From an uncultured Actinomycetes bacterium (GTDB lineage Bacteria; Actinomycetota; Thermoleophilia; Gaiellales; Gaiellaceae), in NCBI GenBank assembly GCA_963733845.1, contig CAVTEM010000007.1:420763-484762 (forward strand): a stretch of DNA of 64,000 nucleotides, read 5' to 3'. Shown here in pieces: positions 1-64,000 of the stretch; positions within the stretch are counted from its first letter, which is position 1; the number at the start of each line of letters is the position of its first letter. A model generated the notes under the pieces. That model searched no databases and was not told where the DNA came from. It worked only from the letters and a program-made list of their open reading frames with translations. The position numbers were made by a program, and so were the translations under genes.

Positions 1-818
1 TCGACCGAGACGAAGAACCGCTCGAGATCGTTCGAGACCGTCTTCGCGCCGTGGTAGACGGTCGGCGTGCGGTTGTGGTTGCAGTGGTAGCCGGCGAGCT
101 CGGCCTTCGAGGCTCTCGATCGAGCCGCGGCGGAGGAGCATCCGCCGGCTCAGGTTCGAGTCGACGTGCCAGCCGAGCAGCATCTCCTCGTCGAAGCCGT
201 CGATCGCGACGAAGTCGTCGCGCAGGACGAGCTGGAAGTCGCCGGGCGCGTCGAAGCGGATCCACTCGTGGCTCAGCGTCGGCTCGTCCAGGCGCAGGCC
301 CGGGCCGAGCCGCTCGATCTCGGCCAGCGCCGCGTCGCGGATCGCTCCTCGGAAGCCGCTCCCACAGCCACTCCGGAAGCTCGAACCGCGGCAGGCCGTA
401 GAACCCGTCGGGGAGGTCGCCGCAGATCTCGCTCAGGCTCCGGTCCGACGAGCGGCAGGAAGATCATGTCGGTGTTCGTCGAGAGCAGCCAGCGGTTCGA
501 CGGGTTCGCGCGGCGCACGGCGGCGTTCCGGGCCACGGGCTCGAGCGCGGGCAGGTGCGTGCGCGCGGCGAAGCGCTCCTCGTGGATCGCGGCCGGCACG
601 CGGAGGACGCGAAGCAGGTCGAGGCAGCGCTCGGTGAGCGTGTCCGCGAGCGCCTCGACGAACGTCGGCAGCTCGTCGGGCGTGTTGTAGTCGACGAAGA
701 CGATCTCGTCGTCGGGGTCGGTGAGGACCTCGGCGAGGCAGTTCAGGCTCAGCGCCGCGCGCCGGTGGAGGTTGTAGCCGTGCGCGTCGTTCCGGCCGTA
801 GAGGAGGACCGAGATCAC
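1..818 (-). CDS. Putative glycosyltransferase-like protein; 3' end outside window; frame-disrupted as given
   Basis: ORF 273..818 has a GTG start and a GTGA overlap with the upstream stop at 815. It reads MISVLLYGRNDAHGYNLHRRAALSLNCLAEVL..FVDYNTPDE..STNTDMIFLP. Below about 440 the protein-like reading hops to the other minus frames: SEICGDLPDGFYGLPRFELPEWLWERL, then AALAEIERLGPGLRLDEPTLSHEWIRFDAPGDFQLVLRDDFVAIDGFDEEMLLGWHVDSNL, then ELAGYHCNHNRTPTVYHGAKTVSNDLERFFVSV. That is at least 3 frame switches. Only GT-A-like acidic motifs are visible; the family is not firmly recognised. Confidence 0.5.
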
Positions 819-1877
819 GGGCGCTGCGCGCGCCGCGCCGGCCGAGCATCAGCGTCGAGGCGACGGCCGGCGAGCGAGGCGCGCGCGGCTGCCGCCAGCT
901 CGTCGTAGATCCAGGCGTACGTCTTCTCCAGCCCGACGGCGAGCGGCGTGCTCGGCTCCCAGCCGAGGCGCTCGCGGATGAGCGTGTTGTCCGAGTTCCG
1001 CCCGCGAACGCCCTTCGGCGCGTCGAGGTTGTAGCGGCGCTTCAGCCGCACGCCGGCGATCTCCTCGACGATGTCGACGAGCTGGTTGATCGTCACCAGC
1101 TCGGACGAGCCGAGGTTGATCGGCTCGCGGATGTCGCTCTCCATGATCCGCGTCGTTCCGTACAGGCAGTCGTCGATGTACATGAAGCTGCGCGTCTGCT
1201 CGCCGTCGCCCCAGATCTCGATCTCGTCGCGTGCCGGCGAGCTTCGCCTCGGCGACCTTGCGGCAGATCGCGGCCGGCGCCTTCTCGCGCCCGCCGTCGT
1301 ACGTCCCGTGCGGCCCGTAGACGTTGTGGTAGCGCGCGACCCGCGTCTCGATCCCGAAGTCGTCGTAGAAGTTGCGGCACATGCGCTCCGAGAAGAGCTT
1401 CTCCCAGCCGTAGCCGTCCTCGGGCAGCGCCGGGTAGGCGTCCTCCTCGCGCAGCGCGGTGACGTCGGCGTCGCGCTGGAGGTCGACGTTGTAGATGCAG
1501 GCCGACGAGGAGAAGAAGTGCCGCTGGACGCCCTGCGTCCTTGCCGGCCATCAGCAGGTGCGTGTTGATCAGCACGGAGATCATGCAGGCGGCCCGGTTC
1601 GCCTCGATGAACCCCATCCCGCCCATGTCGCAGGCGAGGTTGTAGACGTGCGCGACGCCGCGGACCGCGTCCTGGCAGGCGTCGAGCGAGCGGAGGTCGG
1701 CGACGCGGTTGTCGACGCCGCGGGAGCACCTGGTACCACTCGTCGAGCGGCTTGATGTCGATCGCGCGCAGCTCCGTGTAGCCGTTCTCCTGCAGGTAGC
1801 GCACGAGCCAGCCGCCGATGAAGCCGCCGGCGCCGGCGACGAGGATCGGATCGGTGCGCGAGATCGCTTGCCTCCAT
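815..1877 (-). CDS. GDP-mannose 3,5-epimerase-like NAD-dependent epimerase (frame-disrupted as given)
   Basis: Pieces from three minus frames assemble into one SDR. They are ILVAGAGGFIGGWLVRYLQENGYTELRAIDIKPLDEWYQ, MGGMGFIEANRAACMISVLINTHLLMA (ORF 1093..1626), MCRNFYDDFGIETRVARYHNVYGPHGTYDGGREKAPAAICRKVAEAKL (ORF 849..1382) and EIEIWGDGEQTRSFMYIDDCLYGTTRIMESDIREPINLGSSELV..APKGVRGRNSDNTLIRERLGWEP (ORF 815..1804). The GDGxQTRSF and GVRGRNSDN blocks match my memory of GDP-mannose 3,5-epimerase. GGAGGA lies 6 nt upstream of the ATG at 1877. At least 4 frame switches. Confidence 0.75.
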
Positions 1878-1879
1878 GG

Positions 1880-3228
1880 TCATCCTCCTCTGTACGCGCT
1901 CAGACCGGGCTGCCGCCTCGAGCGGCCGGCCGAGCCGGACGATGTCGATCGGTTCGCCGTACGTCGTCGTCGGGAGCAGCCGCCAGCAGTCGATCACGAC
2001 GGGTCGCTGTCCCGTCGAGCGCGTCGAGTCGGAAGCTCGGCGAACTCCGGCCACGGCGTCGCGATCACGACCACGTCGGACGTTCGAGCAGCTCGGCGGC
2101 CGACGCCGCACCGCGCGCGAGCCCGCCGAGCGCCTGCGAGCGCCGCCTCGATGGCGACCGGGTCGTAGACGATGACCTCGTAGCCGGCCTCGCCGAGCAG
2201 CCGGGCGAGCGCGACGCCGGGGCTCTCCTCGATCACGCCGGTGTCGGGCTTGTACGAGAGCCCGAGGATGCCGACGCAGTCGCCGGCCTCGAGCCGCGAC
2301 TGCACGATGCGGGCGAGCCGATCGGTCTGGGCGACGTTGACCGCGTCGGTCGCCTCGGCGAGGAGCGGCTCGGCGCCGAGGTCGCGCGCGAGCACGGCGA
2401 ACGCCTTGTTGTCGCGCGGGAAGCACGGCCCGCCGTAGGCGATCGCCCCGCGCAGGTACTTGCGGCCGATCCGGGTGTCCAGGCCGAGCGCGTCGGTGAC
2501 GGCCTCGACGTCGGCGCCCGGAAGCCGCTCGCACATGTCGGCGAGCGCGTTCGCGTACGAGATCTTCATCGTCACGTACGTGTTGACCGCGATCTTCGTC
2601 AGCTCGGCGTTGACGAGGCTCATCCGCCGGAACGGCGGATCGTTCTCGCAGACGCCCGCGGTAGAGCCGCTCGTGCACGTCGCCTGCGCGCGAGTCCGAC
2701 TCTCCGATCAGCACCATGTCCGGCTCGAGCATGTCGCGGATGACGTTGCCGAGCGCGATGAACTCCGGGCTGTAGCAGAGGCCGAGGGTCTCGCCGACGC
2801 GGCGGCCCGATGCGCGCTCGAGCGCCGGCGCGAATCTCCGCGCTCGCACGAGCCGGGCATGACCGTGCTGCCGACGACCACGAGGTGGTACTCGTCGCGT
2901 CCGCGCGAGCCCTCGCCCGACCTCCTCGAGCGCGGCGAGGACGTGCTCGTTCGAGAATGCTCCACGCTCGTCCGACGGCGTCGGCACGAGCAGGATCGTC
3001 ACGTCCGCGTCGGCCGCGGCGGCGAGATCCGTCGTCGCGCTCAGCCGCTCGCGCGAGCCGGAGACGAGCTCCTGCAGCCCGGGCTCCTCGACGGGCGCGC
3101 GACCCTCGTTCAGCAGCTCGGACGGCCTCCGGGTTCACGTCGATGCCGAGAACCTCGTTGCCCTTGCTCGCGAGCACGGCCGCGAGCGGCGCGCCGAGCT
3201 TTCCGAGTCCGACGACGGCGACCTGCAT
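1880..3228 (-). CDS. Nucleotide-sugar dehydrogenase (UDP-glucose/GDP-mannose dehydrogenase family; frame-disrupted as given)
   Basis: MQVAVVGLGKLGAPLAAVLASKGNEVLGIDVN (ORF 2620..3228) carries the GxGxxG motif. GLCYSPEFIALGNVIRDMLEPDMVLIGESD lies in the ORF 1581..3002 frame. MSLVNAELTKIAVNTYVTMKISYANALADMCE..AIAYGGPCFPRDNKAF..GILGLSYKPDTGVIEESPG (ORF 1994..2623) carries the catalytic GGxCFPxD block and the C-terminal nucleotide-binding block. The 3' end is approximate. Confidence 0.75.
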
Positions 3229-3233
3229 CAGCG

Positions 3234-4078
3234 CTACGGCGGCTTCCGCCGTGATCGAGCAGGTGCCAGCCGAACCGGCGCTCGAAGGCGCGGAAGAGCG
3301 GCTCGGGCATCCAGCGGAAGTACGGCTCCTTCACGTAGCGGTACTCGACGTAGTCGCGGATCCGGTACGGGAAGACGTGGTCGACGTGACACGTCCTGGA
3401 CGCGGAAGCCGCTCCGCTCGACGAGCTCGCGGCCCTGCTCCGCGCGTGTAGCTGAACGTGACCGGGCAGCCGGTCTGCGCCTCGGAGTGCTTCGCGACGA
3501 GCTCGTCCGTCTTCCAGAAGCGGCCGCGCCCCTGCGCGGCGACGATCCAGAAGACCTTCCACGAGCGGCGGTGGTAGACCATCAGCTTCAGCGTCCCGCC
3601 CGGCGCCGTCAGCGCGCGGATCTCCGCGAGCGCCCGCTCGGGATGCGGCGTGTGGTGGACGACGCCGAACGAGTAGACGAGGTCGTACGGCTCGCTCGTC
3701 GAGCGCCGACGTCAGCTCCTCGGCGTTCGCCTGGACGAAGCGGATGCGGTCGGCGACGCCCATCACCTCCGCGCGCTGCTCGGCGATGCGGAGCGACTCG
3801 CTCGAGAGGTCGACCGCCGTCAGCTCGGCGCCGGCGCGGGCGAAGTTGATCGAGTCGGTGCCGATGCCGCAGCCCACCTCGAGCACGCGCTTGCCCGCCC
3901 AGCGCTCGAACTCGGCGAAGGCGGGGATGTGCGGCTCGACGAGGTACTTGCGCGCCTCGACCTCGTCGAAGTACTCCCGCGACCCGACCGGCTTCGGCGA
4001 GTGGCGGATGTTGCAGGGACGCGCGTCCCAGTACTGCTGGACGTCGGCGATGGACTTGTCTGTCGAGCTTCGGACCAT
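3234..4078 (-). CDS. Class I SAM-dependent methyltransferase (frame-disrupted as given)
   Basis: MVRSSTDKSIADVQQYWDARPCNIRHS..KRVLEVGCGIGTDSINFARAGAELTAVDLS..IRFVQANAEEL carries motif I. A frame switch then leads to EPYDLVYSFGVVHHTPHPERALAEIRALTAPGGTLKLMVYHRRSWKVFWI..GCPVTFSYTR (ORF 3331..3582 frame), then VDHVFPYRIRDYVEYRYVKEPYFRWMPEPLFRAFERRFGWHLL. The stop position is uncertain. Confidence 0.7.
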
Positions 4079-4177
4079 GCGAGTTCTCGCGGGCAGATTG
4101 TGACAGTCGGCGACGCGTTTCCGCGTGCCCGGCGGCGGCGAGACCGTAGTCGAGGCTACCGAATACTCTTCTGCCCG

Positions 4178-5130
4178 ATGAACGAGGATTTCGCCGGGAG
4201 ACGCGAGCGTCAGTCCGTCGTCGAGGCGCGCGATACGCCACCTCACCCGATTTTCAGCACGTTCCCACCATGGGCCGGGTCGGTCGAGCCTGGCTGGGAC
4301 GTCAACTTTCTCGGCGTTCGCACACGAGTGGGTTTCTTCTCGGTCTACGCCCGGCTCGCCGACTATCCGCGGGGTCGCAGGATCGTGGCGCCGACGCCCG
4401 TCCCGAACGAGGACTATTCGAGTGGATCGCTTTACTCGAGGCGGTATCGGAGGCACGAGGCTCATTCACAATGGTCGAGCTCGGCGCCGGATGGGGCAGA
4501 TGGATAGTCAACGGGATCGGCGCGTTACGGGCGCACGGCGGGCTCCCGTACCACGTTGTGGGTGTGGAAGCCGAGCCAACGCACTTCAGTTGGATGAAGC
4601 AACATCTCATCGACAACGACGTCGACCTTCGGCGAGCCATGCTCATCGAAGGAGCTGTTGCAGACGCTGACGGCGATGTCTGGTTCCACGTCGGCGAGGC
4701 GGAAGACTGGTACGGTCAGAGGATCGCGCGCCCCGAGGAAGTCGCTAGAGACGAGGGCGGCGAGGATCTCGATCGCTCCGCAGGCGCCGCCTCGCCGAGC
4801 CAAAGATGCGGTCGAGCAGTAGAGCGCGTGCGTGCTGTGAGCGTTCGAACCGTGCTTCAGGATCTCGATCGAGTCGACCTGCTCGACGTCGACATCCAAG
4901 GCGATGAAGCGAGCACCCTCGTACCGGCAGGCGACGTGCTGAACGCCAAGGTCAGGCGCGCGTATGTCGGCACACACGATCGTGCGAACGAGGATGACCT
5001 TCGCGCATTGTTTGGCGAGCCGGCTGGACGAGCGTCTACGACTTCCCCGGAGGCGGGACCTCCGAGACGCCGTCGGGGTCGCATCAAGTTCGAAGACGGG
5101 GCCCAGCTATGGCTAAATCCCGAGCTCTAG
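4178..5130 (+). CDS. FkbM-family-like methyltransferase (frame-disrupted as given)
   Basis: The ATG at 4178 opens MNEDFAGRRERQSVVEARDTPPHPIFSTFPPWAGSVEPGWDVNFLGVRTRVGFFSVYARL (ORF 3929..4507 frame). There is a switch near 4425 to FEWIALLEAVSEARGSFTMVELGAGWGRWIVNG..YHVVGVEAEPTHFSWMKQHL..RVDLLDVDIQGDE (ORF 4270..5130). The ELGAGxG ... D(I/V)(Q/E)GxE layout is what I associate with Methyltransf_21/FkbM. Divergent from the methyltransferase at 4078. Confidence 0.7.
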
Positions 5131-5180
5131 CCTCAGCGTGTGGCGCCGGCGTGGCCCTCGCGCACGGACGGCCGTAAAGG

Positions 5181-6972
5181 CTAGGCCGCCCTGGGCTCGA
5201 CTCTGTAGATCATCACCCATACATGAACGCCGTCCGATTCCAGCAGGGCGGGCGACTGTAGACGTGGCTTGTAGCCTGCACGTCCGAGAGCCGTAGCGGC
5301 GCCCTTGCACCCCGGCTGGGCGCAGAGCAGCACGATCCGCTCCGGCTTGAAGACCGACATGCGGTACTGGAACGTGCCGTCGACCGCGGGCATCCGGGTG
5401 TCGAGGAACGTGAACGCGTAGTAGTAGAGCGACTGGATCGACCCGATCCCGCTTGCGGTTTCGCTCCCGTCGTACCAGGTGAGAGGAAGGTCCTTCTCGT
5501 AGCCGTTGGTACGCAGATGCGCGATGAGCTTCTGACCCACGTCGTAGAGCCCACCCGTGCGGGGATCCGATACGCCGTACGAGAGCGTTGTGTTGCTCCC
5601 GTCCACTCCGTAAGCCGCGGCGAAGAACGCCGCGACGACGGCGGCTGCCGCAAGCGCCCGTAATCGTGGAATGCGAGCCAAGGCAGCGAGGAGAAGCGCG
5701 AGTCCCATCACGATCGAACATCGCGACGTACGTGTCGTCGCGGTAGCCGGTCGCCGTCCGGAGCGCGGAGTCGCTTCGGTAGATCCAGACGACCGGCCCG
5801 AGGACCGCGACCGCGCAGGCGATCCCGATGAGAAGCGATCGTCGTGAGACCGCCCTTCCTCCGATCAGCACGGCCGCGGCCGCCGTGAGGCAGAAAAGCG
5901 TCGGCACGAGGAAGGAGCTGAAGTAGTACGTGAGGTTGAACAGCCACCCCTCGCCAAGGAACTGCCACGCGGCAAACGCGGCGTACAGGAGCGCCAGCCA
6001 AAGCGTCGCCGCAGCGAGCACGCGTCGAGCGAGGCGATCGCTTCTCGGACCGACCGCGAGGACGACCGCAGCGAACAACACGACGAAGAGCGGCACCCAG
6101 AAGAAGGGAGACAGCGGGAGCCACGCGTCGACGGGAATCTGGTTGTACCCGCCGGAGGTTTGGCGGACGACCCGAACCTGCGGCATGAAGAAGAGGAACT
6201 CCTCGCCGTTCGTCTTGGCGAAGAGGCCGCCGGCCACGAGCAGCACGACCGCCCCGACCGCGAACGCAGCGAGGTCGAGAGCGAATTGTCCGAGCCGGTA
6301 AGCCCAGCGCATGTCCCCGCTCACGGCGAGGTAGAGCAGCGGAAGCCCGACGAGATAGACGACGTCGATGATGCGGGTCGTGACCATGGCGGCGGCGAAG
6401 AAGCCGCCGAGTGCGAGGCTCGCCGGCCGCAGTACGGAGGACTGCGTCCGCACCAGTGAGAAGGCGTAGGCGCCGATCATGTAGGTCAGCACGCCGCCCT
6501 CCTGGTAATCCCAGCGGTGAGCGCCGAAGTACATCTGCGAGCCGATCAACGCCACATAGCCAATCGCCGCCGCCGGGACGCCCAGCCAGCGTCGGCAAAG
6601 CACGTAGAAGAGCACTCCGCCGCCCAGGAAGAACGACGTGTGGAGGACGAGCGCCGCGGTTCGCGCGTCGTCGAAGATCCCGTTGAGGACGTATCCGGGA
6701 ACGATCCACGGGACGCGTGAGATGTAGTACGTGCGCGGGAACGACTCGTAGATCTGGTCGAAATTCGTCCACAGCGCCGTGTACAGCCATGGATCGATCG
6801 TGCCGAACGGGTTGTAGAGCGGAGCCTTCGTCCACACGTAGACCAACGCGGTCGCAGCGGTCAGGGTGGCCAGCACTGCGAGGTCGAGTGCAATCGCCCG
6901 AACGCGGGCGGCGCTGACAACGCGCCTCGCTAGACCGGTACCCCGCTCCGCCGGCACCGCTTCAACTCTCAT
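5181..6972 (-). CDS. Large polytopic membrane protein with C-terminal extracytoplasmic domain (possible GT-C-type transferase/polymerase; family not recognised)
   Basis: The ATG at 6972 opens MRVEAVPAERG. A long run of hydrophobic segments follows: LAVLATLTAATALVYVW, LVLHTSFFLGGGVLFYVL, AAAIGYVALIGSQMYF, LGGFFAAAMVTT, VVYLVGLPLLYLAV, AAFAVGAVVLLVAGGLF, FWVPLFVVLFAAVVLAV, LWLALLYAAFAAW and more. There is one frame switch near 5710 into ORF 5181..5711, a soluble tail reading GSNTTLSYGVSDPRTGGLYDVGQKLIAHLRTNGYEKDLPLTWYDG. Divergent from the GtrB-like GT2 at 7058. Confidence 0.65.
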
Positions 6973-7057
6973 GAAGGCGTGGCCATCTCGAAGGGGCCGA
7001 TCGTAGAGCAGCGACAGGAGGATCGGTGCATCGCCCTTGAGGCATACTGGCCCGCGC

Positions 7058-8096
7058 ATGGCGGCACGCCCCACGGCAGCCCCGCAACGTTCACCATCGA
7101 CCGCAGGGCATGAGGCCTCGAGCGCGTCGCGAGAGGTGCTGGATTTGTCGATCGTCGTGCCCGTGCACGACGAGGAGGACAACGTCGCGCCGCTCCACGA
7201 GGCGCTCACGACGGCGCTCCGCGAGCTCGGCCGCAGCTACGAGATCATCGTCGTCGACGACGGGAGCCGCGACGACACCTATCAGAGGCTCGTGCGGCTG
7301 GCCGACGCAGATGACGCGCTCAAGCTGATCCAGCTGCGCCGGAACTTCGGCCAGACCGCGGCGATGGCGGCCGGCTTCGACCATGCCGCGCGGCGACATC
7401 GTCATCCCGATGGACGGCGACTTGCAGAACGACCCCGCCGACATCCCGCGCCTGCTCGCCAAGCTGGAGGAAGGCTACGACGTGGTGAGCGGCTGGCGGA
7501 AGGACCGCCAGGACAGCGCCGTCCGCCGGCTCCCGTCACGCGTAGCGAACTGGTTGATCGGCCGCGTGACCGGCGTACGGCTGCACGACTACGGCTGCAC
7601 GCTGAAGGCATATCGCGCCGACGTGATCGCGGAGACGCGCCTCTACGGCGAGATGCACCGCTTCCTGCCCGCGCTGGCGGCGCAGGCAGGTGCCCGCATC
7701 GCCGAGATTCCCGTCCAGCACCATCCGCGAGTCGCCGGCCGAAGCAAGTACGGACTGAGGCGCACGTTCAAGGTCCTGCTCGACCTCCTGACCGTGAAGT
7801 TCCTCTCGGTCTGGTCGACCAAGCCCAGCTACGTCTTCGGCGGCAGCGGTGTGATCCTCTGCTTCCTCGGCTCGCTGTTCGTCCTCTGGACCGCATACGA
7901 GCGGATCGTGAACGGGATCTACGTGTACAGGCAGCCCTCGCTGCTCGTCGGCGTCTTCCTGTTCACGATCGGGATCAACCTGGTCCTCCTGGGACTCCTG
8001 GCCGAGCTGATCGTCAGGACGTACCACGAGTCGCAGGCGAAGCCCACGTACCTCGTCCGCGAGGCCCGCAACTTCGAGGAGGCCCCGCGTGCGTAG
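7058..8096 (+). CDS. GT2 polyprenyl-phosphate sugar synthase-like glycosyltransferase (GtrB/DPM1-like; one frame switch)
   Basis: LDLSIVVPVHDEEDNVAPLHEAL..YEIIVVDDGSRDDT..LIQLRRNFGQTAAMAAGFDHA is followed by a switch near 7385. ORF 7383..8096 then reads RGDIVIPMDGDLQNDPADIPRLLAKLEEGYDVVSGWRKDRQD..YGCTLKAYR and ends with two C-terminal TM helices (GVILCFLGSLFVLW; LLVGVFLFTIGINLVLLGLLAELI). Confidence 0.8.
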
Positions 8097-8113
8097 CTGC
8101 GAGAGTCGCTGAC

Positions 8114-10040
8114 GTGTGCGGCATTTGCGGGATCGTCGGGCGGCACGGCCCGATTGACGAGCAGGCGCTGCGGCGCATGACAGCTGCCATCCGGCACCGA
8201 GGGCCCGGACGACGAAGGTTTCTACGTCGCGCCGGGCGAAGCCGGGAGCGCCGTCGGGCTCGGCTTCCGACGGCTGTCGATCATCGACCTCGTGACCGGC
8301 AACCAGCCGATGCCCAACGAGGACGGGTCGGTCAGGTCGTCTTCAACGGCGAGATCTACAACTACCGCGAGCTCCGAGCCGAGCTCGGGTCGCGGGGGCA
8401 CCGGTTCGCCACCGACTCCGACACCGAGGTGATCGTCCACCTGTACGAGGAGCTCGGGCCGGCGCTTCGTCGAGCGGCTCAACGGCATGTTCGCGCTCGC
8501 CCTGTGGGACGCACGCAGCGGCGAGCTCGTGCTCGCGCGCGACCGGTTCGGGAAGAAGCCGCTGTACTACGCCGACCTCGGCGACGGCCTGGTCTTCGCG
8601 TCGGAGCTGAAGGCGCTCCTGCGAGCACCCGCGCTGCCCGACGCGAGCTGGACTTCGAGGCGCTCGCCCGCTACCTCGCGCTCGAGTACGTCCCGACGCC
8701 TTACTCGATCTTCGGCGGCGTCCGGAAGCTGCCCGGCGGCCACGTCCTCCGCTGGCGAGACGGCACGGTCTCGATCGAGCGAGTACTGGGATCTTCGGCT
8801 CGACCCCGACGAGCCGCCCCGCCCGGACGAGCGAGTACGTCGACGAGTTCCGACGAGCTTCTCCGCGCAGCCGTTCGCCGCCGGCTGATCAGCGACGTCC
8901 CGCTCGGCGCATTCCTGAGCGGCGGGATCGACTCGAGCTCGGTCGTCGCGATGATGGTCGACGCGCTCCCCGCCGGGGCAGTGAAGACCTTCTCGATCGG
9001 CTTCGAGGAGCCGAGCTTCGACGAGTCGGCACATGCGCGACGCGTCGCGGCGCACTTCGGCACCGACCACCACGAGGAGGTGTTCACGCCCGGCGTGATG
9101 CTCGACACGCTCCCGACGGTCGTCGACTGGCTCGACGAGCCGTTCGGCGACGCGTCGATCCTGCCGACGTACCTGCTCTCGCGGTTCACGCGCGAGCACG
9201 TCACGGTCGCGCTCGGCGGCGACGGCGGCGACGAGCTGCTGGCGGGCTATCCGACGTTCCCGGCCGATCGCGTCGCCCGCTTCTATCGCGTGCCGCGGCT
9301 GCTGCACGCCAACGTGATCGTCCCGCTCGCGGACCGGCTGCCCGTCTCGACCGCGAACTTCAGCTTCGACTTCAAGCTCAAGCGCTTCCTGCGGGCGGCT
9401 GCGGCACGCGAGGACGTGCGGCACCCCGTCTGGCTCGGCTCGTTCACGCCCGACGAGCAGGCAGCGCTCCTCGACCGCAGCCCCGGGGATCCGTTCGTCG
9501 AGCAGCGGCGGGCGTTGGCGCAGGGCGGCTCCGACCGCGCTCGAAGGCTGATCTACCTGTACGCGAAGACGTACCTCCAGGACGACATCCTGGTGAAGGT
9601 CGACCGGGCGAGCATGGCGTGCTCGCTGGAGGTGCGGGCGCCGTTCCTCGACGTCGAGCTCGTCGAGTTTCTGTCCCGCGTTCCCTCGCGGCTCAAGCTC
9701 CGCCGCCTCGATACGAAGCATCTGCTCAAGCGCGCCATGGCCGACGTCCTCCCGCGGGCATCGCAAGCGTGCGAAGAAGGGCTTCGGTATCCCCGTCGCC
9801 GCCTGGTTCAAGGGTGAGCTGCGCGAGGCGCTGCAGGACGAGCTCTCACCGGAGCGCCTCCGCCGTCAAGGACTCTTCGAGCCGGCCGAGGTCGATCGGC
9901 TCGTCTCCGAGCACCTGTCCGGCCGGCGGGATCACCGCAAGCCGCTCTGGACGCTCTTCGTCTTCCAGCTCTGGCACCGGCAGTGGCTCGAGGGTCGCGC
10001 ATCCACACCTGCCCGCGAGTCGCGCGCGGTCACCGCGTAG
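8114..10040 (+). CDS. asnB: Asparagine synthase (glutamine-hydrolysing)-like amidotransferase (frame-disrupted as given)
   Basis: The GTG at 8114 is followed by CGICGIVG, the Ntn nucleophile Cys2. Other blocks are [68 protein letters not shown] (ORF 8487..8888), [22 protein letters not shown] (PP-loop SGGxDS) and [16 protein letters not shown]. The tail [49 protein letters not shown] is in another frame and ends at the TAG at 10038-10040. Confidence 0.8.
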
Positions 10041-10056
10041 CTATCCTCGCGCGCCG

Positions 10057-11053
10057 ATGAAGCGCCGCCTGGTCGAGGATCTGCTCTGCCCGCTTTCCTC
10101 CGATCCCCTGCAGCTCGCGAACGGCAGCGGCGAGGGGGCGGTCGAGAGCGCTGAGCTCGTCTGTGCCGGGTGCGGGCGACGCTGGGAGGTTCGGCACGGC
10201 GTGCCCAGGCTCGTTCCTCCCGACCTCGTCGAGCAGCAGCGGCGAACGGCTGCCGCGTTCGGGTTCGAGTGGCAGCACTTCGCCGAGATGCACCCGGAGT
10301 ACGAAGCGCAGTTCCTCGACTGGCTCCATCCGATCGGACGCGACTTCTTCCAGGGCAGGCGCGTTCTCGACGCCGGGTGCGGCACGGGCCGGCACGCCTT
10401 CTACGCCGCGCAGTACGGAGCAAGCGAGGTCGTCGGGCTCGACCTCAGCGACGCGGTCGAGACGGCGCGCAAGCGTCCTCGAGCCGTTCGACAACGCAGA
10501 AGTCGTCCAGGGCGATCTCCTGCGGCCGCCGTTTCGCGCGCCCGAGCGGGGCGGCGGCTTCGACCTCGTCTACTCGATCGGCGTGCTCCACCACCTCCCC
10601 GATCCGCAGGCGGGCTTTCGCTCGCTGCTGCGGTTCGTCCGTCCCGGCGGGACGATCGCGATCTGGGTGTACGGGCACGAGAACAACGGCTTCGTCCGGA
10701 ACGTGGTCGAGCCGCTTCGGCGCGGCTCGACGAAGATGCCCCCGCCGCTCCTTCGCGGCGTCGCGTGGCCCCTCGGTGCAGCCTTCCACGGGCTCGCGAA
10801 GGGCGTGTACCGGCCGCTCGCACGCACCGCCGTGGGAGCCTCGCTCCCGCTGAACGAGTACATGGCCAGCGTTGCCGACTTCAGCTTCCGGCAGAACTAC
10901 TCGATCGTGTTCGACCAGCTCGTCGCGCCGACGGCCGCCTACATCAGGGAAGACGAGATCCACGACTGGTTCGAGCAGAGCGGGCTCGAGGACGTGGTCA
11001 TCTCGCACCGGCACGGCAACTCGTGGCGCGGCCAGGGCCGCGTTCCGGCCTGA
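10057..11053 (+). CDS. SAM-dependent methyltransferase with N-terminal Trm112-like zinc-ribbon (one frame switch)
   Basis: MKRRLVEDLLCPLSSDPLQL..LVCAGCGRRWEVRHGVPRLVP is followed by RVLDAGCGTGRHAFYAAQYGASEVVGLDLSDAVE (motif I). There is a switch near 10480 into ORF 10163..11053: FDLVYSIGVLHHLPDPQAGFRSLLRFVRPGGTIAIWVYGHENNGF. Confidence 0.75.
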
Positions 11054-11055
11054 CG

Positions 11056-11843
11056 ATGGGCGTCAACGACAACCTCACGGCGTTTCTCGAGCTGCTCGCG
11101 TGCCCATCGTGCCGCGGCACGCTCACCGCCGAGCCCACGCGGCTGCGCTGCCGGAGATGCGAGCTCGACTTCCCGTTCGAGCACGGTGTGCCGGTCCTCG
11201 AGCTGGCCGAGGAACCCGCGCGCGAACCGTCGGCGCTCGGACGCCTCCACTACGCCCTACTCGGCAACCCGCGCGTCTACGAGCTCCAGCAGAGATACGG
11301 CGGCGGTCGGCCGATCGCAGCGCAGGTGGAGCCACAGTTACGCGAGGTCGGCGACTCGACCCTGCTCGACATCGGGGCGGGAACCGGGATGGTGGCCGGC
11401 CTGCTTCCAACTGAGGCCCGGTACGTCTGGTTCGACAACGACCGGCTGAAGCTCCGAGGCCTGCTCTCGAAGAAGATCGACTGCTGGGCGGCGCTCGGCG
11501 ACGCCGCGCGGCTTCCTTTCTCCTCGGAGGTCGCCGACTGGACCGTCATGGTCGAGGTGTCGCACCACCTGCCGACGAAGCGCTCCGCGCCTGCCTCGAG
11601 GAGGCGGCGCGCGTGACGCGTCACCGTTTCGTCTTCGTCGACGCCCTCCGCAGCGATCGGCTGCGCAGCAAGATGCTCTGGCAGCTCGACCTCGGACGCT
11701 TCCCTCGCAGCGAGGAAGAGCTCCTGGCCGAGCTCGACGCTCGATTCGAGCTCGAGAAGGTCGAACGCTTTCGTGTGAACCACGACCATCTGCTCTGCGT
11801 CTGCATCCCGCGGGGAGAGCGGCACCTATCCTCCGCGCGGTGA
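11056..11843 (+). CDS. SAM-dependent methyltransferase with N-terminal CPxC..CxxC zinc-ribbon (one frame switch)
   Basis: The ATG lies 3 nt after the previous stop. The gene reads MGVNDNLTAFLELLACPSCRGTLTAEPTRLRCRRCELDFPFEHGVPVLE and TLLDIGAGTGMVAGLL (motif I). There is a switch near 11575 into ORF 11613..11843: RHRFVFVDALRSDRLRSKMLWQLDLGRFPRSEEELLAEL. The stop overlaps the next start (GTGA at 11840). Confidence 0.7.
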
Positions 11844-12694
11844 CGACCGTGCCCGCCGCAGCGCGTCGCACGCCCCAGGGCGCGCTCGCCTGTCCGGTCT
11901 GCGACTCGCCGGCCCCGCGTGAACACCGGTTCGGCGACGTGGTCCTGCACCGCTGCCCGGACTGCGATCACTGCTTCACGGACGTGGCCTCGCTGGAACA
12001 CCTCGGCAGCTACGACCGCGAGTGGGAGGCGCTGCACGAGAACTGGTTCGCGAACCCGAACGTCTCCCTGTTCGAGCTGATCGAGGAGACGATCGCGGGC
12101 CACAAGCCGGAAGCCACCGTGATCGATATCGGCGCCGGCCGCGGCGAGCTCCTGAGCCACCTGCGCCGACACAACCCCCGCCTCGGCCTGACCGGGCTCG
12201 ACGCCTCGCTTCAGCCCGAGATTCGAGGTGTCGAGGTCATCCGTGCGGACATCAACGACGTTGACCTCGGCGATCGCAGCTGGGACGTGGCCGTCACGCT
12301 CGCGACGATCGAGCACCTCGCAGACGTCAGGACGTTCGCCGCGCGGCTGCGCTCCATCATCGTCCCGGGTGGGCTCGCGATCGTCACCACGAACAACGAG
12401 CGAAGCATCACCTACGACATCGCCCGCCTGTTCCGGAGGATGGGCTACGGCGTGGCCTTCGAGCGCCTGTACGACCGGCACCACCTGAACCACTTCAACC
12501 TGAGATCGCTCAGGAGGCTGATGGAACGCAGCGGGTTCCGCCCGCTCCGCCTGCACAGGCACAACATCCCCCTCGCCGCAGTCGACATGCCCAACGAGTC
12601 CGCGTTTCTCAGGCTCGGCGTCGGGGGTACGTTCGTCGTCGGACGGCTGACCGGCCGAACCTTCTTCCAAACTCTGATCGTCGAGAATCCGTGA
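11840..12694 (+). CDS. SAM-dependent methyltransferase with N-terminal double CxxC zinc-ribbon
   Basis: Intact 284-aa ORF. It reads ACPVCDSPAPREHRFGDVVLHRCPDCDHCF, then VIDIGAGRGELLSHL (motif I) and WDVAVTLATIEHLADVRTFAARLRSIIVPGGLAIVTT. Confidence 0.8.
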   Translation: MTTVPAAARRTPQGALACPVCDSPAPREHRFGDVVLHRCPDCDHCFTDVASLEHLGSYDREWEALHENWFANPNVSLFELIEETIAGHKPEATVIDIGAGRGELLSHLRRHNPRLGLTGLDASLQPEIRGVEVIRADINDVDLGDRSWDVAVTLATIEHLADVRTFAARLRSIIVPGGLAIVTTNNERSITYDIARLFRRMGYGVAFERLYDRHHLNHFNLRSLRRLMERSGFRPLRLHRHNIPLAAVDMPNESAFLRLGVGGTFVVGRLTGRTFFQTLIVENP

Positions 12695-12716
12695 GACCGA
12701 CGAGAAGGAGAACGCC

Positions 12717-13682
12717 GTGAGAGCGCTCGTGACCGGATGCGCGGGCTTCATCGGCTCGCAGCTCACAGAGTCTCTGCTGCAGGACGGCCACGAAGTCGTG
12801 GGGGTCGACGGCCTGATCGACACCTACGACACGGACGTCAAGCTCGGCAACCTCGACCGCGCTAAGGAGTTCGCGGCGTTCTCGTTCGTCGAGGCCGACC
12901 TCACGAATGCGCGCCTCGAGCCGCTGGTCGAAGACTGCGAGGTGATCTTCCACCTGGCGGCCGAACCGGGTGTGCGGACGAGCTGGGGGGAACGCTTCGA
13001 GTCCTATGCGAGGAACAACGTCCTCGCGACGCAGCGTGTGCTCGAGGCTGCGAAGCAGTTGCCGGGAAGGCGCATCGTGTTCGCTTCGTCGTCGTCCATC
13101 TACGGTGATGCCGAGCAGCTTCCGACCCCCGAGGACGTGCATCCGCGACCGTTTTCGCCGTACGGCGTGACCAAGCTCGCCGCCGAGCACCTGTGCGCGC
13201 TGTACCAGGGCAACTACGGGGTCGAGACGGTCGCATTGCGCTACTTCTCGACCTACGGGCCACGTCAGCGGCCCGACATGGCATTTCATCGGTTCTGCCG
13301 AGCCGCTCTGCGCGGCGAGCCGCTGACGGTCTTCGGAAGCGGTGAGCAGACCCGAGACTTCACGTTCGTGGCCGATGTGGTCGCCGCGACGAGGGCTGCC
13401 GCGACCTCGCCGGCGGCCGGCGGTGGGGTCTACAACATCGGAGGCGGATCGCGCGTCAGCGTCAACGAGGCGCTCGAGCTGATCGGGTCGTACGCGGGGC
13501 GGCCACTCGAAATTCGCCGGCTCGAGTCGGAGAAGGGAGACGTCAACAACACCGGCGCCGACACCTCGCGAGCGCGGCGAGACCTCGGCTTCAGCCCGAC
13601 GACCTCGGTGGCGGAAGGATTGCGGGCCGAGTACGAATGGATGCGCGCCCGCGAGCGCGACCTGGTGCGCGCGAGCACCTGA
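12717..13682 (+). CDS. NAD-dependent epimerase/dehydratase (extended SDR)
   Basis: Intact 321-aa ORF. It reads MRALVTGCAGFIGSQLTESLL (GxxGxxG), FASSSSIYG, SPYGVTKLAAEHL (YxxxK) and GSGEQTRDFTFVADVV. Confidence 0.85.
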   Translation: MRALVTGCAGFIGSQLTESLLQDGHEVVGVDGLIDTYDTDVKLGNLDRAKEFAAFSFVEADLTNARLEPLVEDCEVIFHLAAEPGVRTSWGERFESYARNNVLATQRVLEAAKQLPGRRIVFASSSSIYGDAEQLPTPEDVHPRPFSPYGVTKLAAEHLCALYQGNYGVETVALRYFSTYGPRQRPDMAFHRFCRAALRGEPLTVFGSGEQTRDFTFVADVVAATRAAATSPAAGGGVYNIGGGSRVSVNEALELIGSYAGRPLEIRRLESEKGDVNNTGADTSRARRDLGFSPTTSVAEGLRAEYEWMRARERDLVRAST

Positions 13683-13725
13683 GCCGCGGCCTCCAACCGC
13701 CTACGCGCGCTGTACTCTCGCCGCG

Positions 13726-14139
13726 ATGGCCGAGGAACGGGCGCCACAAACCGTCGAGGCGGAGCAACTCCTCGCCGGCCTGAAGGAACGGGTCGAGGAG
13801 GAGCGCGCAGCCGGCGCGTATGCCGACGACCTCTCCGCGTTCGAGCTACAGAAGCCGGGCCCGGAGGAAGCTCCGGGCGCCCGCGTGCGGTTCCGGCCCG
13901 AGCTCGGCTTCTCGTCGAAGCGCGGTGATCGGGCGGCCGATCACGGGGTCAAGCGCCTGCTGCTGCGGCTGCAGTTCTACGTCTTCGACGATCTCGCGAA
14001 GCAGGCCGACGAGGCGATCGCACGCGTCGAGCAGAAGCTCGCGGTCGAGGTCGCGAATCGCGAGCGGCTGGAGAGCAGGATCGCCGAGCTGGAGGACACC
14101 CTCCGTCGGCTCGAAGAGCCTCAGCGGCGCGCCAGGTAG
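13726..14139 (+). CDS. Small coiled-coil protein, unknown function
   Basis: 137-aa ORF with strongly G/C-biased third codon positions. The C-terminal heptad-like stretch is IARVEQKLAVEVANRERLESRIAELEDTLRRLEE. The 3' end overlaps the convergent FkbM-like gene by about 19 nt. Confidence 0.5.
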   Translation: MAEERAPQTVEAEQLLAGLKERVEEERAAGAYADDLSAFELQKPGPEEAPGARVRFRPELGFSSKRGDRAADHGVKRLLLRLQFYVFDDLAKQADEAIARVEQKLAVEVANRERLESRIAELEDTLRRLEEPQRRAR

Positions 14140-15135
14140 AGCATCCAGTCCTCGCCGACCTGGCGCGTCAGGAGCTCATCGACCGTGACGTCCTTGACCT
14201 CGGGCTCGACGTCGATGTAGCGCAGCCGGAAGCCGGCTTCCTGGATCAGGGACAGGAAGCCGCGCGGATCCTCGTAGCGCGCGACGTTGAGCTCGAGCAG
14301 GAGGACGATCTCGGGGTTGTCGGCGATCGTCCTGCTCCATCCCCCGCCAGACGCTCTCCTCGGCCCCTTCCACGTCGATCTTGATCAGGTCGACCCGCGG
14401 CCAGTCGGCCGTCAACGCGTCGATCGTCGTGGACTCGACCTCGACCACCTCGTCGGTCGGGCCGGCCTCCTCCGAGAGGCGCGCATTCAGGCTCCGGTGC
14501 GCCGGGATGACCAGCTGGAGCTTCTCCCCGGCCTTGTCCGACGCGGCCTGCTGCGCGACGACGACGCCCGGGAACCCGTTGACGTCGAGCGTCTCCCGCA
14601 GCAACTCGGCGAGCCGGGGCGTCGGCTCGACCGGCACCACGCGGCCCTCGGGGCCGACCGCGTCTGCCATGACCAGCGTGTAGTAGCCGTGGTTCGCACC
14701 GACGTCGAGGCAGTGCCAGCCCGGCCGGAGCGTGCGCGCGAGGGTGGTCGTGATCCACGACTCCCAGTACCCGTTCATCGCGAGATGCGGGGTGATGCCC
14801 GTCTCCTGTGCGTCCGCGTACACGAGGTACTTCCCGAGGACGCGACACAGAACGGTGTGGTCACCGAGGTACACGGCCCGCGATTCCTGGCGAGACACGA
14901 CCTCGAGCAACTGACGGTCCAGGATGTGCGCCGGCAGCGTGCCCGGCGCCTCGGCGGTCGGGTCTGGCGGTGTCTCGACGGCGCTCGGCACGCCGTTTGG
15001 GCTGGGCTGCAGCAGGCGCAACGTGCGGCGCCGAGCGGCTCCGAGGACGCGTCGAATCGGCGTGGGAATGGCTTGGTGTCTGGGCCCGGCGATGGTGTGC
15101 CAGACTGTATGCGATGCCTCCGGCGACTGCTCCAA
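14121..15135 (-). CDS. FkbM-family-like methyltransferase (one frame switch; start uncertain)
   Basis: ORF 14176..15135 reads GITPHLAMNGYWESWITTTLARTLRPGWHCLDVGANHGYYTLVMADAVGPEGRVVPVEPTPRLAELL..RVDLIKIDVEGAEESVWRGM. After about 14331 an extra base breaks the frame. Skipping it gives MEQTIADNPEIVLLLELNVARYEDPRGFLSLIQEAGFRLRYIDVEPEVKDVTVDELLTRQVGEDWMLYLARR, ending at the TGA at 14121-14123. Confidence 0.7.
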
Positions 15136-16122
15136 AGCCGCTCGGTGAGCGCTGAGAGCGCTCCCGCACGCTCCTTCAAGGGCAGCGTGCGGTCACTTGC
15201 GAAGAAGCTTGCTTGGCCGCTCAGGCGCTTCTTCGATCCGCGCTTCACGGCCGTCCTGCAGGAGGTCGACGCGGTCAAGAGGATCGTGGCCGCGGACGCA
15301 GCGGCCGCCACCGAGACCACGATGTTCCTCGGCCGCTCGCTCGACGTCGTCCGGGCCCAGGTCGAGGAGCACGCCCGCGTGCTGGAGCAGCTTCATCGGC
15401 AGCTCGCCTTCGACCCGGATTCCCCGCATTCGGCGGAGGAGATCGACGCCAACACCGCGCGCGTCCTCAACTACGCGTCGAGCCACGAGGGCTTCGCCGC
15501 GCAGGCGAATCTGTGGTTCAACCCGGCGCTCCTGGTCGCCTACGAGCCGCGGCAGGTCGAGCTGCGCTGGGTGAACGAGCGCATCGTCGAGGTGCCCTAT
15601 GCCTTTCGCGCGCTCTCCGGCCTCGATCGAGGCGCGAAGGTGCTGGACGTCGGCGCGACCGAGAGCACCGTGTGCCTCTCGCTCGCGACGCTCGGCTACG
15701 ACGTGACCGCGGTCGACCCCCGTCCGAACCCGCTCTCGCACGAGCGGCTTCAGGTGGTCACGGCGCGCATCGAGGAATGGGAGGCCGAGACGCAGTTCGA
15801 CGCGGTCGTCTGCCTGTCCACGATCGAGCACATCGGCACGGCCTCCTACGAGCAGGACCCGAGCGGCGAGCGACTCGACCTGCAGGCGATGAACAGGATG
15901 CGCGACCTGACCCGACCGGGCGGAGTGCTCGTGCTGACCACCGCGGTGAGCGGTAAGGCGACCGTCGGCGAGGGCGGCCGGATCTACGACCGCGCCGGGC
16001 TCGACGAGCTCATCGAGGGCTGGGACGTCTCCGACCTGACACTCATCCAGCGACAAGGCGCGACGAACTGGCTCGCCGTCGACCGAGCCGATCGAAGACC
16101 TGGACCCCGAGGCCGAGACGGT
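15109..16122 (+). CDS. SAM-dependent methyltransferase with coiled N-terminal region (ends approximate)
   Basis: Within ORF 14287..16608: LRRFFDPRFTAVLQEVDAVKRIV..VEEHARVLEQLHRQL, then WVNERIVEVPYAFRAL..AKVLDVGATESTVCLSLATLGYDVTAVDPRP..FDAVVCLSTIEHIG..LTRPGGVLVLTT. No in-frame stop precedes the next gene. A TGA in another frame forms an ATGA overlap with the ATG at 16121, so there is probably a terminal frame switch. Confidence 0.65.
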
Positions 16123-17343
16123 GGCGATGATCACCGCGACCAGGACGCGCCGACTGACAATCCGGCTCCTCTTCGACATCCAGGCACTGCAGAACCCGTG
16201 GTCGGCCGAGCGGGGCATCGGTCGTCACGTACACGAGCTCGCGCTCGCGCTCGGGCGCTGGCATGCGGAGCTCGAGCCCTGGTTCGTGCTCAACCCCGAG
16301 CTGCCCGTCACCGAGTCCATCGAGCGGCTCAGCGAATACGGCCGCGTCGTCCCATCCGACGACTCCGACCTCCCGAGCAAGGCGATCTATCACGTTCCGT
16401 CCCCGCTCGAGCCCGTATCGATCGACCGCCTGTGGCCGCCGAGGCTTCGCTCCTCGGCGCTCGTGGTGACGCTCCACGACCTGATCCCCGGCGTCTTCCC
16501 CGACGAGAACATGCCCGATCCGGCGGTCCGGCGCTTCTACTGGGCCAGGCTCGAGCTGCTTCGCCAGGCCGAGCTCGTCCTGAGCGTGTCCCAGGCGACC
16601 GCGGATGACGCTGTACGGCTGCTCGGCACGCGACCGGACAGGCTCGTCGTCACGGGCGGCGGCGTCTCGGACGAGTTCTCGCCGCCGGAGAGCCGAACCG
16701 CTGCCCAAGCGGCGCTGCGCCGCCTTCGACCGGCGATCGAGGGCGAGTTCCTGCTCTACACGGGGGGCATGGACTACCGCAAGAACGTGGGCGGCTTGCT
16801 CTCCGCGTACGCCGGCCTTCCGGACGAGCTGCGCGGTCGATACAAGCTGGTGGTGGTCGGGCGCCTCGGCCTCGAAGACCCCCTCGGGCCGTTCGCGGCT
16901 CAGGCCGACTCGCTCGGCATCTCGGACCGGGTGGTCTTCACGGGATACGTCCCGGACGAGGAGCTGGTCCTGCTCTACCAGGCTGCGACCCTGTTCGTGT
17001 TCCCCTCCCTCTACGAAGGCTTCGGCCTCCCGGTTGTCGAGGCGCTGGCCTGCGGCGCCCCGGCGATCGTCGGCCGGAACTCATCGCTGGTCGAGCTGAC
17101 CGACGAGGAGGACGCGCTCTTCGACGCGGCCGATCCCGAGTCGATCCGCGCCGCACTCGTCCGAGCGCTCACCGACGACGAGCTCCTGGAGCGGCTGCGA
17201 CGACCCGCCATCCGGGATCGCTTCTCCTGGCGGATGATCGCCGAGCGGACGGCGGATGCCTACGATCAGCGTGGTTCGTCTCCGGCGAACCTCAAGCGCT
17301 GGTTGACGGGCGAGCGGGCTACGATCCCGCGGATGTGGCCTGA
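16121..17343 (+). CDS. GT4 glycosyltransferase (3' end uncertain)
   Basis: MAMITATRTRRLTIRLLFDIQALQNPWSAERGIGRHVHELALAL..VVTLHDLIP..FLLYTGGMDYRKNVGGLL..LVVVG..VVFTGYVPDEELVLLYQAATLFVFPSLYEGFGLPVVEALACGAPAIVG carries the E-x7-E motif. The reading frame stays open to 17806, so the stop is probably lost to a frame error. Confidence 0.8.
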
Positions 17344-17423
17344 AGGCGGGGGGACGAGCTCGGCGGCGGTCGCGGCGCCCGAGGCGGCTCGACGAAGAGA
17401 GTCCGGCGCCGGAGCTCTCCGTC

Positions 17424-18559
17424 GTGATGCCGTGCCTGAACGAGGCGCGCACGATCGGGATCTGCATCCGCAAGGCGCAGGAGTCGTTCGAGCGCATCGG
17501 GATCTCCGGCGAGGTCGTGGTGGCCGACAACGGCTCGACCGACGGCTCCCAGCAGATCGCCGAGGAGCTCGGCGCCCGCGTCGTGCCCGTGGAGAGGCGC
17601 GGGTACGGCGCCGCGCTAACGGGCGGGATCGCCGCCGCCCGCGGTCGCTGGGTGATCATGGGCGACGCCGACGACAGCTACGACTTCAGCGCCCTCGAGC
17701 CGTTCGTCGAGCGGCTGCGGGAGGGCTACGACCTGGTCGCCGGCAACCGCTTCAAGGGCGGGATCCATCCCGAGGCCATGCCCTGGCTGCACCGGCGGCT
17801 CGGTAATCCTGCGCTCTCGTTCATCGGCCGGAGGCTGTACGGGACGGCCTGCGGTGACATCTACTGCGGCCTCCGCGGCTTCGACCGCGAGAAGATCGCG
17901 CGCGCTCGACGTCCGCTCGACCGGGATGGAGTTCGCGATCGAGATGATCGTCAAGGCGACGATGCAGGGCCTTCGCGTGACCGAGGTGCCGACGACGCTC
18001 TCGCCCGACGCCGAAGGACGCGTGCCCCACCTCAACACCTGGCGGGACGGCTGGAAGTCGCTCCGGCTGCTGATGCTCTACAGCCCCAGGTGGCTCTTCC
18101 TCTATCCGGGGCTCTTCCTTCTTCGTCTTCGGCCTCGCCGGGATGGTCTGGCTGATCCCCGGTGAGCGCGCGATCGGCGGCGTCGGGTTCGACGTGAGCA
18201 CGCTGCTCTACTTCGCGCTCGCCGTCATCGTCGGGCTGCAGGCCGATCTTCTTCTTCCTGACGGCGCGCTGGTTCGGGATCAGCGAGGGCCTGCTGCCCG
18301 AGGATCCGCTCATTCGCCGGATCGTGGAGAGACCCCGTCGCCTCGAGTGGGCGCTCCTGATCGGCCTGCTGCTCGTCGCGTCCGGCGCTCGGCCTCTCGC
18401 TGTACGCCGTCGCCACCTGGAACAGCGCCGGCTTCGGGCCGTCTCGACTACCCCGACACGCTGCGCATCGTCATCCCCGGAGCAACGCTGATCGCCTGCG
18501 GGATGCAGACGGCATTGTCCGCGCTCTTCCTCGGCGTGCTCGGGCTTCGGCGTCGGTGA
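17424..18559 (+). CDS. GT2 glycosyltransferase with C-terminal TM domain (DPM1/GtrB-like; frame-disrupted; true start probably upstream)
   Basis: ELSVVMPCLNEARTIGICI..VVVADNGSTDGSQQIAEELGARVV..WVIMGDADDSYDF..LVAGNRFKGG (ORF 17424..18155) is followed by STGMEFAIEMIVKATMQGLRVTEVPTTL (ORF 17854..18165). TM segments follow, MVWLIPG..LLYFALAVIVGLQ and ..IVIPGATLIACGMQTALSALFLGVLGLRRR, ending at 18559 (ORF 18143..18559). Confidence 0.75.
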
Positions 18560-18572
18560 AGGACCGGGCGGG

Positions 18573-20556
18573 GTGGCGGCGACGCGCGAGAAGCAGGAGC
18601 GCGGCTCGGCTCGCGGACGTCGGCCCGCCTCCCCACGCGCCTCGCTCTGGCGGCTGGTCGCCGGACTGATTCCCTTCGCCGTTGCGTTCGCGGTCTACCT
18701 GTTCGTCTTCCTCGATGATGCAGCCCGGTGCGACCGGTGACGAGCCGCACTACCTGATCACCGCCGAGAGCATCGCCTTCGACGGCGACGTCGATCTCAC
18801 CAACGACTACACGAGCCAAGAGCGGGTGCTCCGGATGGTGAACGTGTTCCCGCTCGGGCCCGATGCCGGGGTCTACAAGGAATCCGGCGAGCTGCGGCCG
18901 ATCCGCGGCGTCGGACTGCCTGCGGTGCTCGCGCCCGGAGTCGCTCTCGGCGGGCTGACGGGAGCGCGCCTCGTGATGGTGCTCATCGCGGCGCTGCTGG
19001 CCGATCAGCTCTACCGCCTGCTTCGAGACCTCCGGCTCCGACGGCGATATCGAGTGCTGGCCTGGGCAGCAGCGATCTTCTGCCTCCCGGTCGTCCTCTT
19101 CTCGAGCCAGATCTATCCCGAGCTCGCCGGCGCGTTGCTGGTCGTCGTCGCCTTACGAGTGATGATCGTCGGCGCTTCGTAGGTTGCCGCACTCGTGCTG
19201 GCTCGGCCGCCGCTGCCGCCCTCGTCTGGCTCCACGTGCGCTATGTCCCGCTCTCGGTCGGGATCTTCTTCGGGCTCCTCCTCGCCGCGTGCGTCCACGG
19301 CTGGAGCCCGGCTAGCCGAGGCCGTGGCCTCAGGGGCACGCTCCGGGCGGCGCGCGCGCTCGTCGTTCGCTGCGCCACCGTCCTCGTCAAGCGCTGGCGC
19401 ACGTCGACGCTGCCGGTCGTCGCTCCATATGCCGTCGGCTTCGTGTTGCTCGCCGTCGCCTTCGAGCACTGGTACGGGAGCCCCGATCTCCACGCCTCGT
19501 ACGAGGCGTACGGAAGTCCCGCCGTCGGGACCGGCCACTGGGACTTCTGGTACCACTTCGCGCTGAGGGACATCCTCGATCCCGTCGTCGGCTGGATCCC
19601 CTTCGCGCCGGTTCACTGGCTCGGATTCGCCGGCCTCGGCTGCCTCGTCGTCATGTTCGGCTGGCCCGCGGCCGGGGCCATCGCCGTGGCCGCCGGCTAC
19701 GAGCTGCTCATCTCGAGCGTCGGGACCGGCGTCGGCTTCGGCCTGCCCGCGCGCTATCCGATGATCGTCGTTCCGCTCATCGCCGTCCCACTGGCGGTCG
19801 TGATCCAGAAGATCCGGGTGGCGCGGCTGATGTTCGTTCCGCTCCTGGCCGTCTCGCTCGTCTTCGCCGTCGCGGCCGCGCGCGAACTTCGCACAGTTGT
19901 ATCCCGGCGACGTTCAGCGGATCGTCGGACTGCGCAGCACGGCCCCGGCTTTCCCGGAGCTGGCCGGCGTTCAGGCGCCGGTGTCCTTCACCCTGGCGCC
20001 GGACGCGTCGCCGGCGCCGCAGACGGGGAGGCTCGAAGGAGACGAGGTCGTCGCAAGGGCGCGTCGAGACGGCGCCGGGTTCGTCCGGTTCGGGCCGTGG
20101 GTGGGGCTCAAGGCCGGCGCATACAGGCGACGTTCGCCCTGGCGGCCGAGGGGGTGCGCCCCAGCGCACCGGCCGCCACCGTCCAGATCATCGGTGCCGG
20201 AGCGAGCGGCATCGCACAGCAAGGAGCTCACCGGCCGCGAGCTGCGGTCGCGGCGGCCTCAAGAACATCGACATGAACTTCGCGACGCCGGGGGGTCGCT
20301 TCGTCGAAACACGCGTCTACTACCACGGCAGGGGCACGCTGCGTGTGGGCCCGATCACTGTCCAGGAGATCGCCGTGCCCCAGCCCGTGACGCACTACCG
20401 CGACTGGCCGCTGGTCTTCCTGTGGGTGGGCGGGACATTCCTCGTCGGCTGGTTGTTCGTCCAGGTCATGCTGCTGAGCCGCCAGCGACGCGCGAAGCGG
20501 CGACCGGCGTCGCGGGCTCAGGGCGTCCGGCGCTCCGAGAGCTCGCGCCGTCCTAG
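18573..20556 (+). CDS. Large polytopic membrane protein, GT-C-like (frame-disrupted as given)
   Basis: The GTG at 18573 opens ..LWRLVAGLIPFAVAFAVYLFVFL. A switch leads to MMQPGATGDEPHYLITAESIAFDGDVDLTNDY, an acidic DExxY-type first-loop motif like GT-C enzymes. Many TM segments follow in ORF 18682..19182 and ORF 19236..20276 (LPVVAPYAVGFVLLAVAF, WLGFAGLGCLVVMFGW, MIVVPLIAVPLAVVIQ, FVPLLAVSLVFAVAAA). A soluble region lies in ORF 19897..20556 and a final TM (WPLVFLWVGGTFLVGWLFVQVMLL) in the ORF 20273 frame. Confidence 0.6.
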
Positions 20557-20570
20557 GCTCCCGCCGCTCG

Positions 20571-21720
20571 ATGCACATCTGCCTCGTCTACGACCTGCTC
20601 TTGCCGTACACCATCGGCGGCGCGGAGCGCTGGTACCGCGACCTCGCCGAGCGTCTGGCCGCCGAGGGACATCGGGTCACCTACCTGACGCTGCGCCACT
20701 GGCCCGAAGGCGAGGTCGTGGAGGTGCCGGGGGTCGAGGTCGTAGCGGTCGGCCCCAGGCTCGAGTTCTACACCTCGAGCGGACGGAGGCGGATCGGGCC
20801 GGCACTTCGCTTCGGGCTGGGCGTCCTCCGCCATCTCATTCGCGCGGGCGGGCGGTATGACGTCGTCCATACCGCTTCGTTCCCCTACTTCTCGCTGCTC
20901 GCTGCCGCGGCTGGCCCGGCGACGACACGGTTCCGGATCGTCGTCGATTGGTTCGAGGTCTGGTCGAGCGAGTACTGGCGCGAGTACCTGGGACCGGTCG
21001 GTGGGCGCATCGGACTCGCGGTTCAGCGCCGCTGCATCCGCGTGCCGCACCAGCCTTTCTGCTTCTCGCAGCTGTTCGCACGACGGCTCCAGGAACAGGG
21101 CGTGCGCGGCGAGGTGACGGTGCTCGAGGGCATCTACGCAGGGCCGCCCGGCGCGCCGCCGGAGCCGGCCGAGCCGGTGGTCGTCTTCGCGGGGCGCCAC
21201 ATCCCCGAGAAACAGGCGACCGCACTGGTGCCGGCGATCGCTCGCGCCCGCGAGCGCGTGCCCGAGCTCCGAGGCGAGATCCTCGGCGACGGCCCCGCCC
21301 GACCCGAGGTGCTACGCCTGATCGCAGAGCACGGCCTCGAAGGCGCCGTGGAGGCGCCCGGGTTCGTGGACGAGGAGCGACTGCGCAGCACCGTTCGACG
21401 CGCGCTCTGCCTCGCGCTGCCGTCGAGGCGCGAGGGCTACGGCCTCGTGGTCGTCGAAGCGGCCGCGCTCGGCGTGCCGAGCGTGGTCGTGCGCGGCCCT
21501 GACAACGCCGCTACCGAGCTCGTCGAGGAAGGCGAGAACGGGGCGGTGGCCGACTCCGTCGAGCCCTCCGAGCTGGCGGCCGCGATCCTCCGCGTGCACG
21601 ACGGGGGGCCCCGCGCTGCGCGATTCGACCGCCGCCTGGTTCGACCGCAACGCCGACCGGCTCTCGCTCGATCGCTCGCTCGAGACCGTGCTGGCGGTCT
21701 ATGCGGGACGTGCGGGCTGA
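20571..21720 (+). CDS. GT4 glycosyltransferase (terminal frame switch)
   Basis: MHICLVYDLLLPYTIGGAERWYRDLAERLAAEGHRVTYLT..VVVFAGRHIPEKQ..LPSRREGYGLVVVEAAALGVPSVVV. After about 21610 the tail ALRDSTAAWFDRNADRLSLDRSLETVLAVYAGRAG is in another frame and ends at the TGA at 21718-21720. Confidence 0.8.
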
Positions 21721-21732
21721 GGCGGTCGCCTC

Positions 21733-22778
21733 GTGACTCCCGTCCATCAACTCCTCCCTGCCGCCGCGCCCCACGACGCGATCACCGGGCAGGCCTTCGC
21801 CTGGCGTGACCTTCTGCGGGACCTGGGGATATGAGAGCGAGATCGTCGCCGAGCACGTGCATCCCGAGCTGATCGGGACCGTGCAGACCCTCGACCGGGC
21901 CGGCAAGCGCCTGGTCGACGCAGGCGCCGTGATCCTGCGGTACGCGCTCTGGAGCTCCACGGCGGAGGTGGCCCGCGCGCCGAGGACCGCGGGCGCTCTG
22001 CTACCACAACATCACGCCCGGAGACCTGCTCCGCCACTTCAACCCGTACATCGCCGAGCTCTGCGACCGCGGCCGGGCGGCCCTGGCCGGCTTTCGGGGC
22101 GAGCCGAGGTGCTGATCGCCGACTCCACCTTCAACGCTGCCGAGCTCCGCGACGCCGGGCTCGGTGACGCCACCGTGGTCCCGCTGCTGCTCGAGCGGCC
22201 GGCCGAGATCCCGCGCCGCGAGCCGAACCGGGAGCCGATCGTCGTCACCGTCGGGAGAATCGTTCCGAACAAGCGGCTCGACGAAGTGATCAAGTCGTTC
22301 GCGCTCTACCAGCGCAGGCACGCGCCCGACGCGTCGCTGGTGATCGTCGGGTCGGAGCTCGGCTTCGAGAACTACCGCGCCGCGCTCGACGTCCTCGTCG
22401 CGAGGATCGGCGTGCGCCGTGTGCACTTCACCGGCCCGATCTCGTCCGAAGCTCGCGACGCCTGGTATCGCCGCGCGGACGTGTACCTCTCGATGTCGGT
22501 GCACGAGGGCTTCTGCGCGCCGCTGATCGAGGCGCTCGCCCACGGGGTGCCGGTGGTGGCACGCGCCGCGGGCGCCGTGCCGGAGACGCTGGGCGGCGCC
22601 GGGCTCCTGCTCGACGGCGGCGATCTTGCCGCTCGTCTCGGAGGCGCTCGACGAGCTCGCCTCGTCGCCCTCGACTCGCGCTGCCCTCTACGAGGCCGCC
22701 GAGCGGCGGCTCGCCGACCTGCAACCGTCCGTCCTCGCGCCGCGCATCCGGTCGGCGCTCGCACCGCTGCTCGGGTAG
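21733..22778 (+). CDS. GT4-like glycosyltransferase (frame-disrupted as given)
   Basis: The GTG at 21733 opens VTPVHQLLPAAAPHDAITGQAFAWRDLLRDLGYESEIVAEHVHPEL. ORF 21806..22831 then reads LIADSTFNAAELRDAGL..VVTVGRIVPNKRLDEVIKSF..LVIVGS..VYLSMSVHEGFCAPLIEALAHGVPVVARAAGAVPETLGGAG. The tail LVSEALDELASSPSTRAALYEAAERRLADLQPSVLAPRIRSALAPLLG ends at the TAG at 22776-22778. Confidence 0.65.
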
Positions 22779-22784
22779 ACCGGC

Positions 22785-23927
22785 GTGACGCTTGCAGTCG
22801 GCATGAACGCCCTCCATCTCGTTCCAGGTGAGACCGGGGGGTCGGAGCTGTACGCGCGTCGGCTGATCGAGGCGCTCGCCGCGCCCGAGGAGTCTCCGCG
22901 CCTGGTCGTGTTCGCACCCAACGAGGCAGTGGACTCGCTCGCAGCGGAGCCATGGGCGGACCGCGTCGAGATCGTCCGCGTCCCCGTCCAGGCGCGCAAC
23001 CGCGCCAGGCGCGTGCTCGCCGAGCAGACGGCCCTGCGCGGCGCAATCACCAGGTCTCGCGTCGAGCTACTGCACAACCTGTTCACCACCGCGCCAGCGC
23101 TGCCGGGCGTGCCGCAGGTGACGACGATCCTCGACGTCATCTACAAGCGCTTCCCCGAGGCGCACGCAGGCCTGCTGAGCTACGGCATGCGACTGCTCGT
23201 GCCGCTCGCCGCACGGCGGTCGCGCCGGGTGCTCACGCTCTCGCAGGCGGCGAAGGACGACATCGTCCACTTCCTGCACGTGCCCGCCGACAAGGTCGAC
23301 GTCACCTACCTCGGCCCTGCCCTTCAGGCGAACGCGGCGGTGTCGGGCGACGACATCCGCCGCCGGCTCGCGCTCGGCGGAGCACCGATCGTGCTCACCG
23401 TTTCCGCGAAGAGGCCACACAAGAACCTCGAGCGGCTCTTCGAGGCTTTCAGCCAGGTTCGCACGGAGCCTGAGCCCGTGCTCGTCGTCCCCGGCTACCC
23501 GACCTTCCACGAGGCGGAGCTGCGAGCGCGCGCGGACGCCCTCGGAGTCGGCAGTCGGATCCGATTCATGGGCTGGATCGACGACGACGTGCTCGACGGG
23601 CTCTACCGTGCCGCGTCGTGCTTCGTCTTTCCCTCGCTCGCCGAGGGCTTCGGCCTGCCCGTCCTCGACGCGCTCGTTCGAGGCGCGCCGACCGCCTGCT
23701 CGAATGCCTCGTCCCTGCCCGAAGTCGGCGGTGACGCAGTCCTCTACTTCGATCCGACCGACACCGGGGCGATCACCCAGGCGATCACGAGGCTGCTGGA
23801 AGATGGCGCGTTGCGAGAACGCCTGCGTAGGGCCGGTCCGGAACAGGCCCGGGCATTCACGTGGGAGCGGACTGCACGGGCGACCCTGGAGAGCTACCGC
23901 CGATCCACAGCGGGAAGCGCTCGATAG
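22785..23927 (+). CDS. GT4 glycosyltransferase
   Basis: Intact 380-aa ORF. It reads VGMNALHLVPGETGGSELYARRLIEAL..VLTLSQAAKDDIV..IVLTVSAKRPHKNLERL..FVFPSLAEGFGLPVLDALVRGAPTACSNASSLPEVGG. Confidence 0.85.
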   Translation: MTLAVGMNALHLVPGETGGSELYARRLIEALAAPEESPRLVVFAPNEAVDSLAAEPWADRVEIVRVPVQARNRARRVLAEQTALRGAITRSRVELLHNLFTTAPALPGVPQVTTILDVIYKRFPEAHAGLLSYGMRLLVPLAARRSRRVLTLSQAAKDDIVHFLHVPADKVDVTYLGPALQANAAVSGDDIRRRLALGGAPIVLTVSAKRPHKNLERLFEAFSQVRTEPEPVLVVPGYPTFHEAELRARADALGVGSRIRFMGWIDDDVLDGLYRAASCFVFPSLAEGFGLPVLDALVRGAPTACSNASSLPEVGGDAVLYFDPTDTGAITQAITRLLEDGALRERLRRAGPEQARAFTWERTARATLESYRRSTAGSAR

Positions 23928-23936
23928 CCCCTGCGG

Positions 23937-25454
23937 TCAGCGAACTGCTGCCTCCGCCGGCGGTCTCCTGACGACTGCGAGTAGCTCCTCGAGCTCCTCC
24001 CTGCGAACGATCCGAAGCCAGGCGAGGAAGAGGAGGCTCCCGATCAGCAACGCGGCCGTTCCCTTCGCGAGGTTGTCGCCTCCACCCAGCACGAGTGCCG
24101 GCACGAGGAACGCCACGAGAGCAGGCACGACGACGGCACCGACGGCCTTGCCAGCCCCGCGGGCAACGCTGAGGGCATGCGCCCGCAGGGCGAGCACGAC
24201 GATCGCGCCACTCAGCGCGAACGCGGAGATCGTCCCGACCACGGCGATTCCGAAGAGGCCGACATCGAGCGCGACCACCGCGGCAGTCAGCGCCGCGTGC
24301 CCGGCGAGGACGAGCATCGTCCACTTCGCGAGCTGCACGAGCCGGCCTTCGGCCAGCACCACAAGCAGCGGGATCGCCATGAGCTGGGCGGCGAGCACCG
24401 CGGGCGAAAGCACGAGCAGCAGGGTGAAGATGTCGTCGATCTCCGCTTGCGAGAGCTTGGTCAGCAGCCACTCCGCCGGCTGCGGGCCGAGCAGGCAGAG
24501 CGCCGCCACGGCGGGCACGGCAAGCGTCGAAGCTGCACGAAACGCACGAAGCGTCAGGGCACCCGCGGCCGCTCGGTCACTCGCGAAGTCACGGGCGACC
24601 ACCGGCGCGAAGACGACGCTGATCGGGGACGACAAGGCCGCGTTCAGCAGCACCACGAGCATGACCGCGTACCAGTAGACGGAAGCGCGGCCCGCACCCA
24701 CAGTTCCGGCGAAGGCGACCGAGATCAGCGGTGCGATCTGCGTCGCGACGAACGCGACCCCGCCCAGCAGGATCCGCGTCGCCGACACCCGGGCACCGCC
24801 CGGCTCGGGCGCTTCGTGTCTTTCTACTCGCCTCGTGCGTCGACTCTCGCGTCGAAGCTCCAGGGCGATCAGGCCTGCACTCGTGGCCGCTCCAACCGCA
24901 ACAGCCGCGGGAATCCCGTGGATGCCCAGGGGAGGGGTCAAGGCGAGGAAGCCGGCGACCATCGCGACGGCACCGGTCGCAAAGGCGAGCGCGGGGACCC
25001 GGAAGTCGCTCCACGTCGCGAGCATGGCCGCGCCGAGACCGGCGAAGAGGTGCAGGCCGACCGCCGGCCAGAGCAGGAGGAGCGCTACCTGGAATGCGCG
25101 GAGGGCGTCGCCGCTTGCGACCAGCGGCGCGAGCCCGACGCCCACCGCGGCGAACAGGGCTCCGCTGCCCGCAAAGACGAGAGCGATCCCGCGCAACTCC
25201 GTGTGAAAGCGGGCCCCAGTGCCGTCGATCAGCCTCGGAACGGCCGTCATCCGCAGGCTCTGAGCGAGGATGACGAAGACTCCGTAGAGCGCGTTGGCGA
25301 CGAAGAATCCGTCCGTGCTCGCGGAAGCACCGAAGCGGCGCGCAATGAGAACGCCCATCAGCGCCGCTCCGAGCAGGACCGCGATCCCTCCCACCGCGGT
25401 CACGGCGGTGTCGGCCGCGCGGTTACGTGCGACGGCTACCGGCGCCTCGCTCAT
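23937..25454 (-). CDS. MurJ/MviN-like MOP-superfamily flippase (polysaccharide biosynthesis protein)
   Basis: The ATG at 25454 opens MSEAPVAVARNRAADTAVTAVGGIAVLLGAALMGVLIARRFGASASTDGFFVANALYGVFVILAQSLRMTAVPRL, a MurJ-like N-terminus. About 12-14 hydrophobic segments run through the roughly 505 aa. No frame break. Confidence 0.8.
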   Translation of the reverse strand: MSEAPVAVARNRAADTAVTAVGGIAVLLGAALMGVLIARRFGASASTDGFFVANALYGVFVILAQSLRMTAVPRLIDGTGARFHTELRGIALVFAGSGALFAAVGVGLAPLVASGDALRAFQVALLLLWPAVGLHLFAGLGAAMLATWSDFRVPALAFATGAVAMVAGFLALTPPLGIHGIPAAVAVGAATSAGLIALELRRESRRTRRVERHEAPEPGGARVSATRILLGGVAFVATQIAPLISVAFAGTVGAGRASVYWYAVMLVVLLNAALSSPISVVFAPVVARDFASDRAAAGALTLRAFRAASTLAVPAVAALCLLGPQPAEWLLTKLSQAEIDDIFTLLLVLSPAVLAAQLMAIPLLVVLAEGRLVQLAKWTMLVLAGHAALTAAVVALDVGLFGIAVVGTISAFALSGAIVVLALRAHALSVARGAGKAVGAVVVPALVAFLVPALVLGGGDNLAKGTAALLIGSLLFLAWLRIVRREELEELLAVVRRPPAEAAVR

Positions 25455-25480
25455 TGCGCCGCCTGGTGGCCCACCGGCTC

Positions 25481-27404
<1,924 letters not shown>

Positions 27405-27441
27405 GTGGGGAGGCATCGTAGTGAACGACTGTTCGGGCGGT

Positions 27442-28450
27442 ATCAGGAGCGCTCGGCCGCGGCCTCCCGCAGCCGGTAGGCGTGGCGGTGCAGCACGACG
27501 GAGCCCGCGACGACGAACGGGAAGACGTTGAGCGCGTGCAGGACGACCGTGGCGGAAAGCGCCGTGGAGTCGTCGACGCCGTAGGCGCGGAGCGCGATCG
27601 ACCCCGCCGGCCTCGAACACGCCGAGCCCTCCGGGCGCCGACGGGATGACGAGCGAGAGCGTGGTCGTGACGAGGATCAGCACGCCGGCCGAGTAACCGA
27701 GGCCGAGGTCGAAGGCCACGAGCACGAACCAGTTCGAGACCGCGAGGACGAGCCAGGACAGCACGCTCAGCACGAACGCGGGCACGCGCCAGAGCCGGCT
27801 GGTGGAGGGCGCCGAGCGCCGTAGACGAGCCGATCGGCGGCTCCATCGCGTGTGCTCTCGCGTGAGCCAGGGCAGCAGCGCGATCGGCGCGAAGACCACG
27901 CGGATCGGCCGGGCGCCGTAGCGGGCCACGACGACCGCTCCGACCGCGATGAAGAGCAGCAGGACGCCGGCGAGCGATCTCGGCCCGTCGGAGCCAGGTC
28001 ACCTCCGGGCAGGAACGGCGAGACCGCGATCACGAGCAGGAGCAGCGCGAGCACGTCGTAGAGCCGCTCGACGACCGCGGTACCGAGCGACTCGGCCCGC
28101 GACGTGCCCGCTTCCTGGTGCAGGACGACGATGCGCGCGGCCTCGCCCGCTCGGAGCGGCAGGATCGCGTTGAAGAGCTGGCCGACGAGCAGCGCCCGTG
28201 ACCAGCGCGGGCAGCGGAGGGCGCGTCGCAGGCTGGAAGAGCAGCTGCCAGCGCCAGGAGCGGATCACGACGGCGACGGCGATCCCCACCAGGGCGGGGA
28301 CGAGCCAGAGCCACTCGCAATCCTTGAGCGCGTCCCAGAAGAGCTCGAGATCGACGCCCCGCACGGCGAGCCAGAGAAAGAGCGCCGAGACGGCGACTCC
28401 GAGCGATGAGCAGACCTGCGCGGGAGAGCGCTCGCGGCACCGGCGAACCT
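27442..28450 (-). CDS. Flippase-like / LPG_synthase_TM-type membrane protein, copy 1 (frame-disrupted; start unresolved)
   Basis: LGVAVSALFLWLAVRGVDLELFWDALKDCEWLWLVPALVGIAVAVVIRSWRWQLLF is in ORF 27999..28538. ALLVGQLFNAILPLRAGEAARIVVLHQ..LYDVLALLLLVIAV is in ORF 27767..28054. LSWLVLAVSNWFVLVAFDLGLGYSAGVLILVTTTLSLVIPSAPGGLGVFEA lies in the ORF 26706..27929 frame. The tail ..VVLHRHAYRLREAAAERS ends at the TGA at 27442-27444. It has the same architecture as the intact copy at 61452..62414. Confidence 0.6.
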
Positions 28451-28473
28451 TATGTCCTGCAGAATCCGCCCTC

Positions 28474-29242
28474 GTGCAGCCCTCGGAGCTCCGCAGGACG
28501 ATCCTCGAGCAGGCCCACCGCGCGGGCGTCGGCCACATCGGCTCCGCGCTCTCCGTGGTCGAGATCCTCGCCGCCGTCTTCGGCGTGCTCCGCGGCTCGC
28601 CCGACGACCCCGACCGCGACCGCTTCGTGCTCTCGAAGGGGCACGCGGCCCTCGCGCTGTACGCCGCGCTGCACGCCTCCGGCCGCCTCTCCCGCGAGCA
28701 GCTCGAGAGCTACTGCGGCGACGCGACCCTCCTCGGCACCCATCCCGAGCACGAGCTGGACGGCGTCGACTTCTCGACCGGCTCGCTCGGGCACGGGCTC
28801 TCGATCGGCGCGGGCGCGGCGCTCGCGGCCCGGATGCAGGGCTCCGAGCGGCGCGTCTTCGTGCTGGTGAGCGACGCCGAGCTGAACGAGGGCTCGCTCT
28901 GGGAGGCGGCGATGTTCGCGGCGCACCATCGGCTCTCGCGCGCTCGTCGCCGTCGTGGACGCCAACGGCCAGCAGGCGCTCGGCCACACGAAGGACGTGC
29001 TCGACCTGGAGCCGATCGCCGACCGCTTCGCCGCCTTCGGCTGGGAGCCCGTCGAGGTCGACGGCCACGACGTCGACGCGCTGACGGCCGCATTGGAGTC
29101 GGTCGGCGAGCGCCCGCGGGCCGTGATCGCCCGGACGACGTTCGGGAAGGGCGTCTCGTACATGGAGGGCCTCGTGAAGTGGCACTACTGGCCGATGTCC
29201 GACGACGACTTCGCCGCGGCGCTCGCCGAGGTCTCCGCGTGA
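28474..29242 (+). CDS. Transketolase, N-terminal (ThDP-binding) subunit (one frame switch)
   Basis: The GTG at 28474 opens VQPSELRRTILEQAHRAGVGHIGSALSVVEILAAVF..DRFVLSKGHAALALYAAL..THPEHELDGVDFSTGSLGHGLSIGAGAALAARMQGSERRVFVLVSDAELNEGSLWEAAMFAAHHRL. There is a switch near 28945 into ORF 28955..29242: DANGQQALGHTKDVLDLEPIADRFAAFGWEPVEVDGHDVDAL. Confidence 0.8.
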
Positions 29243-30168
29243 GGAAGGCCTTCGCGGCGGCGCTCGTCGACCTGGCCGCGCGCGGACGAGCGGGTCGTGC
29301 TGCTGACCGGCGACCTCGGCTACACCGTGCTCGAGCCCTTCGCCGAGCGCTTCGGCGACCGGTTCGTCAACGTCGGCGTCGCCGAGCAGAACATGGTCGG
29401 GCTCGCGACCGGGCTCGCGGAGGCCGGCTACGTGCCGTTCTGCTACTCGATCGCGACCTTCGGGTCCCTGCGCCCGTACGAGTTCGTGCGCAACGGCCCG
29501 GCCGCGCACGGCCTGCCCGTGCGGATCGTCGGCGTCGGCGGCGGCTTCGACTACGGCGAGAACGGGCTCTCGCACTACGCGCTCGAGGACGTGGCCGTCA
29601 TGCGCGTCCAGCCGCGGATCACGGTGCTGGCGCCGGCCGACGACGAGCAGACCGCGGCGGCCGTCGCGGCCACTGCCGACCTCACCGGCCCCGCCTACCT
29701 CCGAGTCGCCAAGGCGGGTCCGCCCGTCCCGGGCCTGGAGGGGCGCTTCCAGCGTCGGCCGTGCCGAGCTGCTCGGCGAGGGGACCGACGTTGCGCTGGT
29801 CGCCCTGGGCGGCGCGGCCATGGAGGCGGTCCAGGCCGCCGAGCTGCTCCGGGCGGACGGCGTCGGCGCGACGGTCGCGGTCGTCTCGAGCTTCAACCCC
29901 TCGCCGGTCGAGGACCTCGTCGCGCTGCTCGGCCCGCGTCCCGCTCGCGGTCTCCGTGGAGGCGCACTACGTCGACGGCGGCCTGGGCTCGCTCGTCGCC
30001 GAGACGATCGCGGAGGCGGGGCTCGACTGCCGGCTCGTGCGCTGCGGCGTGCGGTCGATGCCGACGGGCGAGTCGGGCAGCCGCGAGTTCCTGCAGGAGA
30101 AGCACGGCCTCTCGCCGGCAGCGATCGCCCGCGCAGTGCTGCAGGCGGCCCCCCGGAGCGCGGTCTGA
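29238..30168 (+). CDS. Transketolase, C-terminal (Pyr/C-terminal domain) subunit (frame-disrupted as given)
   Basis: GTGA overlap with the previous stop. The gene reads (V)RKAFAAALVDLAAR, then ORF 29297..30838 gives LLTGDLGYTVLEPFAERFGDRFVNVGVAEQNMVGLATGLAEAGYVPFCYSIATF..RIVGVGGGFDYGENGLSHYALEDVAVMRVQP. MEAVQAAELLRADGVGATVAVVSSFNPSPVEDL follows in ORF 29820..30467, and then VSVEAHYVDGGLGSLVAETIAEAG..LQAAPRSAV, ending at 30168. Confidence 0.8.
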
Positions 30169-30838
30169 ACAGCGTCGTCCTGCCCATCCACAACCAGGCC
30201 GACCACCTGGAGGAGGTCATGGAGGGGTACCTGGCCGAGCTCGGGCGGCTGGACGTCCCGACCGAGATCGTGCTCGTGCCGAACGCGTGCCGCGACCGCT
30301 CCCCGAGATCTGCCGCTCGCTGGCCGAGCGCAACGAGGCCGTGCAGGTGGTCGAGCTCGCCGAGGGCGGCTGGGGCCGGGCCGTCCGCGCGGGTCTCGCC
30401 GCGGCGCGCGGCGACGTGCTCTGCTACACGAACTCGGCCCGCACCCAGCCGCCGATGCTCACGCTGATGCTCGTCTACGCGGCCGCGTATCCGGGCGTCG
30501 TGCTGAAGGCGAACCGCACGATCCGCGACAGCTTCCAGCGCCGGGTGGGCTCGCTGCTCTTCAACCTCGAGTGCCGCGCGCTCTTCGACCTGCCGACGAT
30601 GGACGTGAACGGGACGCCGAAGGTCTTCCCGCGGCAGTTCGCGAAGCTGCTCGAGCTCGACCGCGACGACGACCTGATCGACGTCGAGTTCATGCTCGCC
30701 TGCCGGCGCGAGGGCTACCCGCTGATCGAGGTGCCGATCCTCGCCACCGAGCGGCACGGGGCCGAGTCGACGACCAGCTACGGCTCGGCGGTGCGGCTGT
30801 ACACGGGCGCGTGGCGGATGAAGCGTGAGCAGCGATAG
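30165..30838 (+). CDS. GT2 glycosyltransferase (CTG start inferred; one frame switch)
   Basis: (L)NSVVLPIHNQADHLEEVMEGYLAELGRLDVPTEIVLVPNACRDRSP begins exactly at the CTG of a CTGA overlap with the transketolase stop. There is a switch near 30300 into the ORF 29297..30838 frame: EICRSLAERNEAVQVVELAEGGWGRAVRAGLAAARGDVLCYTNSAR..DVNGTPKVFPR..DVEFMLACRREGYPLIEVPI. No ATG or GTG in frame nearby upstream. Confidence 0.7.
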
Positions 30839-31894
30839 GTGGTCGACTCACGACGCCGAGTGGCGCGACCCGCGGCAGGTCGTGGCGCTCTGGGCCGGCG
30901 GCGAGCGCCCGAGCCTGCGCACCCGCGTGCGCGGGCGGCTTCTGGGAGGCGCTCGAGGGCGTCTGCCTGCTCGTCACGCGCGAGTACGAGCACCTCGTCG
31001 TGGCGCTGGCGGGCGGCGGCCAGACGCACATGGCGCTCCCGCACCCGTCCGGGCTGGCCGTCTCGGACGAGCGCGTGACGGTGGCGAGCACGCGCAACCC
31101 CAACCAGCTGGTCGAGCTGCGGCCGGCCGACGCCGAGGGGAGGCCGCTCGTCCCGGTGCGCACGGCGTTCCATCCCGGCGCGCTCTACCTGCACGAGCTC
31201 GCGTACGTCGGCGGCGTCCTGCACGGGAACGCCGTCGGCCAGAACGCGGTCGTCCGGCTCGACCGCGAGCGCGCCGAGCGCGTGTGGTGGCCGAAGGCGA
31301 TCGAGACGGACGCGGGGCCCGACTTCTCGCGCAACTACCTGCAGCTCAACTCGATCGCGGCCGGGTCGAGCGTGGCGTCGTCGTTCTTCTCCGCGTCGGC
31401 CGACCGGATGTCGGCGCGCCGGCCGGGCCACCGCAACTTCCCGGTCGACCGCCGCGGGGTGATCTTCTCCGGCCGCACGCGCGAGCCGGTCGTCTCGGGC
31501 CTCACGCGGCCGCACTCGGCCCGCCTCCACGAGGGCGAGCTCTGGGTCGACAACTCGGGCTACGGCGAGGTCGGCGTCGCCGACGCCGGCCGCTTCGAGG
31601 CCGTCGCCCGCCTGCCCGGCTGGACGCGCGGGCTCGCGTTCCACGGCGACGTCGCGCTGGTCGGCACGTCGCGCGTGATCCCGCGCTTCCGCATGTACGC
31701 GCCCGGGCTCGACCTCGAGCGCTCGGTCTGCGGGGTGCACGCGGTCGACACGCGCAGCGGCGAGGTGCTCGGCTCGCTCGTCTGGCCCGAGGGCAACCAG
31801 ATCTTCGCCGTCGAGGCCGTTCCGCTGAAGCCTGACGAGCGGGTTCCCGCGCGGCGACCTGCGCGAGCTGTACTACAACCTCCCCTTGCCATGA
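30825..31894 (+). CDS. TIGR03032/DUF4915-like conserved hypothetical protein (frame-disrupted near both ends)
   Basis: The GTG at 30825 opens (M)SSDRWSTHDAEWRDPRQVVALWAG. ORF 31000..33924 then reads LPHPSGLAVSDERVTVASTRNPNQLVEL..GLTRPHSARLHEGELWVDNSGYGEVGVADAGRFEAVARLPGWTRGLAFHGDVALVGTSRV..CGVHAVDTRSGEVLGSLVWPEG. The PHSxR..G.LW..SG.GE....G.FE.VA.LPG.TRGL.F.G..A.VG.S block matches my memory of the uncharacterised TIGR03032 family. The tail FPRGDLRELYYNLPLP ends with an ATGA overlap at 31891-31894. Confidence 0.65.
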
Positions 31895-32806
31895 GCGACT
31901 TCCGCCTCCTGATGATCGGCGCCATGTACGAGAACGGCGGCAACGTCACGCACCGCCTGCTCGACGGGCATCCGCAGCTGTTCGTCTACCCGTTCGAGTC
32001 GCAGCTCGGGACGCGGCTCGTCTCCGACGCGCTGGCCTCGACGTTCCCGGTCAAGTACCGCTGGCCGGTGTTCGACCTGGACGCGACGCCCCGAGCGGAC
32101 TACCACGCGATCATCGACGAGGAGTGCAAGGTGCGCGCGCGGACGCCGCACGTGAGCAAGTTCCGCGACCACCCGTTCGACTTCTCGGACGACGAGCGGC
32201 GCGACCTCTACGTCGCGCACGTCGAGGAGAGCGGCCGCTCGCGCGCGGCCAACATCGAGGCGTTCTTCCGCGCGACCTTCGAGGCGTGGCACGACCACCG
32301 CGGGAGCGGCCGCGAGGAGTGGTACGTCGGCTACAGCCCGATCCTCGTGGTCGACGCGGAGACGATCCTGCGCGAGCTGCCGGGCGCGCACTTCCTCCAC
32401 GTCGTCCGCAACCCCTGGTCGGCCTACGCGGACACGAAGAAGCGGCCCGTGCCGCTCTCGCTCGCCGCGCTACATGCTCGCCTGGTGCCTGAACCAGCAC
32501 TGCGCGCTGCTCGCGCGCGAGCGCTTCCCCGACCGCTTCCACCTCCTGCGCACCGAGGACACGCTCGAGGGCGCGCTGCCCGAGCTGTGCGGCCGGATCG
32601 GGCTCGAGGAGTCGGACTCGCTGGCGACGCCGAGCTGGAACGGCGAGCCGCTCGCCGAGGTGTACCCGTGGGGGACGATCCGGACGGCGACGCCCGAGGC
32701 GAACCGCGCCACCGCCGAGGAGCTCTCCGCGGAGGAGCGCGACGAGGTGCGCGTCCGGGCCGGCCTGTTCCTGGAGGCGCTGGGCTACGACGACTTCCTC
32801 GCCTGA
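31891..32806 (+). CDS. Sulfotransferase-family-like protein (one frame switch)
   Basis: MSDFRLLMIGAMYENGGNVTHRLLDGHPQLFVYPFESQLG..GAHFLHVVRNPWSAYADTKKRP carries an RNPxD/S-type 3'-PB-like block. There is a switch near 32470 into ORF 32474..32806: LAWCLNQHCALLARERFPDRFHLLRTEDTLEGALPELCGRIGLEE. The N-terminal P-loop-like element is atypical, so confidence is moderate. Confidence 0.55.
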
Positions 32807-33688
32807 CCCGTCCTCGTCACGGGCGCGGCCGGGTTCGTCGGCGCCAACCTCGTCCGGCGGCTGCTCGCCGACGGCGCTCGCGTCGTCGCGCTCGTCCGGC
32901 CGGGCGGCGACCCGTGGCGGCTCGAGGGGCTCGACGTGGACGTGGTCGAGGCGGACGTGCGCGAGAGTCGTCCCGGGCGGCTTCGGCCTCGTCTACCACC
33001 TCGCCTCCCACGGCGCCTACTCGTGGCAGGACGACGAGGCCGCCGATCCGCGAGACGAACGTGCTCGGCACCGAGAACGCGCTCCGCGCCGGCGAGCGGG
33101 TCGTCGTGGCGGGCTCGTCGTCCGAGTACGGGCTGAAGGACCACGCGCCCGCCGAGGACGAGGCCGCCGAGCCGAACAGCGCCTACGCGGCCGCGAAGGC
33201 GGCGGCGACGGCGCTCGCGATGGAGCAGGGCGCGGTCGTGCTGCGGCTCTACTCCGCGTACGGGCCGTGGGAGGAGCCGGACCGGCTCGTGCCGACGCTG
33301 CTCGGCAAGGCGCTCGCAGGCGAGCTGCCGCCGCTCGTGTCGCCGCGTGTCGCGCGGGACTTCGTCCACGTCGACGACGTCTGCGAGGCGTTCGTCACCG
33401 CTGCACGGTCCGCGCCGCGCCGGCCGCGTCTACAACGTGGGTTCCGGCCGCCAGACGACCATCGCCGAAATCGTCGAGGCCGTGCGAGCACTCGCCGGCG
33501 TCGAGGCCGAGCCGCAGTGGGGCTCGATGCCCGACCGCAGCTGGGACACCGAGACGTGGGTCTCGAACCCGGCGCGGATCCGCGCGGAGCTGGGCTGGGA
33601 GGCGCGGATCGGGCTGGACGACGGCCTCGCCCGGACGCTCGACTGGCTCAGGACGCAGGCCCCGCCGGAGCGCTACATGGTGTCCTAG
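32803..33688 (+). CDS. NAD-dependent epimerase/dehydratase/reductase (extended SDR; frame-disrupted; CTG start inferred)
   Basis: VLVTGAAGFVGANLVRRLLADGARVVALVRPGGDPWRLEGLDVDVVEADVR begins right after the sulfotransferase TGA, with a CTGA junction at 32803. The gene continues NVLGTENALRAGERVVVAGSSSEYG..NSAYAAAKAAATAL (YxxxK)..RLYSAYGPWEEPDRLVPTLL. ORF 33347..33688 then gives VYNVGSGRQTTIAEIVEAV..ELGWEARIGLDDGLARTLDWL. Confidence 0.7.
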
Positions 33689-33948
33689 GCCGGCGGCGGA
33701 GCGGCCGCGTGCTTCACTCGCTCGAAGCACGCTTCGTGGCACGGGTACTCCGCCTCGCGCGGCGGGTTCGACACATGGACGCGGTACGCGTCGCGCGCGT
33801 CGGGCTCGATCCACTCGCCGCACACCAGGCATGCGCCGCCTCGCGAGAGGACGCGATCCTCGACCCGGTCCGGGATCTCGGCCCGGTTCGGATCGTGCAT
33901 GACCTCCGTGACAGCCATCGCTAGATGCGGCGCGGGAAACCCACGCAA
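33685..33948 (-). CDS. Small Cys/His-rich protein (putative zinc-binding), unknown function
   Basis: ORF MRGFPAPHLAMAVTEVMHDPNRAEIPDRVEDRVLSRGGACLVCGEWIEPDARDAYRVHVSNPPREAEYPCHEACFERVKHAAAPPPA. Third codon positions are about 90% G/C by eye, which supports coding. It has CxxC plus CHxxC. The start could be 33948, 33918 or 33900. The 3' end overlaps the convergent SDR stop. Confidence 0.5.
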   Translation of the reverse strand: MRGFPAPHLAMAVTEVMHDPNRAEIPDRVEDRVLSRGGACLVCGEWIEPDARDAYRVHVSNPPREAEYPCHEACFERVKHAAAPPPA

Positions 33949-34027
33949 CTCTCACGGTAGCCGCTCGACTGTGGGGGCGGGGACTGGGCGGCGTGGGGTC
34001 CCGTCCAGTCCCCGATCCCCTCGTGGG

Positions 34028-35726
34028 TCACTTGAAGGTCCGGACCACGTGTTCGGCCGTGCGCCAGGCCGTCGCCTGGATCGTCTGGGTCGGGTTGCGG
34101 CCCGCCGAGCTCGGGAAGACCGAACCGCCGATGATGCCGAGGTTCGGCACCTCGTGGGACATGCCCCAGCGGTCGACGACGTTGACGGCCGGGTCGTCGC
34201 CCATCCGCGTCCCGCCGTAGGCATGTGTGCTCAGCGAGCGGGCACCCGGCGCCGCCGTCCAGACCTCGGCCGCGCCCGCGGCCTTCAGCCACTCGACCAT
34301 CTTCCCCTGCACGTAGTCGGACTCACGGCGCTCGTTGTCGTGGAAGTCGTTGGTGATCCGGATCACCGGCCGGCCGAGCGGGTCCCTGACAGCCGGGTCG
34401 AGGTCGAGGTAGTTGTCCACGTACGAGAGCACCTCGAGCTGGGCGCCGACGCCGGCGACCGAGTCGGCGTTCTTCGCCAGCCAGGCCTTCCACTGCGAGC
34501 CCCAGCGCGGGACGCTGGGCGGGATCGAGTTCGCGGTTCCGATCGGCTTCGCTTCCATCGTCGCGCTGGCCATGCCCCCGCCGATGAAGCCGAGGCCGGT
34601 GTGGTCGAAGTTGTCGGCGTCCCAATCGTCCAGCGCCGTGAACTGCCCCAGCGTGCCGCTGTAGCGGTTCAATCGCTTCCCCGGGAACCAGCCGGTGGCG
34701 CCTGCGGAGCCGAGGCCGTGCGCGATGTAGTGCTTGCCGACCTGGCCGTGGTTGTTCGAGAGCCCGTTCGGAAAGGCTCTGCGATGTCGAGAGCAGCAGC
34801 AGGCGCACGTTGCCGTACGTGTACGCGGCGAGCAGCACGACCTTCGCCGGCTGAAAGTACTCGCGCCTGTTCTTGAGGTAGAGCACGCCCGACGCGCGGC
34901 CCTGGCTGTCGACCTCGATGCGGAGCGCGTCCGCCGTCGGGACGACCTTCAGGTTCTTCGTCTTCTCGGCGGCCGGGATGTAGTCGACGTTGGTCTGGAC
35001 CTTGGCGTTCGTGTAGCAGCCCGTCCAGCCGCAGAAGCCGCAGTACGTGCAACCGGACTTGCCGCGGTACGCCTTCGAGCGGATTCCGGCCGGGCCGGGA
35101 TACGGATGCCAGCCGACCGACTTCGCGGCGGCCGTCATCATGTCCGTGAAGCCGGAGTTGCGGAGCGCCGGAAGCGGGTACTTGCGCCGGCGCGGCCCTT
35201 CGAAGGGGTTCCCCCGCGGGTCGAGCTTCCCCTGCAGGTTCCCGTGCTGGCCGGAGACCCCCGCGAAGTACTCGTGCTTGTCGTAGTACGGCTCGAGCTC
35301 GGCGTAGTCGATCGGCCAGTCGATCGAAGTCGAGTCCTTCGGGATCGCGTTCGGCCCGTAGCGCTTGATCGACTCCGACACGGTCTTGAAGTTCCACGGC
35401 AGGAATCGCCAGCTCTGGGTCATCCAGTGGATCGACGTGCCGCCGACCGCATTCATCATCGGGCCGACCGCACCGAGCGGGCGGGTCGCGGCGACGCGCG
35501 CGTTCGGTCGCGTCGTGGGCACCTCCTTGTTGGCCTTGAAGCGGCCCCACGTGTCGCGAATGTCGTTCTTGATCTCGTCGAACGGGTAGTCCTTCACGGT
35601 CGCGCGCGGCCCCGCCTCGAGGGCGACGACCTTCATGCCCGCGTTCGCGAGCGGCCAGACGGCGGTGCCGCCTGCCGCGCCGGTGCCGATGACGACGACA
35701 TCGACCGGCTTCAGCATCTCGGGCAT
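34028..35726 (-). CDS. GMC-family FAD oxidoreductase (gluconate 2-dehydrogenase flavoprotein-like; one frame switch)
   Basis: MPEMLKPVDVVVIGTGAAGGTAVWPLANAGMKVVALEAG carries the FAD GxGxxG motif. The gene continues ..GGTSIHWMTQSWRF..CTYCGFCGWTGCYTNAK..VVLLAAYTYGNVRLLLLS (ORF 34323..35726). There is a switch near 34750 into ORF 34028..34672: ..THAYGGTRMGDDPAVNVVDRWGMSHEVPNLGIIGGSVFPSSAGRNPTQTIQATAWRTAEH. Confidence 0.85.
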
Positions 35727-36408
35727 GTCAGTACCTCCTTCGCCGCGGTCTTGAACAGCGGGATCGAGTAGGCCGACTGCATGTTCGCCTTCGGCTTGAC
35801 ATTGAGGCGCTGGTCGCGCGCACTGATCACGAGCCGCGGGCCGGGGAACCGCACGAGCTTCCAGCCGACGAGGTTCGTGTTCCCACCGTGCTCGGGTCGC
35901 CGAACATGCCCTGGACGGCGTGCGTGCGGAACATCTCGAACACCGCCTTGCCGTTCGGCACGAACTCCGACGGCGTGGCTCGATTCAGGTCCATGTCGGT
36001 CAGCACCGCGTCCTGCCTGTCGGCAGGCAGCGCGGCGAACGTGGCGCCGTGCTTGGCGAGCGCGTACCCATCGAGCGCGTTGATGGCGGCCGTGTACGCG
36101 AGCCTGAACGGCCTGAGATCGCCGGCCAACGCGCGGTCGATGTAGCGCGCGACATTGGCCTCTTTCGCGCCGGGCCCCGTCGCGTCGGACGGGATCAGGC
36201 GGTCGCAGACGGCGGCGATGGTTCTGGCCTCTCCGGGAGAGAGGGTCTTCATTTGCCGCAGTTCGGCGAGCTCCGCCTCGGCACGAGCAGCGTCCGGCTT
36301 CAGCACCGTCGGTACGGCGGCGGCTGCGCCGAACACGCCCGCCCGCTTGAGGAGTTCGCTGCGAGACAGGGGTGTAGAGGGTGCCTTTTCCTCCCCTGAG
36401 CAGTCCAT
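35711..36408 (-). CDS. Gluconate 2-dehydrogenase subunit-3-like small subunit with Tat-like signal (one frame switch)
   Basis: The ATG at 36408 has GGAGGA upstream. The gene opens MDCSGEEKAPSTPLSRSELLKRAGVFGAAAAVPTVL and continues ..CDRLIPSDATGPGAKEANVARYIDRAL..FAALPADRQDAVL..HAVQGMFGDP. There is a switch near 35895 to EHGGNTNLVGWKLVRFPGPRL..NMQSAYSIPLFKTAAKEVLT... The 3' end overlaps the GMC gene start. Confidence 0.65.
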
Positions 36409-36514
36409 TCGTCCTCCGATCGGAACGCGGGTATGTGGCGCGATCACTTTAAGCCAGCGGCGCGCGCTCTGCAATACTTCGCACGTTCGTCCAACAAACT
36501 GAAGGGAGTGACGC

Positions 36515-36884
36515 ATGGTCCGCCGGTTGTTCGTTCTTGCGACACTCGCCGTGGGGGCACTCGCTGCGGGCGTGGTCGCCATCGCCGCTCTCGCGCCGGC
36601 GGCGTCCGGCACGAACAGCGCGAAGTACACCGTCACGGCGCGTGACTTCAGGTTCGCGATCGTTCCGGCGCGGCTCAAGGCCGGAAGGCAGACGTTCACC
36701 GTCATCAATCGCGGCGAGGCCACGCACGACTTCAAGATCGGCACGAAGAAGACCCGGCTCCTGAACCCAGGCCAGCGCCAGACGATCACGGTGACGCTCA
36801 AGAAGGGCCGCCGCTACACGGTGCATCTGCACCGTTCCGGGCCACGTGGCGCTCGGGATGAAGAAGACGATGGTCGCGCGATGA
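36515..36884 (+). CDS. Secreted cupredoxin (type-1 copper-like) protein (one frame switch)
   Basis: The signal peptide is MVRRLFVLATLAVGALAAGVVAIAALAPAASG. The mature part reads YTVTARDFRFAIVPARLKAGRQTFTVINRGEATHDFKI..LNPGQRQTITVTLKKGRRYTVH. Removing one base near 36825 gives CTVPGHVALGMKKTMVAR*, a C-x4-H-x4-M copper-ligand set. The TGA at 36882-36884 overlaps the next ATG. Confidence 0.7.
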
Positions 36885-37012
36885 GCGAGGAAGAGCTCGA
36901 GGACGAGCCGCAGCCCGAGGATCAACCGGCCGAGCCCGAGCTCGAGGAGATCCCGGAGAACGTCCCGGACGACTGGCTGGAACAGAAGCCCTTCGATCCG
37001 GCCGGTCGCTAG
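36881..37012 (+). CDS. Possible 43-aa highly acidic peptide (speculative)
   Basis: MSEEELEDEPQPEDQPAEPELEEIPENVPDDWLEQKPFDPAGR, with an ATGA overlap to the repaired cupredoxin stop. It could instead be an artefact of the frame error, because the ORF track shows it fused to the cupredoxin. Confidence 0.25.
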   Translation: MSEEELEDEPQPEDQPAEPELEEIPENVPDDWLEQKPFDPAGR

Positions 37013-37027
37013 AACGACGCTCGCGCC

Positions 37028-37585
37028 CTACAGGGTCGGCGGTGTGACCACGGCCAGCACGATCGCCTTGCTCTTCCCCAGGTTCCTGTAGGTGTGCCGT
37101 CGGTTGGCGCGGAAGTGCACGGTGTCGTGCTTCCGCAGGATGATCGGCTCGTGACCGTCGATCTCCGCCTGGATCGACCCGCGCAGCACGTGCACGATCT
37201 CTTCTCCTTCGTGCTCCGAGTAATCGGCCAGCCCGCCGCCCGGCTCGAAGATCGCGACGACCGGCATCATCATCCGGCCGTCCGTCTCGGAGGTGAGCAG
37301 GTAGACGTCGATTCCCTCGGCCGGCGACAGGACGTGCTGCCCGTCGCCGTCGCGAACCACGATCGGATCCTGGCCCGGTGACGGTGGCAGGAGGTCGGAC
37401 AGGTGCACGCCGTAGAAGGCAACGAGCCGGATCAGGCGCCCGATCGTGATGTCCGTCCGACCGGTCTCGACAAGGGACAGGAAGGACTGGGAGATGCTCG
37501 TATCCTGTGCGACCTGGGCGAGCGATAAGCCGCGCTCGCGCCGGAGCGCGCGCAGGCGCTCGCCGAGCTCAGGCTGGGCCGACAT
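37028..37585 (-). CDS. XRE-family HTH transcriptional regulator with C-terminal cupin domain
   Basis: The ATG at 37585 opens MSAQPELGERLRALRRERGLSLAQVAQDTSISQSFLSLVETGRTDITIGRLIRLVAFYGV, an HTH_3 region. The cupin-like part is ..GGLADYSEHEGEEIVHVLRGSIQAEIDGHEPIILRKHDTVHFRANRRHTYRN. Intact. Confidence 0.85.
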   Translation of the reverse strand: MSAQPELGERLRALRRERGLSLAQVAQDTSISQSFLSLVETGRTDITIGRLIRLVAFYGVHLSDLLPPSPGQDPIVVRDGDGQHVLSPAEGIDVYLLTSETDGRMMMPVVAIFEPGGGLADYSEHEGEEIVHVLRGSIQAEIDGHEPIILRKHDTVHFRANRRHTYRNLGKSKAIVLAVVTPPTL

Positions 37586-37610
37586 GCGTTCAAAGGGTAA
37601 CCGGCCGGCG

Positions 37611-38213
37611 CTATGCGGGCCTGGATCGCGGCGCACGGATTGCCCGCGTAGCGATCGGGCCGAGGCGCAGCGACTCGTCCGCCTCGACCCGTAGTCCTGC
37701 GCGATCGAGCAGAGCGAGCAGCGGTCGGCGTGCGGGCGCATGTGCTCGCCGCGGTCGTGGTCGATGAACCAGCGGCCGACACGGTTGCGCTGCTCGGTCA
37801 CAGGCTCGAGCGAGACGACGGCTCCTGAGGCCAGCTCGCGCGCCGTCGTCAGCACGGACACCGCCGCCTCGTCCGGCAGGTGGTGCAGGAAGTCGACCAT
37901 CAGCACGAGGTCGAAGCGCTCGCCCTCGGCGACCAGCTCGGACGCATCGACGCAGCGGAACGTATGTCGCTCGTCGCCGCGCCGTCGGCGCGCGTGGTCC
38001 ACGTAAGGGCAATTCAGGTCGACTCCTACGTAGCGGCCGCGCTGTCAGCGAGGCGTACTGGCCGATCCCGCAACCGATGTCGAGCACGCTCGGCTCGCCG
38101 TCGAGCAGCCCCCAGCGGGCGAGCAGCGCCCTGCGCCGCCGGTAGAGCCCGAACGTGAGGTCGAGCCCGACGCGGCTCGCCTCCCACACCAGCGGCCGGT
38201 CGAGGGCGCTCAC
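37611..38213 (-). CDS. SAM-dependent methyltransferase (frame-disrupted as given)
   Basis: The GTG at 38213 forms a GTGA overlap with the upstream stop. The gene opens (V)SALDRPLVWEASRVGLDLTFGLYRRRRALLARWGLLDGEPSVLDIGCGIGQYASL (motif I). ORF 37028..38002 then reads VDHARRRRGDERHTFRCVDASELVAEGERFDLVLMVDFLHHLPDEAAVSVLTTARELASGAVVSLEPV. The tail LALLDRAGLRVEADESLRLGPIATRAI ends at 37611. Confidence 0.65.
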   Translation of the reverse strand: MSALDRPLVWEASRVGLDLTFGLYRRRRALLARWGLLDGEPSVLDIGCGIGQYASLTARPLRRSRPELPLRGPRAPTARRRATYVPLRRCVRAGRRGRALRPRADGRLPAPPAGRGGGVRADDGARAGLRSRRLARACDRAAQPCRPLVHRPRPRRAHAPARRPLLALLDRAGLRVEADESLRLGPIATRAIRAPRSRPA

Positions 38214-39887
38214 AGACCGAAGAAGACCCGTCGGCCGTCCGTGCTGACGATCGGCTCTCCGGCGCCCGCCGCGCGCGCCTGCGTCTCCAGGGCGGCGCCG
38301 TTGTCCGCGAAGCCGAAGCGGTCGACCATCACGCCTGCGTACCCGGCAGCGCGCGCCTCGGCGACCGTGTCGACGTCGTCGCCGATGTCCTCGTCGCGAC
38401 CCTTCATCGCGCCGTAGCTCCAGCGCAGGTCGTCCGAGTGCAGGTAGGGGCGGACGTGGTCGTAGTCGACCATGCGCTGGATCGGCGGCGAGGAGGGGAA
38501 CGCGAGGTAGGGGAGCTCGAGCACCGCGGCGCCCTCGGGCAGCGCCGCGTCGACGCGCTCGACCCAGTCCTCGTCGCTGCTCCACTCGGCGGCGACCTGG
38601 TCGTAGGACGGCGTCATCGCGCCGGTGGTCTGGTCGAGCGCGCCGACCAGGAGCAGCGGGCCGCGGCGACCGCCCAGGCCGCACCGTCCGCGAACCGGCC
38701 GAGCGGAGCGCGACCGCGAGCAGCGCGAGGAACGCGATGAAGACCGAGAAGCGGTTCCAGGCGTGCAGCTGCGGGCTGATCAGGAAGCTGACGGCTGGCG
38801 CCAGCCCTCCCGTCATCGCGAAGAAGAGCGCGATCAGGGCCAGGACGGCCGCGTACCGCAGCAGCGGGTCGCCGCGTGGAGCGCCGGCCCGCCGAACGGC
38901 CTTCGCGAGCAGGATCGTCGCGAGCAGCACGACCAGCCCGACGTCCCGACGATGCCGAGGGCCGCGAAGGACGCCTCGGTGACGCCGACCTGGCGCTCGT
39001 AGCGCTCCTTGACGTCGGCGAGGCGCCGATGCGGTGGTCGCGACGGGCAGCACGAGCTGGAGCGGCGCGGAGGCTGAAGACCTCGGTCTCGAAGGCGAAG
39101 CGCTCGACCGCCGGGTTCGAGCCCTCCCGCAGGCGATCGACGATCGCCGGCGCGAAGTTCACGACCAGCGCGACCACGATCGCCGCCCCGAGGGCGCCGG
39201 CCGTCACGAGCGGACGGGTCGTCCGGCTCGTCGACCGCGGCCAGAGATCGCGGCGGCCGCCAGCAGGATCAGCGTGAAGGCGGCGTAGTACACGGCCGCC
39301 GAGCCGACGATCACGCACGCAGCGAGGATCGCGAGCGCCCGCCGGCTGCGAAGGGGCGTGACGAGCGGCGTGTCCGCGAGCACCGAGAGCGCGAGGAAGC
39401 AGCCGAGCGGCACCGCCCAGTACGCGGCCAGGAAGAGGTGGTCCTCGCCGCGCAGGAAGTGGTAGGGGAGCAGCGAGTAGAGCACCGAGGCGGCGAAGGC
39501 GCCCGGGCTGCGCCGACGCCCAGCCGGCGCAGGACGAGGAACGCCGTCAGCGCCGCCAGCGGGAAGGTCAGCAGGTAGAAGAGGTTGAAGGCGACGATCG
39601 GGTCGCGCACGACCACGCCGAGCGCACGCACGAGCGCCAGCTGGACGTTGTCGCCGGCGAAGACCGGGAAGTCGTAGAGCTCCTGCCCGCGCGGCGCGCC
39701 GAGCTCGTCGTTCTCCCAGAGCTGCGCCGTCCTCGACCGCGTGCTTGACGACGGCGGCGGTGAAGGCGGCGTCGCCGGAGTAGTCGAAGGGCACGCGCAG
39801 GTCGGCGTTCCAGACCTCGAGCACGAGGCACGCCACTACGAGCGCGAGCGCCGCTGCGGCGAGCGTCCCGACGAGCGCGCGGCCCAC
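38210..39887 (-). CDS. Large polytopic membrane protein with C-terminal soluble domain, family not recognised (heavily frame-disrupted)
   Basis: The GTG at 39887 opens (M)GRALVGTLAAAALALVVACLVLEVWNADLRVPFDYSGDAAFTAAVVKHAVEDG. The next piece is MRALGVVVRDPIVAFNLFYLLTFPLAALTAFLVLRRLGV (ORF 39311..39631). SVLYSLLPYHFLRGEDHLFLAAYWAVPLGCFLALSVL..ILAACVIVGSAAVYYAAFTLILLAAAA is in ORF 39204..39887. VTAGALGAAIVVALVVNFAPAIVDRLREGSNPAVERFAFETEVFSLR is in ORF 38614..39318. LLRYAAVLALIALFFAMTGGLAPAVSFLISPQLHAWNRFSVFIAFLALLAVAL follows. The soluble tail is ORF 38210..38617. Confidence 0.6.
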
Positions 39888-39889
39888 CC

Positions 39890-40850
39890 CTACAGCTCGG
39901 CGCGTGCGGCGAGTCGCTTGACGTCGGCCTCGACCATGAGCTGTACCAGTTCGTCGAAGCCGACCTCGGGCCTCCAGCCCAGCCGCTCGCGCGCCTTCCT
40001 CGCGTCGCCGAGGAGCGCCTTCGGGGTCGGTGGCGCCGCGCGTGAGCGACTCGTCGTAGCGGACGTGCTCCTGCCAGTCGAGGCCGACGACGCCGGAAGG
40101 CGGCCTCGACGAGGTCGCGGACGGAGCGGGCCTCGCCCGTGGCGACGACGTAGTCGTCCGCGCCCTCGGCGCGCACCATCAGCTGCATCGCGCGGGTGTA
40201 GTCGCCGGCGAAGCCCCAGTCGCGGCGGGCGTCGAGGTTCCCGAGCGTGACGTGGTCCTCGAGCCCGAGGCTGATCGCCGCGGCGGCGCGGGTGATCTTG
40301 CGGGTGACGAAGTGCGGCGGGCGGCGCGGCGACTCATGGTTGAACAGGATCCCGGCGGACGCGTGCAGCCCGTAGCGGGCTCGAAACGCCTGCACCGCGT
40401 GGAGCCCGAAGGCCTTGGCCGCACCGTAGGGGCTCAGCGGCGCCGGCCGCGTCGTCTCGCTCTGCGGCGGCTCGTCGGCGGCGGCGAAGATCTCGCTCGA
40501 CGAGGCGAAGAAGGCGCGCGTCTGCGGGACTCGCACGCAGCGCGTCGAGCAGCGCGACGACCGCGCCTGTCTCGGCGCGCGTCAGTCCGACCGGGTCTTC
40601 CCACCAGGCGGGCACGAACGAGACCGCGGCGAGGTGGTAGAGCTCGTCGGGAGCGAGCTCGGTAGAGCCTGCGCCGGGATCGAGGAGGTCGAGGTCGACG
40701 AAGCGAATCCGGTCGCGGATCTCCCTCGAGCAGCGGGTAGTCGTCAGGAGAGCCGAGGACGGTGCCGAGCACCTCGTGCCCGTCCGCCAGCAGTTGCTCG
40801 GCGAGATAGGAGCCGTCCTGCCCGCCGACACCCGTGATCAGCGCCCTCAC
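39890..40850 (-). CDS. gmd: GDP-mannose 4,6-dehydratase, copy 2 (frame-disrupted as given)
   Basis: The GTG at 40850 opens VRALITGVGGQDGSYLAEQLLADGHEVLGTV. The next piece is IRFVDLDLLDPG..LYHLAAVSFVPAWWEDPVGLTRAETGAVVALLDALR (ORF 40334..40831). [120 protein letters not shown] is in ORF 39568..40536. The tail LLGDARKAREQLGWRPEVGFDELVQLMVEADVKRLAARAEL ends at the TAG at 39890-39892. Confidence 0.8.
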
Positions 40851-40944
40851 GGGCGCGCACCCTACGCGACCCGCTTGGCGGGGGCGTGCTCGGCTCGGTG
40901 CGCCCCGAGCTCGGCTCGAGCATGCGAGACCGCCGAGGCTTCGC

Positions 40945-42460
40945 TCAATACGCGCCGCGCGCCGCCACGACGGCGGGCACCGTCTTGGCGAGGATCGAGA
41001 TGTCGAGCCAGATCGACCAATGCTCGAGGTAGTAGAAGTCCAGGCGGACGAGGTCGTCGAAGCGAGAGATCGGCACGACCCGCGATCTGCCACAGGCCCG
41101 TCATCCCCGGCAGCACGAGGTAGCGCTTGCGGTGCCACGCCTCGAGGCGCTCGAAGTCGCGCACGGGCAGCGGCCGCGGCCCGACGAGGCTCATCTCGCC
41201 GCGAAGCACGTTCAGCACCTGCGGGATCTCGTCGAGCGAGAAGCGGCGCAGGAAGCGGCCGACCGGGGTGATGCGCGGGTCGTCGCGGATCTTGAACAGC
41301 GCGCCCTCGGCCTCGTTCGCCCCTTCCAGCTGCTCCTGCCGCTCGGCCGCGTCGGCGTACATCGTCCGGAACTTGATCATGTCGAACGGCTCCTCGTTCA
41401 GCCCGATCCTGCGGTCGCGGTACAGGATCGGCCCGCGCGACCCGAGCTTGATCGCGGCGGCCACGGCGAGCCAGATGGGCAGGCCGAACACGATCACCAG
41501 CACGCTCACCACGAGGTCGAACGCCCGCTTCACGACCCAGTCGGAGCCGGCGAAGGCCGGCGGGCGCAGCTCGAAGAGCGGCGTGCCCTGACCGGGGATG
41601 TACTCGGCTCGCTCGGTCAGGAGCGCCGTCGTCTTCGGTGCCACGCGCACCTGGACGCCGCGCCGGTGGGCCTGCTCGACGATGTCGAGCAGCTGGCGCT
41701 CGCTGAAGTCCGAGTCGGCCAGGATCAGCTCGTCCAGCGCCTGCGTCTCGGCGAGCACGCCCGGGAGGCTCTCGAGCGGCCCCAGCACGGGCAGGTCACC
41801 TCGAGCCGAGCCCTCGCTGACCACGCCGATGAAGTCGTAGGTGATGCCGCTGCGGTTGGAGCCGATCGCCTGGTGCAGGTGCGTGAGGCTCGGCTCCTCG
41901 CCGACGAGGATCGCACGCCGGCGGACGCCCGCGATCCGCATCGCCTCGCCGCTCAGCACCTCGTAGCTCGCGCGCAGCAGCCCGATCAGCACGACGGCGA
42001 GCACGAGTGCGGTCGGCACGAGCCCGTAGGTGTGGAACTCGTGGTCGGTGCCGATCCCGAAGGCGAGGGCCAGGACGCCCACGAGCGCCAGCGAGCCGAC
42101 GATGCGGCCGACCCCCGCACGATGGCCGCGCTCGGCGTACAGGCCGGCTCTCCAGAAGACGAGCACGGTCACGAGCCCGAGAAACGGCAGCCAGTCCGAC
42201 TCGGCGCGCCAGAGCACGCCCCAGAGGATCGAGTCGGCGCCGTGGTAGAGCTCGCGGATGACCAGCGCGGCGTAGATCCCGAGGGTCAGGCCGCAGAGAT
42301 CGAGCAGGACGAGAGAGGCGACGCTCGCGACCCGGCGGACGAACGCGCGCAGGTGCTGCGCGGAGAGGAGCCAGGGCCGCGCGGAGCGGATGTCGCCCAC
42401 CCTCGGCGCGGGCGGAGGTCGCTCGGAGGACGCGGGCCGGACGGCAGGCTTCGTGGCCAC
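40945..42460 (-). CDS. Polyprenyl-phosphate hexose-1-phosphate transferase (WbaP/EPS-type large phosphoglycosyl transferase; terminal frame switch)
   Basis: ORF 40862..42460 has N-terminal TM helices and a central Rossmann-like segment (RRAILVGEEPSL..LDELILAD). The bacterial sugar transferase domain follows: KRAFDLVVSVLVIVFGLPIWLAVAAAIKLGSRGPILYRDRRIGLNEEPFDMIKFRTMYADAAE..ALFKIRDDPRITPVGRFLRRFSLDEIPQVLNVLRGEMSLVGPRPLP. After about 41080 the true tail (..DFYYLEHWSIWLDISILAKTVPAVVAARGAY) is in another frame and ends at the TGA at 40945-40947. Confidence 0.85.
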
Positions 42461-42494
42461 GCGGAAACTCTACTCCCGGTTTGTCAGAAGTCCT

Positions 42495-43664
42495 TTAGCG
42501 CCGCAGCCGCTGGAAGGCGCTGAACGCGGGCTTCCTGGCGCCGTTGCGTGTCATCAAGCCGGACTGCCACCCGTCCAGCGAGCGCTGGTCGCGCAGCAGG
42601 AACCAGACCATCATGTCGATGCGCGGGTTCTTGCGGGCGATCCCGAACGCCTGCTTGAGGTAGCTCGCCTGCTTCGCGTAGGTGACGCCGAAGCGCCGGT
42701 CGGGCGGTTTCGTCTGGTACCCGTACTCGGTGATCCAGAGCCGCTTCTTACCGTAGAGACGCGTGAGCTCCTTGATCAGGTCGTTGATGTTCCCGAGCCC
42801 AACGGCTGTCTTGGCCTTCGGCCGCGAGGTGGGCGACTCGCTCGGGCTGCCGTAGTACGGGTGGTGGACATAGGCGTCGAACTTCTTCATCCCCGCTCGC
42901 TTGGCGGCGCGCAGGAACGCCAGCGGCGACACGGACGGCCGCGACGACTTCGGCGAGTTGTTGCCGCGGGGCGCGGTGACGCCGCAGCCGACCTTCTCGT
43001 TCTTCAACAGCGTCGACTTCACCCCGGAGTAGACCGCGTTGCAGATCTTCGCGTAGTCGACGGCGCTCTGGACGACCCAGCGCTTGCCGACCTTCCGATA
43101 CTGCTTGCGCAGGAATACGGGGTTGTTCGGCTCGTTCCAGGCGAGCCACAGGCGTACTGCGGGCAGCGGCGCGGCATACGGCGCGTCCGTGCCGCCGGGC
43201 CGGAACGTGCCGCTGTAGCGCCTCGCCGCCGCATAGGCGAAGTTGCGGAGGTCGGCCATCTTGGCGGGCGGGACGTTGGGCCCGTTGCCGCGGTTGGCCC
43301 AGCCGGGCGTGCCGTAGATGGCGAAGACGACCTTGATCCTGTAGCGCTGCGCCAGCTGGACCGTGCGGTCGTACAGCGACCAGTCGTAGGCCTTGTCTTT
43401 CGGATCGAGCGGCTTTGCCGGCCGGCGCTTGGCCACCGCGAGCCCGGTGCCCGTACGGCCGGGGGCCGAGCCCCAGTAGAGGTTCACGCGCACCACCTGC
43501 GTCCGCAGCGTGCGCATCATCGGGAAGGCGCGCGTCGCGTTGCCGAACGTCTGAGGCTCGTCGTAGAGGCCGACGAGCATGCCCTTCGCAGCCATCGCCG
43601 ACGGCACGGCCACGAGAGCGGCGGCGATCGCGGTCGCCGCCGCGAGCACGGCCCGGCTACGCAA
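42495..43664 (-). CDS. Secreted clan GH-A (TIM-barrel) glycoside hydrolase-like protein
   Basis: Intact 389 aa. The signal peptide is [38 protein letters not shown] is an NEP acid/base motif and LWITEYGYQ is a TE nucleophile motif. It overlaps the UXS stop by 8 nt. Confidence 0.75.
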
Positions 43665-44601
43665 CGATCGGCTCCCGGCCCGGAGAGCTGAGACCGAGCG
43701 TCCGCTTCAGGCCTTCCTCGAGCTCGATCTCGGGCTGCCAGCCCAGCACCTGGCGAGCGCGGGTGATCTCGGGCTGGCGCTGCTGCGGATCGTCCTCGGG
43801 CAGCGCCTCGTAGACGATCTCGCTCGCGGAGCCCGTCACGCGCAGCACGGTCTCAGCGAGGTCCAGGATCGTGAACTCGGCCGGGTTGCCCAGGTTGACC
43901 GGGAGATGCTCGGAGCTGGTCGCAAGCAGGAAGAGCCCGCGCATCAGGTCGTCCACGTAGCAGAAGCTCCGCGTTTGCGAGCCGTCGCCGAACACGGTCA
44001 GCGGCTGGCTCGCCAGGGCCTGGCGGACGAACGTGGGGATGGCACGGCCGTCGTTCGGTCGCATCCTCGGCCCGTAGGTGTTGAAGATGCGGACGATCGC
44101 CGTGTCGATGCCCTGCTGCCGGTGGTAGGCCATCGTCAGCGCCTCGGCGTAGCGCTTCGCCTCGTCGTACACGCCGCGCGGCCCGATCGGGTTCACATTG
44201 CCCCAGTACGACTCCGGCTGCGGATGCACGAGCGGGTCGCCGTAGACCTCGCTCGTCGAGGCGAGCAGGAAGCGGGCGCGCTTGAACTTGGCCAACCCCA
44301 GCGCGTTGTGGGTGCCGTTCGACCCGGTCTTGAGCGAGTGCAGCGGCATGCGCATGTAGTCGACCGGGCTGGCGAGCGCCGCCAGGTGGAAGACGAAGTC
44401 CACCGGCTCGGCGATCTCGAGGTGCTCGACCACGTCGTGATTGACGAACACGAAGTCGTCGGTGCGGATGTGCTCGATGTTCGTCAGCGTGCTGACGACG
44501 AGGTTGTCCACCGCGATCACGCGGTGGCCCTGCCCGAGCAGGTATTCGCAGAGGTGGCTACCGAGAAAGCCGGTGCCGCCGGTGACGACTGAGGTCGGCA
44601 T
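43657..44601 (-). CDS. UDP-glucuronate decarboxylase (UXS-type SDR)
   Basis: [135 protein letters not shown]. It is in frame with, and not separated by a stop from, the HAD domain upstream (single ORF 43657..45336). Confidence 0.85.
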
Positions 44602-45336
44602 GGCGGCGGATACTAGCCGTCGCGATGTGTCGGCGCTGTTAAAGCCGAGCAGGGCCGGCACTTCGGCCAACTCGCGGGCCAGGTGCGCGCCCTCGGGGAG
44701 CTCTTCGCCCGGCCGCCGCTCGACCCAGACCGCAGCGGCGAGACCGGCGGCGAGGGCGCCCGCGACGTCGTTGACGACGTGGTCGCCGACCATCGCCACC
44801 TCGCCCGGCTCGAGGCCGAGCATCGCGACCGCCAGCGCGTACGCCTCGGGATCGGGCTTGCTGACGCCGATCTCCTCCGAGACCGCGACGGCATCAACCT
44901 CCGACTCGATCCCGATGCGCCGCAGCTTGCGCCGCTGGAGCTCGGACGGGCCGTTGGTGAGGATGCCGATCTTCAGGCCCCGCGCCCGCAGGCCGCGAAC
45001 GGTCTCGACGGCATCCGCGAAGAGCTCGATCAGGTCGACCGAGCGCACGCGGGCATCCGCGTAGGCGGCGTAGAGATCCTCGTCCAGCTCGCCCCACGGC
45101 TCGACGCCGTGACGAACGTAGTCGCGCCGGTAGGTGTCGTAGTCGATCTCGCCGCGCAGGAGCAGCTCGTAGTGGCCGTCGGCGAACTCGTACGAGCGCG
45201 ACTCGAACTCGTCGGGGTCGAAGCCCGGGTAGCGGGTCGCGAACCGCGCCGCGACCTCGGGCCAAAGCTGCCTCCAGCCGACGTCGTTGTCGACGAGCGT
45301 GAAGTCGAGGTCGAAGAGGATCCCGCGGATCGCCAC
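44602..45336 (-). CDS. HAD-superfamily hydrolase (phosphatase-like) domain, reads through in frame into UXS
   Basis: [17 protein letters not shown] carries the DxDxT motif [17 protein letters not shown] is motif II-like. [41 protein letters not shown] carries the K and GD..ND motifs III/IV. It is followed by the lower-GC linker [13 protein letters not shown] and then the UXS ATG at 44601. Confidence 0.7.
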
Positions 45337-45429
45337 AGCGCCATGACCCTAGCGGCCTTCGTCGCGGTTAGGCCGGGAGCCTGGACAGGACCCCGCCGAG
45401 CGGCCGCTAAGGGTTCGCGGGCGCGGCGA

Positions 45430-46229
45430 GCCGCCGACTGCGGGCGCTGCGGCCGCGGGACGCGGCGTCCGCTCGCTCGGCGCCCGGCGCCGGTCGTGAG
45501 GCGGCGCGTGGCGCGGAGCGCGAAGACCGTCTCCGGTCGCGAGACCCTGTCGTGCGCGGCCGAGCCCGTGCACGATCTGCTCGCCGACCGGCTCGCGGCC
45601 GCGGTAGTCGAGAGCGCCTGCCCGTTCTCCTCGCGCTCGTGGTTGACGCGGAGCGTCGGGTCGCCGATCACCGTCCGAAGGTGGTTCTCTCGGCCTCGTC
45701 CCCGGCGGCGTGCGCGCGGTCGTACTCGCCGTCGATGTTGTACCGATCCGCGCGCTCGTACTGACCCGGAAGCCCTCGGTGGGCAGTGGCTCGGTTCATC
45801 TCGAGGCTGAGCTCGTCCGACCCCAGCATGTCGTCGACGTCGACGTACGCCTCCTGCGGCTGTCGATCAGGAGCGCCCCGCCGCCCACGAGCCCGTGCCG
45901 CGTGATCAGGCGCATCGGCACGACCTCCGCCCGGTCGATGAGCTCATCATCTCCCGATCGAAGTTGTTGATCGCGGCGGCGTCCCTGATCTCGTAGCGCA
46001 GGATCGCGCGTCGCGCATCCGGCTCGCGGAGCCAGTAGACCAGGCCCGGTGACTGGCGGTTCAGGCGGGCGACGATCTCCTCTCGCCGGTCGTACGCGTC
46101 GCTTCGCCACGGCCGGGAGGCCGCAGCTGTACCTCGCGCTGGATCATCGCCGCCGTCGCGCGGTTACCCGCCGAGCGCTGGAGCGCGAGGACCACCGCCG
46201 CAGGAGCCGCACGGGTTCCCGGCGGGCAT
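45430..46229 (-). CDS. Hypothetical protein with N-terminal LQRxxGNxA motif (heavily frame-disrupted; boundaries approximate)
   Basis: The ATG is at about 46229. The readable pieces are AAPAAVVLALQRSAGNRATAAMIQREVQL, DAYDRREEIVARLNRQSPGLVYWLREPDARRAILRYEIRDAAAINNFDREM, DELIDRAEVVPMRLITRHGLVGGGALLIDS, QEAYVDVDDMLGSDELSLEMN and NHLRTVIGDPTLRVNHEREENGQAL. They lie in successive different minus frames. Confidence 0.35.
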
Positions 46230-46418
46230 GCGGCTCGTCTCCGCTCGGACGGGCTCAGGCGACCGCGTCGCCTCGGAGGCGTGCTCGGCCATCCCCGCGA
46301 TCCTGTCACCTGTGCGCCGCGATCAAGCCTCCCGCTGCCCCCGTTTGATTCGCCGCCTCGGCGGGGATTTTGCGCGTGCCGCCTCGCGCCGTGCGGGGCG
46401 CCGAACCAAGGGGGGAAC

Positions 46419-47231
46419 ATGAACAGGATGCTTCGCCGCGGCAGCCTCGCCGTGCTTTGCGTGGCCGCCGGCGTACTGCTCGCGTCGGTCGCAGGCCTGG
46501 GGACGAGCCAGGCGGCTCCCCAGGCGCCGCCGGTCAACACCGCGCTACCTTCGATCACCGGGACGCCACAGCAGAGCCAGACGCTGACCGCGCAGAACGG
46601 CACGTGGACCGGCACGGGGACGATCTCGTTCCGATACCAGTGGCTGCGCTGCAACGCCGCCGGCAACGGCTGCAACGAGATCTCCGGAGCGATCGAGCGG
46701 ATCTACACGCTGCGCAGTCCCGACGTCGGCAATACGATTCGCGTCCGCGTGACGGCGACGAACCCGGACGGCTCGACGTCGGCGACGTCCGCGCCGACCG
46801 CCGTCGTCACCCGGAGCGGGCCGTCTCCGACGGGCTGCCCGTCCGGAACGGGTCCGATCAACATCGGCCAGCTCGCTCCCCCAGCGCGGCTGACGGTCGA
46901 CGGCCAGAGCCTGGCGCCCACGCCGGTCAGGCGCTCGACACAGGCGCTCACGGTCCGCTTCCACGTCTCGGCGTGCGGCGGTCGTGCGGTCCAGGGAGCG
47001 CTCGTCTATGTCACGGCGACGCCGTACAACCAGTTCGGCATCCCGCCTGAGCAGGCGACCGGGGCCGACGGCTGGGCACAGCTCTCGATGAGCCGGCTGC
47101 GCGGCTTCCCCGCCACACCTCGCCAGCAGCTCCTCGTGATCTTCGTCCGCGCGCGCAAGCAGGGCGAGAACCTGCTCGGCGGTGTCTCGACGAGGCGACT
47201 CGTGTCGTTCCCCGTCAACCTCCGCGCGTAG
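46419..47231 (+). CDS. Secreted protein with Ig-like repeat domain
   Basis: AAGGGGGG precedes the ATG at 46419. The signal peptide is MNRMLRRGSLAVLCVAAGVLLASVAGLGTSQAAPQA. The repeat module reads PSITGTPQQSQTLTAQNGTWTGTGTISFRYQWLRCNAAGNGCNEISGAIERIYTLRSPDVGNTIRVRVTATNPDGSTSATS. Intact. Confidence 0.75.
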   Translation: MNRMLRRGSLAVLCVAAGVLLASVAGLGTSQAAPQAPPVNTALPSITGTPQQSQTLTAQNGTWTGTGTISFRYQWLRCNAAGNGCNEISGAIERIYTLRSPDVGNTIRVRVTATNPDGSTSATSAPTAVVTRSGPSPTGCPSGTGPINIGQLAPPARLTVDGQSLAPTPVRRSTQALTVRFHVSACGGRAVQGALVYVTATPYNQFGIPPEQATGADGWAQLSMSRLRGFPATPRQQLLVIFVRARKQGENLLGGVSTRRLVSFPVNLRA

Positions 47232-47242
47232 CGCGGAGGCTC

Positions 47243-47272
47243 GGGCGGAGGGCGTCGCGACGCCCTCCGCCC
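47243..47272. terminator. Bidirectional stem-loop between convergent genes
   Basis: GGGCGGAGGGCGTC-gc-GACGCCCTCCGCCC is a perfect 14-bp inverted repeat. It lies in the 43-nt gap between the stop at 47231 (+) and the stop at 47275 (-). There is no clear U-tract, which is common in high-GC genomes. Confidence 0.55.
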
Positions 47273-47274
47273 TC

Positions 47275-48216
47275 TCAGCGCAGGTCGCGGTTCGACTCCA
47301 TGTCGAACCACATCGCGAAGAGCGTGAACTGCGTTCCCGAGATCAGCAGCAGCGCGACCAGGACGATCGTCCCCACGGGGAGCTCGTTGCCCATCAAGCG
47401 CAGCACGGTCTCGACGATGCCGAGCACCAGGCCGGCGAGCGTCATCAGCAGCCCGAGCACGTAGAAGAACACGAGCGGGTGGAAGTCGCGGATCACGTAC
47501 TTCTCGCGCAGCCGCCACAGGAAGCCCTTCAGCAGGAGCCACGAGATCCGCGGCACGACCGAGCGGTACCGGATTCCCGAGCGCTCGCCGACGCCGTAGA
47601 TCGGGCGCGAGGGGAAGTCCCGCACGCGCGCGTTGACGACGTTCAGGTGGACGAGCATGTCGTTGGGGAAGCCGTAGCGGCGGTAGAGGCGGTCGAGGTC
47701 GAGTAGCGCGAGCGTGTCCCGGCCGACGGCCGTGTAGCCGGACTGCGAGTCGGCGACGTGCCAGTAGCCGGACGCGATCTTCGTCAGCATCGAGAGCACC
47801 GCGTTGCCGAGGTAGCGCGTGCGCGGGATCAGCTCCCAGGCCTGCCCGGTGAAGAGGCGGTTCGCCTTGGCGTAGTCGACCTCGTTGCGCGCCACGGCGC
47901 CGGCGAGCGTCTCGAGGTCTGCGGGGTCCATCTGGTTGTCGGCTGCCATCACCGCCGTCACGTCCACCCCGTCCTCGAGCGCGCGCTTGTAGCCGCTGAC
48001 GATCGCGGCACCCACGCCGCCGCTGCGCTCGTGGCGGATCACAGAAACGCGCTCGTCGCCGGTGCCCTCGGCGGCGGCGGCCGTCCCGTCCTTCGAGCCG
48101 TCGTCGACGACGTAGATGCGGTCGACGAACCCGGGGATGCCCGCCAGCGTCTCCGGGAGCAGGGTCTCCTCGTCGCGCGCGGGCACGACGACCGCGACCT
48201 GCTTCCCGTCGAGCAT
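47275..48216 (-). CDS. GT2 polyprenyl-phosphate sugar synthase-like glycosyltransferase (GtrB/DPM1-like)
   Basis: GAGGAGG precedes the ATG at 48216. The gene reads MLDGKQVAVVVPARDEETLLPETL..IYVVDDGSKDGT..VTAVMAADNQMDPADL, then has C-terminal TM helices (LVFFYVLGLLMTLAGLVLGIV; IVLVALLLISGTQFTLFAMWF). Intact. Confidence 0.85.
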   Translation of the reverse strand: MLDGKQVAVVVPARDEETLLPETLAGIPGFVDRIYVVDDGSKDGTAAAAEGTGDERVSVIRHERSGGVGAAIVSGYKRALEDGVDVTAVMAADNQMDPADLETLAGAVARNEVDYAKANRLFTGQAWELIPRTRYLGNAVLSMLTKIASGYWHVADSQSGYTAVGRDTLALLDLDRLYRRYGFPNDMLVHLNVVNARVRDFPSRPIYGVGERSGIRYRSVVPRISWLLLKGFLWRLREKYVIRDFHPLVFFYVLGLLMTLAGLVLGIVETVLRLMGNELPVGTIVLVALLLISGTQFTLFAMWFDMESNRDLR

Positions 48217-48386
48217 TAGTGCCTCCTCAGGTGATGCTGCCCCGCTTCTGGGTCGCGAGCACCAAGCCAGGGGCCGCACTCGCCCGCGTCAAAGGCTCTC
48301 TGCAGCCTTTGCAAGGGCGAGGGTGGTTCCTGGCGCAGCGTGATCGCGGGCCAGAAGCCGGCGTGTATCGCCTGAGGGGGCACTTA

Positions 48387-49310
48387 CTAGGTCTCGCGGC
48401 GGCGCGCCACGGCAGGCCACGCCACCGCGGCGATCGCGCCGAGGAGCAGCCCGATGATCCCGCCCACGGCCGCGGAGTTCTGCGTCGACCGCGCGGTGGT
48501 CTTCGTCGCCACCGCCGGGTCGACGATGCGCGCCCGCTCGACGTTCTCGGCCAGCGAGAGCAGGCCCTCGGCCTCGGAAAGGTCCTGCTGGATCACGCTG
48601 CGCCGGTTCTCGCTGATCGCGATCGAGGAGTTGAAGTTGGTGATCAGCGTGAGCTGCTCGAGCGCCGAGAGGCTCCGGTCCCTGACGACGCGGTCGAGCT
48701 GGGTGCGGGTGAGGTTGACCTGCTGGTCGAGCCTCTCGAGGTCGGCGTTGTCCCGCTCGATCTGGCGCTTCAGGCGGTTGATCTTCTGCTCCGGATAGGC
48801 CGAGACGGCGGCGACGATCGAGGTCGAGATCGAATCCGCCGCGCGCTGGACGGGACCGGCGCGGTCGCCCTTGACCGAGAGCTCCACGAGTGGGTTCTGA
48901 CCCGGTGTGAGCCGCGCCCTGCCGGTCGGCGAGACGGCCGCGGTGGAGACGTTGCCGCGCAGCTGCCCGAGCGGGATCCCACTCGCACGGGAAGCCCTGC
49001 GCAGCGTGGCCTCGGCGCGCGCGACCTGGCCGACGATCGTCGGATTCGTGCTCAGGCTGGGCACGGAGACGTTCCCGGTCGGCGAGAACGGCTGGCCGAG
49101 GTAGAGGGTGCTCTCCGCCTTGTAGACGTCCCCTCCGCCGACGGCGGCGATGTAGCCGAGCGCGGCGCCGAGGACGAGCCCGGCGAGGGGCAGCCACCAG
49201 CGCAACTGGAGCGCACGCCAGTAGCGCCCGACGTCGACTTCCTGCTCGGCGTCGAGGTCCGGCACGCTGCTCTTTTCGGGGCGCATTCTTGGCTTGCTGC
49301 GGACGCTCAC
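48387..49310 (-). CDS. Wzz-like polysaccharide co-polymerase (chain-length determinant), no kinase domain
   Basis: Intact 307 aa. TM1 is WWLPLAGLVLGAALGYIAAV. A long extracytoplasmic region with a coiled coil follows (QKINRLKRQIERDNADLERLDQQVNLTRTQLDRVV). TM2 is AVGGIIGLLLGAIAAVAWPAV. There are no Walker motifs. Confidence 0.7.
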   Translation of the reverse strand: MSVRSKPRMRPEKSSVPDLDAEQEVDVGRYWRALQLRWWLPLAGLVLGAALGYIAAVGGGDVYKAESTLYLGQPFSPTGNVSVPSLSTNPTIVGQVARAEATLRRASRASGIPLGQLRGNVSTAAVSPTGRARLTPGQNPLVELSVKGDRAGPVQRAADSISTSIVAAVSAYPEQKINRLKRQIERDNADLERLDQQVNLTRTQLDRVVRDRSLSALEQLTLITNFNSSIAISENRRSVIQQDLSEAEGLLSLAENVERARIVDPAVATKTTARSTQNSAAVGGIIGLLLGAIAAVAWPAVARRRET

Positions 49311-49422
49311 GAGCGCCCGACTCTACCTAGGAGGGCTTGGCGCAATATACGCTGTGCCGCCAGGCCGCGCTGCTCGCCCCCTGACGACGAGCGATATTCC
49401 GCCAAACCCTCCCGGCCGGCCG

Positions 49423-50668
49423 TCAGCGTTCACGCAGCGCATACAGCCGGGCGTGCCCGACGAGGTAGACGCGCTCGGCGTCGGCGACCACCGGCGAGTA
49501 CTTGCCGTCGGGCCAGATCCACACCTGCCGGCCGGTGCGCGCGTCGAGGCCGTACGTCCGGCCCTTCAGCGTGGCGAAGTAGACGATCCCGTCGATCACG
49601 GTCGCAGAGCCCGAGATCGGCCCGTTGGCCTTGAACTGCCAGACCACGTCCCCTGTGGCCGCGTCGAAGGCGTAGAAGCGCCCGTTGTAGGAGCCGACGT
49701 ACACGCGCTCGCGGTACACCGCCGGCGAGCCGTACACGAAGTCGCCGGTGTTCTGCGACCAGCGCAGCTTTCCCGTGGAGGCGCCGAAGGAGTAGACCTT
49801 CCCGTCGGTCCCGCCGATGTAGACGCGGCCGTACGCGACGGCCGGCGTCGAGTAGAAGCGCCCGCGCTGGCCGAGACGCTGCTGGGCCGAAGCGCGCCAG
49901 ATCAGCTTGCCCGTGAGCGGGTTCAGGGCGTAGACCCGGTGGTCGTAGGAGCCGAAGTAGAGCCGGTTGGAGGCGAGCGCGAGCGCTCCCTTGATCTCGC
50001 CCCGACTCCGGAAGGTCCACTTGAGCTCGCCGGTGCGAGCGACGTAGCAATAGACGATCCCGCGCCAGTCGCCGACGAACAGCAGGCCGCGCCAGAGCAA
50101 CGGCGAGGACTCGCTCGGCCCGATCTCCTTGCGCCAGCGCACCTTGCCGTTGCCGGCCGCGAGCGCGACCAGCTCGCCGGTCAGCTGCTTGCCCGAGCGG
50201 TTGCACGGCGGCCGGTTCAGGAACGTCATGAAGACCGTGCCGCCGCGGATCCCCGGCGAGGCGGCCACGCAGCGGCGGGCGCGGTAGCGCCAGGCCCGCT
50301 TGCCGGTGCGAGCGTTGACGGCGAACAGCGTCCCGGCCGAGTTCGCGAAGTACAGGCGGCCGTGCCCGACCGCCGGCGGGAACTCGAGCAGCGTGCGAGC
50401 GCGGAAGCGCCAGATGCCCCGATAGGGCGGGCGGTGGTCGAAGGGCGAGATCCGCAGGCGCCGCTCGTCGTAGCCGAACATCGGCCAGGGGATGTCGGGT
50501 GACCCGCACAATGGGCTCCGGCTCGGCGACGTCGGTCGTGACGAACTCCACGGTCGAGGAGCCACGGACGTCGCGGCTCTGGCGCTCGCGGATCAGCGCG
50601 TAGGCGAGGATGGCCCCGCCCGCCAGCAGGAGCGCGGCGGCGAGCGCCGCGAGGGCTTTTTTCTTCAC
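49423..50668 (-). CDS. Membrane-anchored PQQ-like (BamB-like) beta-propeller repeat protein (one frame switch)
   Basis: The GTG at 50668 opens (M)KKKALAALAAALLLAGGAILAYAL, a TM anchor in ORF 49430..50668. There is a switch near 50510 into ORF 49423..50565. That ORF has repeated blades: LFAVNARTGKRAWRY, LVALAAGNGKVRWRK, VYCYVARTGELKWTF, VYALNPLTGKLIWRA, VYSFGASTGKLRWSQ, FYAFDAATGDVVWQF and TYGLDARTGRQVWIW. Confidence 0.8.
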
Positions 50669-52075
50669 CGCCGCGGCTTGACCGCGTACAAGCGCGAGTA
50701 GCCGTGCAGGAGCAGCCGCGAGCCGTTCCCCGAGACCGGGACGTACTCGCCGTGCGGGAAGCGGAACAGCACGCGCCCGCTGCGGGCGTCGGCGCCGACC
50801 ATGCTCCCGCGGGTGGAGGCGGCGTAGGCGACCTTGTCGACGACGACCGCGGCGCCCGAGACCGGCCCGCCGGCGCCGACCGACCAGAGCACGCGACCGC
50901 TACGGGCGTTCACCCCGTACAGGCGACCGTTGTAGGAGCCGAAGAAGACCCGCCCGCCCCAGGCGGCGGGCGACGAGTAGACGTAGGAGCCCGTGCGCAG
51001 GCGCCAGAGGTAGCGCCCGCCCGTGGAGAAGGCGGTCAGCGAGCCGCCCGTCGACGAGGGGACGAAGACGCGGCCGGACGCGAGCGCGGGCGTGCCGTAG
51101 ATGCGGCCGCCGACCGGCCGGGCCCACGAGAGCCGCCCGGTGCGCAATGCGAGCGAGCGCACGTAGCCGCCGTAGTCGCCGATGTAGAGCCGCTTGCCGG
51201 CGATCGCGGCGCTGGACGTGATCTTGAAGCCCGCGCGGTGCGTCCAGCGCATGCGCCGCCGCTCGACGTCGAGTGCGTAGACGGTGCCGTTCCAGGCGCC
51301 GAAGTAGTCGACCCCGTTCTTCACGATCGGCGAGGACTCGATCGGCGAGCCCACCCTGTAGCGCCAGAGCACCTTGCCGTTCGCGCGATCGAGCGCCCAG
51401 ACGTTCCCGCGCATCCCGTGCACGATTACCCGATCGCCGACCACGGCGGGCGAGGCTGCCATCACGGAGTCGGTCCGGCGCCGCCAGACGACGTGGCCGC
51501 CGCGCATCTCGATCGCCCAGACGTAGCCGCGCTGGTTCGTGACGTAGGCGATCCCCTCGGAGACGACCGCGGGGAACTCGACCAGCGACCCGACCCCGCG
51601 GCTCCAGACGACCTTGAACGGCGGCCGCATGCGGATCCGCGGGTGCGCCTGTGTGCGCTGCGGCGTGACGCCGTACATCGGCCACTGCAGCGCCCTCCGG
51701 TAGATACGGACGGTGTTCTGGCGCCGGCGCTGGAAGGGGACGCGCACGGTGCGGCTGAGGTAGCCGGGCGCGGCGACTCTCACCTGCAGCGGCGCCAGGC
51801 GCCTGATCCGCAGCGTGGACAGGCCCTTCCGGTTGGCGCGGTCGCGCACCCGGCCGACGCGCGCGACGGCGGTCTTGATGCGCCTGCCGGTGTCGCCGTC
51901 GACCGCGACGACGTAGACCTTGACGCGCTTCGCGGCCTTGCGGACAGGCGGCTTGGCGACCGTCGTCGTCTCGGTCTTGCGCCGCCTGCTCGTCGGACTC
52001 GAGTCGGCTGAGTCCGGCGGCGCAGCCTGCGACGAGGCCCACGAGGGCCAGGAAGATGGCGGCCCTGAGGATCAG
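50665..52075 (-). CDS. PQQ-like beta-propeller lipoprotein (CTG start inferred; one frame switch)
   Basis: The CTG at 52075 forms a CTGA overlap with the ATP-grasp stop. It opens (L)ILRAAIFLALVGLVAGCAAG, a signal peptide plus LVAGC lipobox. There is a switch near 51975. ORF 50665..51849 then has blades VWAIEMRGGHVVWRR, VWALDRANGKVLWRY, VYALDVERRRMRWTH, VRSLALRTGRLSWAR, LTAFSTGGRYLWRL, LYGVNARSGRVLWSV and MVGADARSGRVLFRF. GTGA overlap with the next gene. Confidence 0.75.
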
Positions 52076-53076
52076 ACTTCCCCGGGCTCGCTGGCGATCG
52101 GCTCTGGGACCTCCTCGGCGAACGGTTCGAGCGTACCCGCGTCCCCGGCGGTCAACGAGAGATGCGAGAAGAAGCGGGTCATCACGACCCCGTCGCGGAA
52201 GTCGCCCAGCCGCGGCTCGGGCTGGCCGCCGTTCGCGAGCTCGAGCGCGAGCTCGGGGTAGCGCCCGCCCGCTGCGTGGGGGAGCGGGAAGCCGCCGCCG
52301 AAGCGCGGGTTGACGTCGGTGACCTGGTGCGTCCCGTCCGCCTCGCGGAAGCACTGCACGTTGGCCGGCCCCCAGATCGGCAGAGCCTCGGCCACCTCGC
52401 GGCCGTACTCGATCAGGTCCCAGTCCTTGATCGTCATGCCCTTGATCGACTCGCCGCCCTTGGACTCGACCATCGTGCGCGGGATCGCGTTCAGGCAGCG
52501 GCCCTCGAAGTCGCAGAAGACGTCGATCGAGAACTCGGCGCCGGCGCAGCACCTCTGCACGAAGGAGGGGGTGGTCACGCGCCGGACGTAGAAGTCGAGC
52601 TCCTCGCGGTCGTTCGCGCGAAAGATGTTGCGCGAGCCGAAGCCGCGCCGCGCCTTGACGAGCAGCGGGAAGGCGGCGTCCTCGGGAACCTCCTCGGGCA
52701 GCCAGCTCGGCGGCGACGGGATCCCTCGCGACTCGAAGAACGTGTGCGCGAGGTACTTGTCCGCGGTCATGCGCACGACGTCGAGCCCCGGCAGCAGCAC
52801 GGTCGTGCCGAGGTCGTCGCGCGCGCCGACGAGCTGCTCGTGGTCGAGGTCGGTCAGCGGCACGATCAGGCGCACGTCGTGCGCGAGGACGAGGTCGCGG
52901 ATCGCATCGAGGTAGCCCTCGTCGTCGACGCGCGGGACCAGGGCATAGCTGTCCGCGTGGTAGAGCGCCGGCGCGAGCGGGTTGACGTCGGCCGCGATCG
53001 TCGTCGCGCCGGCGCGCCCGAAGGCGGTCACGATGTCGACGCGCTGGCCGGCGCACGTGAAGAGGACGGGGGTCAC
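52072..53076 (-). CDS. ATP-grasp domain ligase
   Basis: Intact 334 aa. It reads FPLLVKARRGFGSRNIFRANDREELDFY..AEFSIDVFCDFEGRCLNAIPRTMVESKGGESIKGMT..ANVQCFREADGTHQVTDVNPRFGGGFPL. Confidence 0.8.
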   Translation of the reverse strand: MTPVLFTCAGQRVDIVTAFGRAGATTIAADVNPLAPALYHADSYALVPRVDDEGYLDAIRDLVLAHDVRLIVPLTDLDHEQLVGARDDLGTTVLLPGLDVVRMTADKYLAHTFFESRGIPSPPSWLPEEVPEDAAFPLLVKARRGFGSRNIFRANDREELDFYVRRVTTPSFVQRCCAGAEFSIDVFCDFEGRCLNAIPRTMVESKGGESIKGMTIKDWDLIEYGREVAEALPIWGPANVQCFREADGTHQVTDVNPRFGGGFPLPHAAGGRYPELALELANGGQPEPRLGDFRDGVVMTRFFSHLSLTAGDAGTLEPFAEEVPEPIASEPGEV

Positions 53077-53185
53077 CGCCCGGAGGGTACCGTCAGGTTC
53101 AGGCGTCCTCGCGGCCCGGCCGAGGCGTGGGCCGTGTCGGTGCCAGGCACCGTCGAGAAAGGCTCACGGCTTCGTCACGAAAGCG

Positions 53186-53764
53186 TCACGCGCGCCAGCC
53201 GCCCGTCTCGCCCTTGTACGTGCCGCCGAACAGGGCCAGCGGCGTGCGCAGGAGGATCTTCAGATCGACGCGCGGGGAGCGGTGCTCGACGTACCAGACG
53301 TCCAGCTCGATCCGCTCCTCCCACGGCAGCGCCGCCCGGCCGTGGATCTGGGCCCAGCCGGTGATGCCGGGCTTGACCTCGAGGCGGCGCCTCTGGCGTT
53401 CGGTGTAGCGCTCGACCTGGTAGGCGAGGGTGGGCCGCGGGCCGATCAGGCTCATCTCGCCGCGCACGACGTTCCAGAGCTGGGGCAGCTCGTCGAGCGA
53501 GAGGCGGCGGAGAACGCGGCCGGCCCTCGTGATCCGCGGGTCGCCCTTGTTGACGGACCAGCCCGCGCCCTGCGTCTCGGCGCCCTCCACCATCGTGCGC
53601 AGCTTCAGCAGCTCGAACGGGCGACCGTCCTGCCCGACGCGCTCCTGGCGATAGAGGACCGGGCCGCGGTCCTCGAGCTTGATCGCGAGCGCCGACGCGG
53701 CGAGGAACGGGCTCGCGAGCGCCAGGCCCAGCGAGGCTCCCGCCACGTCCAGGGCGCGGTTCAC
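53186..53764 (-). CDS. Small monotopic phosphoglycosyl transferase (bacterial sugar transferase family, PglC/WecA-unrelated type)
   Basis: Intact 192 aa. It reads MNRALDVAGASLGLALASPFLAASALAIKLEDRGPVLYRQERVGQDGRPFELLKLRTMVEGAE..GDPRITRAGRVLRRLSLDELPQLWNVVRGEMSLIGPRP. Confidence 0.85.
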   Translation of the reverse strand: MNRALDVAGASLGLALASPFLAASALAIKLEDRGPVLYRQERVGQDGRPFELLKLRTMVEGAETQGAGWSVNKGDPRITRAGRVLRRLSLDELPQLWNVVRGEMSLIGPRPTLAYQVERYTERQRRRLEVKPGITGWAQIHGRAALPWEERIELDVWYVEHRSPRVDLKILLRTPLALFGGTYKGETGGWRA

Positions 53765-53853
53765 TCGGCCTCGTGGGGCGTCGCTGGCAAGCGTAGGGAG
53801 GGGGAACAGTGCGTCAGCACGGGCCCCCGACTGGAGCGCAGTCAGCGGCGAGG

Positions 53854-54981
53854 TCAGCGCGTGCCCTCCGCCTTCTCCCAGACGGCGGGGACGCCGTCGC
53901 GCAGGTAGCCGGCGAGCGAGACCACCGTCGCCCAGGTCACGAGCACGTAGTAGTACGCCAGCGCGGCACCGGGCGCGCGCACGCCGGCCTTCCCCGCCGC
54001 GGCGAGCCCCAGGAAGGCGGCCTGCTTGGCGAGGGCGACGTCGTAGACGCGGCCGCGCCCGGCGAGCGCGACGTTCGCCGCCAGCACGCCGAGGTGGAGC
54101 AGGCCGCTGCCGTACCGGAACACGCGGTGGGACATCAGCTCGGTCAGGTACACCGGGTCGACGTCCCGCAGCATCCCGCCGCGCAGCGTGATCAGCCAGC
54201 AGTGCTCGAACATGCGCACCTTGCGCCGGTACTCGTCCTCGAGGTCGCGCGAGGGCTTCTCGAGCGAGATCGCCTCCGGGTCGTAGACGGCCCGCCGGCC
54301 CCGCTGGACCATCAGGTACGGGAACGCGAGGTCGTGACCGAAGCGCGGGTCGACGTCGACGTAGTCCTCGCGCCGGACCGCGTAGATCGGGCCGTTGCCG
54401 CCGGTGATCGAGCCGAGCAGCGACTCCTGCTCGCGCAGCCAGAGCTCGAACGCCCAGTAGGCGCCCTCGCGGTTCGTCCCGTCGGCGTCCGCGTACGTTG
54501 CACGGCCGGACACGTAGCCCACGTCCGGGTCGGCGAAGCTGCGCACCAGCTTGCTCAGCGCGTCCGGCGGCCAGGTCGCATTCGCGTCCGAGAAGGCCAG
54601 GATCTCGCTGTCGGTCTCGCGCACGGCCAGGTTCTGGGCGGCGACCTTGCCGCCGCGAGGCGCGCGGATCAGCCGCACGCGCGGCTCCCGGGAGGCGATC
54701 GCCTCGACCAGCTCGTCGGTGCCGTCGCCCGACGCGTCCGAGGCGACGACGATCTCGAGCTTGTCGGCCGGGTAGTCGAGCGCGAGCAGGTTCTCGACGC
54801 GGCGTTCGATCACGTCCTTCTCGTCGTAGGCCGCGACGATCAGGCTGACCGACGGCGTGCCGTCCTCGCGCCGCACCGGCCGCGGCCGCAGGCGCGCGGC
54901 CGCCGCCGCGGCCAGCGGGTAGCCCACGTGCGTCCAGGCGAGCGCGGCCGCGCCGCCCCAGAAGACGATCCTGGCGAGCAT
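53854..54981 (-). CDS. Membrane-embedded GT2 glycosyltransferase (synthase-like architecture)
   Basis: The ATG at 54981 opens MLARIVFWGGAAALAWTHVGYPLAAAAAA, an N-terminal TM. The gene continues VSLIVAAYDEKDVIERRVENLL..EIVVASDASGDGTDE..ILAFSDANATW..GGNGPIYAVRRE. C-terminal TM helices follow (LLHLGVLAANVALAG; ALAYYYVLVTWATVVSLAGYL). Intact. Confidence 0.8.
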   Translation of the reverse strand: MLARIVFWGGAAALAWTHVGYPLAAAAAARLRPRPVRREDGTPSVSLIVAAYDEKDVIERRVENLLALDYPADKLEIVVASDASGDGTDELVEAIASREPRVRLIRAPRGGKVAAQNLAVRETDSEILAFSDANATWPPDALSKLVRSFADPDVGYVSGRATYADADGTNREGAYWAFELWLREQESLLGSITGGNGPIYAVRREDYVDVDPRFGHDLAFPYLMVQRGRRAVYDPEAISLEKPSRDLEDEYRRKVRMFEHCWLITLRGGMLRDVDPVYLTELMSHRVFRYGSGLLHLGVLAANVALAGRGRVYDVALAKQAAFLGLAAAGKAGVRAPGAALAYYYVLVTWATVVSLAGYLRDGVPAVWEKAEGTR

Positions 54982-54991
54982 CGCGGCGACT

Positions 54992-56005
54992 CTAGTCGTG
55001 GAGCGCGTCCTCGTAGGCGCGGAGCGTGTCGGCGGTGGCGCGCTCCCACGACAGCTGCTCCCGCGCCCGCTCCCGCGCGGCCTCACCCAGCCGGCGCCGC
55101 AGGTCGGCGTCTCCGAGCAGCCAGCGCAGAGCCTCGCGCAGCGCCGCCTCGTCGCCCGGCGGCACGAGCAGCCCCGTCTCGTTGTGGCGGACGAGGTCGA
55201 GCAGGCCGCCGACGGCGGAGGCTACGACCGGCTTCCCGTGGGCCATCGCCTCGGCACAGACGACGCCGTAGCCCTCGCGGCGCGACGGCACGGCGACCAC
55301 CGCCGCCCGCCGGTAGTACGGCCCGAGCTCGGCGTTCGGGACGAAGCCGAGCGCCTGCGGGACCTCGTCCCGGAGCGGCCCGTCGCCCACGACCACGAGC
55401 GGGATGCCGTCGGCGGCCGCGAGCAGGTCGAGGATGCCCTTCTCCGGCGAGAGCCGGCCCACGTAGAGCACGTGCGGCGGCTGCGCCTCCTCCTCGCCCT
55501 CGTCCGCGGGCACGTCGACGCCGCTCGGGATCACGCGCACGTCGCGCGCGCCCAGCTCGCGCGCGGAGCCGGCGAGCGCGGAGGACGCGCAGATCACCAG
55601 CTGCGCCCGCTCGACCACCGGCCGCGCGAGCGTGGGCATCCGGCGGGCCAGCTCGACGTCGGTGCCCCAGAGCTGGAGCACGTACGGCTTCCCCGCGGCC
55701 AGCGCTGCCAGCCCGGAGGGCAGCCAGTGCGCGTGCACGAGATCGGCGTCACGCGAGGCCGAGCGCGCGGCCCGCCCGTAGGCGGCCAGGAACACGGGCA
55801 GGAGCGCGGCCCGCCATGGCTCGGAGCGCAGGTTGTTCACGATCCCGCCGCCGTAGGCGATCCCGAAGTGGCGGAAGCGCGCGGGAGAGACGACCTCGAC
55901 CTCGACGCCCGCCGCCTGCACGCGGTCGACGGCGTCCGCCACGAACCGGCCCGCGACGTCCTCCGGCGAGCGTGGATACGAGGTGGTGAGGACGACGACC
56001 TTCAT
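54992..56005 (-). CDS. GT4 glycosyltransferase
   Basis: The ATG at 56005 forms an ATGA overlap with the upstream stop. The gene reads MKVVVLTTSYPRSPEDVAGRFVADAV..LVHAHWLPSGLAAL..VLYVGRLSPEKGILDLL..VVAVPSRREGYGVVCAEAMAHGKPVVASAVGGLLDLV. It is intact within the long fused ORF 54992..58042. Confidence 0.85.
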   Translation of the reverse strand: MKVVVLTTSYPRSPEDVAGRFVADAVDRVQAAGVEVEVVSPARFRHFGIAYGGGIVNNLRSEPWRAALLPVFLAAYGRAARSASRDADLVHAHWLPSGLAALAAGKPYVLQLWGTDVELARRMPTLARPVVERAQLVICASSALAGSARELGARDVRVIPSGVDVPADEGEEEAQPPHVLYVGRLSPEKGILDLLAAADGIPLVVVGDGPLRDEVPQALGFVPNAELGPYYRRAAVVAVPSRREGYGVVCAEAMAHGKPVVASAVGGLLDLVRHNETGLLVPPGDEAALREALRWLLGDADLRRRLGEAARERAREQLSWERATADTLRAYEDALHD

Positions 56006-57319
56006 GCGCGCCGCGCGAACACGATCGGGGCCGCCAGCGCCAGGGCCGCGAAGGCGTAGAAGTAATAGAACTGCATCGTCAGGTAGAAGGCGTTCGCTGC
56101 CATCGTCCCCGCGAGCGCCGCGGTCAGACCCCAGGCGAGCGGCCGCACGCGCGCCGCGAGCGGGTCTCCCGCCGCGGCCAGCCGGCGCCCGAGGTGCCGT
56201 GCCGCTCGCAGGCGCCGGAAGATCCAGAGCAGGAACAGCCCGAACAGCGCCGCGCCGACCAGCCCGGTCTCGACGAGGAGCGCCACGTAGAAGGAGTGTG
56301 GCCCCCAGTTCGTCCGGCCGGTGACGAACTCGTAGTAGACGGAGAAGTTGTTCAGTCCGAGCCCGAACAACGGGTGGAGGGAGAGCACGTCGGGGATGAA
56401 CCCGTACACGTCGAAGTGCGCCGAGCTGGAGGCGCCGCTCGTCTCGATCCGCGAGCGCAGGACGACGTCGAAGAAATCGGCGCGCCGGGCGACGATCACG
56501 GCCAGCAGCCCGATCACCGCGGCGAGCGGGATCAGCAGCGCCCGCGAGACCAGCAGCCGCCGGTAGGGCACGGCGAGCACGAGCAGCCCGACGGCGAGGC
56601 CGAGCCAGCCGCTCCGCGACAGCGTCGCCAGCTCCATCACGAGCAGGAACGGCAGCAGCACCGCAAGCCGCAGCCGCCACCGATGGCCGGGCTCCAGCCG
56701 GAGGTAGATCGGCGTCAACACGAGCAGCGGCACCAAGCAGCATCACCGCCAGGTGGTTCGGGTCACCGGTGAGCGCGTTCGGCCGGTAGACGTCGGCACC
56801 CTCGACGACGCCGTAGATGTTGATCGAGCTCGCGCCGCCGGTGAGCGGCGCCAGGAGCGACTGGTCGAGGTCCTGCCCGCGGTTCGCCGCCACGAGCTGG
56901 GCCACGCCGTAGAGGGCGTTCGCGGCCATCCCGGCCGTGAACCAGCCGAGCGTGCGCCAGTAGAAGGCACGGCTCCGCCTGGTCAGGTAGGCGATCCCGG
57001 CCGCGAGGAAGGCGAAGTGGAGCCCGAACTTCACCAGCCCCTTCACGAACTGCTCGAGCGCCTGGCGCGTGTCGAGGTTGAAGAAGCCGACGAGGTAGAC
57101 GAGCGCGAAGGCGAGCGCGAACCCGAGCGCGATCAGCGCCGTGCGCGGCAACCGGTCGTCGTGCTCGACCCAGCGGCCGACGACGAAGACGGCCACGAAC
57201 AGGAGCGCGAGCATGTCCGCCAGGCTCACCGAGCCGGCGAGCTCCCAGTGCACCTTCTCGAAGGTGACCGAGAACAGCGTCGCCAGGAAGAAGAAGCCGG
57301 TCAAACGGTCGAGGGTCAG
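56002..57319 (-). CDS. O-antigen ligase/polymerase-like (Wzy_C-type) membrane protein (CTG start inferred; one frame switch)
   Basis: The CTG at 57319 forms a CTGA overlap with the GT4 stop at 57316. It opens (L)TLDRLTGFFFLATLFSVTFEKVHWELAGSVSLADMLALLFVAVFVVG. There is a switch near 56740 into ORF 56002..56736: LLPFLLVMELATLSRSGWLGLAVGLLVLAV..GPHSFYVALLVETGLVGAALFGLFLLW. Confidence 0.75.
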
Positions 57320-58566
57320 CGCGCCACCTCCTCCAGGAAGGCCGCGTAATCCTCCGCGCGGGTGCGGCGCGAGAGCCGTCGCCGCCACTCCTCCGAGAGC
57401 GGCGTCCCGTCCAGCCGGCCGGCGCGCCACGCACCCTCCAGCTCGACCAGCGCGGCCCGGATCCCCTCGACGTCGTCGGGGGCGGCCACGACACCGGCGC
57501 CGGTCTCCCTGATCAGCTCGGCGGCCGCGCCGTCGGGCGGCACGACCGCGAGGACCGGCCGCTCCGCCGCCAGATACTCGAACACCTTGCCCGAGAGCAC
57601 GCCCTTGCCGCGCCCGGCCGCGTCGGGGATCAGCAGGAGCAGCGCCTCGGAGTCGCGCTGGAGCTCCAGCGACTCGCGCCGCGGGGCGTACGGAAGCAGG
57701 CGGAGCTTGTCGCCGAGTCCGAGCCCCTCGGCCCAGGCGCGGTCGGCCGAGCGGAAGTCGCCGAGGAAGCGCGCCTCGACGTCCAGGCCGGACTCGGCGA
57801 GCGCGGTCAGGAACGGGCGGGGATCGCGCTTGCCGAAGAAGCTGCCGGTGTGGGTGATCCGGAAGCGCTCGCCCGGCCGGTACTCGAGCCCCTCGAAGTC
57901 GTCGAAGTCCGATCCGTTCGGGATCGTCACCACCGGCCCCTTCGGCCGCAGCCCGCGCGTCTCGTCGGCGATCGCGTCGGAGACCGCGACGATCCCGTCG
58001 GCGCGCCGCGCGACCAGCCGGGCGACGCGCTCCGCCGTCCACTCCTTCGCGCGCACGAGCCGGCTCTCGGCCCGCCGGTGCGGGTGCGCGACGAGCGAGT
58101 CGCGCAGGTCGGCCACCCAGGTCGCCTCGCTCGCCCGCTGCGCGATCGCCCCGATCAGGTGCACCGAAGCGGGCGGCGAGGTCGTGATCACCACGTCGAT
58201 CCCCTCGCGGTGGATGAGTCGGATCGCGGCCCGGTTCGCGGTCAGGTTCCAGGTCACGTTCTCGTCCGGCACGAGCAGCCGGCTGCCGAGCGCGCGGGCA
58301 TGCACGAGCCCGCGGCGAACCCCCGTCGTGCCGTGCAGCTGCTCCGCGAGCCTGGTGCCGCCGGGCCCGAAGTAGCGGGCCCGGTGCACGACCGCGTTCG
58401 GCGGCAGCGGGAGGCCTTCGTCGCGGTGGAGCCAGCGCGGGTCGTCGGGCGCGAGCACGTGTGTCTCGACCCCGAGCTCGGGCAGGTGCGTGGCGAGCTT
58501 GAGCGGCCGCTGCACGCCTCCGCCGCCGGCCGGCGGGAAGTACATCGACACGAGCAGCACCTTCAT
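57316..58566 (-). CDS. GT4-like glycosyltransferase
   Basis: Intact 416 aa. It reads MKVLLVSMYFPPAGGGGVQRPLKLATHLPELGVETHVLAP..VVITTSPPASVHLIG..ITHTGSFFGKRDPRPFL..GKVFEYLAAERPVLAVVP. Confidence 0.8.
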   Translation of the reverse strand: MKVLLVSMYFPPAGGGGVQRPLKLATHLPELGVETHVLAPDDPRWLHRDEGLPLPPNAVVHRARYFGPGGTRLAEQLHGTTGVRRGLVHARALGSRLLVPDENVTWNLTANRAAIRLIHREGIDVVITTSPPASVHLIGAIAQRASEATWVADLRDSLVAHPHRRAESRLVRAKEWTAERVARLVARRADGIVAVSDAIADETRGLRPKGPVVTIPNGSDFDDFEGLEYRPGERFRITHTGSFFGKRDPRPFLTALAESGLDVEARFLGDFRSADRAWAEGLGLGDKLRLLPYAPRRESLELQRDSEALLLLIPDAAGRGKGVLSGKVFEYLAAERPVLAVVPPDGAAAELIRETGAGVVAAPDDVEGIRAALVELEGAWRAGRLDGTPLSEEWRRRLSRRTRAEDYAAFLEEVAR

Positions 58567-58570
58567 CGCG

Positions 58571-60568
58571 CTAGAGACGGTAGAGGGCGTATCGATCGTC
58601 CGCCCAGACGAGGGGCTTGTCGATCTCGAGCCTCGACCGTGAGCGGTTCACGACCAGCCACCCGGCGCCGTAGCGGGACGTGATCAGGAAGTCGCCGGTG
58701 CGGAAGAACTGCTCGACGTCGCGACGGCGCGCGTAGGGCCGGTTCTCGTGCGTGTCGGCCACGTGTCCGGGCGGGTCGGCCGCGACGTAGACCGGTGCGT
58801 AGGCGCCGATGCGGTAGCTCGTGTCGACGTGCGAGAAGACGGTGGCGCCCTCGGGCAAGCGGTCGAGCGCCTGCACGAGCCCGGGGGACAGCGCGGTGCC
58901 GCGTTCCTCGCGTGCCGTCCAGTCGAGCGCCGCGTGCGCCGCAACGGGCGTGACGAAGAGCGCCGCAGCGGCGGCTGTGATCAGCCCGCGCCGCTCGAGC
59001 GGCTCGACGAGCCGGCGGATGAACGGCGCAGCGACGAGCGCAGCCGTGCCGCCGAGCGCAGCGACCCAGCTCGCGAGCGCGGGCCCTCCGCCCTGGAACG
59101 TGTAGCCGAAGTCGCCGGGGTAGGCCGCCTGCAGCAGCAGCCCGGCGGAGAACGCCAGCGGCAGCACGGCGGCGCTGAAGACCTCGGCCAGCACGGCGAG
59201 CCCGCCGGCGAACGCGAACGCGAGCGGGACGAACCCGGCCGCGCGCCGCGCCTGCGAGAGCGAGACGACGTCGGCGAGGCGGGGGAAGAGGAAGCGCACG
59301 AGCGTGACCGCGAAGACCGCGACCGAGCCGCCGAGGACGAACGCCGCCCAGCGGCGCCGCGAGGCGAGCGCGGCGAGCGGGATCAAGAGCAGCGCCGCGA
59401 CCGCGACCGCCCCACTGCGGCCGAACACCTCGGGCGCGAGCCGGTAGTTCGTCTCCGAGAAGACGTCGATCTGGCCCGCGTAGTGCGAGAAGGCGCGCCG
59501 CAGCTCGCCGCCCGTGGGCGTGTGCGAGGCGGTCGCGCGGACGAGCGGCACGATCGCGAGCGCCACGGCCGCGCTCGGCACGGCGAGCGCCACGATCGCC
59601 GCGGCGAGCGGCTTGTGGTCGGCGTGCGAGAGCAGCGCGCGGGCGACGAGGAAGCCGGCGAGCGGCAGGCAGAGGAAGACCGCGTAGGTCGGGTGGACGA
59701 TCGCAAGCGCGAGCCCGCCGGCCGCGATCGCGCCCAGCCACGCCAGCCGTGGGGCCAGCAGGTGGGTGAAGACCAGCGCGAGCACGGCCGGGACGAGCAG
59801 CTGGCGGCTCGCGGTGCCGGGAAGCGCGAGGAACGCGTACGCGCCGCCCTTCCCGGGCGCGAGGCCGATCAGGGCAGCCTGCGCGAGCACCAGCGCGAAC
59901 GAGATCGAGCGCGAGCGGAAGAGCGCCATGCCGGCCTCGTAGACGACCGCGAACGCGAGCGGGGCCAGCACGCTCGCCTCGTGCAGCACGACGAGCGTCG
60001 GGTCGACGCCGGCCAGCTTGGCCACGAGCGCGAGGAACGCGTGCCAGAGCGGGAACGCGTAGCCAGGGTGTAGTCCGCCGTCGCGGAACTCGCCGATTCC
60101 TTCGAGCGAGAGCTCGTCGAACGCCCAGAGCTTGCGGATCCGGGCGAGATGGAAGAGCGCGTCGCCCTCGATCGGCGCAGCGACCTGCCAGAGCGCCACG
60201 CCGAAGGCCGCGCCGAGAGCGATCACGATCAGGCTCCCCGGGGGGAGCCCGCCCGCCCCGCGCCACACCGCGAAGGGCAGCGCGACGAGCGCCGAGACGG
60301 CGAGGAAGGCCAGCGCCACCTCGATCGACATGTGCAGGAGCACGACGGCGCCGAGACCGACGGCGAGCAACGCCAGCGAGAACGAGACCCCGGCCGCGAG
60401 ACCCGGTGTCCTCAGCGCCCGCCCGATCAGGAGCCCGGGCAGGAGCAGGCAGAGCGTCGCCGCCGCGAGCCGGGCGCCGAGCCCGAACCCCTCTGCCGGG
60501 AGCCCGCGCGCGAGCGCCAGCGCCGGCAGCGCCAGCAGGATCAGCGGGACGCGCGAGAGGTACTTCAT
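58571..60568 (-). CDS. Large polytopic membrane protein with C-terminal soluble domain, family not recognised (candidate GT-C/polymerase)
   Basis: The ATG at 60568 overlaps the upstream TGA by 1 nt. The gene opens MKYLSRVPLILLALPALALA and is about 665 aa, intact. Many TM segments follow: [121 protein letters not shown] and more. The soluble tail is ..LDRLPEGATVFSHVDTSYRIGAYAPVYVAADPPGHVADTHENRPYARRRDVEQFF. Confidence 0.7.
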   Translation of the reverse strand: MKYLSRVPLILLALPALALARGLPAEGFGLGARLAAATLCLLLPGLLIGRALRTPGLAAGVSFSLALLAVGLGAVVLLHMSIEVALAFLAVSALVALPFAVWRGAGGLPPGSLIVIALGAAFGVALWQVAAPIEGDALFHLARIRKLWAFDELSLEGIGEFRDGGLHPGYAFPLWHAFLALVAKLAGVDPTLVVLHEASVLAPLAFAVVYEAGMALFRSRSISFALVLAQAALIGLAPGKGGAYAFLALPGTASRQLLVPAVLALVFTHLLAPRLAWLGAIAAGGLALAIVHPTYAVFLCLPLAGFLVARALLSHADHKPLAAAIVALAVPSAAVALAIVPLVRATASHTPTGGELRRAFSHYAGQIDVFSETNYRLAPEVFGRSGAVAVAALLLIPLAALASRRRWAAFVLGGSVAVFAVTLVRFLFPRLADVVSLSQARRAAGFVPLAFAFAGGLAVLAEVFSAAVLPLAFSAGLLLQAAYPGDFGYTFQGGGPALASWVAALGGTAALVAAPFIRRLVEPLERRGLITAAAAALFVTPVAAHAALDWTAREERGTALSPGLVQALDRLPEGATVFSHVDTSYRIGAYAPVYVAADPPGHVADTHENRPYARRRDVEQFFRTGDFLITSRYGAGWLVVNRSRSRLEIDKPLVWADDRYALYRL

Positions 60569-61459
60569 CACTCGAGTAGCGTGGACGTCGGCCCGGAGGC
60601 CAGCCACCGGGCGGCGCTGCGGTAGGCCTCGCCCCGCTCGCCGCGGAAGATCCGGCCGCGCACTGCGAGGGCGACCAGCATCAGCTTCCGGGCCCGCTCG
60701 GCCTGCCGCTCGCCCCGATGGTCGGCGAGGAAGCGCAGGTGCCCGCGGACCTGCTCGCGGAACATCGGCCCCCAGTTCTGCTTCGTCGTCGAGCCGCCCA
60801 CGTGCACCGCCTCCGCGCCCGGGAAGAACCAGACCCTCCACCCGGCCGCGCGGAAGCGGTAGCACCAGTCGGTCTCCTCGCTGAACATGAAGTAGCGCTC
60901 GTCGAAGCCGCCGACCTGCTCCACCGCCTCGGGCCGTACCAGCAGGACGGAGCCCATCAGGAACTCGGCCTCGCGCGGGCTCGTCGTGGTCGAACCCGCC
61001 CGCGTAGAACGCGTTCAGCGCGCGCGTCCTGGGCGCCAGCTTGCGCAGGAACAGGTACTCGGTCGCGATCCGCCACACGCTCGGGAAGCCCCGCACGGAG
61101 CGCTGGAGCGTGCGATCGGTGTTCAGCAGCCGCGGGCCGACGACGGCCGCGTCGGGATGCTGCTCGGCGAAGGCCACGAGCGCGTCGAGGGCGCCCGGCT
61201 CGAGCCAGGCGTCGGAGTTCAGCAGCAGGTACCAGCGCCCCGAGGCTGCCCGCATGCCCGCGTTGTTGCCGGCGCCGAAGCCCTTGTTCTCCTGCTCGAC
61301 CACGATCGCCTCGGGGAAGCGCTCGCGCACGAGCTCCACGGTGCCGTCCCGCGAGCCGTGGTCGACCACGACGAGCTCGGTGCCGGCCGCGCTCTCGAGC
61401 GCGCGCTCCACCCACGGCATGGCGTTGTAGGTGACGACGATCGTCGACACGTCAGGCAC
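60568..61459 (-). CDS. GT2 glycosyltransferase (rhamnosyltransferase/WbbL-like; one frame switch)
   Basis: MPDVSTIVVTYNAMPWVERALES..LVVVDHGSRDGT..EQENKGFGAGNNAGM..WYLLLNSDAWL. There is a switch near 60960 into ORF 60568..60957: MGSVLLVRPEAVEQVGGFDERYFMFSEETDWCYRFRAAGWRVWF. Confidence 0.8.
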
Positions 61460-62414
61460 GACGGACCGCTTCCCAGCCGAGGATCAGCGCGCCCGGGACG
61501 GCGAGCAGGAGCGTGACGAGGAAGAAGAGGAAGCCGGCCGCGAAGGCCGGCTCGGCGGCGACGCCGAGGTTCCCCAGGAAGCTGACGAAGAACGCCTCGC
61601 GCACGGCCAGCCCGTTGATCGTGAACGGCGCGAGCAGGACGACGAACAGGATCGGGCCCATCACGTAGTACGGCCGCGGCGACAGGTCGATCCCGACCGA
61701 CTTCCCCACCAGCCAGATCGGGAGCACGCGCACGGCCTGGACGACCACGGTGTACGCGAGCAGGCCGACCAGCAGCCACCCGTGGGTGCGGTAGGTGTGC
61801 ATGCCCTCGTACACAGCCCGCAGCGGCCGCTCCAGCCGCAGGTACGCGAGCAGCGGGCGCAGGCGCGAGAGCGGGCGGCGTGCCCGGCGCGAGAAGATCA
61901 CGACTGCGGCTGCGACCGTGCCGAGGATCAGCGCGCCCTCCAGCCACAGGTAGGCGCCGACGTCGTACTCCCCAACCGCGAGCGCGAAGCCGACCGCGGC
62001 CAGGATCAGCGTCGCCGCGCCCCCGAGCGCCCGGTCGAGCAGGACCGAGCCCGTGATCAGGCCCGTCTGCCCCGAGTGCCGGCGCGCGGTCTCGAAGACG
62101 CGGACCGCGTCGCCGCCGATCGAGGTCGGCAGCACCTGCCCGGCCGTGTACGAGACGAAGTACGTGCGGGTCAGCCAGCCGAGCGGCTCGTCGATGTCCT
62201 TCGCGGCGAGCAGTTGCTGCCACCGCCACGCGAGGAAGACAGTCGACACGAGCATGATCGCCGTGGCAGCCGCGAAGTAGCCCAGGTCGGCGTCCCTGAG
62301 CACCTCGAGCGTCGTCTCGAAATCGATCTTCCAGACGAGGTAGGCGACGCAGAGCCCGGTGACGAGCAGCGTCAACGAGCTGCGAACGAGCCTCCGCCGG
62401 GTCACGGCCGCCAA
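61452..62414 (-). CDS. Flippase-like / LPG_synthase_TM-type membrane protein, copy 2
   Basis: Intact 320 aa with a TTG start at 62414. It reads LTLLVTGLCVAYLVWKIDFETTLEVL..MLVSTVFLAWRWQQLL..YTAGQVLPTSIGGDAVRVFE..LLAPFTINGLAVREAFFVSFL. It overlaps the GT2 start by 8 nt. Confidence 0.75.
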   Translation of the reverse strand: MAAVTRRRLVRSSLTLLVTGLCVAYLVWKIDFETTLEVLRDADLGYFAAATAIMLVSTVFLAWRWQQLLAAKDIDEPLGWLTRTYFVSYTAGQVLPTSIGGDAVRVFETARRHSGQTGLITGSVLLDRALGGAATLILAAVGFALAVGEYDVGAYLWLEGALILGTVAAAVVIFSRRARRPLSRLRPLLAYLRLERPLRAVYEGMHTYRTHGWLLVGLLAYTVVVQAVRVLPIWLVGKSVGIDLSPRPYYVMGPILFVVLLAPFTINGLAVREAFFVSFLGNLGVAAEPAFAAGFLFFLVTLLLAVPGALILGWEAVRRA

Positions 62415-62435
62415 GGGTAGATGCGCGGGTGGCTT

Positions 62436-62455
62436 AGTAACAGACTGTTACTTGC
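62436..62455. promoter_or_regulatory. Palindromic AT-rich site, copy 1 (putative operator)
   Basis: AGTAACAG-A-CTGTTACT is a perfect inverted repeat centred at 62444. It sits within a 20-nt block, AGTAACAGACTGTTACTTGC, that is repeated identically at 62490-62509. It lies 22 nt upstream of the start codon at 62414. Confidence 0.5.
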
Positions 62456-62487
62456 TCCGGGAACGCGCCCGCGCCCCGAATCCGCTC

Positions 62488-62509
62488 CAAGTAACAGACT
62501 GTTACTTGC
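62488..62509. promoter_or_regulatory. Palindromic AT-rich site, copy 2 (putative operator)
   Basis: CAAGTAACAG-A-CTGTTACTTG has perfect 10-nt arms and is centred at 62498, 54 bp from copy 1. It contains the TAA stop (62502-62504) of the aminotransferase gene. Confidence 0.5.
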
Positions 62510-63623
62510 CCACGAGGCTCGCGTGCACCCGCCTCAGAGCTGCGACGGCGTCCGCGATGTCGTCGTCGGAGTGCGCCGGCGAGAGGGGCAGCGACAGGAC
62601 CTCGGCGCCCGCCCGCTCGGCCACCGGCAGCGGTGGGCCGTCGTAGCGCTCGCGGTAGGCGCTCAGGGTGTGCACCGGGAGGAAGTGGACGCTCGTGCCG
62701 ATCTGCTCCTCGGCGAGCAGGCGCTGGTAGTCGTCTCGCGTGCCGCCGGCGCGCTCCGGGTCGACGCGGACGACGTAGAGGTGGAGCGCGTGCGTGTCGC
62801 GCGGCTCGCGGGCGAGCGGCTCGATGCCGGGCAGCTCGGCGACGGCGGCGTCGTACGAGGCGAAGTGCCGCTCGCGGACGGTTCGGTGCACGGCCAGCTT
62901 GTCCAGCTGGACGAGCGCGATCGAGGCGAGCACGTCCGAGAGGTTCGCCTTGTAGCCGGGCACCGGGATGTCGTAGAGCGAGCCGTGGCCGCGGCGCATG
63001 ACGCGCAGGTCGTCGACGGCGGCGGCCACGTCGTCGCGGTTCGTGGCGACCAGCCCGCCCTCGCCGGCGGCGACGTTCTTCGTCGCGTACAGCGAGAAGC
63101 AGGTCGCGTCGGAGAGCCCGCCGAGCTTGCGCCCGCGATAGGCGGACTCGACGGCGTGGGCCGCGTCCTCCACGACCGGGAATCCGAGCTCCCAGAGCGG
63201 CTCGAGGTCACAGGGCTGGCCTGCGAGATGGACCGGGAGGATCGCCTTCGTCCGCGGCGTCACGGCCTCGCGCACCCGCGCGGGATCGAGGTTGAGATCG
63301 TCGTCGCGCACGTCGGCGAAGACGGGGCGCGCGCCCGTGTGGACGATCACGTTCGCCGTCGCCGGCCAGGTGATCGGCGTCGTCACCACCTCGTCGCCGG
63401 GCCCGACGCCGAGCGCGACGAGCGCGAGATGCAGCGCGGCGGTCCCCGACGACAGCGCGAGCACGTGCTTCGCCTCCAGGTACTCGGCGAACCGCTGCTC
63501 GAGCTCGCGCGCCTTCGGTCCGGTGGTCAGCCAGCCCGAGCGGATCGTCTCGGCGACTGCCGCGATCTCCTCCTCGCCGACCGCCGGCGGCTGGAAGCCC
63601 AGGAAGGTGTCCCGCCTAGCCAT
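62502..63623 (-). CDS. DegT/DnrJ/EryC1/StrS-family PLP-dependent sugar aminotransferase
   Basis: The ATG at 63623 opens MARRDTFLGFQPPAVGEEEIAAVAETIRSGWLTTGPKARELEQRFAEYLEAKHVLALSSGTAALHLAL. The gene continues ..ILPVHLAGQPCD..VVEDAAHAVES..GGLSDATCFSLYATKNVAAGEGGLV, which carries the catalytic Lys. Intact, about 373 aa. Confidence 0.9.
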   Translation of the reverse strand: MARRDTFLGFQPPAVGEEEIAAVAETIRSGWLTTGPKARELEQRFAEYLEAKHVLALSSGTAALHLALVALGVGPGDEVVTTPITWPATANVIVHTGARPVFADVRDDDLNLDPARVREAVTPRTKAILPVHLAGQPCDLEPLWELGFPVVEDAAHAVESAYRGRKLGGLSDATCFSLYATKNVAAGEGGLVATNRDDVAAAVDDLRVMRRGHGSLYDIPVPGYKANLSDVLASIALVQLDKLAVHRTVRERHFASYDAAVAELPGIEPLAREPRDTHALHLYVVRVDPERAGGTRDDYQRLLAEEQIGTSVHFLPVHTLSAYRERYDGPPLPVAERAGAEVLSLPLSPAHSDDDIADAVAALRRVHASLVGK

Positions 63624-64000
63624 CGACGGTGTCGAAGCGTATGCGCGAGGCCGCGTCCGCAGCGCTCGCCAGCGCCTCGTCTCGGCTCGGCCCGGAGACG
63701 AGCAGCGCGCCCGCGCGGTCCGGCCCGATGCGGAGCGGCCCGACCACGTCGCCCGCGCGCCTGTAGACACGCGCCCAGCGCACGCCCGGGACGGCCTCCG
63801 CGTCCTCGACGCCGCGAACGGCTGCCAGCTCGCCCTCCGGCGCGACGAGGAAGCGGACGCAGGCGCCGCCGACGCGAGGCTTCGCGCGAGGCGGCTCGAT
63901 CGTCCTCGCCGAGCGCGGCGGAGAGCGCGAGCTCGTTCAGGTCGACGCCGAGCGCTTCGGCGCACAGCTCGGCGTCGTGACCACCGCCGAGGCGGGCGGC
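63616..64000 (-). CDS. C-terminal part of a probable ATP-grasp-type enzyme (5' end outside window; at least one frame switch)
   Basis: The minus strand reads ..AELCAEALGVDLNELALSAALGE, then IEPPRAKPRVGGACVRFLVAPEGELAAVRGVEDAEAVPGVRWARVYRRAGDVVGPLRIGPDRAGALLVSGPSRDEALASAADAASRIRFDTVDG. The TAG at 63616-63618 overlaps the aminotransferase ATG region. Assignment comes from C-terminal pattern only. Confidence 0.45.

Follow-up and report, generated by a model that had tools for sequence, protein, structure and literature searches.

Stop/start overlaps of the −4 nt type, in which the stop codon of one gene and the start codon of the next are merged in the tetranucleotide NTGA, represent the commonest geometry for translational coupling (PMC12548453), and coupling at such overlaps by termination-reinitiation has been described (Huber et al. 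2019, PMC6728339; 2025 review, PMC12548453). Among the reports on these overlaps that we searched, only ATG, GTG, and TTG starts are described and CTGA is not mentioned, and a literature search for coupling at CTGA or CUG found nothing specific. One study of reinitiation at noncanonical codons (PMC4648390) was set aside as not applicable, given that it was conducted with Xenopus oocytes, a eukaryotic system. In E. coli, CUG initiates translation at about 1–2% of the level of AUG and is occasionally an annotated start (Hecht et al., 10.1101/063800).

The window analyzed herein is a 64,000-nt stretch of DNA from an uncultured Actinomycetes bacterium (GCA_963733845.1 CAVTEM010000007.1:420763-484762), and its setting is a sugar-polymer (polysaccharide) gene cluster of a soil actinobacterium. 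A sequence-only reading of this window had proposed that four CTGA tetranucleotides, at positions 30165 (J1) and 32803 (J2) on the plus strand and at 52075 (J3) and 57319 (J4) on the minus strand, each provide a CTG start for the downstream gene. All four tetranucleotides are present at these coordinates and on these strands. Homology confirms the downstream frame at J1, J3, and J4, where orthologues support the CTG as the head of the downstream protein, whereas at J2 the CTG lies in the wrong frame.

As in described NTGA-coupled pairs, the genes at these sites are co-oriented, the TGA shares two bases with the NTG, an SD-like sequence resides in the 3′ end of the upstream gene, and orthologues carry ATGA, GTGA, or TTGA in the same columns. 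The distinction is that N is C at J1, J3, and J4, where the coupling is putative. The CTG also resembles the rare near-cognate starts (CTG, ATT, ATC, and ATA; translation table 11), in that CUG differs from AUG at the first base only. However, unlike sporadic near-cognate starts, CTG occurs here in several families and clades of one lineage, where it swaps with GTG or ATG, and it is fixed in one clade of 11 contigs (the GT2 genes at J1). This recurrence and fixation imply more than sporadic use.

A conserved noncanonical start is found in infC, the gene for IF3, where weak recognition of an AUU codon is tolerated or exploited. The AUU of infC serves as an autoregulatory device tied to IF3 function. 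The proposed noncanonical start at the junctions examined here is likewise conserved but, in contrast to infC, a regulatory logic is not evident for the polysaccharide-cluster genes.

The CTGA tetranucleotide by itself carries little meaning, because C precedes 39% of TGA stops in strongly coding ORFs of the window and its relatives (C 221, G 229, A 82, and T 39). The window holds 337 CTGA sequences when both strands are counted, and the tetranucleotide is no more frequent than chance would give. The eight canonical ATGA and GTGA overlaps reported alongside the four CTGA sites are all real, although the position given for one of them (29238) is off by one base.

CTGA junctions in the window

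At J1 (30165..30168, plus strand), the TGA of a gene for a transketolase C-terminal subunit (29239..30168, plus strand) overlaps the CTG that opens the frame of a GT2 glycosyltransferase (30165..30838, plus strand), whose Pfam PF00535 match begins at residue 3. The transketolase gene is frameshifted in the window, and its orthologues are called with PF02779/PF02780 in related loci L049–L053 and L056. An SD-like GGAG (30155..30158, plus strand) is located 6 nt upstream of the CTG. Both the CTGA with its (L)NSVVLPIH opening and a CGGAG motif preceding it are kept in 11 of 11 clade contigs (the window and 10 from different metagenomes) that share 78–97% identity. Among these 11 contigs, the amino acids encoded by codons 2–9 are invariant and only synonymous changes are observed, such as Ser AGC to TCG or TCC.

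The claim that J1 and J3 have no reachable upstream ATG, GTG, or TTG holds, as the nearest are 115 and 93 codons away. For J1 in the window, the sole in-frame canonical start upstream is the ATG at 29820, and the first one downstream is an ATG at +18 (offsets are in codons from the CTG), within the GT2 fold. No upstream in-frame ATG, GTG, or TTG was found in the seven relatives walked. In-frame stops lie 28 codons upstream in L056, at −103 in L049, and at −100 in L052, and the GT2 gene of L056 has no canonical start option at all. The downstream canonical codons vary in position (+5, +18, and the deeper picks of gene callers), and a protein begun at any of them would lack the initial GT-A strand; gene callers shortened all of these proteins. 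Distant GT2 homologues begin four residues earlier, at Met, and have a conserved internal Leu in the CTG column, and an aligned canonical start column was not found among J1 orthologues. Thus, the start at J1 is assigned by exclusion and not by a shared start column.

At J3 (52072..52075, minus strand), the TGA of a PylC-like ATP-grasp gene (52072..53076, minus strand; 48 orthologous loci found) overlaps the CTG that opens a lipoprotein signal peptide, LILRAAIFLALVGLVAGC. This peptide belongs to a BamB/PQQ beta-propeller lipoprotein gene (50665..52075, minus strand; PF13570/PF13360). An SD-like GGGGA (52079..52083, minus strand) is positioned 3 nt before the CTG and falls within the ATP-grasp codons for a conserved EPGE. 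The start column is GTG in eight relatives (L002, L008, L009, L014, L028, L033, L037, and L043), ATG in L018, and CTG in the window, L001, L021, L046, and L047. The CTG is found in at least two separate clades, and the charge, hydrophobic core, and lipobox of the signal peptide are kept in two diverged CTG clades.

The nearest canonical starts for J3 in the window are GTG −93 and GTG +11, and use of the latter would strip the signal peptide of its n- and h-regions. Intact lipoprotein ORFs extend from the CTG in L001 (467 codons, short-read assembly), in L021 (466 codons), and in L047 (466–467 codons across the three loci). In L001, an in-frame stop is present at −48 and the earliest canonical start is at +11. 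In L021, the upstream stop is at −43 and the first canonical start, at +28, lies past the lipobox Cys. The L047 gene has a GTG at −28. Metatranscriptome contigs cover 50–58 kb of the window and one contig of 209 nt spans J3, with DNA carry-over possible in these data.

At J4 (57316..57319, minus strand), the TGA of a GT4 glycosyltransferase gene located upstream (57316..58566, minus strand) overlaps the CTG that opens a gene for a Wzy/O-antigen-ligase-like membrane protein (56002..57319, minus strand; PF04932), and an SD-like GGAGGAGG (57327..57334, minus strand) resides 7–10 nt before this CTG. The column is ATG in L001, GTG in L002, L004, and L043, and CTG in the window and L047. Canonical alternatives exist for the window gene, namely a TTG at +5 (57304) and an in-frame GTG at −23 that is conserved in all orthologues; the sequence-only reading omitted both. 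Short-read contigs show three variants in the interval from the CTG to the TTG, and each is synonymous when read in the CTG frame. Both the J3 and J4 CTGA sequences are confirmed in short-read contigs and in L137, an independent ENA contig that is 97% identical to the window and in which an intact Wzy-like gene of 433 aa is called from the TTG.

Junction J2 (32803..32806, plus strand) is a real tetranucleotide but is not a CTG start, and the window sequence there is corrupted. The upstream gene is sulfotransferase-like (31891..32806, plus strand; orthologues carry PF13469), begins at a canonical ATGA overlap, and contains a frameshift near 32400–32450. The downstream gene encodes an NAD-dependent epimerase/SDR (32810..33688, plus strand; PF01370) with at least three frameshifts in the window. 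In the window, its conserved VLVTGAAGFVG reads in register with the upstream TGA (TGA CCC GTC CTC) and not with the CTG, such that the −4 nt overlap found at J1, J3, and J4 is not formed. Short-read contigs add a G after 32807, which places the SDR in a third frame (CCT GAC GCC GTC CTC). The window also has GTC, as does L056, at the column where L052 and L060 have a GTG start. SD-like motifs are present 3–12 nt before the start, within the upstream gene, at J1, J3, and J4, and none was found upstream of J2. Orthologue alignment, which had been suggested as a check, thus bears out three of the four junctions and rejects J2 on grounds of frame, SD, and the missing base.

Start columns in related loci

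Two more families show CTG in alternation with GTG and ATG in the start column of other genomes. A Bac_transf sugar transferase gene (53186..53764, minus strand) has a GTG start in the window, and five orthologues (L002, L010, L025, L029, and L043) have CTGA in the same column, for a distribution of GTG 24, ATG 4, TTG 2, and CTG 5. These five genes are intact at 192–193 codons, follow GGAGGG or GAGGG, and are spread over at least four clades. Similarly, the SDR orthologues of L072, L082, and L125 carry CTGA at a position that is ATG in others. The L125 gene is intact over 321 codons with a stop at −20 and no canonical start before +31, and L082 has little or no SD at its two CTGA junctions. 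At J3, at J4, and in the sugar-transferase and SDR families, some orthologues thus have a canonical start in the aligned column. No canonical start fits the conserved N terminus at J1, at J3 in L001 and L021, or at the SDR of L125, and this is partly so for J4.

Outside the three families of the sequence-only reading, register-anchored family clustering places CTG at roughly 10 of 279 NTGA starts, a frequency biased by ascertainment because the loci were retrieved around the junctions of that reading. Before non-overlapping TGA stops, C makes up roughly half of C+G, and CTG is therefore depleted relative to GTG at start columns. Because of this depletion, CTG looks like a weak start that is tolerated rather than preferred. 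The proposal that CTG serves as an additional start is upheld in part: the interchange with ATG and GTG in relatives speaks for it, J2 fails, and the depletion makes CTG a disfavored choice. As a comparison bearing on whether CTG depends on coupling, about 70 sequences with non-overlapping start columns contain no CTG, a difference that is not significant and for which the comparison has no power, because almost all starts in these clusters are NTGA overlaps. A cruder, GC3-based census of NTGA junctions, which gave 25 CTGA in the overlap frame versus 7 and 12 in the other frames, was set aside in favor of the clustering. It was contaminated by one-base TGATG overlaps (“LM...”), frameshift sites in long-read MAGs, and antisense shadow ORFs.

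Alternative explanations

The most direct competitor to initiation at CTG is that translation begins at another codon, either a nearby canonical one or a different near-cognate, and that the CTG is simply an in-frame Leu codon or is untranslated. Candidates include the TTG +5 and the universally kept GTG −23 of the Wzy-like gene, the GTG −28 of the L047 lipoprotein, a GTG at +6 in the L002 and L043 sugar transferases, and an ATC or ATT at codon 2 in five of five CTG-bearing lipoprotein genes. Moreover, gene callers picked the TTG +5 (Wzy) and GTG +11 (lipoprotein) in L137. However, these alternatives are not conserved, given that L047 lacks the Wzy TTG, that the upstream stops in L001 and L021 leave only canonical starts that destroy the signal peptide, and that the L125 SDR and L056 GT2 genes offer no canonical option. 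An ATY second codon is absent from the GT2, SDR, sugar-transferase, and window Wzy junctions, and in the lipoprotein family it is just as common after GTG (five of seven). The CTG is the sole near-cognate common to all cases, and we consider initiation elsewhere to be unlikely. Even less can be said for programmed −1 frameshifting before the stop, which would fuse the downstream to the upstream protein and require no start codon. At each CTGA junction, the downstream gene is indeed read in the −1 frame of the upstream gene, but the bases preceding CTGA vary (GCGGTC, CCAGCC, GGGGCC, GAAGTC, and GAAGCC) without a conserved slippery heptamer. In addition, a lipoprotein signal peptide would be useless midway in an ATP-grasp fusion, and initiation at this column is clear for the orthologues that have GTG or ATG in it. 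Programmed frameshifting, whether −1 or +1, was rejected because a conserved slippery sequence is absent among orthologues, and we regard it as scarcely credible. Stop readthrough or fusion was likewise rejected for J2 and J3, because the frame that the upstream gene and the body of the downstream one share there in the window stems from single-base errors in the window.

Another possibility is that a G-to-C change removed the start codons of the downstream genes, and that these are pseudogenes, silent or in decay, within polysaccharide clusters that the cell can do without. The strong depletion of CTG relative to GTG would fit this scenario, as would the GTC in the SDR column of the window lineage and L056 and the frameshifts in the window copies of all four downstream genes, which the sequence-only reading had missed. 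However, the window frameshifts that can be checked are absent from the 97%-identical contig and from four to five short-read runs, and full-length, intact CTG-bearing genes are present in 11 orthologues (L001, L021, L047, L002, L010, L025, L029, L043, L072, L082, and L125). The GT2 clade retains CTGA throughout its range of identities with purely synonymous change beside the CTG, and constraint on the protein just after the CTG is apparent in GT2 codons 2–9, in the J4 variants, and in the signal-peptide features. Disabling mutations or relaxed constraint were thus not found in the CTG-bearing copies, and start-codon loss is quite improbable. It is also very improbable that the CTG junctions reflect base or indel errors from sequencing or assembly that conceal canonical starts. 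Single-base indels are indeed numerous in the window (about 18 over 4.7 kb versus L050, and others versus L137 at 50502, 51977, and 56738), and a base is missing after 32807 at J2. The frameshifts checked against independent assemblies are window-specific one-base errors, three of which fall in the GT2, lipoprotein, and Wzy-like genes. These are a base missing near 30300–30305 versus L050 and Logan contigs, an extra base at 51977 that is absent from four DNA runs, one RNA run, and L137, and an extra base at 56738 that is absent from L137 and other independent assemblies. In contrast, the J1, J3, and J4 CTGA sequences are identical in short-read Logan contigs of several studies, and CTGA is also present in short-read MAG or metagenome contigs L001 and L049–L062. 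These independent assemblies refute the artifact explanation for J1, J3, and J4, and it holds only for J2 and the internal frameshifts.

Proposed mechanism and implications

We favor the conclusion that the GT2, lipoprotein, and Wzy-like genes, and those at homologous junctions in related genomes, probably take the CUG within a CUGA stop/start overlap as their start codon. The direct basis for this consists of the sequence facts, their conservation, the lack of canonical alternatives, and the exchange with ATG and GTG, from which we infer that CUG is the start in actual use, that it is read as Met, and that termination-reinitiation plays a part. In the proposed mechanism, UGA closes the upstream gene, whose final codons hold an SD-like purine run 3–10 nt ahead of the CUG. 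Either the ribosome that terminates at this UGA or a 30S subunit retained by the SD would position initiator tRNA at the near-cognate CUG, which lies one base back, and therefore the protein would begin with fMet at the residue written as L. At −4 overlaps, the CUG would act as a weak start that the SD assists. It may arise by a G-to-C change, usually synonymous, at the third base of the last codon of the upstream gene, and may be selected against relative to GUG yet tolerated for low-abundance proteins of polysaccharide clusters.

A broader interpretation is possible, albeit doubtful at present: among the Gaiellaceae and related high-GC Actinomycetota of soil, CUG could be a genuine start that swaps with GUG and AUG over evolutionary time, is licensed specifically at −4 overlaps, and goes unrecognized by gene finders that truncate the products. 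According to this interpretation, reinitiating ribosomes would check the start codon in a relaxed way at −4 overlaps, and a synonymous G/C toggle in the last upstream codon would tune downstream expression.

If CUG truly initiates at CTGA overlaps, then the stringency of bacterial start-codon selection would depend on context, which bears on the question of 30S versus 70S reinitiation. The third base of the last codon in the upstream gene would also be under selection from the downstream start, and standard gene finders would systematically shorten such proteins in MAG catalogues. Gene callers limited to ATG, GTG, and TTG remove N termini, and such losses corrupt localization and domain predictions in metagenome catalogues. 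For example, the N termini of GT2 proteins P0001–P0015 were shortened, and the L137 lipoprotein, called from GTG +11, lost its signal peptide.

CTGA junctions and their background

The tetranucleotide CTGA, in which the TGA stop of an upstream gene overlaps a CTG proposed to start the next gene, is indeed present at 30165 and 32803 on the forward strand and at 52075 and 57319 on the reverse strand, and a sequence-only reading had proposed that CTG serves as an additional coupled start at all four. By itself, CTGA is uninformative in this genome: TGA stops are preceded by C nearly as often as by G (C 221, G 229, A 82, and T 39 among strongly coding ORFs of the window and its relatives), and the window holds 337 copies when both strands are counted. 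We therefore asked instead whether each CTG is in frame with a conserved N-terminal sequence for which no canonical start exists, and walked the in-frame codons at each junction. On this basis the original observation is confirmed in part and its interpretation is supported in part: the GT2, lipoprotein, and Wzy junctions pass, the SDR junction fails, and additional cases exist in other genomes.

The best-supported reading of these junctions is that CUG would initiate translation at the −4 overlap, aided by a well-placed Shine–Dalgarno (SD) sequence within the last codons of the upstream gene. Termination–reinitiation may be needed for this process. In E. coli, CUG initiates with an efficiency of the order of a percent (10.1101/063800), which is consistent with the proposed start, and NTGA is the standard coupling geometry (PMC12548453), which fits the proposed mechanism. 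Our literature search found no paper on CTGA junctions. Given that NTGA coupling and rare CTG starts are each already known, CTGA starts would represent a variation on both. A further CTGA junction lies at 38837 (minus strand), where a membrane-protein-like frame opens (L)IALFFAMTGGLAPAVSFL and canonical codons occur in frame at +7 (ATG) and −31 (GTG), counted in codons relative to the CTG.

Evidence at the GT2, lipoprotein, and Wzy junctions

As had been claimed, the GT2 gene at 30165 has no canonical start within reach, the nearest in-frame candidates being ATG codons at −115 and +18. In the window, as in ten contigs drawn from different metagenomes (L049–L053, L055–L057, L061, and L062), the sequence reads CGGAG-N7-CTG AAC (AGC/TCG/TCC) GTC GTN CTG CC; all have the CTGA overlap and encode the peptide (L)NSVVLPIH. 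For seven of the relatives we walked the codons upstream of the CTG and found no in-frame canonical start; in-frame stops are located 28 codons upstream in L056, at −103 in L049, and at −100 in L052. Within this clade, the amino acids of codons 2–9 are invariant across at least six synonymous differences, including a change of Ser from AGC to TCN. This restriction to synonymous change argues that the stretch is translated. Canonical codons downstream of the CTG differ in position from one member to another, and certain members lack one in the vicinity.

The closest GT2 database homologues (81–97% identity; P0001–P0015) have all been called from assorted internal GTG, ATG, or TTG codons, and thus lack the N-terminal strand. 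More distant homologues have, at the aligned position, a conserved internal Leu located four residues past the Met (M-x-x-x-L-x-S-[IV]-V-L-P), and so in this clade the CTG is assigned as a start by exclusion. An outgroup locus (L054, 75% identical) has a GTG start 13 nt past the stop. The CTG probably was made a start after the gene became joined to the upstream stop. The N-terminal tryptic peptide predicted for a CTG start is (M)NSVVLPIHNQADHLEEV....

The lipoprotein gene at 52075 likewise proved to have no canonical start in reach (nearest, GTG at −93 and GTG at +11). We used the ATP-grasp protein to retrieve 48 orthologous loci, and read the NTGA column in those where a lipoprotein gene follows. 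This column is GTG in L002, L008, L009, L014, L028, L033, L037, and L043, ATG in L018, and CTG in the window, L001, L021, L046, and L047. On the ATP-grasp tree, the loci with CTG fall into two or more separate clades, with GTG-bearing L002 nested beside CTG-bearing L001. In L001, a short-read MAG, an intact ORF of 467 codons runs from the CTG, an in-frame stop lies at −48 with no canonical start between, and the first canonical codon, GTG at +11, would leave MGLVAGC. The L021 ORF spans 466 codons; its upstream in-frame stop is at −43, and the first canonical start is at +28, beyond the lipobox Cys. Both CTG clades retain the basic n-region, hydrophobic core, and AGC lipobox.

For the Wzy gene at 57319, the orthologue column supports CTG; two in-frame alternatives, TTG at +5 and GTG at −23, were not mentioned in the original proposal. 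The column is ATG in L001, GTG in L002, L004, and L043, and CTG in the window and in the 93%-identical L047, which has no TTG at +5. Short-read contigs have three variants between the CTG and the TTG (57314, 57308, and 57305), and none of these alters the amino acid when read in the CTG frame, a pattern with a chance probability of ∼0.04. The GTG at −23, which lies inside the upstream gene, is kept in all Wzy orthologues, and therefore an extended product is possible. Public gene calls on an independent ENA contig (L137, HuB_forest; 97.2% identity to the window) cut both putative CTG-start genes (560 and 5729 of that contig): Wzy is called from TTG +5, and the lipoprotein from GTG +11, so that its signal peptide is lost. 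CTGA starts would matter in practice for how genes are called in high-GC MAGs.

The SDR junction and sequence errors

The proposed SDR start at 32803 does not hold, as VLVTGAAGFVG shares its frame with the upstream TGA rather than with the CTG, and no SD-like motif was found upstream. Two short-read contigs spanning this junction insert a G after 32807 (TGA C GCC GTC CTC GTC), so that the SDR falls in the third frame. In two close orthologues (L052 and L060), a GTG start encodes the V of VLVTG and lies four bases past the stop; the codon at this position is GTC in L056 (4736) and in the window lineage (32810). In L056 it is followed by CTG (GTC CTG GTC), which may be a start outside any overlap, and in the window by CTC, leaving no obvious start. 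More distant SDR orthologues do have the arrangement proposed for the window: CTGA is present in L072, (L)SRAVVTG; L082, (L)TRTLVTG; and L125, (L)TRALLTG, and others read M-[KR]-R-x-L-x-TG. The L125 gene has 321 intact codons, an in-frame stop at −20, and no canonical start before +31.

The source assembly looks error-prone, with errors clustered in parts of the polysaccharide locus (indel-rich regions 26000–34000, 38600–41000, and 45300–47200). A GC3 frame plot reveals many frame switches along the window, and the genes downstream of all four junctions are frameshifted. Alignment with metagenome contig L050 (88% nucleotide identity) identifies ∼18 single-base indels in 4.7 kb, and alignment with L137 reveals extra bases at 50502, 51977, and 56738. 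The extra bases at 51977–51979 and 56735–56738 are missing both from short-read Logan contigs (four soil runs) and from metatranscriptome contigs. The GT2 frameshift corresponds to one base lacking near 30300–30305, as judged from L050 and Logan contigs; further specific indel sites are 32807 and 54983–54992. Most ORF-breaking indels are an inserted G or C, and the ORFs are intact in independent assemblies of 88–97% identity. By these comparisons, the frameshifts checked are single-base errors peculiar to the window, and the internal frameshifts are therefore noise and carry no biological information. The CTGA sequences at 30165, 52075, and 57319 are identical in all these independent assemblies.

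CTG in other families and the surrounding locus

The start column of the Bac_transf sugar transferase, encoded upstream of the ATP-grasp gene, is GTG in 24 sequences, ATG in 4, TTG in 2, and CTG in 5. All five CTG representatives (L002, L010, L025, L029, and L043), spread over at least four clades, are intact at 192–193 codons and follow GGAGGG or GAGGG. Two additional CTG cases are the GT2 of L082 and a GT4-like gene in L029. L082, a metagenome contig of 72% GC, carries CTGA starts for GT2 and SDR (2183 and 4951) with a weak or absent SD at both. For the GT4 at 54992–56002 (minus strand; family MKLVVLTTSYPRS), 10 of 15 orthologues have TTG in the NTGA column, indicating that overlaps in this cluster commonly carry weak start codons.

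Across all register-anchored families, NTGA start columns comprise roughly 115 ATG, 128 GTG, 26 TTG, and 28 CTG, in a sample biased by fetching loci around the junctions originally proposed; 10 of the 28 CTG columns fall outside the three families to which that proposal pointed. Given that ordinary TGA stops follow C nearly as often as G, CTG is strongly depleted relative to GTG at these columns. Depletion without absence fits better with a weak functional start than with a null allele. Non-overlapping start columns include no CTG in ∼70 sequences, too few for comparison since nearly every start in these clusters overlaps.

The window has a G+C content of 65–75%, and its nearest public-genome relatives are uncultured Gaiellaceae MAGs (Thermoleophilia, Actinomycetota) from soil; the lineage is also represented in soil sequencing runs. 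The polysaccharide-biosynthesis cluster (26–64 kb) encodes split transketolase subunits, GT2, a DUF4915 protein, a sulfotransferase-like protein, an SDR epimerase, several GT4s, the Wzy-like protein, the Bac_transf sugar transferase, a PylC-like ATP-grasp protein, and BamB/PQQ-type lipoproteins. The cassette GT2–DUF4915–sulfotransferase-like–SDR (30165–33688; loci L057–L136) recurs widely across metagenomes of soil and sediment, and relatives of the sulfotransferase-like protein are encoded in 538 stretches with a wide range of G+C content. Over the sugar-transferase gene (53204–53737), the depth of metagenome and metatranscriptome contigs is 10–20x that of its neighbours, likely because this conserved sequence draws contigs from many related organisms.

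What the first reader, a model, noticed from the sequence alone, without database searches (positions are those of the whole stretch)
30825..33688. TIGR03032/DUF4915-like protein, sulfotransferase-like protein and SDR as one coupled module
Three genes are chained by overlaps, with the first also overlapping the GT2 upstream (30825-30838); the junctions are ATGA at 31891 and CTGA at 32803. The first matches, from memory, the uncharacterised TIGR03032 family (PHSxR..LW..SGxGE..LPGxTRGLxFxG block), whose function is unknown. The second has sulfotransferase-like RNPWSAYAD and ..LLRTEDTLE..LGL blocks but an atypical N-terminal PAPS-loop region. Tight coupling suggests the DUF acts with the sulfotransferase, for example as substrate-presenting or lyase/epimerase partner on the same sugar. 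No PAPS-synthesis genes (cysC/cysN/cysD) are in the window.
Basis: partly seen in the sequence, partly recalled or inferred. Interest (0 to 1): 0.65.

Follow-up and report, generated by a model that had tools for sequence, protein, structure and literature searches.

The report
Conserved six-gene sugar-tailoring cassette
The three genes are real but frame-broken in this record, and they are half of an unstudied six-gene cassette, found almost unchanged in at least 13 bacterial phyla, that most likely adds a two-carbon branch to an activated sugar rather than a sulfate.

Summary
The DUF4915, sulfotransferase-like and SDR genes exist at 30825-33688. None is an intact ORF: six private single-base insertions break them, and frame breaks run through much of the window. 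All relatives are intact, so assembly error is the likely cause.

PF16261 scores 160.8 bits. TIGR03032 scores 104.8, below its cut-off of 251.5. Sulfotransfer_3 scores 33.7 against 27 and misses the PAPS loop. PF01370 scores 134.7.

The GT2/DUF4915 overlap and the ATGA junction are real and conserved. The CTG at 32803 is out of frame with the SDR.

The unit is six genes: split transketolase-like N and C subunits, GT2, DUF4915, ST-like, SDR. It appears in 80 loci from at least 13 phyla, and nothing else is conserved around it. Distant rearranged versions keep the same families next to CDP-glucose synthase, CDP-glucose 4,6-dehydratase, GtrA and full-length ArnC-type transferases.

The ST-like protein has a sulfotransferase fold, but acidic residues replace both PAPS-phosphate contacts. 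No PAPS-synthesis genes are linked.

Best reading (inferred): two-carbon branching of a nucleotide-4-keto sugar by the transketolase-like enzyme, with DUF4915 and the ST-fold protein as obligate partners of unknown chemistry. No paper mentions it.

The parts
27431..28403 (-). LPG_synthase_TM-like (flippase-like) membrane protein, divergent from the cassette. Lineage-specific neighbour, not part of the conserved core. Frame-broken.
   Evidence: tblastn with the L001 protein gives 4 pieces in alternating frames. The L001 orthologue carries PF03706. A jackhmmer seed finds the family in only 7 of 80 loci.
28474..29242 (+). Transketolase-like N-terminal (ThDP/PP-domain) subunit, tktN. One frame break near 28938.
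   Evidence: tblastn 91-95% identity to L001 tktN in frames 1 then 2. Orthologues carry PF00456. The ThDP and catalytic residues H26, H66, H100, D155, N185 are kept relative to E. coli TktA.
29239..30168 (+). Transketolase-like C-terminal (Pyr + C domain) subunit, tktC. Its GTG overlaps the tktN stop (GTGA). About three frame breaks (29284, 29751, 29933).
   Evidence: Orthologues carry PF02779 and PF02780. E411, H473 and R358 are kept. H461->G, D469->N/Q/M, and the S385 loop is deleted.
30165..30838 (+). Short GT2-fold protein (about 224 aa). CTG 30165 overlaps the tktC stop and is in frame with the N-terminus LNSVVLPIHNQ. 1-nt deletion at 30302. No TM segment and no DXD motif.
   Evidence: PF00535 in orthologues. 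Nearest solved structures are ArnC and GtrB. CYTN[SLA]ART replaces DAD(LQ) in about 75 of 80 loci. No hydrophobic 19-mer.
30825..31894 (+). DUF4915 beta-propeller protein (355 aa when mended). GTG start overlaps the GT2 stop by 14 nt. Private +1 insertions at about 30936 and 31828.
   Evidence: PF16261 160.8 bits; TIGR03032 104.8 bits, below 251.5. 96% identical to the intact P0001. AF2 model pLDDT 85.7, a propeller with only generic Foldseek matches.
31891..32806 (+). Sulfotransferase-fold protein (304 aa when mended) with a degenerate PAPS site. ATGA coupling to DUF4915. Net +1 at 32464-32470.
   Evidence: PF13469 33.7 bits covering residues 86-239 only. 93% identical to the intact P0121. 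The model matches TPST1/2, the OLS/CurM ST domain and Stf1/Stf9. Glu14 and Asp181 replace the phosphate-binding Arg and Ser.
32807..33688 (+). Extended SDR (NAD-dependent epimerase/dehydratase family). GAAGFVG, SSSEYG and YAAAK motifs present. Three +1 insertions (32966, 33045, 33418). Start codon unresolved.
   Evidence: PF01370 134.7 bits. tblastn in four frame pieces. Nearest solved structures for the L082 orthologue are GalE-type epimerases, MoeE5, Rmd and RmlB. Junction analysis.

Best explanation
The three genes are the distal half of a single operon of six translationally coupled genes. The order is tktN-tktC (split, transketolase-like ThDP enzyme), a short GT2-fold protein, the DUF4915 beta-propeller, a sulfotransferase-fold protein, and an extended SDR. 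The unit is a self-contained cassette that is strongly conserved across phyla.

Proposed mechanism, all inferred:
1. A nucleotide-activated 4-keto-6-deoxyhexose is the substrate. In this window it could come from the adjacent Gmd-type dehydratase. In distant variants it comes from CDP-glucose synthase plus CDP-glucose 4,6-dehydratase encoded in the same operon.
2. The transketolase-like enzyme transfers a two-carbon (hydroxyacetyl) unit from a ketose or hydroxypyruvate donor onto the keto carbon. This gives a branched eight-carbon sugar.
3. The SDR reduces or epimerises it.
4. The sugar is then passed to a carrier or acceptor. In variants with a full-length ArnC/GtrB-type GT2 and GtrA, that acceptor is polyprenyl phosphate, for decoration of an envelope glycan.

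The ST-fold protein and DUF4915 are obligate partners of the transketolase step. Their role would be substrate presentation or processing of the new side chain, not a classical PAPS-dependent sulfation unit.

Shown: the gene content, its conservation, the motif states and the folds. Inferred: the substrate, the C2 transfer and the roles of the two partner proteins. In this record the genes are frame-broken, most likely by assembly errors.
For: Cassette and conservation:
- L001 (89% nt identity) has all six genes intact in the same order.
- 310 relatives were found in 185,579 species genomes. In the best 80 loci the only conserved families are DUF4915 (80), GT2 (79), ST-like (78), tktC (69), SDR (68) and tktN (64). 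Fifty loci show the full order, and most of the rest are cut by contig ends.
- All six proteins are about 45-75% identical across phyla.

Rearranged distant variants keep the same families with explicit nucleotide-sugar entry enzymes:
- L103: G1P cytidylyltransferase (436.6 bits, cut-off 300), CDP-glucose 4,6-dehydratase (443.8, cut-off 278), then tktN, tktC, ST-like, SDR, GtrA, a 321-aa PgfS/ArnC-like GT2, DUF4915 and an aldo-keto reductase.
- L096, Pseudolabrys sp. FHR47: G1P cytidylyltransferase, dehydratase-like SDR, NDP-sugar dehydrogenase, ST-like, DUF4915, SDR, tktN, tktC and a GT2 with 2 TM segments.
- L097, L095 and L102: tktC is followed directly by the ST-like gene.

Enzyme features:
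- The TK-like enzyme keeps its ThDP and catalytic residues but loses the sugar-phosphate contacts H461 and D469.
- The ST-like protein has the sulfotransferase fold but acidic residues at both PAPS-phosphate positions.
- cysC/N/D are not linked to the cassette.

Precedent: split-gene TKs are proposed to transfer hydroxyacetyl to a keto sugar in miharamycin and amipurimycin biosynthesis. E1-like AviB1/B2 and Pau11/12, and YerE, add C2 branches to 4-keto sugars (PMC12247030; PMC4425429).

Frame breaks:
- Window-versus-L001 differences are mostly synonymous (DUF4915 37 synonymous, 9 non-synonymous).
- The breaks are private to the window and strongly insertion-biased.

Operon structure: no promoter-like or terminator-like site lies between the tktN start and the SDR stop; the one terminator-like hit (28383-28395) lies upstream of tktN.
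Against: - No enzyme of the cassette has been assayed, and no glycan structure is known for any carrier.
- The six-gene form has no nucleotidyltransferase or dedicated dehydratase of its own.
- Its GT2 lacks both the DXD motif and TM helices, so transfer to polyprenyl phosphate is doubtful for this form.
- Flippase or GT-C partners are near the cassette in only a few lineages.
- Transketolases normally use aldehyde acceptors, and even the miharamycin precedent is untested in vitro.
- The ST-like model is of moderate confidence (pLDDT 68.5). The motif mapping rests on an ungapped extension from a HMMER anchor.
- Glu36 and Arg173, which match the catalytic base and the 3'-phosphate Arg of real sulfotransferases, are conserved.
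- The roles given to DUF4915 and the ST-like protein are guesses.
Confidence: 0.45

Rival explanations
1. The ST-like protein is a genuine PAPS- (or APS-) dependent sulfotransferase that sulfates the sugar or glycan. DUF4915 acts as its partner, as a lyase, epimerase or substrate presenter. Sulfation might also serve as an activating leaving group, as in CurM/OLS.
For: Pfam Sulfotransfer_3 is above the gathering score (33.7 against 27). The fold matches TPST, the OLS/CurM ST domain, Stf1 and Stf9. Arg173 in VVRNP and Glu36 are conserved. Some canonical TIGR03032 genes on plasmids lie beside cysC (Nostoc) or near a sulfotransferase (Gloeothece). An Asp at the 3'-phosphate position could in principle select APS.
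Against: The HMM match omits the PAPS-loop region (profile positions 1-35). The basic residue of P-[KR]-S-G-[ST]-T is replaced by an acidic one (Glu14; Glu or Asp in all 25 aligned members), and the 3'-phosphate Ser by an invariant Asp181, down to 25% identity. There is no NCBIfam hit. Across about 95 loci cysC is found in 0, cysN in 1 and cysD in 2, and none is in the window. The ST-like gene tracks tktC more tightly than any glycan-acceptor gene.
Confidence: 0.2
2. The cassette makes or remodels a soluble small molecule, such as an unusual sugar phosphate, glycoside or cofactor-like compound, rather than a branched nucleotide sugar for a glycan. The transketolase-like enzyme would work on phosphorylated or free sugars, and the GT2-fold protein would act as a nucleotide-binding or non-canonical transferase.
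For: The six genes are self-contained, with no conserved flippase, GT-C or nucleotidyltransferase nearby. The cassette GT2 has no TM segment and no DXD. R358 of the TK phosphate site is kept. A phage-like contig carries the ST-like gene and the split TK with an APH-family kinase in place of DUF4915.
Against: Distant variants embed the same families between CDP-glucose synthase and 4,6-dehydratase on one side and GtrA plus a full-length ArnC-type GT2 on the other. In the window's lineage the cassette lies inside a glycan locus with Gmd, GT4s, a MurJ-like flippase and DUF6311. H461 and D469 of the sugar-phosphate pocket are lost.
Confidence: 0.15
3. In this organism the module is a decaying pseudogene cluster. 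The frameshifts are real mutations and the locus is no longer functional.
For: Every gene of the cassette is frame-broken. Frame breaks are unevenly spread: dense at 26.8-41.1 kb, with only 3 in 41-64 kb. The source reads could not be found to check them.
Against: The indels are about 20 net +1 insertions against about 3 deletions, whereas bacterial gene decay is usually biased toward deletions (general knowledge, not tested here). There are no in-frame stops or large deletions. Substitutions relative to L001 are mostly synonymous. All related contigs that cover these sites lack the extra bases. Similar break density is seen in many other genes of the window (55 breaks) and, at a lower level, in another long-read MAG, L002. 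There are none in the Illumina contig L001.
Confidence: 0.1

Closest known systems
Split-gene transketolases proposed to add a hydroxyacetyl branch to a keto sugar in miharamycin and amipurimycin biosynthesis (review PMC12247030)
   Same: A two-subunit transketolase-family ThDP enzyme encoded beside sugar oxidoreductases or dehydratases that generate a keto sugar. A C2 branch would give a tertiary alcohol and a higher-carbon sugar.
   Different: Those cases are secondary-metabolite clusters. Only 13 putative examples are known, all from Streptomycetes, and none has been characterised in vitro. This cassette is in at least 13 phyla, sits in or near envelope-glycan genes, and always carries two extra proteins (DUF4915 and an ST-fold protein). 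I could not check those two against the miharamycin and amipurimycin clusters. Sequence relatedness to those TKs was not tested.
AviB1/AviB2 and Pau11/Pau12 (E1 alpha/beta-like) and YerE: ThDP-dependent C2 branching of 4-keto sugars (eurekanate, paulomycose, yersiniose)
   Same: The logic is the same: NDP-hexose, then a 4-keto(-6-deoxy) sugar, then ThDP-dependent two-carbon addition at C-4, then ketoreduction. The yersiniose route also starts from CDP-glucose, like variants L096 and L103.
   Different: These use a different ThDP superfamily branch (pyruvate-dehydrogenase E1-like or acetolactate-synthase-like), with pyruvate as donor giving an acetyl branch. None has a DUF4915 or ST-fold partner.
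Polyprenyl-phosphate sugar modification systems (ArnA/ArnC/ArnT; GtrA/GtrB/Gtr)
   Same: ArnC and GtrB are the nearest solved relatives of the GT2. Variants L103 and L096 have full-length PgfS/ArnC-like GT2s, and L103 also has GtrA. Solirubrobacter-type loci carry GtrA and a PMT_2 GT-C enzyme. A 4-keto nucleotide sugar is tailored before transfer to lipid.
   Different: The cassette-type GT2 is 207-231 aa, with no TM helices and TN[SLA] in place of DAD. No aminotransferase or formyltransferase is present. A flippase or GT-C partner is usually not adjacent.
PAPS-dependent sulfotransferases of the Sulfotransfer_3 type (TPST1/2, the CurM/OLS activating ST domain, mycobacterial Stf1/Stf9)
   Same: Same fold (Foldseek probability 1.0, TM about 0.55). 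Conserved VVRxP Arg, a Glu after the GHP motif, and the C-terminal ED...LG block.
   Different: The loop is Y-E-N-G-G-N instead of P-R-S-G-[ST]-T, and Asp replaces the 3'-phosphate Ser. Both changes are conserved through the whole clade of 1,409 cluster representatives as sampled.
Canonical TIGR03032 family proteins (cyanobacteria, planctomycetes, alphaproteobacteria)
   Same: The same Pfam domain (DUF4915), with shared C-terminal blocks at 28-45% identity.
   Different: The window's protein scores far below the TIGR03032 cut-off. Six of the seven canonical members examined on plasmids sit next to, or are fused to, giant surface or secreted proteins (choice-of-anchor Q, Ig-like, cadherin-like, autotransporter, FG-GAP). 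None has a transketolase or the ST-like partner.

Membership tests
Pfam PF16261 (DUF4915) | HMM score at or above the gathering score (35 bits) over most of the model | tested here: met
   160.8 bits, residues 44-333 against profile 10-308 of 316, on the hand-mended protein. The intact orthologues are precomputed as PF16261.
NCBIfam TIGR03032 (hypothetical equivalog) | Whole-protein score at or above the curated cut-off of 251.5 bits | tested here: not met
   104.8 bits. The Pseudolabrys variant scores 146.1 bits. It is related to the family but not a member.
PAPS-dependent sulfotransferase (Pfam PF13469 Sulfotransfer_3) | HMM score at or above the gathering score (27 bits) | tested here: met
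   33.7 bits, but only residues 86-239 against profile 36-213 of 216. The N-terminal PAPS-loop part of the model is not matched. No Sulfotransfer_1 hit and no NCBIfam hit.
PAPS-dependent sulfotransferase (Pfam PF13469 Sulfotransfer_3) | Sulfotransferase (P-loop-like alpha/beta) fold | tested here: met
   The AF2 model (pLDDT 68.5, pTM 0.74) has TPST1/2, the OLS ST domain 4gox, Stf1 and Stf9 as top PDB matches, E 1e-7 to 1e-4, TM about 0.5-0.55.
PAPS-dependent sulfotransferase (Pfam PF13469 Sulfotransfer_3) | 5'-phosphosulfate-binding loop P-[KR]-[ST]-G-[ST]-T with its basic residue | tested here: not met
   The loop is Y13-E14-N15-G16-G17-N18. Counting back from the GHP anchor that HMMER aligned to 4gox, the Arg of PRSGST (4gox, CurM, TPST1) falls on Glu14. 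That position is Glu or Asp in all 25 members down to 25% identity.
PAPS-dependent sulfotransferase (Pfam PF13469 Sulfotransfer_3) | 3'-phosphate-binding motif: Arg, then Ser eight residues later | tested here: not met
   Arg173 is invariant. The Ser of VRHPYAVIES in 4gox aligns with Asp181, which is invariant across the family.
PAPS-dependent sulfotransferase (Pfam PF13469 Sulfotransfer_3) | Sulfuryl transfer from PAPS | not testable with these tools
   This needs a binding or 35S assay. Genomic linkage to cysC/N/D is absent, though that is not a defining feature.
Extended SDR, NAD-dependent epimerase/dehydratase (PF01370) | HMM above threshold, GxxGxxG, catalytic Ser/Thr and YxxxK | tested here: met
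   134.7 bits. GAAGFVG, SSSEYG and YAAAK are read directly in the translation. No NCBIfam equivalog cut-off is reached, so the reaction type (epimerase, dehydratase or reductase) is not assigned.
Transketolase (EC 2.2.1.1), split form | TK N, Pyr and C domains with the ThDP-binding and catalytic residues | tested here: met
   PF00456, PF02779 and PF02780 in the orthologues. H26, H66, H100, D155, N185, E411 and H473 are conserved against E. coli TktA.
Transketolase (EC 2.2.1.1), split form | Equivalog-level score and the sugar-phosphate binding residues (R358, S385, H461, D469, R520) | tested here: not met
   The best NCBIfam scores are 260.8 and 187.5 bits against a cut-off of 488. H461->G, D469->N/Q/M, the S385 loop is deleted and R520 is variable. 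Only R358 is kept.
Polyisoprenyl-phosphate glycosyltransferase (ArnC/GtrB/DPMS type GT2) | GT-A domain with the DXD (DADLQ) metal site and C-terminal TM or interface helices | tested here: not met
   PF00535 is present and ArnC and GtrB are the nearest solved structures. However, DAD aligns with TN[SLA] in about 75 of 80 loci, and no hydrophobic segment exists in the 223-231 aa proteins. The 312-321 aa GT2s of variants L096 and L103 match PgfS/ArnC along their full length, and the L096 GT2 has two TM segments.
ThDP-dependent sugar C-branching systems (split-TK type) | ThDP enzyme encoded with enzymes that make a nucleotide-4-keto sugar | tested here: met
   L103 has CDP-glucose synthase and CDP-glucose 4,6-dehydratase (both above equivalog cut-offs) directly upstream of tktN. 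L096 has CDP-glucose synthase and a dehydratase-like SDR. The window has a Gmd-type dehydratase about 0.8 kb upstream, divergent.
ThDP-dependent sugar C-branching systems (split-TK type) | Transfer of a C2 unit to the keto carbon of the sugar | not testable with these tools
   This needs an in vitro assay or a product structure. Even the published precedent is unproven in vitro.

The most novel reading that the evidence does not exclude
A split transketolase, a sulfotransferase-fold protein that no longer binds PAPS, and the DUF4915 beta-propeller form a previously unrecognised three-enzyme core. This core builds a hydroxyacetyl-branched (eight-carbon) nucleotide sugar. Spread by horizontal transfer, it decorates envelope glycans in at least 13 bacterial phyla, and possibly a jumbo phage. 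That would give first functions to DUF4915 and to a clade of about 1,400 clusters of 'sulfotransferases' that are not sulfotransferases.
Probability: 0.3. Interest if true: 0.75.

Novelty: new variant of a known kind. Interest (0 to 1): 0.6.

Why it matters
DUF4915/TIGR03032 has no function, and no paper in the searched library mentions it. This work places one large subfamily in a fixed six-gene context with a ThDP enzyme and nucleotide-sugar enzymes, which turns "unknown" into a testable biochemical hypothesis.

If the transketolase-type branching is right, a reaction so far only proposed for two Streptomyces antibiotics would be a widespread route to higher-carbon sugars in the cell envelopes of soil and freshwater bacteria. 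These include Acidobacteriota, Chloroflexota, Cyanobacteria, Planctomycetota, Dormibacterota and Binatia.

The work also flags a whole clade annotated as "sulfotransferase" whose PAPS site is replaced. That matters for inferring sulfated glycans from genome annotation.

A cultured strain with a complete genome, Pseudolabrys sp. FHR47, carries a variant, so genetics and glycan chemistry are feasible.

Tried and rejected
- Literature: no paper holds TIGR03032, DUF4915 or PF16261. Searches combining transketolase with sulfotransferase, CDP-glucose or O-antigen terms found nothing on this cassette.
- Sequence search of PDB: the DUF4915 profile found nothing. The ST-like single sequence found nothing meaningful.
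- Fold search for DUF4915 against PDB and viral models gave only generic propellers (YWTD, 6-phosphogluconolactonase, WD40) at TM about 0.5. No functional lead came from it.
- Rosetta-stone idea: apparent DUF4915-ST and ST-SDR fusion proteins among the cluster representatives have only partial domain matches. They are probably frameshifted gene calls across the ATGA overlap, so I rejected them as evidence.
- Polyprenyl-phosphate route as a universal feature: seeds for LPG_synthase_TM, GtrA, PMT_2 and DUF6311 hit only 1-7 of 80 loci. These partners are lineage-specific.
- PAPS supply linkage: cysC/N/D seeds hit 0, 1 and 2 loci.
- Source reads: no run holds more than 14% of the window's 31-mers, so the frameshifts could not be checked on the original reads.
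- Rfam scan of the whole window found nothing, so no TPP riboswitch. The promoter/terminator scan found no site between the tktN start and the SDR stop; the one terminator-like hit (28383-28395) lies upstream of tktN.
- The paper on the amipurimycin/miharamycin clusters (PMC6774755) is not held. I therefore could not check whether those clusters contain ST-like or DUF4915 genes.
- CTG 32803 as the SDR start is rejected because it is out of frame in the window and in L001.

Full report
**1. What is in the sequence**

- DUF4915: frame 0 (30825-30935), frame 1 (30934-31830), frame 2 (31829-31894).
- ST-like: frame 1 (31891-32463), frame 2 (32465-32806).
- SDR: frames 2, 0, 1 and 2, with changes at 32966, 33045 and 33418.

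I hand-joined the fragments for the HMM scans.

| Protein | Model | Score (bits) | Threshold (bits) |
|---|---|---|---|
| DUF4915 | PF16261 | 160.8 | 35 |
| DUF4915 | TIGR03032 | 104.8 | 251.5 |
| ST-like | PF13469 Sulfotransfer_3 | 33.7 | 27 |
| SDR | PF01370 | 134.7 | 20.9 |

The Sulfotransfer_3 match covers only residues 86-239 against profile positions 36-213. The ST-like protein has no NCBIfam family.

**2. The frame breaks**

A metagenome contig, L001, is 89% identical in DNA over window 27463-33676. It encodes all the genes uninterrupted. The alignment shows that every frame change in the finding is a single extra base in the window, at 30936, 31828, 32966, 33045 and 33418, plus a net +1 at 32464-70. 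There is also one missing base at 32808. The same pattern continues upstream through the transketolase, GT2 and membrane-protein genes: about 20 net insertions against about 3 deletions.

Logan contigs from three soil metagenomes and one rhizosphere metatranscriptome cover these sites. One or more contigs leave out one letter at each of 30939, 31832, 32468, 32966, 33045 and 33419.

Substitutions between the window and L001 are mostly synonymous: DUF4915 37 synonymous against 9 non-synonymous, ST-like 33 against 15, SDR 21 against 10.

I wrote a frame tracker based on G+C by codon position. It finds 55 same-strand frame changes without a stop codon in the window (9.3 per 10 kb). It finds 0 in L001 and 0-1.9 per 10 kb in seven other high-G+C loci. 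L002, another long-read MAG, shows 5.5. The tracker recovers the sites already known from the alignment. The breaks are dense at 26.8-41.1 kb and rare at 41-64 kb.

I conclude that the breaks are private to this record and most likely assembly errors. Recent real decay cannot be excluded, because the source reads were not found.

**3. Junctions**

- GT2/DUF4915: a 14-nt overlap at 30825-30838. Confirmed and conserved in L001.
- DUF4915/ST-like: ATGA at 31891. Confirmed and conserved.
- ST-like/SDR: the letters CTGA are at 32803, but CTG is out of frame with PVLVTGAAGFVG. The window, L001 and L002 have no canonical start before the Rossmann motif. L082 and L017 use ATGA there.
- Further upstream: tktN/tktC overlap as GTGA at 29239. 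tktC/GT2 overlap as CTGA at 30165, where the CTG is in frame with the GT2 N-terminus, as in L001.

No promoter-like or terminator-like site lies between the tktN start and the SDR stop; the one terminator-like hit (28383-28395) lies upstream of tktN.

**4. The unit is six genes and is very widely conserved**

The DUF4915 search returned more than 3,000 homologues. The best 120 are 58-96% identical and come from many phyla. A scan of one genome per species found 310 relatives. The best 80 loci come from 13 groups:
- Actinomycetota
- Acidobacteriota
- Bacillota (Heliomicrobium)
- Chloroflexota
- Dormibacterota
- Cyanobacteriota, including Melainabacteria
- Armatimonadota
- Methylomirabilota
- Planctomycetota
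- Binatota
- Desulfobacterota
- Elusimicrobiota
- FCPU426

tblastn and all-against-all clustering show that only six families are conserved in these loci: DUF4915 (80), GT2 (79), ST-like (78), tktC (69), SDR (68) and tktN (64). Fifty loci show tktN-tktC-GT2-DUF4915-ST-SDR in that order, and most of the rest are cut by contig ends. In 71 of 78 loci the ST-like gene begins within 150 nt of the DUF4915 stop.

Membrane partners (LPG_synthase_TM, GtrA, PMT_2, DUF6311) occur near the cassette in only 1-7 loci each.

**5. Distant variants reveal the pathway context**

A profile search with the ST-like family found 1,409 cluster representatives. I looked up members 25-49% identical to the window's protein.

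| Locus | Source | Gene order |
|---|---|---|
| L096 | Pseudolabrys sp. FHR47, complete genome | RmlD-like, glucose-1-P cytidylyltransferase (412.7 bits, cut-off 300), dehydratase-like SDR, NDP-sugar dehydrogenase, ST-like, DUF4915, SDR, tktN, tktC, 312-aa GT2 with two TM segments |
| L103 | metagenome contig | glucose-1-P cytidylyltransferase (436.6 bits), CDP-glucose 4,6-dehydratase (443.8, cut-off 278), tktN, tktC, ST-like, SDR, GtrA, 321-aa PgfS/ArnC-like GT2, DUF4915, aldo-keto reductase |
| L097 | metagenome contig | tktN-tktC-ST-DUF4915 |
| L086 | metagenome contig | NDP-sugar dehydrogenase-ST-DUF4915 |
| L095, L102 | metagenome contigs | tktC-ST |
| L098 | 210-kb phage-like contig | ST-like, an APH-family kinase in place of DUF4915, tktN, tktC, with GT2 and SDR genes nearby |

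The same families therefore travel together through at least four gene orders. They sit next to enzymes that make a CDP-4-keto-6-deoxyhexose and next to enzymes that load sugars on polyprenyl phosphate. In the window itself, a Gmd-type dehydratase (PF16363, 243.5 bits) lies just upstream on the other strand.

**6. The individual proteins**

- *DUF4915.* The AF2 model has pLDDT 85.7 and is a beta-propeller. PDB and viral fold matches are generic at TM about 0.5. A profile search of PDB sequences finds nothing. About a third of the residues are invariant across phyla, with many Arg, His and Asp.
- *ST-like.* The model has pLDDT 68.5, and its best matches are TPST1/2, the OLS/CurM ST domain, Stf1 and Stf9. 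HMMER aligns VVRNPWSAYAD to VRHPYAVIES of 4gox, and LLDGHPQLFVYP to MLAGHPGLYSPP. With the true PDB sequences, the Arg of PRSG[ST]T falls on Glu14 and the 3'-phosphate Ser falls on Asp181. Both acidic residues are kept in all 25 family members aligned, down to 25% identity.
- *TK-like.* The ThDP and catalytic residues are kept. H461, D469 and the S385 loop are lost. NCBIfam scores are about half the equivalog cut-off.
- *GT2.* The nearest solved relatives are ArnC and GtrB. The cassette form has no TM segment, and TN[SLA] stands in place of DAD.
- *SDR.* It has GxxGxxG, SSSEYG and YxxxK. It is nearest to GalE-type epimerases, MoeE5, Rmd and RmlB, and no equivalog assignment is possible.

PAPS-synthesis genes are not linked to the cassette.

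**7. Interpretation**

These points are shown:
- a six-gene operon;
- its extreme conservation and self-contained nature;
- its association, in variants, with CDP-glucose synthase and 4,6-dehydratase and with polyprenyl-phosphate transferases;
- retained ThDP chemistry with an altered substrate pocket;
- a sulfotransferase fold with both PAPS-phosphate contacts replaced.

The following is inferred. The TK-like enzyme transfers a hydroxyacetyl unit to the keto carbon of a nucleotide-4-keto-6-deoxyhexose. The SDR reduces or epimerises the product. The ST-fold protein and DUF4915 assist or process this step. The sugar then ends up on an envelope glycan.

The closest precedent is the split-gene transketolases proposed, but never shown in vitro, for miharamycin and amipurimycin. 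Related precedents are the E1-like AviB1/B2 and Pau11/12 systems and YerE.

The motif evidence and the missing PAPS linkage weaken it.

**8. Novelty**

No paper in the library mentions the family names, and none describes this cassette. I rate it a new variant of a known kind, namely ThDP-dependent tailoring of nucleotide sugars. It has two obligate partner proteins of unknown chemistry and an unusually broad phylogenetic spread.

Noticed in passing
window 1-64000 (dense at 0-3.7, 7.4-10.5, 14-18 and 26.8-41.1 kb; sparse at 41-64 kb): There are 55 same-strand reading-frame changes without a stop codon. Nearly all those that could be checked against L001 are +1 insertions. The Illumina contig L001 has none, and another long-read MAG locus (L002) has an intermediate density. 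This looks like insertion-biased consensus error concentrated in some regions.
   Followed up: partly
window 33677-37631: A block of about 3.95 kb is absent from L001, between the SDR and the convergent methyltransferase. It holds a GMC oxidoreductase (N and C domains in different frames), a Gluconate_2-dh3 subunit with a twin-arginine-like leader, a cupredoxin-like ORF (36515-37012) and an XRE-HTH plus cupin regulator.
   Followed up: partly
window 30165-30168; L001 3848-3851: The tktC stop and the GT2 N-terminus overlap as CTGA, with CTG in frame with LNSVVLPIHNQ and no canonical start available. The gene caller on L001 instead started the GT2 16 codons later, which cuts off the first beta-strand. 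A CTG start, or reinitiation, seems to be used here.
   Followed up: partly
window 32804-32830; L001 6485-6510; L002 about 11975-12000: In this actinobacterial lineage the SDR has no ATG, GTG or TTG between the ST-like stop and its GxxGxxG motif. It lies in the +1 frame relative to the ST-like gene in L001 and L002. Other lineages have a normal ATGA overlap or a spacer. How the SDR is initiated here is unexplained.
   Followed up: partly
L088-L094 (plasmids of Synechocystis PCC 6714, Planctomyces SH-PL62, Gloeothece PCC 7822, Nostoc ATCC 53789, Phyllobacterium sp. 628, Acaryochloris): Canonical TIGR03032 genes sit next to, or are fused to, giant surface or secreted proteins of 1,000-2,900 aa (choice-of-anchor Q, Ig-like, cadherin-like, autotransporter, FG-GAP) in 6 of 7 cases. 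In Nostoc cysC is directly upstream. In Gloeothece a sulfotransferase and glycosyltransferases lie within 5 kb.
   Followed up: partly
L098 / L099 (Logan contigs, 210 kb and 25 kb): A phage-like contig carries YopX, ribonucleotide reductase, nucleoside deoxyribosyltransferase and many FkbM-type methyltransferases. It also carries an ST-like gene (44% identical), an APH-family kinase in the place of DUF4915, a shortened split transketolase, and GT2, GT34-like and SDR genes. This may be a viral version of the pathway.
   Followed up: no
proteins P0258, P0267, P0292, P0326, P0345: Database proteins that look like DUF4915-ST-like fusions have only partial DUF4915 matches. They are probably frameshifted gene calls across the 4-nt overlap, not true fusions.
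   Followed up: partly
window 14000-26700 and 2147-3119 (-): Upstream lies a large glycan locus: FkbM-type and other methyltransferases, three or four GT4 genes, a DPMS-like GT2 (17424-), a MurJ-like flippase (about 23937-25500, -) and a Gmd-type dehydratase (about 26.7-27.7 kb, -). A UDP-glucose/GDP-mannose dehydrogenase homologue lies at 2147-3119 (-). Apart from the Gmd-type gene (Pfam) and the dehydrogenase homologue (tblastn), these were read from translations only.
   Followed up: no
window 30700-33700 against run X9: Contigs from a rhizosphere metatranscriptome, 90-99% alike, cover most of the three genes. Close relatives of the cassette are therefore probably transcribed in soil, though DNA carry-over cannot be excluded.
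   Followed up: no

Follow-up and report, generated by a model that had tools for sequence, protein, structure and literature searches.

Two identical AT-rich 20-mers stand just upstream of a string of polysaccharide genes in an uncultured Gaiellaceae bacterium. What are they for? In a preliminary description, they were taken for a private pair of operators at the promoter of an 11-gene operon. We consider a different answer probable: the doublet belongs to a family of palindromic repeats that is dispersed across Gaiellaceae and other Thermoleophilia, is partnered by a protein, and was inserted here in the middle of an operon.

The doublet and its neighborhood

Within the window (the whole 64-kb stretch of DNA that was analyzed), AGTAACAGACTGTTACTTGC occurs on the + strand at 62436-62455 and at 62490-62509, with 0 mismatches in either copy and 54 nt from start to start. 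In 100 dinucleotide shuffles, the expected number of chance matches was 0, even if 3 mismatches were allowed. The looser core GTAACAGNCTGTTAC, with up to 3 mismatches, has no further occurrence in the 64 kb, in agreement with the preliminary description. Its other measurements were also reproduced: both copies are perfect inverted repeats around a single central base, the arms of copy 2 are 10 nt long, the centers are 54 nt apart, and the block is 40% GC (8/20), as compared to about 70% GC in the surroundings. Each copy is self-complementary, which allows the copies to pair with each other as well (arms 62429-62454 and 62488-62513, 26 nt, 85% complementary). The features of the locus, in the direction of transcription, are:

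63616..64000, - strand: 3' portion of the ATP-grasp (LAL_C2-type) gene that precedes DegT, truncated where the window ends
62502..63623, - strand: DegT/DnrJ/EryC1-type aminotransferase gene (DegT), 373 aa
62406..62508, - strand: whole segment of ~103 bp, occupied in the window and in loci L001, L002, L004, and L005
62488..62508: palindrome copy 2 (copy A, promoter-proximal in gene orientation), CAAGTAACAGACTGTTACTTG, with 10-nt arms and one central base
62455..62487: GC-rich spacer separating copies A and B, 33 nt
62434..62454: palindrome copy 1 (copy B, closer to the downstream gene), TTAGTAACAGACTGTTACTTG; its symmetry is perfect over 62436-62452
62406..62433, - strand: tail from copy B to the GTG start, 28 nt
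61452..62405, - strand: downstream gene with an LPG_synthase_TM domain (PF03706), 317 aa from GTG 62405

This arrangement changes the earlier picture in three ways. First, the doublet does not stand at the head of an operon. The 3' end of the ATP-grasp gene overlaps the start of DegT by 8 nt, and both genes run into the doublet on the same strand, so the palindromes lie mid-operon. In L001 (96.5% identical to the window), L002, L004, and L005, the same-strand string has four or more genes ahead of the doublet (GT2, epimerase, ATP-grasp, and DegT); the downstream glycosyltransferase/Wzy/PGT string opens with the LPG_synthase_TM gene. Second, the copies do follow the aminotransferase, as had been described, but they are not wholly intergenic: an arm of copy A contains the TAA that stops DegT (62502-62504, - strand), and the last codons of DegT, AAG TAA, come from this palindrome. 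Third, the start of the downstream gene had been placed at TTG 62414, with a gap of 87 nt. The homologous start in most relatives is GTG 62405, so the gap is 96 nt.

Some relatives do not have the palindromes at this position. In L003 (87% amino acid identity) and L006-L008 (69%), the ~103-bp segment is absent, and the DegT stop overlaps the start of the next gene (ATGA or GTGA). Because relatives without the element have this overlap, we consider the palindromes to be part of a lineage-specific insertion of ~103 bp. In the genome with L003, the palindrome does occur at another position of the L003 contig (L240). No target-site duplication was evident when occupied and empty junctions were compared, and for the palindrome elements in general we identified no transposase, target-site duplication, or excision product, and no terminal inverted repeats other than the palindrome itself.

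The probable history is that the doublet arrived with this segment between an originally overlapping DegT stop and LPG_synthase_TM start, inside a long co-directional string of polysaccharide biosynthesis genes rather than at its head. It now provides the stop codon of DegT and keeps the two cistrons apart. Conservation within the segment is uneven. Across lineages that were retrieved via the protein and not via the motif (84-87% protein identity), the palindrome 21-mers (arms and center) are 78-84% identical and the tail is 78% identical, as compared to 51% for the spacer.

A dispersed family of palindromes

We scanned 185,579 species genomes (one per GTDB species) for exact matches to GCAAGTAACANNNTGTTACT and found at least 118 matching stretches. 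Among the matches listed, 116 are from metagenome-assembled genomes (MAGs) of the Gaiellaceae/Thermoleophilia type, with 67-76% GC; nearly all are labeled as Gaiellaceae, Gaiellales, Thermoleophilia, or Actinomycetota. The flanks differ in all of the listed stretches, and some assemblies matched on up to four separate contigs. The preliminary description had named a dispersed repeat in unrelated regions as the outcome that would refute its model, and this is what the genome scan found.

The family consensus is GCAAGTAACA-N3-TGTTACTTGC. Copies are single or paired: among the matches listed, 46 of 116 loci have at least two copies, and most doublet spacings are 52-101 nt. The spacers of the pairs are GC rich and unconserved, and they show no similarity to each other. 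The elements are sparse, with about 3 extra ones per 1.09 Mb, unlike classical REP families. We put the number per genome at roughly ten. When 738 ORFs from the 116 listed loci were clustered all against all, the only groups to emerge were housekeeping orthologs, with no transposase. We also scanned viral contigs with a 14-base core. Most matches were low-GC chance matches or unrelated phage palindromes, with no link to a phage of Gaiellaceae, so we rejected a phage origin for the repeat. A literature search found no paper that ties Gaiella to palindromic repeats and none that describes the motif. For uncultured soil Gaiellaceae, the repeat is a lineage marker.

The positions of the copies relative to genes are varied. 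Using gene-position classes from a crude, GC3-based ORF caller, 108 elements from the listed matches include 26 between convergent genes, 40 between tandem genes, 6 between divergent genes, and 34 inside ORFs (23 of them deep inside). The excess of convergent over divergent positions is significant (P = 5e-4, binomial test). In 17 of the 108 elements, a gene's own TAA stop lies within the palindrome, as for DegT, and some copies are 8-20 nt ahead of ribosome-binding sites or start codons. In-frame copies are found in genes for biotin carboxylase, a Ser/Thr kinase, and GCS2 and in polA, dnaE, mfd, and purL. The position inside the gene was verified for polA, dnaE, mfd, purL, and the biotin carboxylase gene. 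The in-frame copies are tolerated in protein loops and linkers. More broadly, the family is a cautionary example of a repeat that contributes stop codons as well as in-frame peptides to essential genes.

The symmetry of the palindrome is under selection. Across the family, changes on both sides of the arms numbered 133, versus 67.8 +/- 6.6 in shuffles (0 of 500 reached this value). The positions at +/-1 beside the central base covary as well, even though no hairpin would allow them to pair. Symmetry is retained in the outer arms and at the center, whereas the inner arms are conserved in sequence, beyond mere pairing. The core arms, GTAACA and TGTTAC, are essentially invariant family-wide, but the searches fixed or favored the core and the sites from the genome scan are exact matches, so arm conservation there is not independent evidence. 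The spacings of doublets cluster at 52-56, 66-67, and 75-78 nt (~55/66/77; Rayleigh P of about 4e-4 at a period of 11, in a post hoc test for which several periods were tried). Together, the conservation of the arms, their covariation, and the ~11-bp steps in spacing suggest a specifically recognized site whose symmetry is maintained.

One element of the preliminary description survives this broader view, namely the idea of recognition by a sequence-specific and probably dimeric protein, with a 54-bp spacing that matters. The helical phasing that it emphasized holds up in that 54 nt falls within the family's clusters; its placement of an operator pair at an operon-head promoter does not.

A small protein whose gene is bracketed by the palindrome

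Which protein might recognize the palindrome? An XRE-cupin gene in the window had been suggested as the regulator, but nothing connects that gene to the motif. A better candidate is an orphan helical protein of 97 amino acids. We used a protein profile, independent of the palindrome, to find 80 metagenome loci that encode it. The same palindrome brackets the gene in 62 of the 68 loci that were not selected by palindrome. It lies 46-72 nt upstream of the gene in 73 of 74 cases and 3-50 nt downstream in 67 of 74, and just one further palindrome was present in 292 kb of these loci. The gene occurs in at least 14-18 different neighborhoods. A [GC]ACA[CG]T hexamer is found 7 nt ahead of its start. 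The 64-kb window does not contain the gene.

The protein has five helices, and its family comprises 395 clusters at 50% identity, with one invariant histidine only. It had no match in Pfam (E <= 1), NCBIfam, PHROG, PADLOC, or PDB-derived sequence profiles. The stray matches were to VapB (E = 0.028, well below its cutoff) and to designed helical repeats (E of about 1e-3). Foldseek against PDB gave nothing significant; the best hit was a chain of the TnsABCD transpososome (E = 2). In a profile search of 1.84 billion representative sequences, we found small stand-alone proteins only (57-185 aa), and these were never fused to a catalytic domain. At three loci, which have just two distinct proteins, the sites are GTGACA/TGTCAC instead, and Arg replaces N/C/Y/S in the motif 'IAExxRR'.

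From the bracketing, we infer that this five-helix protein has the palindrome as its specific nucleic-acid target. The invariant inner arms would be read by sequence, while the outer arms and center would be kept symmetric. A spacing of whole helical turns is what would be expected for two dimers bound on one face of the DNA. The elements presumably spread as insertions, and a bound or folded doublet may affect expression downstream, as a roadblock, as a hairpin in the mRNA, or through control of an internal promoter.

It is possible, and we suggest it only tentatively, that the palindrome and the 97-aa protein make up a two-component system of Gaiellaceae that was not previously described: either a minimal element of a new kind, mobile or domesticated, whose partner is non-HUH, or a system of sites at the level of the chromosome. 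A minimal helical protein would then recognize about ten symmetric sites per genome, including the in-frame sites in polA, dnaE, mfd, and purL, and its own gene would always be bracketed by two sites. A chromosome-level system might serve in organization, as a roadblock, or in recombination. Either way, a conserved palindrome and an orphan protein family form a testable pairing, with a logic like that of REPIN and RAYT but without a recognizable transposase. If the protein binds the site, then what keeps these repeats conserved becomes accessible to experiment, in a phylum-level context that is new.

Alternative explanations and related systems

We considered whether the doublet might act solely as RNA. 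Intercistronic stem-loops (two local hairpins or one long one) would need no dedicated protein, and they could stabilize the upstream mRNA segment, reduce read-through, or adjust how the next cistron is translated. REP sequences act in this way in E. coli operons. A hairpin had been thought to be excluded by the 1-nt spacer between the arms, yet both copies fold with 3-nt loops (stems of 9 and 7 bp; -9.3 and -6.3 kcal/mol), and the consensus hairpin reaches -11.3 kcal/mol (z = -5.3). The long-range pairing of the two copies, the compensatory changes that preserve arm pairing (including the variants in L002 and L004), and the preference for 3' ends and operon junctions, in many cases with a ribosome-binding site immediately after the copy, all fit this idea. 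However, pairing does not account for the sequence conservation of the inner arms or for the covariation at +/-1. A scan of the doublet for intrinsic terminators found none (the stems are AU rich and no T-run follows), and a search with Rfam covariance models gave no match at E <= 1. Copies that terminate transcription would be harmful within polA, dnaE, and mfd, and the bracketing of one protein's gene would be left unexplained. We therefore consider an explanation by RNA alone to be unlikely.

The original proposal was that a dimeric transcription factor binds the copies cooperatively, on one face of the DNA, at the promoter of the string from 62405 to 49423. The perfect palindromes, their invariant inner arms, and the fit of the 54-bp spacing to the family's preference are all consistent with such operators. 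Also, TACCCT (62414-62419, - strand) is 8 nt ahead of GTG 62405, and TAC[CT]CT is present in 5 of 5 occupied loci, in a tail that is conserved when the spacer is not. It is possible that TACCCT is a leaderless-type -10 element of an internal promoter: its geometry resembles that of the hexamer before the 97-aa gene, and if the GTG or a neighboring base is where transcription starts, the center of copy B would be near -39. We found no TACCCT-like tail in other doublets that adjoin downstream genes, so the tail is specific to this locus. Against the proposal, genes on the same strand continue from upstream up to the element, and their stops and starts overlap; no sigma-70-like promoter was detected at the doublet, where the preliminary description had put the likely promoter; and there is no adjacent regulator gene. 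Close relatives have an otherwise identical operon without the insertion. Finally, the motif is dispersed in unrelated contexts, and no promoter fits the copies at convergent ends, inside essential genes, or 8-20 nt before ribosome-binding sites or starts. This makes the operator model quite improbable. The palindromes do not seem to be a dedicated switch for the polysaccharide operon, and experiments on a regulon or promoter that are built on that idea would probably fail. The sequence also has a formal match (TAAC-AGACT-GTTA) to the BldD box, TNAC-N5-GTNA, a site that BldD occupies ahead of developmental genes. Nothing in the context of the doublet supports this reading, and we rejected it in view of the dispersal: copies that are scattered, partly within genes and at 3' ends, speak against a classical regulon.

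A neutral relic of a dead, MITE-like mobile element, with no function at this locus today, would account for the presence/absence polymorphism, the unconserved spacer, and the tolerance of copies in protein loops and linkers (as for selfish in-frame elements), but it is very doubtful given that the palindromes are better conserved than the spacer, that covariation maintains symmetry and spacing is quantized, and that no transposase, separate terminal inverted repeats, or target-site duplications were found.

How does a protein-partnered repeat compare to known systems? The closest are the REPs and REPINs of Pseudomonas and Enterobacteria, which are short palindromes dispersed within a lineage, often as doublets of ~75-110 bp (PMC3337134, PMC3116915). 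A REPIN is two REPs in inverted orientation that form a hairpin (PMC3337134), and RAYTs are repeat-flanked, IS200-like Y1 transposases with HUH and Y motifs, encoded by genes of about 500 bp (PMC3337134, PMC3116915). The Gaiellaceae family is similar in its dispersal at unrelated loci, its frequent doublets, its copies in operon junctions and at 3' ends, the possibility of a long hairpin, and a small, repeat-flanked gene that is mostly vertically inherited; in both cases, no two doublet spacers are alike. There are also differences. The flanked gene encodes an all-helical orphan with no Pfam hit at E <= 1, hence no match to a Y1/HUH transposase (PF01797). Each genome has about ten elements rather than hundreds, and the symmetry of the palindromes is perfect right up to one central base. 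REP doublets are inverted. The units here are self-complementary, and judged by their central base most doublets would be direct (28, versus 8 inverted and 11 with different units). And while REPs are predominantly extragenic, about a third of our elements (34/108) are inside predicted ORFs, with about a fifth (23) deep inside and in frame.

Tolerance for in-frame copies in conserved genes, where they add or replace surface peptide segments, is a feature shared with the Rickettsia palindromic elements (RPEs), reportedly described by Ogata et al. in 2000 as 100-150 bp long and AT rich in an AT-rich genome. Most in-frame copies here are single palindromes of 21-23 nt in a 70% GC genome, and the sequences are not related. 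We know of no partner protein for RPEs.

In the parS-ParB and matS-MatP systems, a dedicated small protein is paired with nearly perfect palindromes, of which each genome has from a few to tens. As in those systems, the Gaiellaceae sites are tolerated in genes and conserved at orthologous positions, and the gene for the protein lies beside its own site. Unlike parS and matS, they arrive as insertions with spacers and are polymorphic between close relatives. Neither ParB nor MatP was found to be a homolog of the 97-aa protein.

MITEs have terminal inverted repeats, a target-site duplication, and an autonomous parent that encodes a transposase; in the Gaiellaceae family, the only recurrent flanked gene lacks a transposase signature, and the doublet spacers are mutually dissimilar. 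The family differs from the operators of a regulon, as the motif is not confined to promoter regions (26 convergent versus 6 divergent positions, along with the in-frame copies). Paired operators of phage or plasmid repressors can have a similar one-face spacing: immediately ahead of a gene, a viral contig (L056) has paired GTAACA-N3-TGTTAC palindromes at a distance of about 41 nt. In contrast, the doublet in the window has no promoter context or adjacent repressor, and its motif is dispersed in cellular genomes.

The palindrome pair and its junction

We conclude with high confidence that the pair in the window belongs to a dispersed family of Gaiellaceae palindromes: it is a single doublet of that family, inserted mid-operon. 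The 20-nt block AGTAACAGACTGTTACTTGC occurs twice with 0 mismatches; the chance expectation is 0 matches in dinucleotide shuffles, even with 3 mismatches allowed. As the preliminary description reported, both copies are perfect inverted repeats centred on a single base; the 15-nt core, with up to 3 mismatches, has no further site in the 64 kb. All genes at the locus lie on the - strand.

Features of the palindrome locus
62436-62455: copy 1, nearer the downstream gene
62490-62509: copy 2
62488-62508: 10-nt arms of copy 2 and their centre
62502-63623, -: upstream DegT/DnrJ/EryC1 aminotransferase, 373 aa (Pfam E = 1e-108)
62502-62504, -: DegT stop codon TAA, inside copy 2
start GTG 62405, -: downstream gene with LPG_synthase_TM domain, 317 aa (start set by homology)

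With the DegT stop inside copy 2, the pair is not wholly intergenic, contrary to what had been proposed. Nor does the single-base spacer preclude an RNA hairpin: the copies are predicted to fold into stems with 3-nt loops (-9.3 and -6.3 kcal/mol), and the family consensus reaches -11.3 kcal/mol. The self-complementarity of each copy also lets the two pair with each other (26-nt arms, 85% complementary). No U-tract terminator and no Rfam match were found for the pair.

The downstream genes agree with those originally listed: GT2, large membrane protein, GT4, Wzy_C, GT4/GT1, GT2, Bac_transf, ATP-grasp, and two PQQ-type propellers. The pair lies within this operon rather than at its head. In the orthologous loci L001, L002, L004, and L005, the string starts at least four same-strand genes upstream (GT2, epimerase, ATP-grasp, DegT), and in the window an ATP-grasp CDS ends 8 nt within the DegT start and extends to the window edge. 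No sigma-70-like promoter was found where the pair had been thought to overlap one. L001, a forest-soil contig, is 96.5% identical to the window across 4.1 kb; L002, L004, and L005 show 84-86% protein identity.

The palindromes are missing from L003 (87% protein identity) and L006-L008 (69%), where the stop codon of DegT and the start codon of the following gene overlap (ATGA, GTGA). Aligning occupied with empty loci reveals a ~103-bp extra segment, 62406-62508, which indicates that the pair belongs to an insertion. In the L003 genome, the palindrome occurs at another place on the 921-kb contig that holds this locus (L240), so the family is present there though the orthologous junction is empty. 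Among occupied lineages, retrieved via the protein rather than the motif, mean pairwise identity is 78-84% for the two palindrome 21-mers (arms plus centre triplet), 78% for the 28-nt tail before the GTG, and only 51% for the spacer between copies. The palindromes differ mostly in the centre triplet (GTC, CAG, GTG, CTC, CTG) or by compensated changes, such as A-T to G-C in L002, with the intermediate G.T in L004. TAC[CT]CT is conserved 8 nt ahead of the GTG (62414-62419), which leaves room for a candidate internal leaderless-type promoter with copy 1 near -39; if real, it would rescue part of the original operator idea.

Two other features of the region were observed. First, the window's ATP-grasp frame ending at the DegT start (63616-64000, -) has an in-frame stop ~320 nt upstream, and a different frame appears coding further upstream; L001 has one intact 394-aa ORF, and the break could be a frameshift or an assembly error. 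Second, all relatives have a TetR-family regulator and MFS transporter pair ~5 kb upstream of the operon, just beyond the window. This region, which also holds a second DegT/epimerase set, contains the regulator genes nearest to the polysaccharide cluster.

TetR/MFS and second DegT/epimerase region in orthologous loci
L001: 1705-3735
L002: 2705-4738
L004: 2538-4570
L006: 1890-3936

A dispersed palindrome family

A scan with GCAAGTAACANNNTGTTACT across 185,579 species, each represented by one genome, gave at least 118 matching stretches. Among the matches listed, 116 of the 118 come from MAGs of 67-76% GC, nearly all of which carry a Gaiellaceae, Gaiellales, Thermoleophilia, or Actinomycetota label; the other two are low-GC matches of chance type. 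Flanks are unrelated except within groups of orthologous sites, and several assemblies have 3-4 separate contigs each among the matches listed. Within the full consensus, S-CAAGTAACA-[G/C/A]N[C/G/T]-TGTTACTTG-S, the GTAACA/TGTTAC arms are essentially invariant, and 46 of the 116 loci listed hold at least two copies. Independent elements are rare in sequence that was obtained without selecting for the palindrome (~3 per 1.09 Mb, roughly ten per genome).

Positions of 108 elements relative to genes (crude GC3-based ORF caller)
tandem (co-directional) junctions: 40
convergent regions: 26
divergent regions: 6
inside ORFs: 34 (23 deep)
unclassified: 2

Convergent regions outnumber divergent ones (P = 5e-4). 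A gene ends on the palindrome's TAA at 17 elements, and both convergent genes do so in four cases. At operon junctions, the palindrome is often 8-20 nt ahead of a GGAGG site or start codon, too close for a promoter to fit between. Tolerated or selfish repeats are distributed in this way, unlike promoter operators. A dispersed repeat is also the outcome that the preliminary description itself had named as refuting its operator pair.

In-frame copies, verified by translation and Pfam, occur in polA (three species), dnaE, mfd, purL, a Ser/Thr kinase, and a GCS2 ligase; a biotin carboxylase loop has a single in-frame copy in two species and a 25-codon doublet in others. The family resembles the in-frame palindromic elements of Rickettsia.

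Three individual matches deserve mention. In L172 (2224-2299, a long-read MAG), the biotin carboxylase doublet is 55 nt rather than 54 nt and the frame is broken; either an indel arose in sequencing or the gene is truly split. L220 (JBJMPM010000031.1) is labelled Longimicrobiaceae, yet its GC content is 72% and, as in L215, its purL contains an in-frame copy of the palindrome; the contig may be mis-binned. The low-GC match L146 (5950-6090, an Ignavibacteria MAG) is a tandem array of 61-nt units, each with AGTAACAGAGTGTTACT: a different kind of repeat, with the core in common by chance or convergence.

A small palindrome-flanked gene and signs of specific recognition

At five loci, palindromes 370-384 nt apart enclose a small ORF. 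Its family (353 clusters at 90% identity, 395 at 50%) is always stand-alone, always annotated as hypothetical, and from Gaiellaceae-type sources; members are typically ~97 aa (57-185 aa among the representatives listed). No relatives were found in Pfam, NCBIfam, PHROG, PADLOC, or PDB sequences. The AlphaFold model has five helices (pLDDT 82.5) and no significant structural neighbours (top match, a TnsABCD transpososome chain, E = 2). An RPSY motif and many arginines are among the invariant residues.

We fetched 80 metagenome loci with the protein profile, independently of the palindrome. A palindrome ends 46-72 nt upstream of the gene start at 73 of 74 loci and lies 3-50 nt past the stop at 67 of 74; both are present at 62 of 68. 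Only one further palindrome was found in 292 kb around these genes. The gene has at least 14-18 distinct neighbourhoods, of which a few are common, and so is mostly vertically inherited but has relocated. The leader has a conserved [GC]ACA[CG]T 7 nt ahead of the start codon.

In these leaders (L247-L329), a second inverted repeat, GTCAC-N6-GTGAC / CGTGACACTCACG, recurs ~20-45 nt ahead of the start, with the upstream palindrome on one side and the -10-like hexamer on the other; in its half-sites it is similar to the GTGACA variant of the main palindrome.

Among 116 distinct 27-mers around the 97-aa genes, 133 double-sided changes were observed versus 67.8 +/- 6.6 in shuffles (0 of 500 reached this). 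The +/-1 positions beside the single central base covary, though they cannot pair in a hairpin, and positions +/-11 and +/-12 are variable yet complementary in ~60% of copies. Symmetry itself is therefore maintained, by selection or a copying mechanism, atop a sequence-specific inner core. After merging orthologous sites, the spacings of 36 independent doublets cluster at 52-56 (13), 66-67 (5), and 75-78 (8), with a looser group at 80-89; in a post hoc test, periodicity gave Rayleigh P ~4e-4 at period 11 and 1e-3 at 10.5. The copies of a doublet usually have identical centre triplets that point the same way (28 direct, 8 inverted, 11 different). Most probably, the 97-aa protein would recognise the palindrome as its target and bind pairs cooperatively.

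The closest known systems are REP/REPIN-RAYT (PMC3337134), from which this family differs in partner protein, copy number, unit orientation, and intragenic occurrence. No description of the family was found in the searchable literature.

Palindromes in viral contigs

Among IMG/VR contigs of 1.5-12 kb and ~35-41% GC, those checked at the near end have a conserved TTTTATCAGTAGTAACAATTTGTTACTCAAGTC palindrome ~35-50 nt from the contig end, where it adjoins a terminal GC hairpin. It has the look of a terminal element conserved within a small phage family and is unrelated to the Gaiellaceae repeat.

Location of the viral palindrome
near position 35-50: L015, L030-L032, L044, L045, L051, L080, L122
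near the far end (from motif position alone): L049, L054, L057, L071, L077, L087, L124, L125

In another viral contig, L056 (55% GC), a pair of AGTAACA-N3-TGTTACT sites separated by 41 nt immediately precedes an ATG (2236-2293), and a third site is at 4130-4146; this is a layout of classical paired operators with the same core palindrome.
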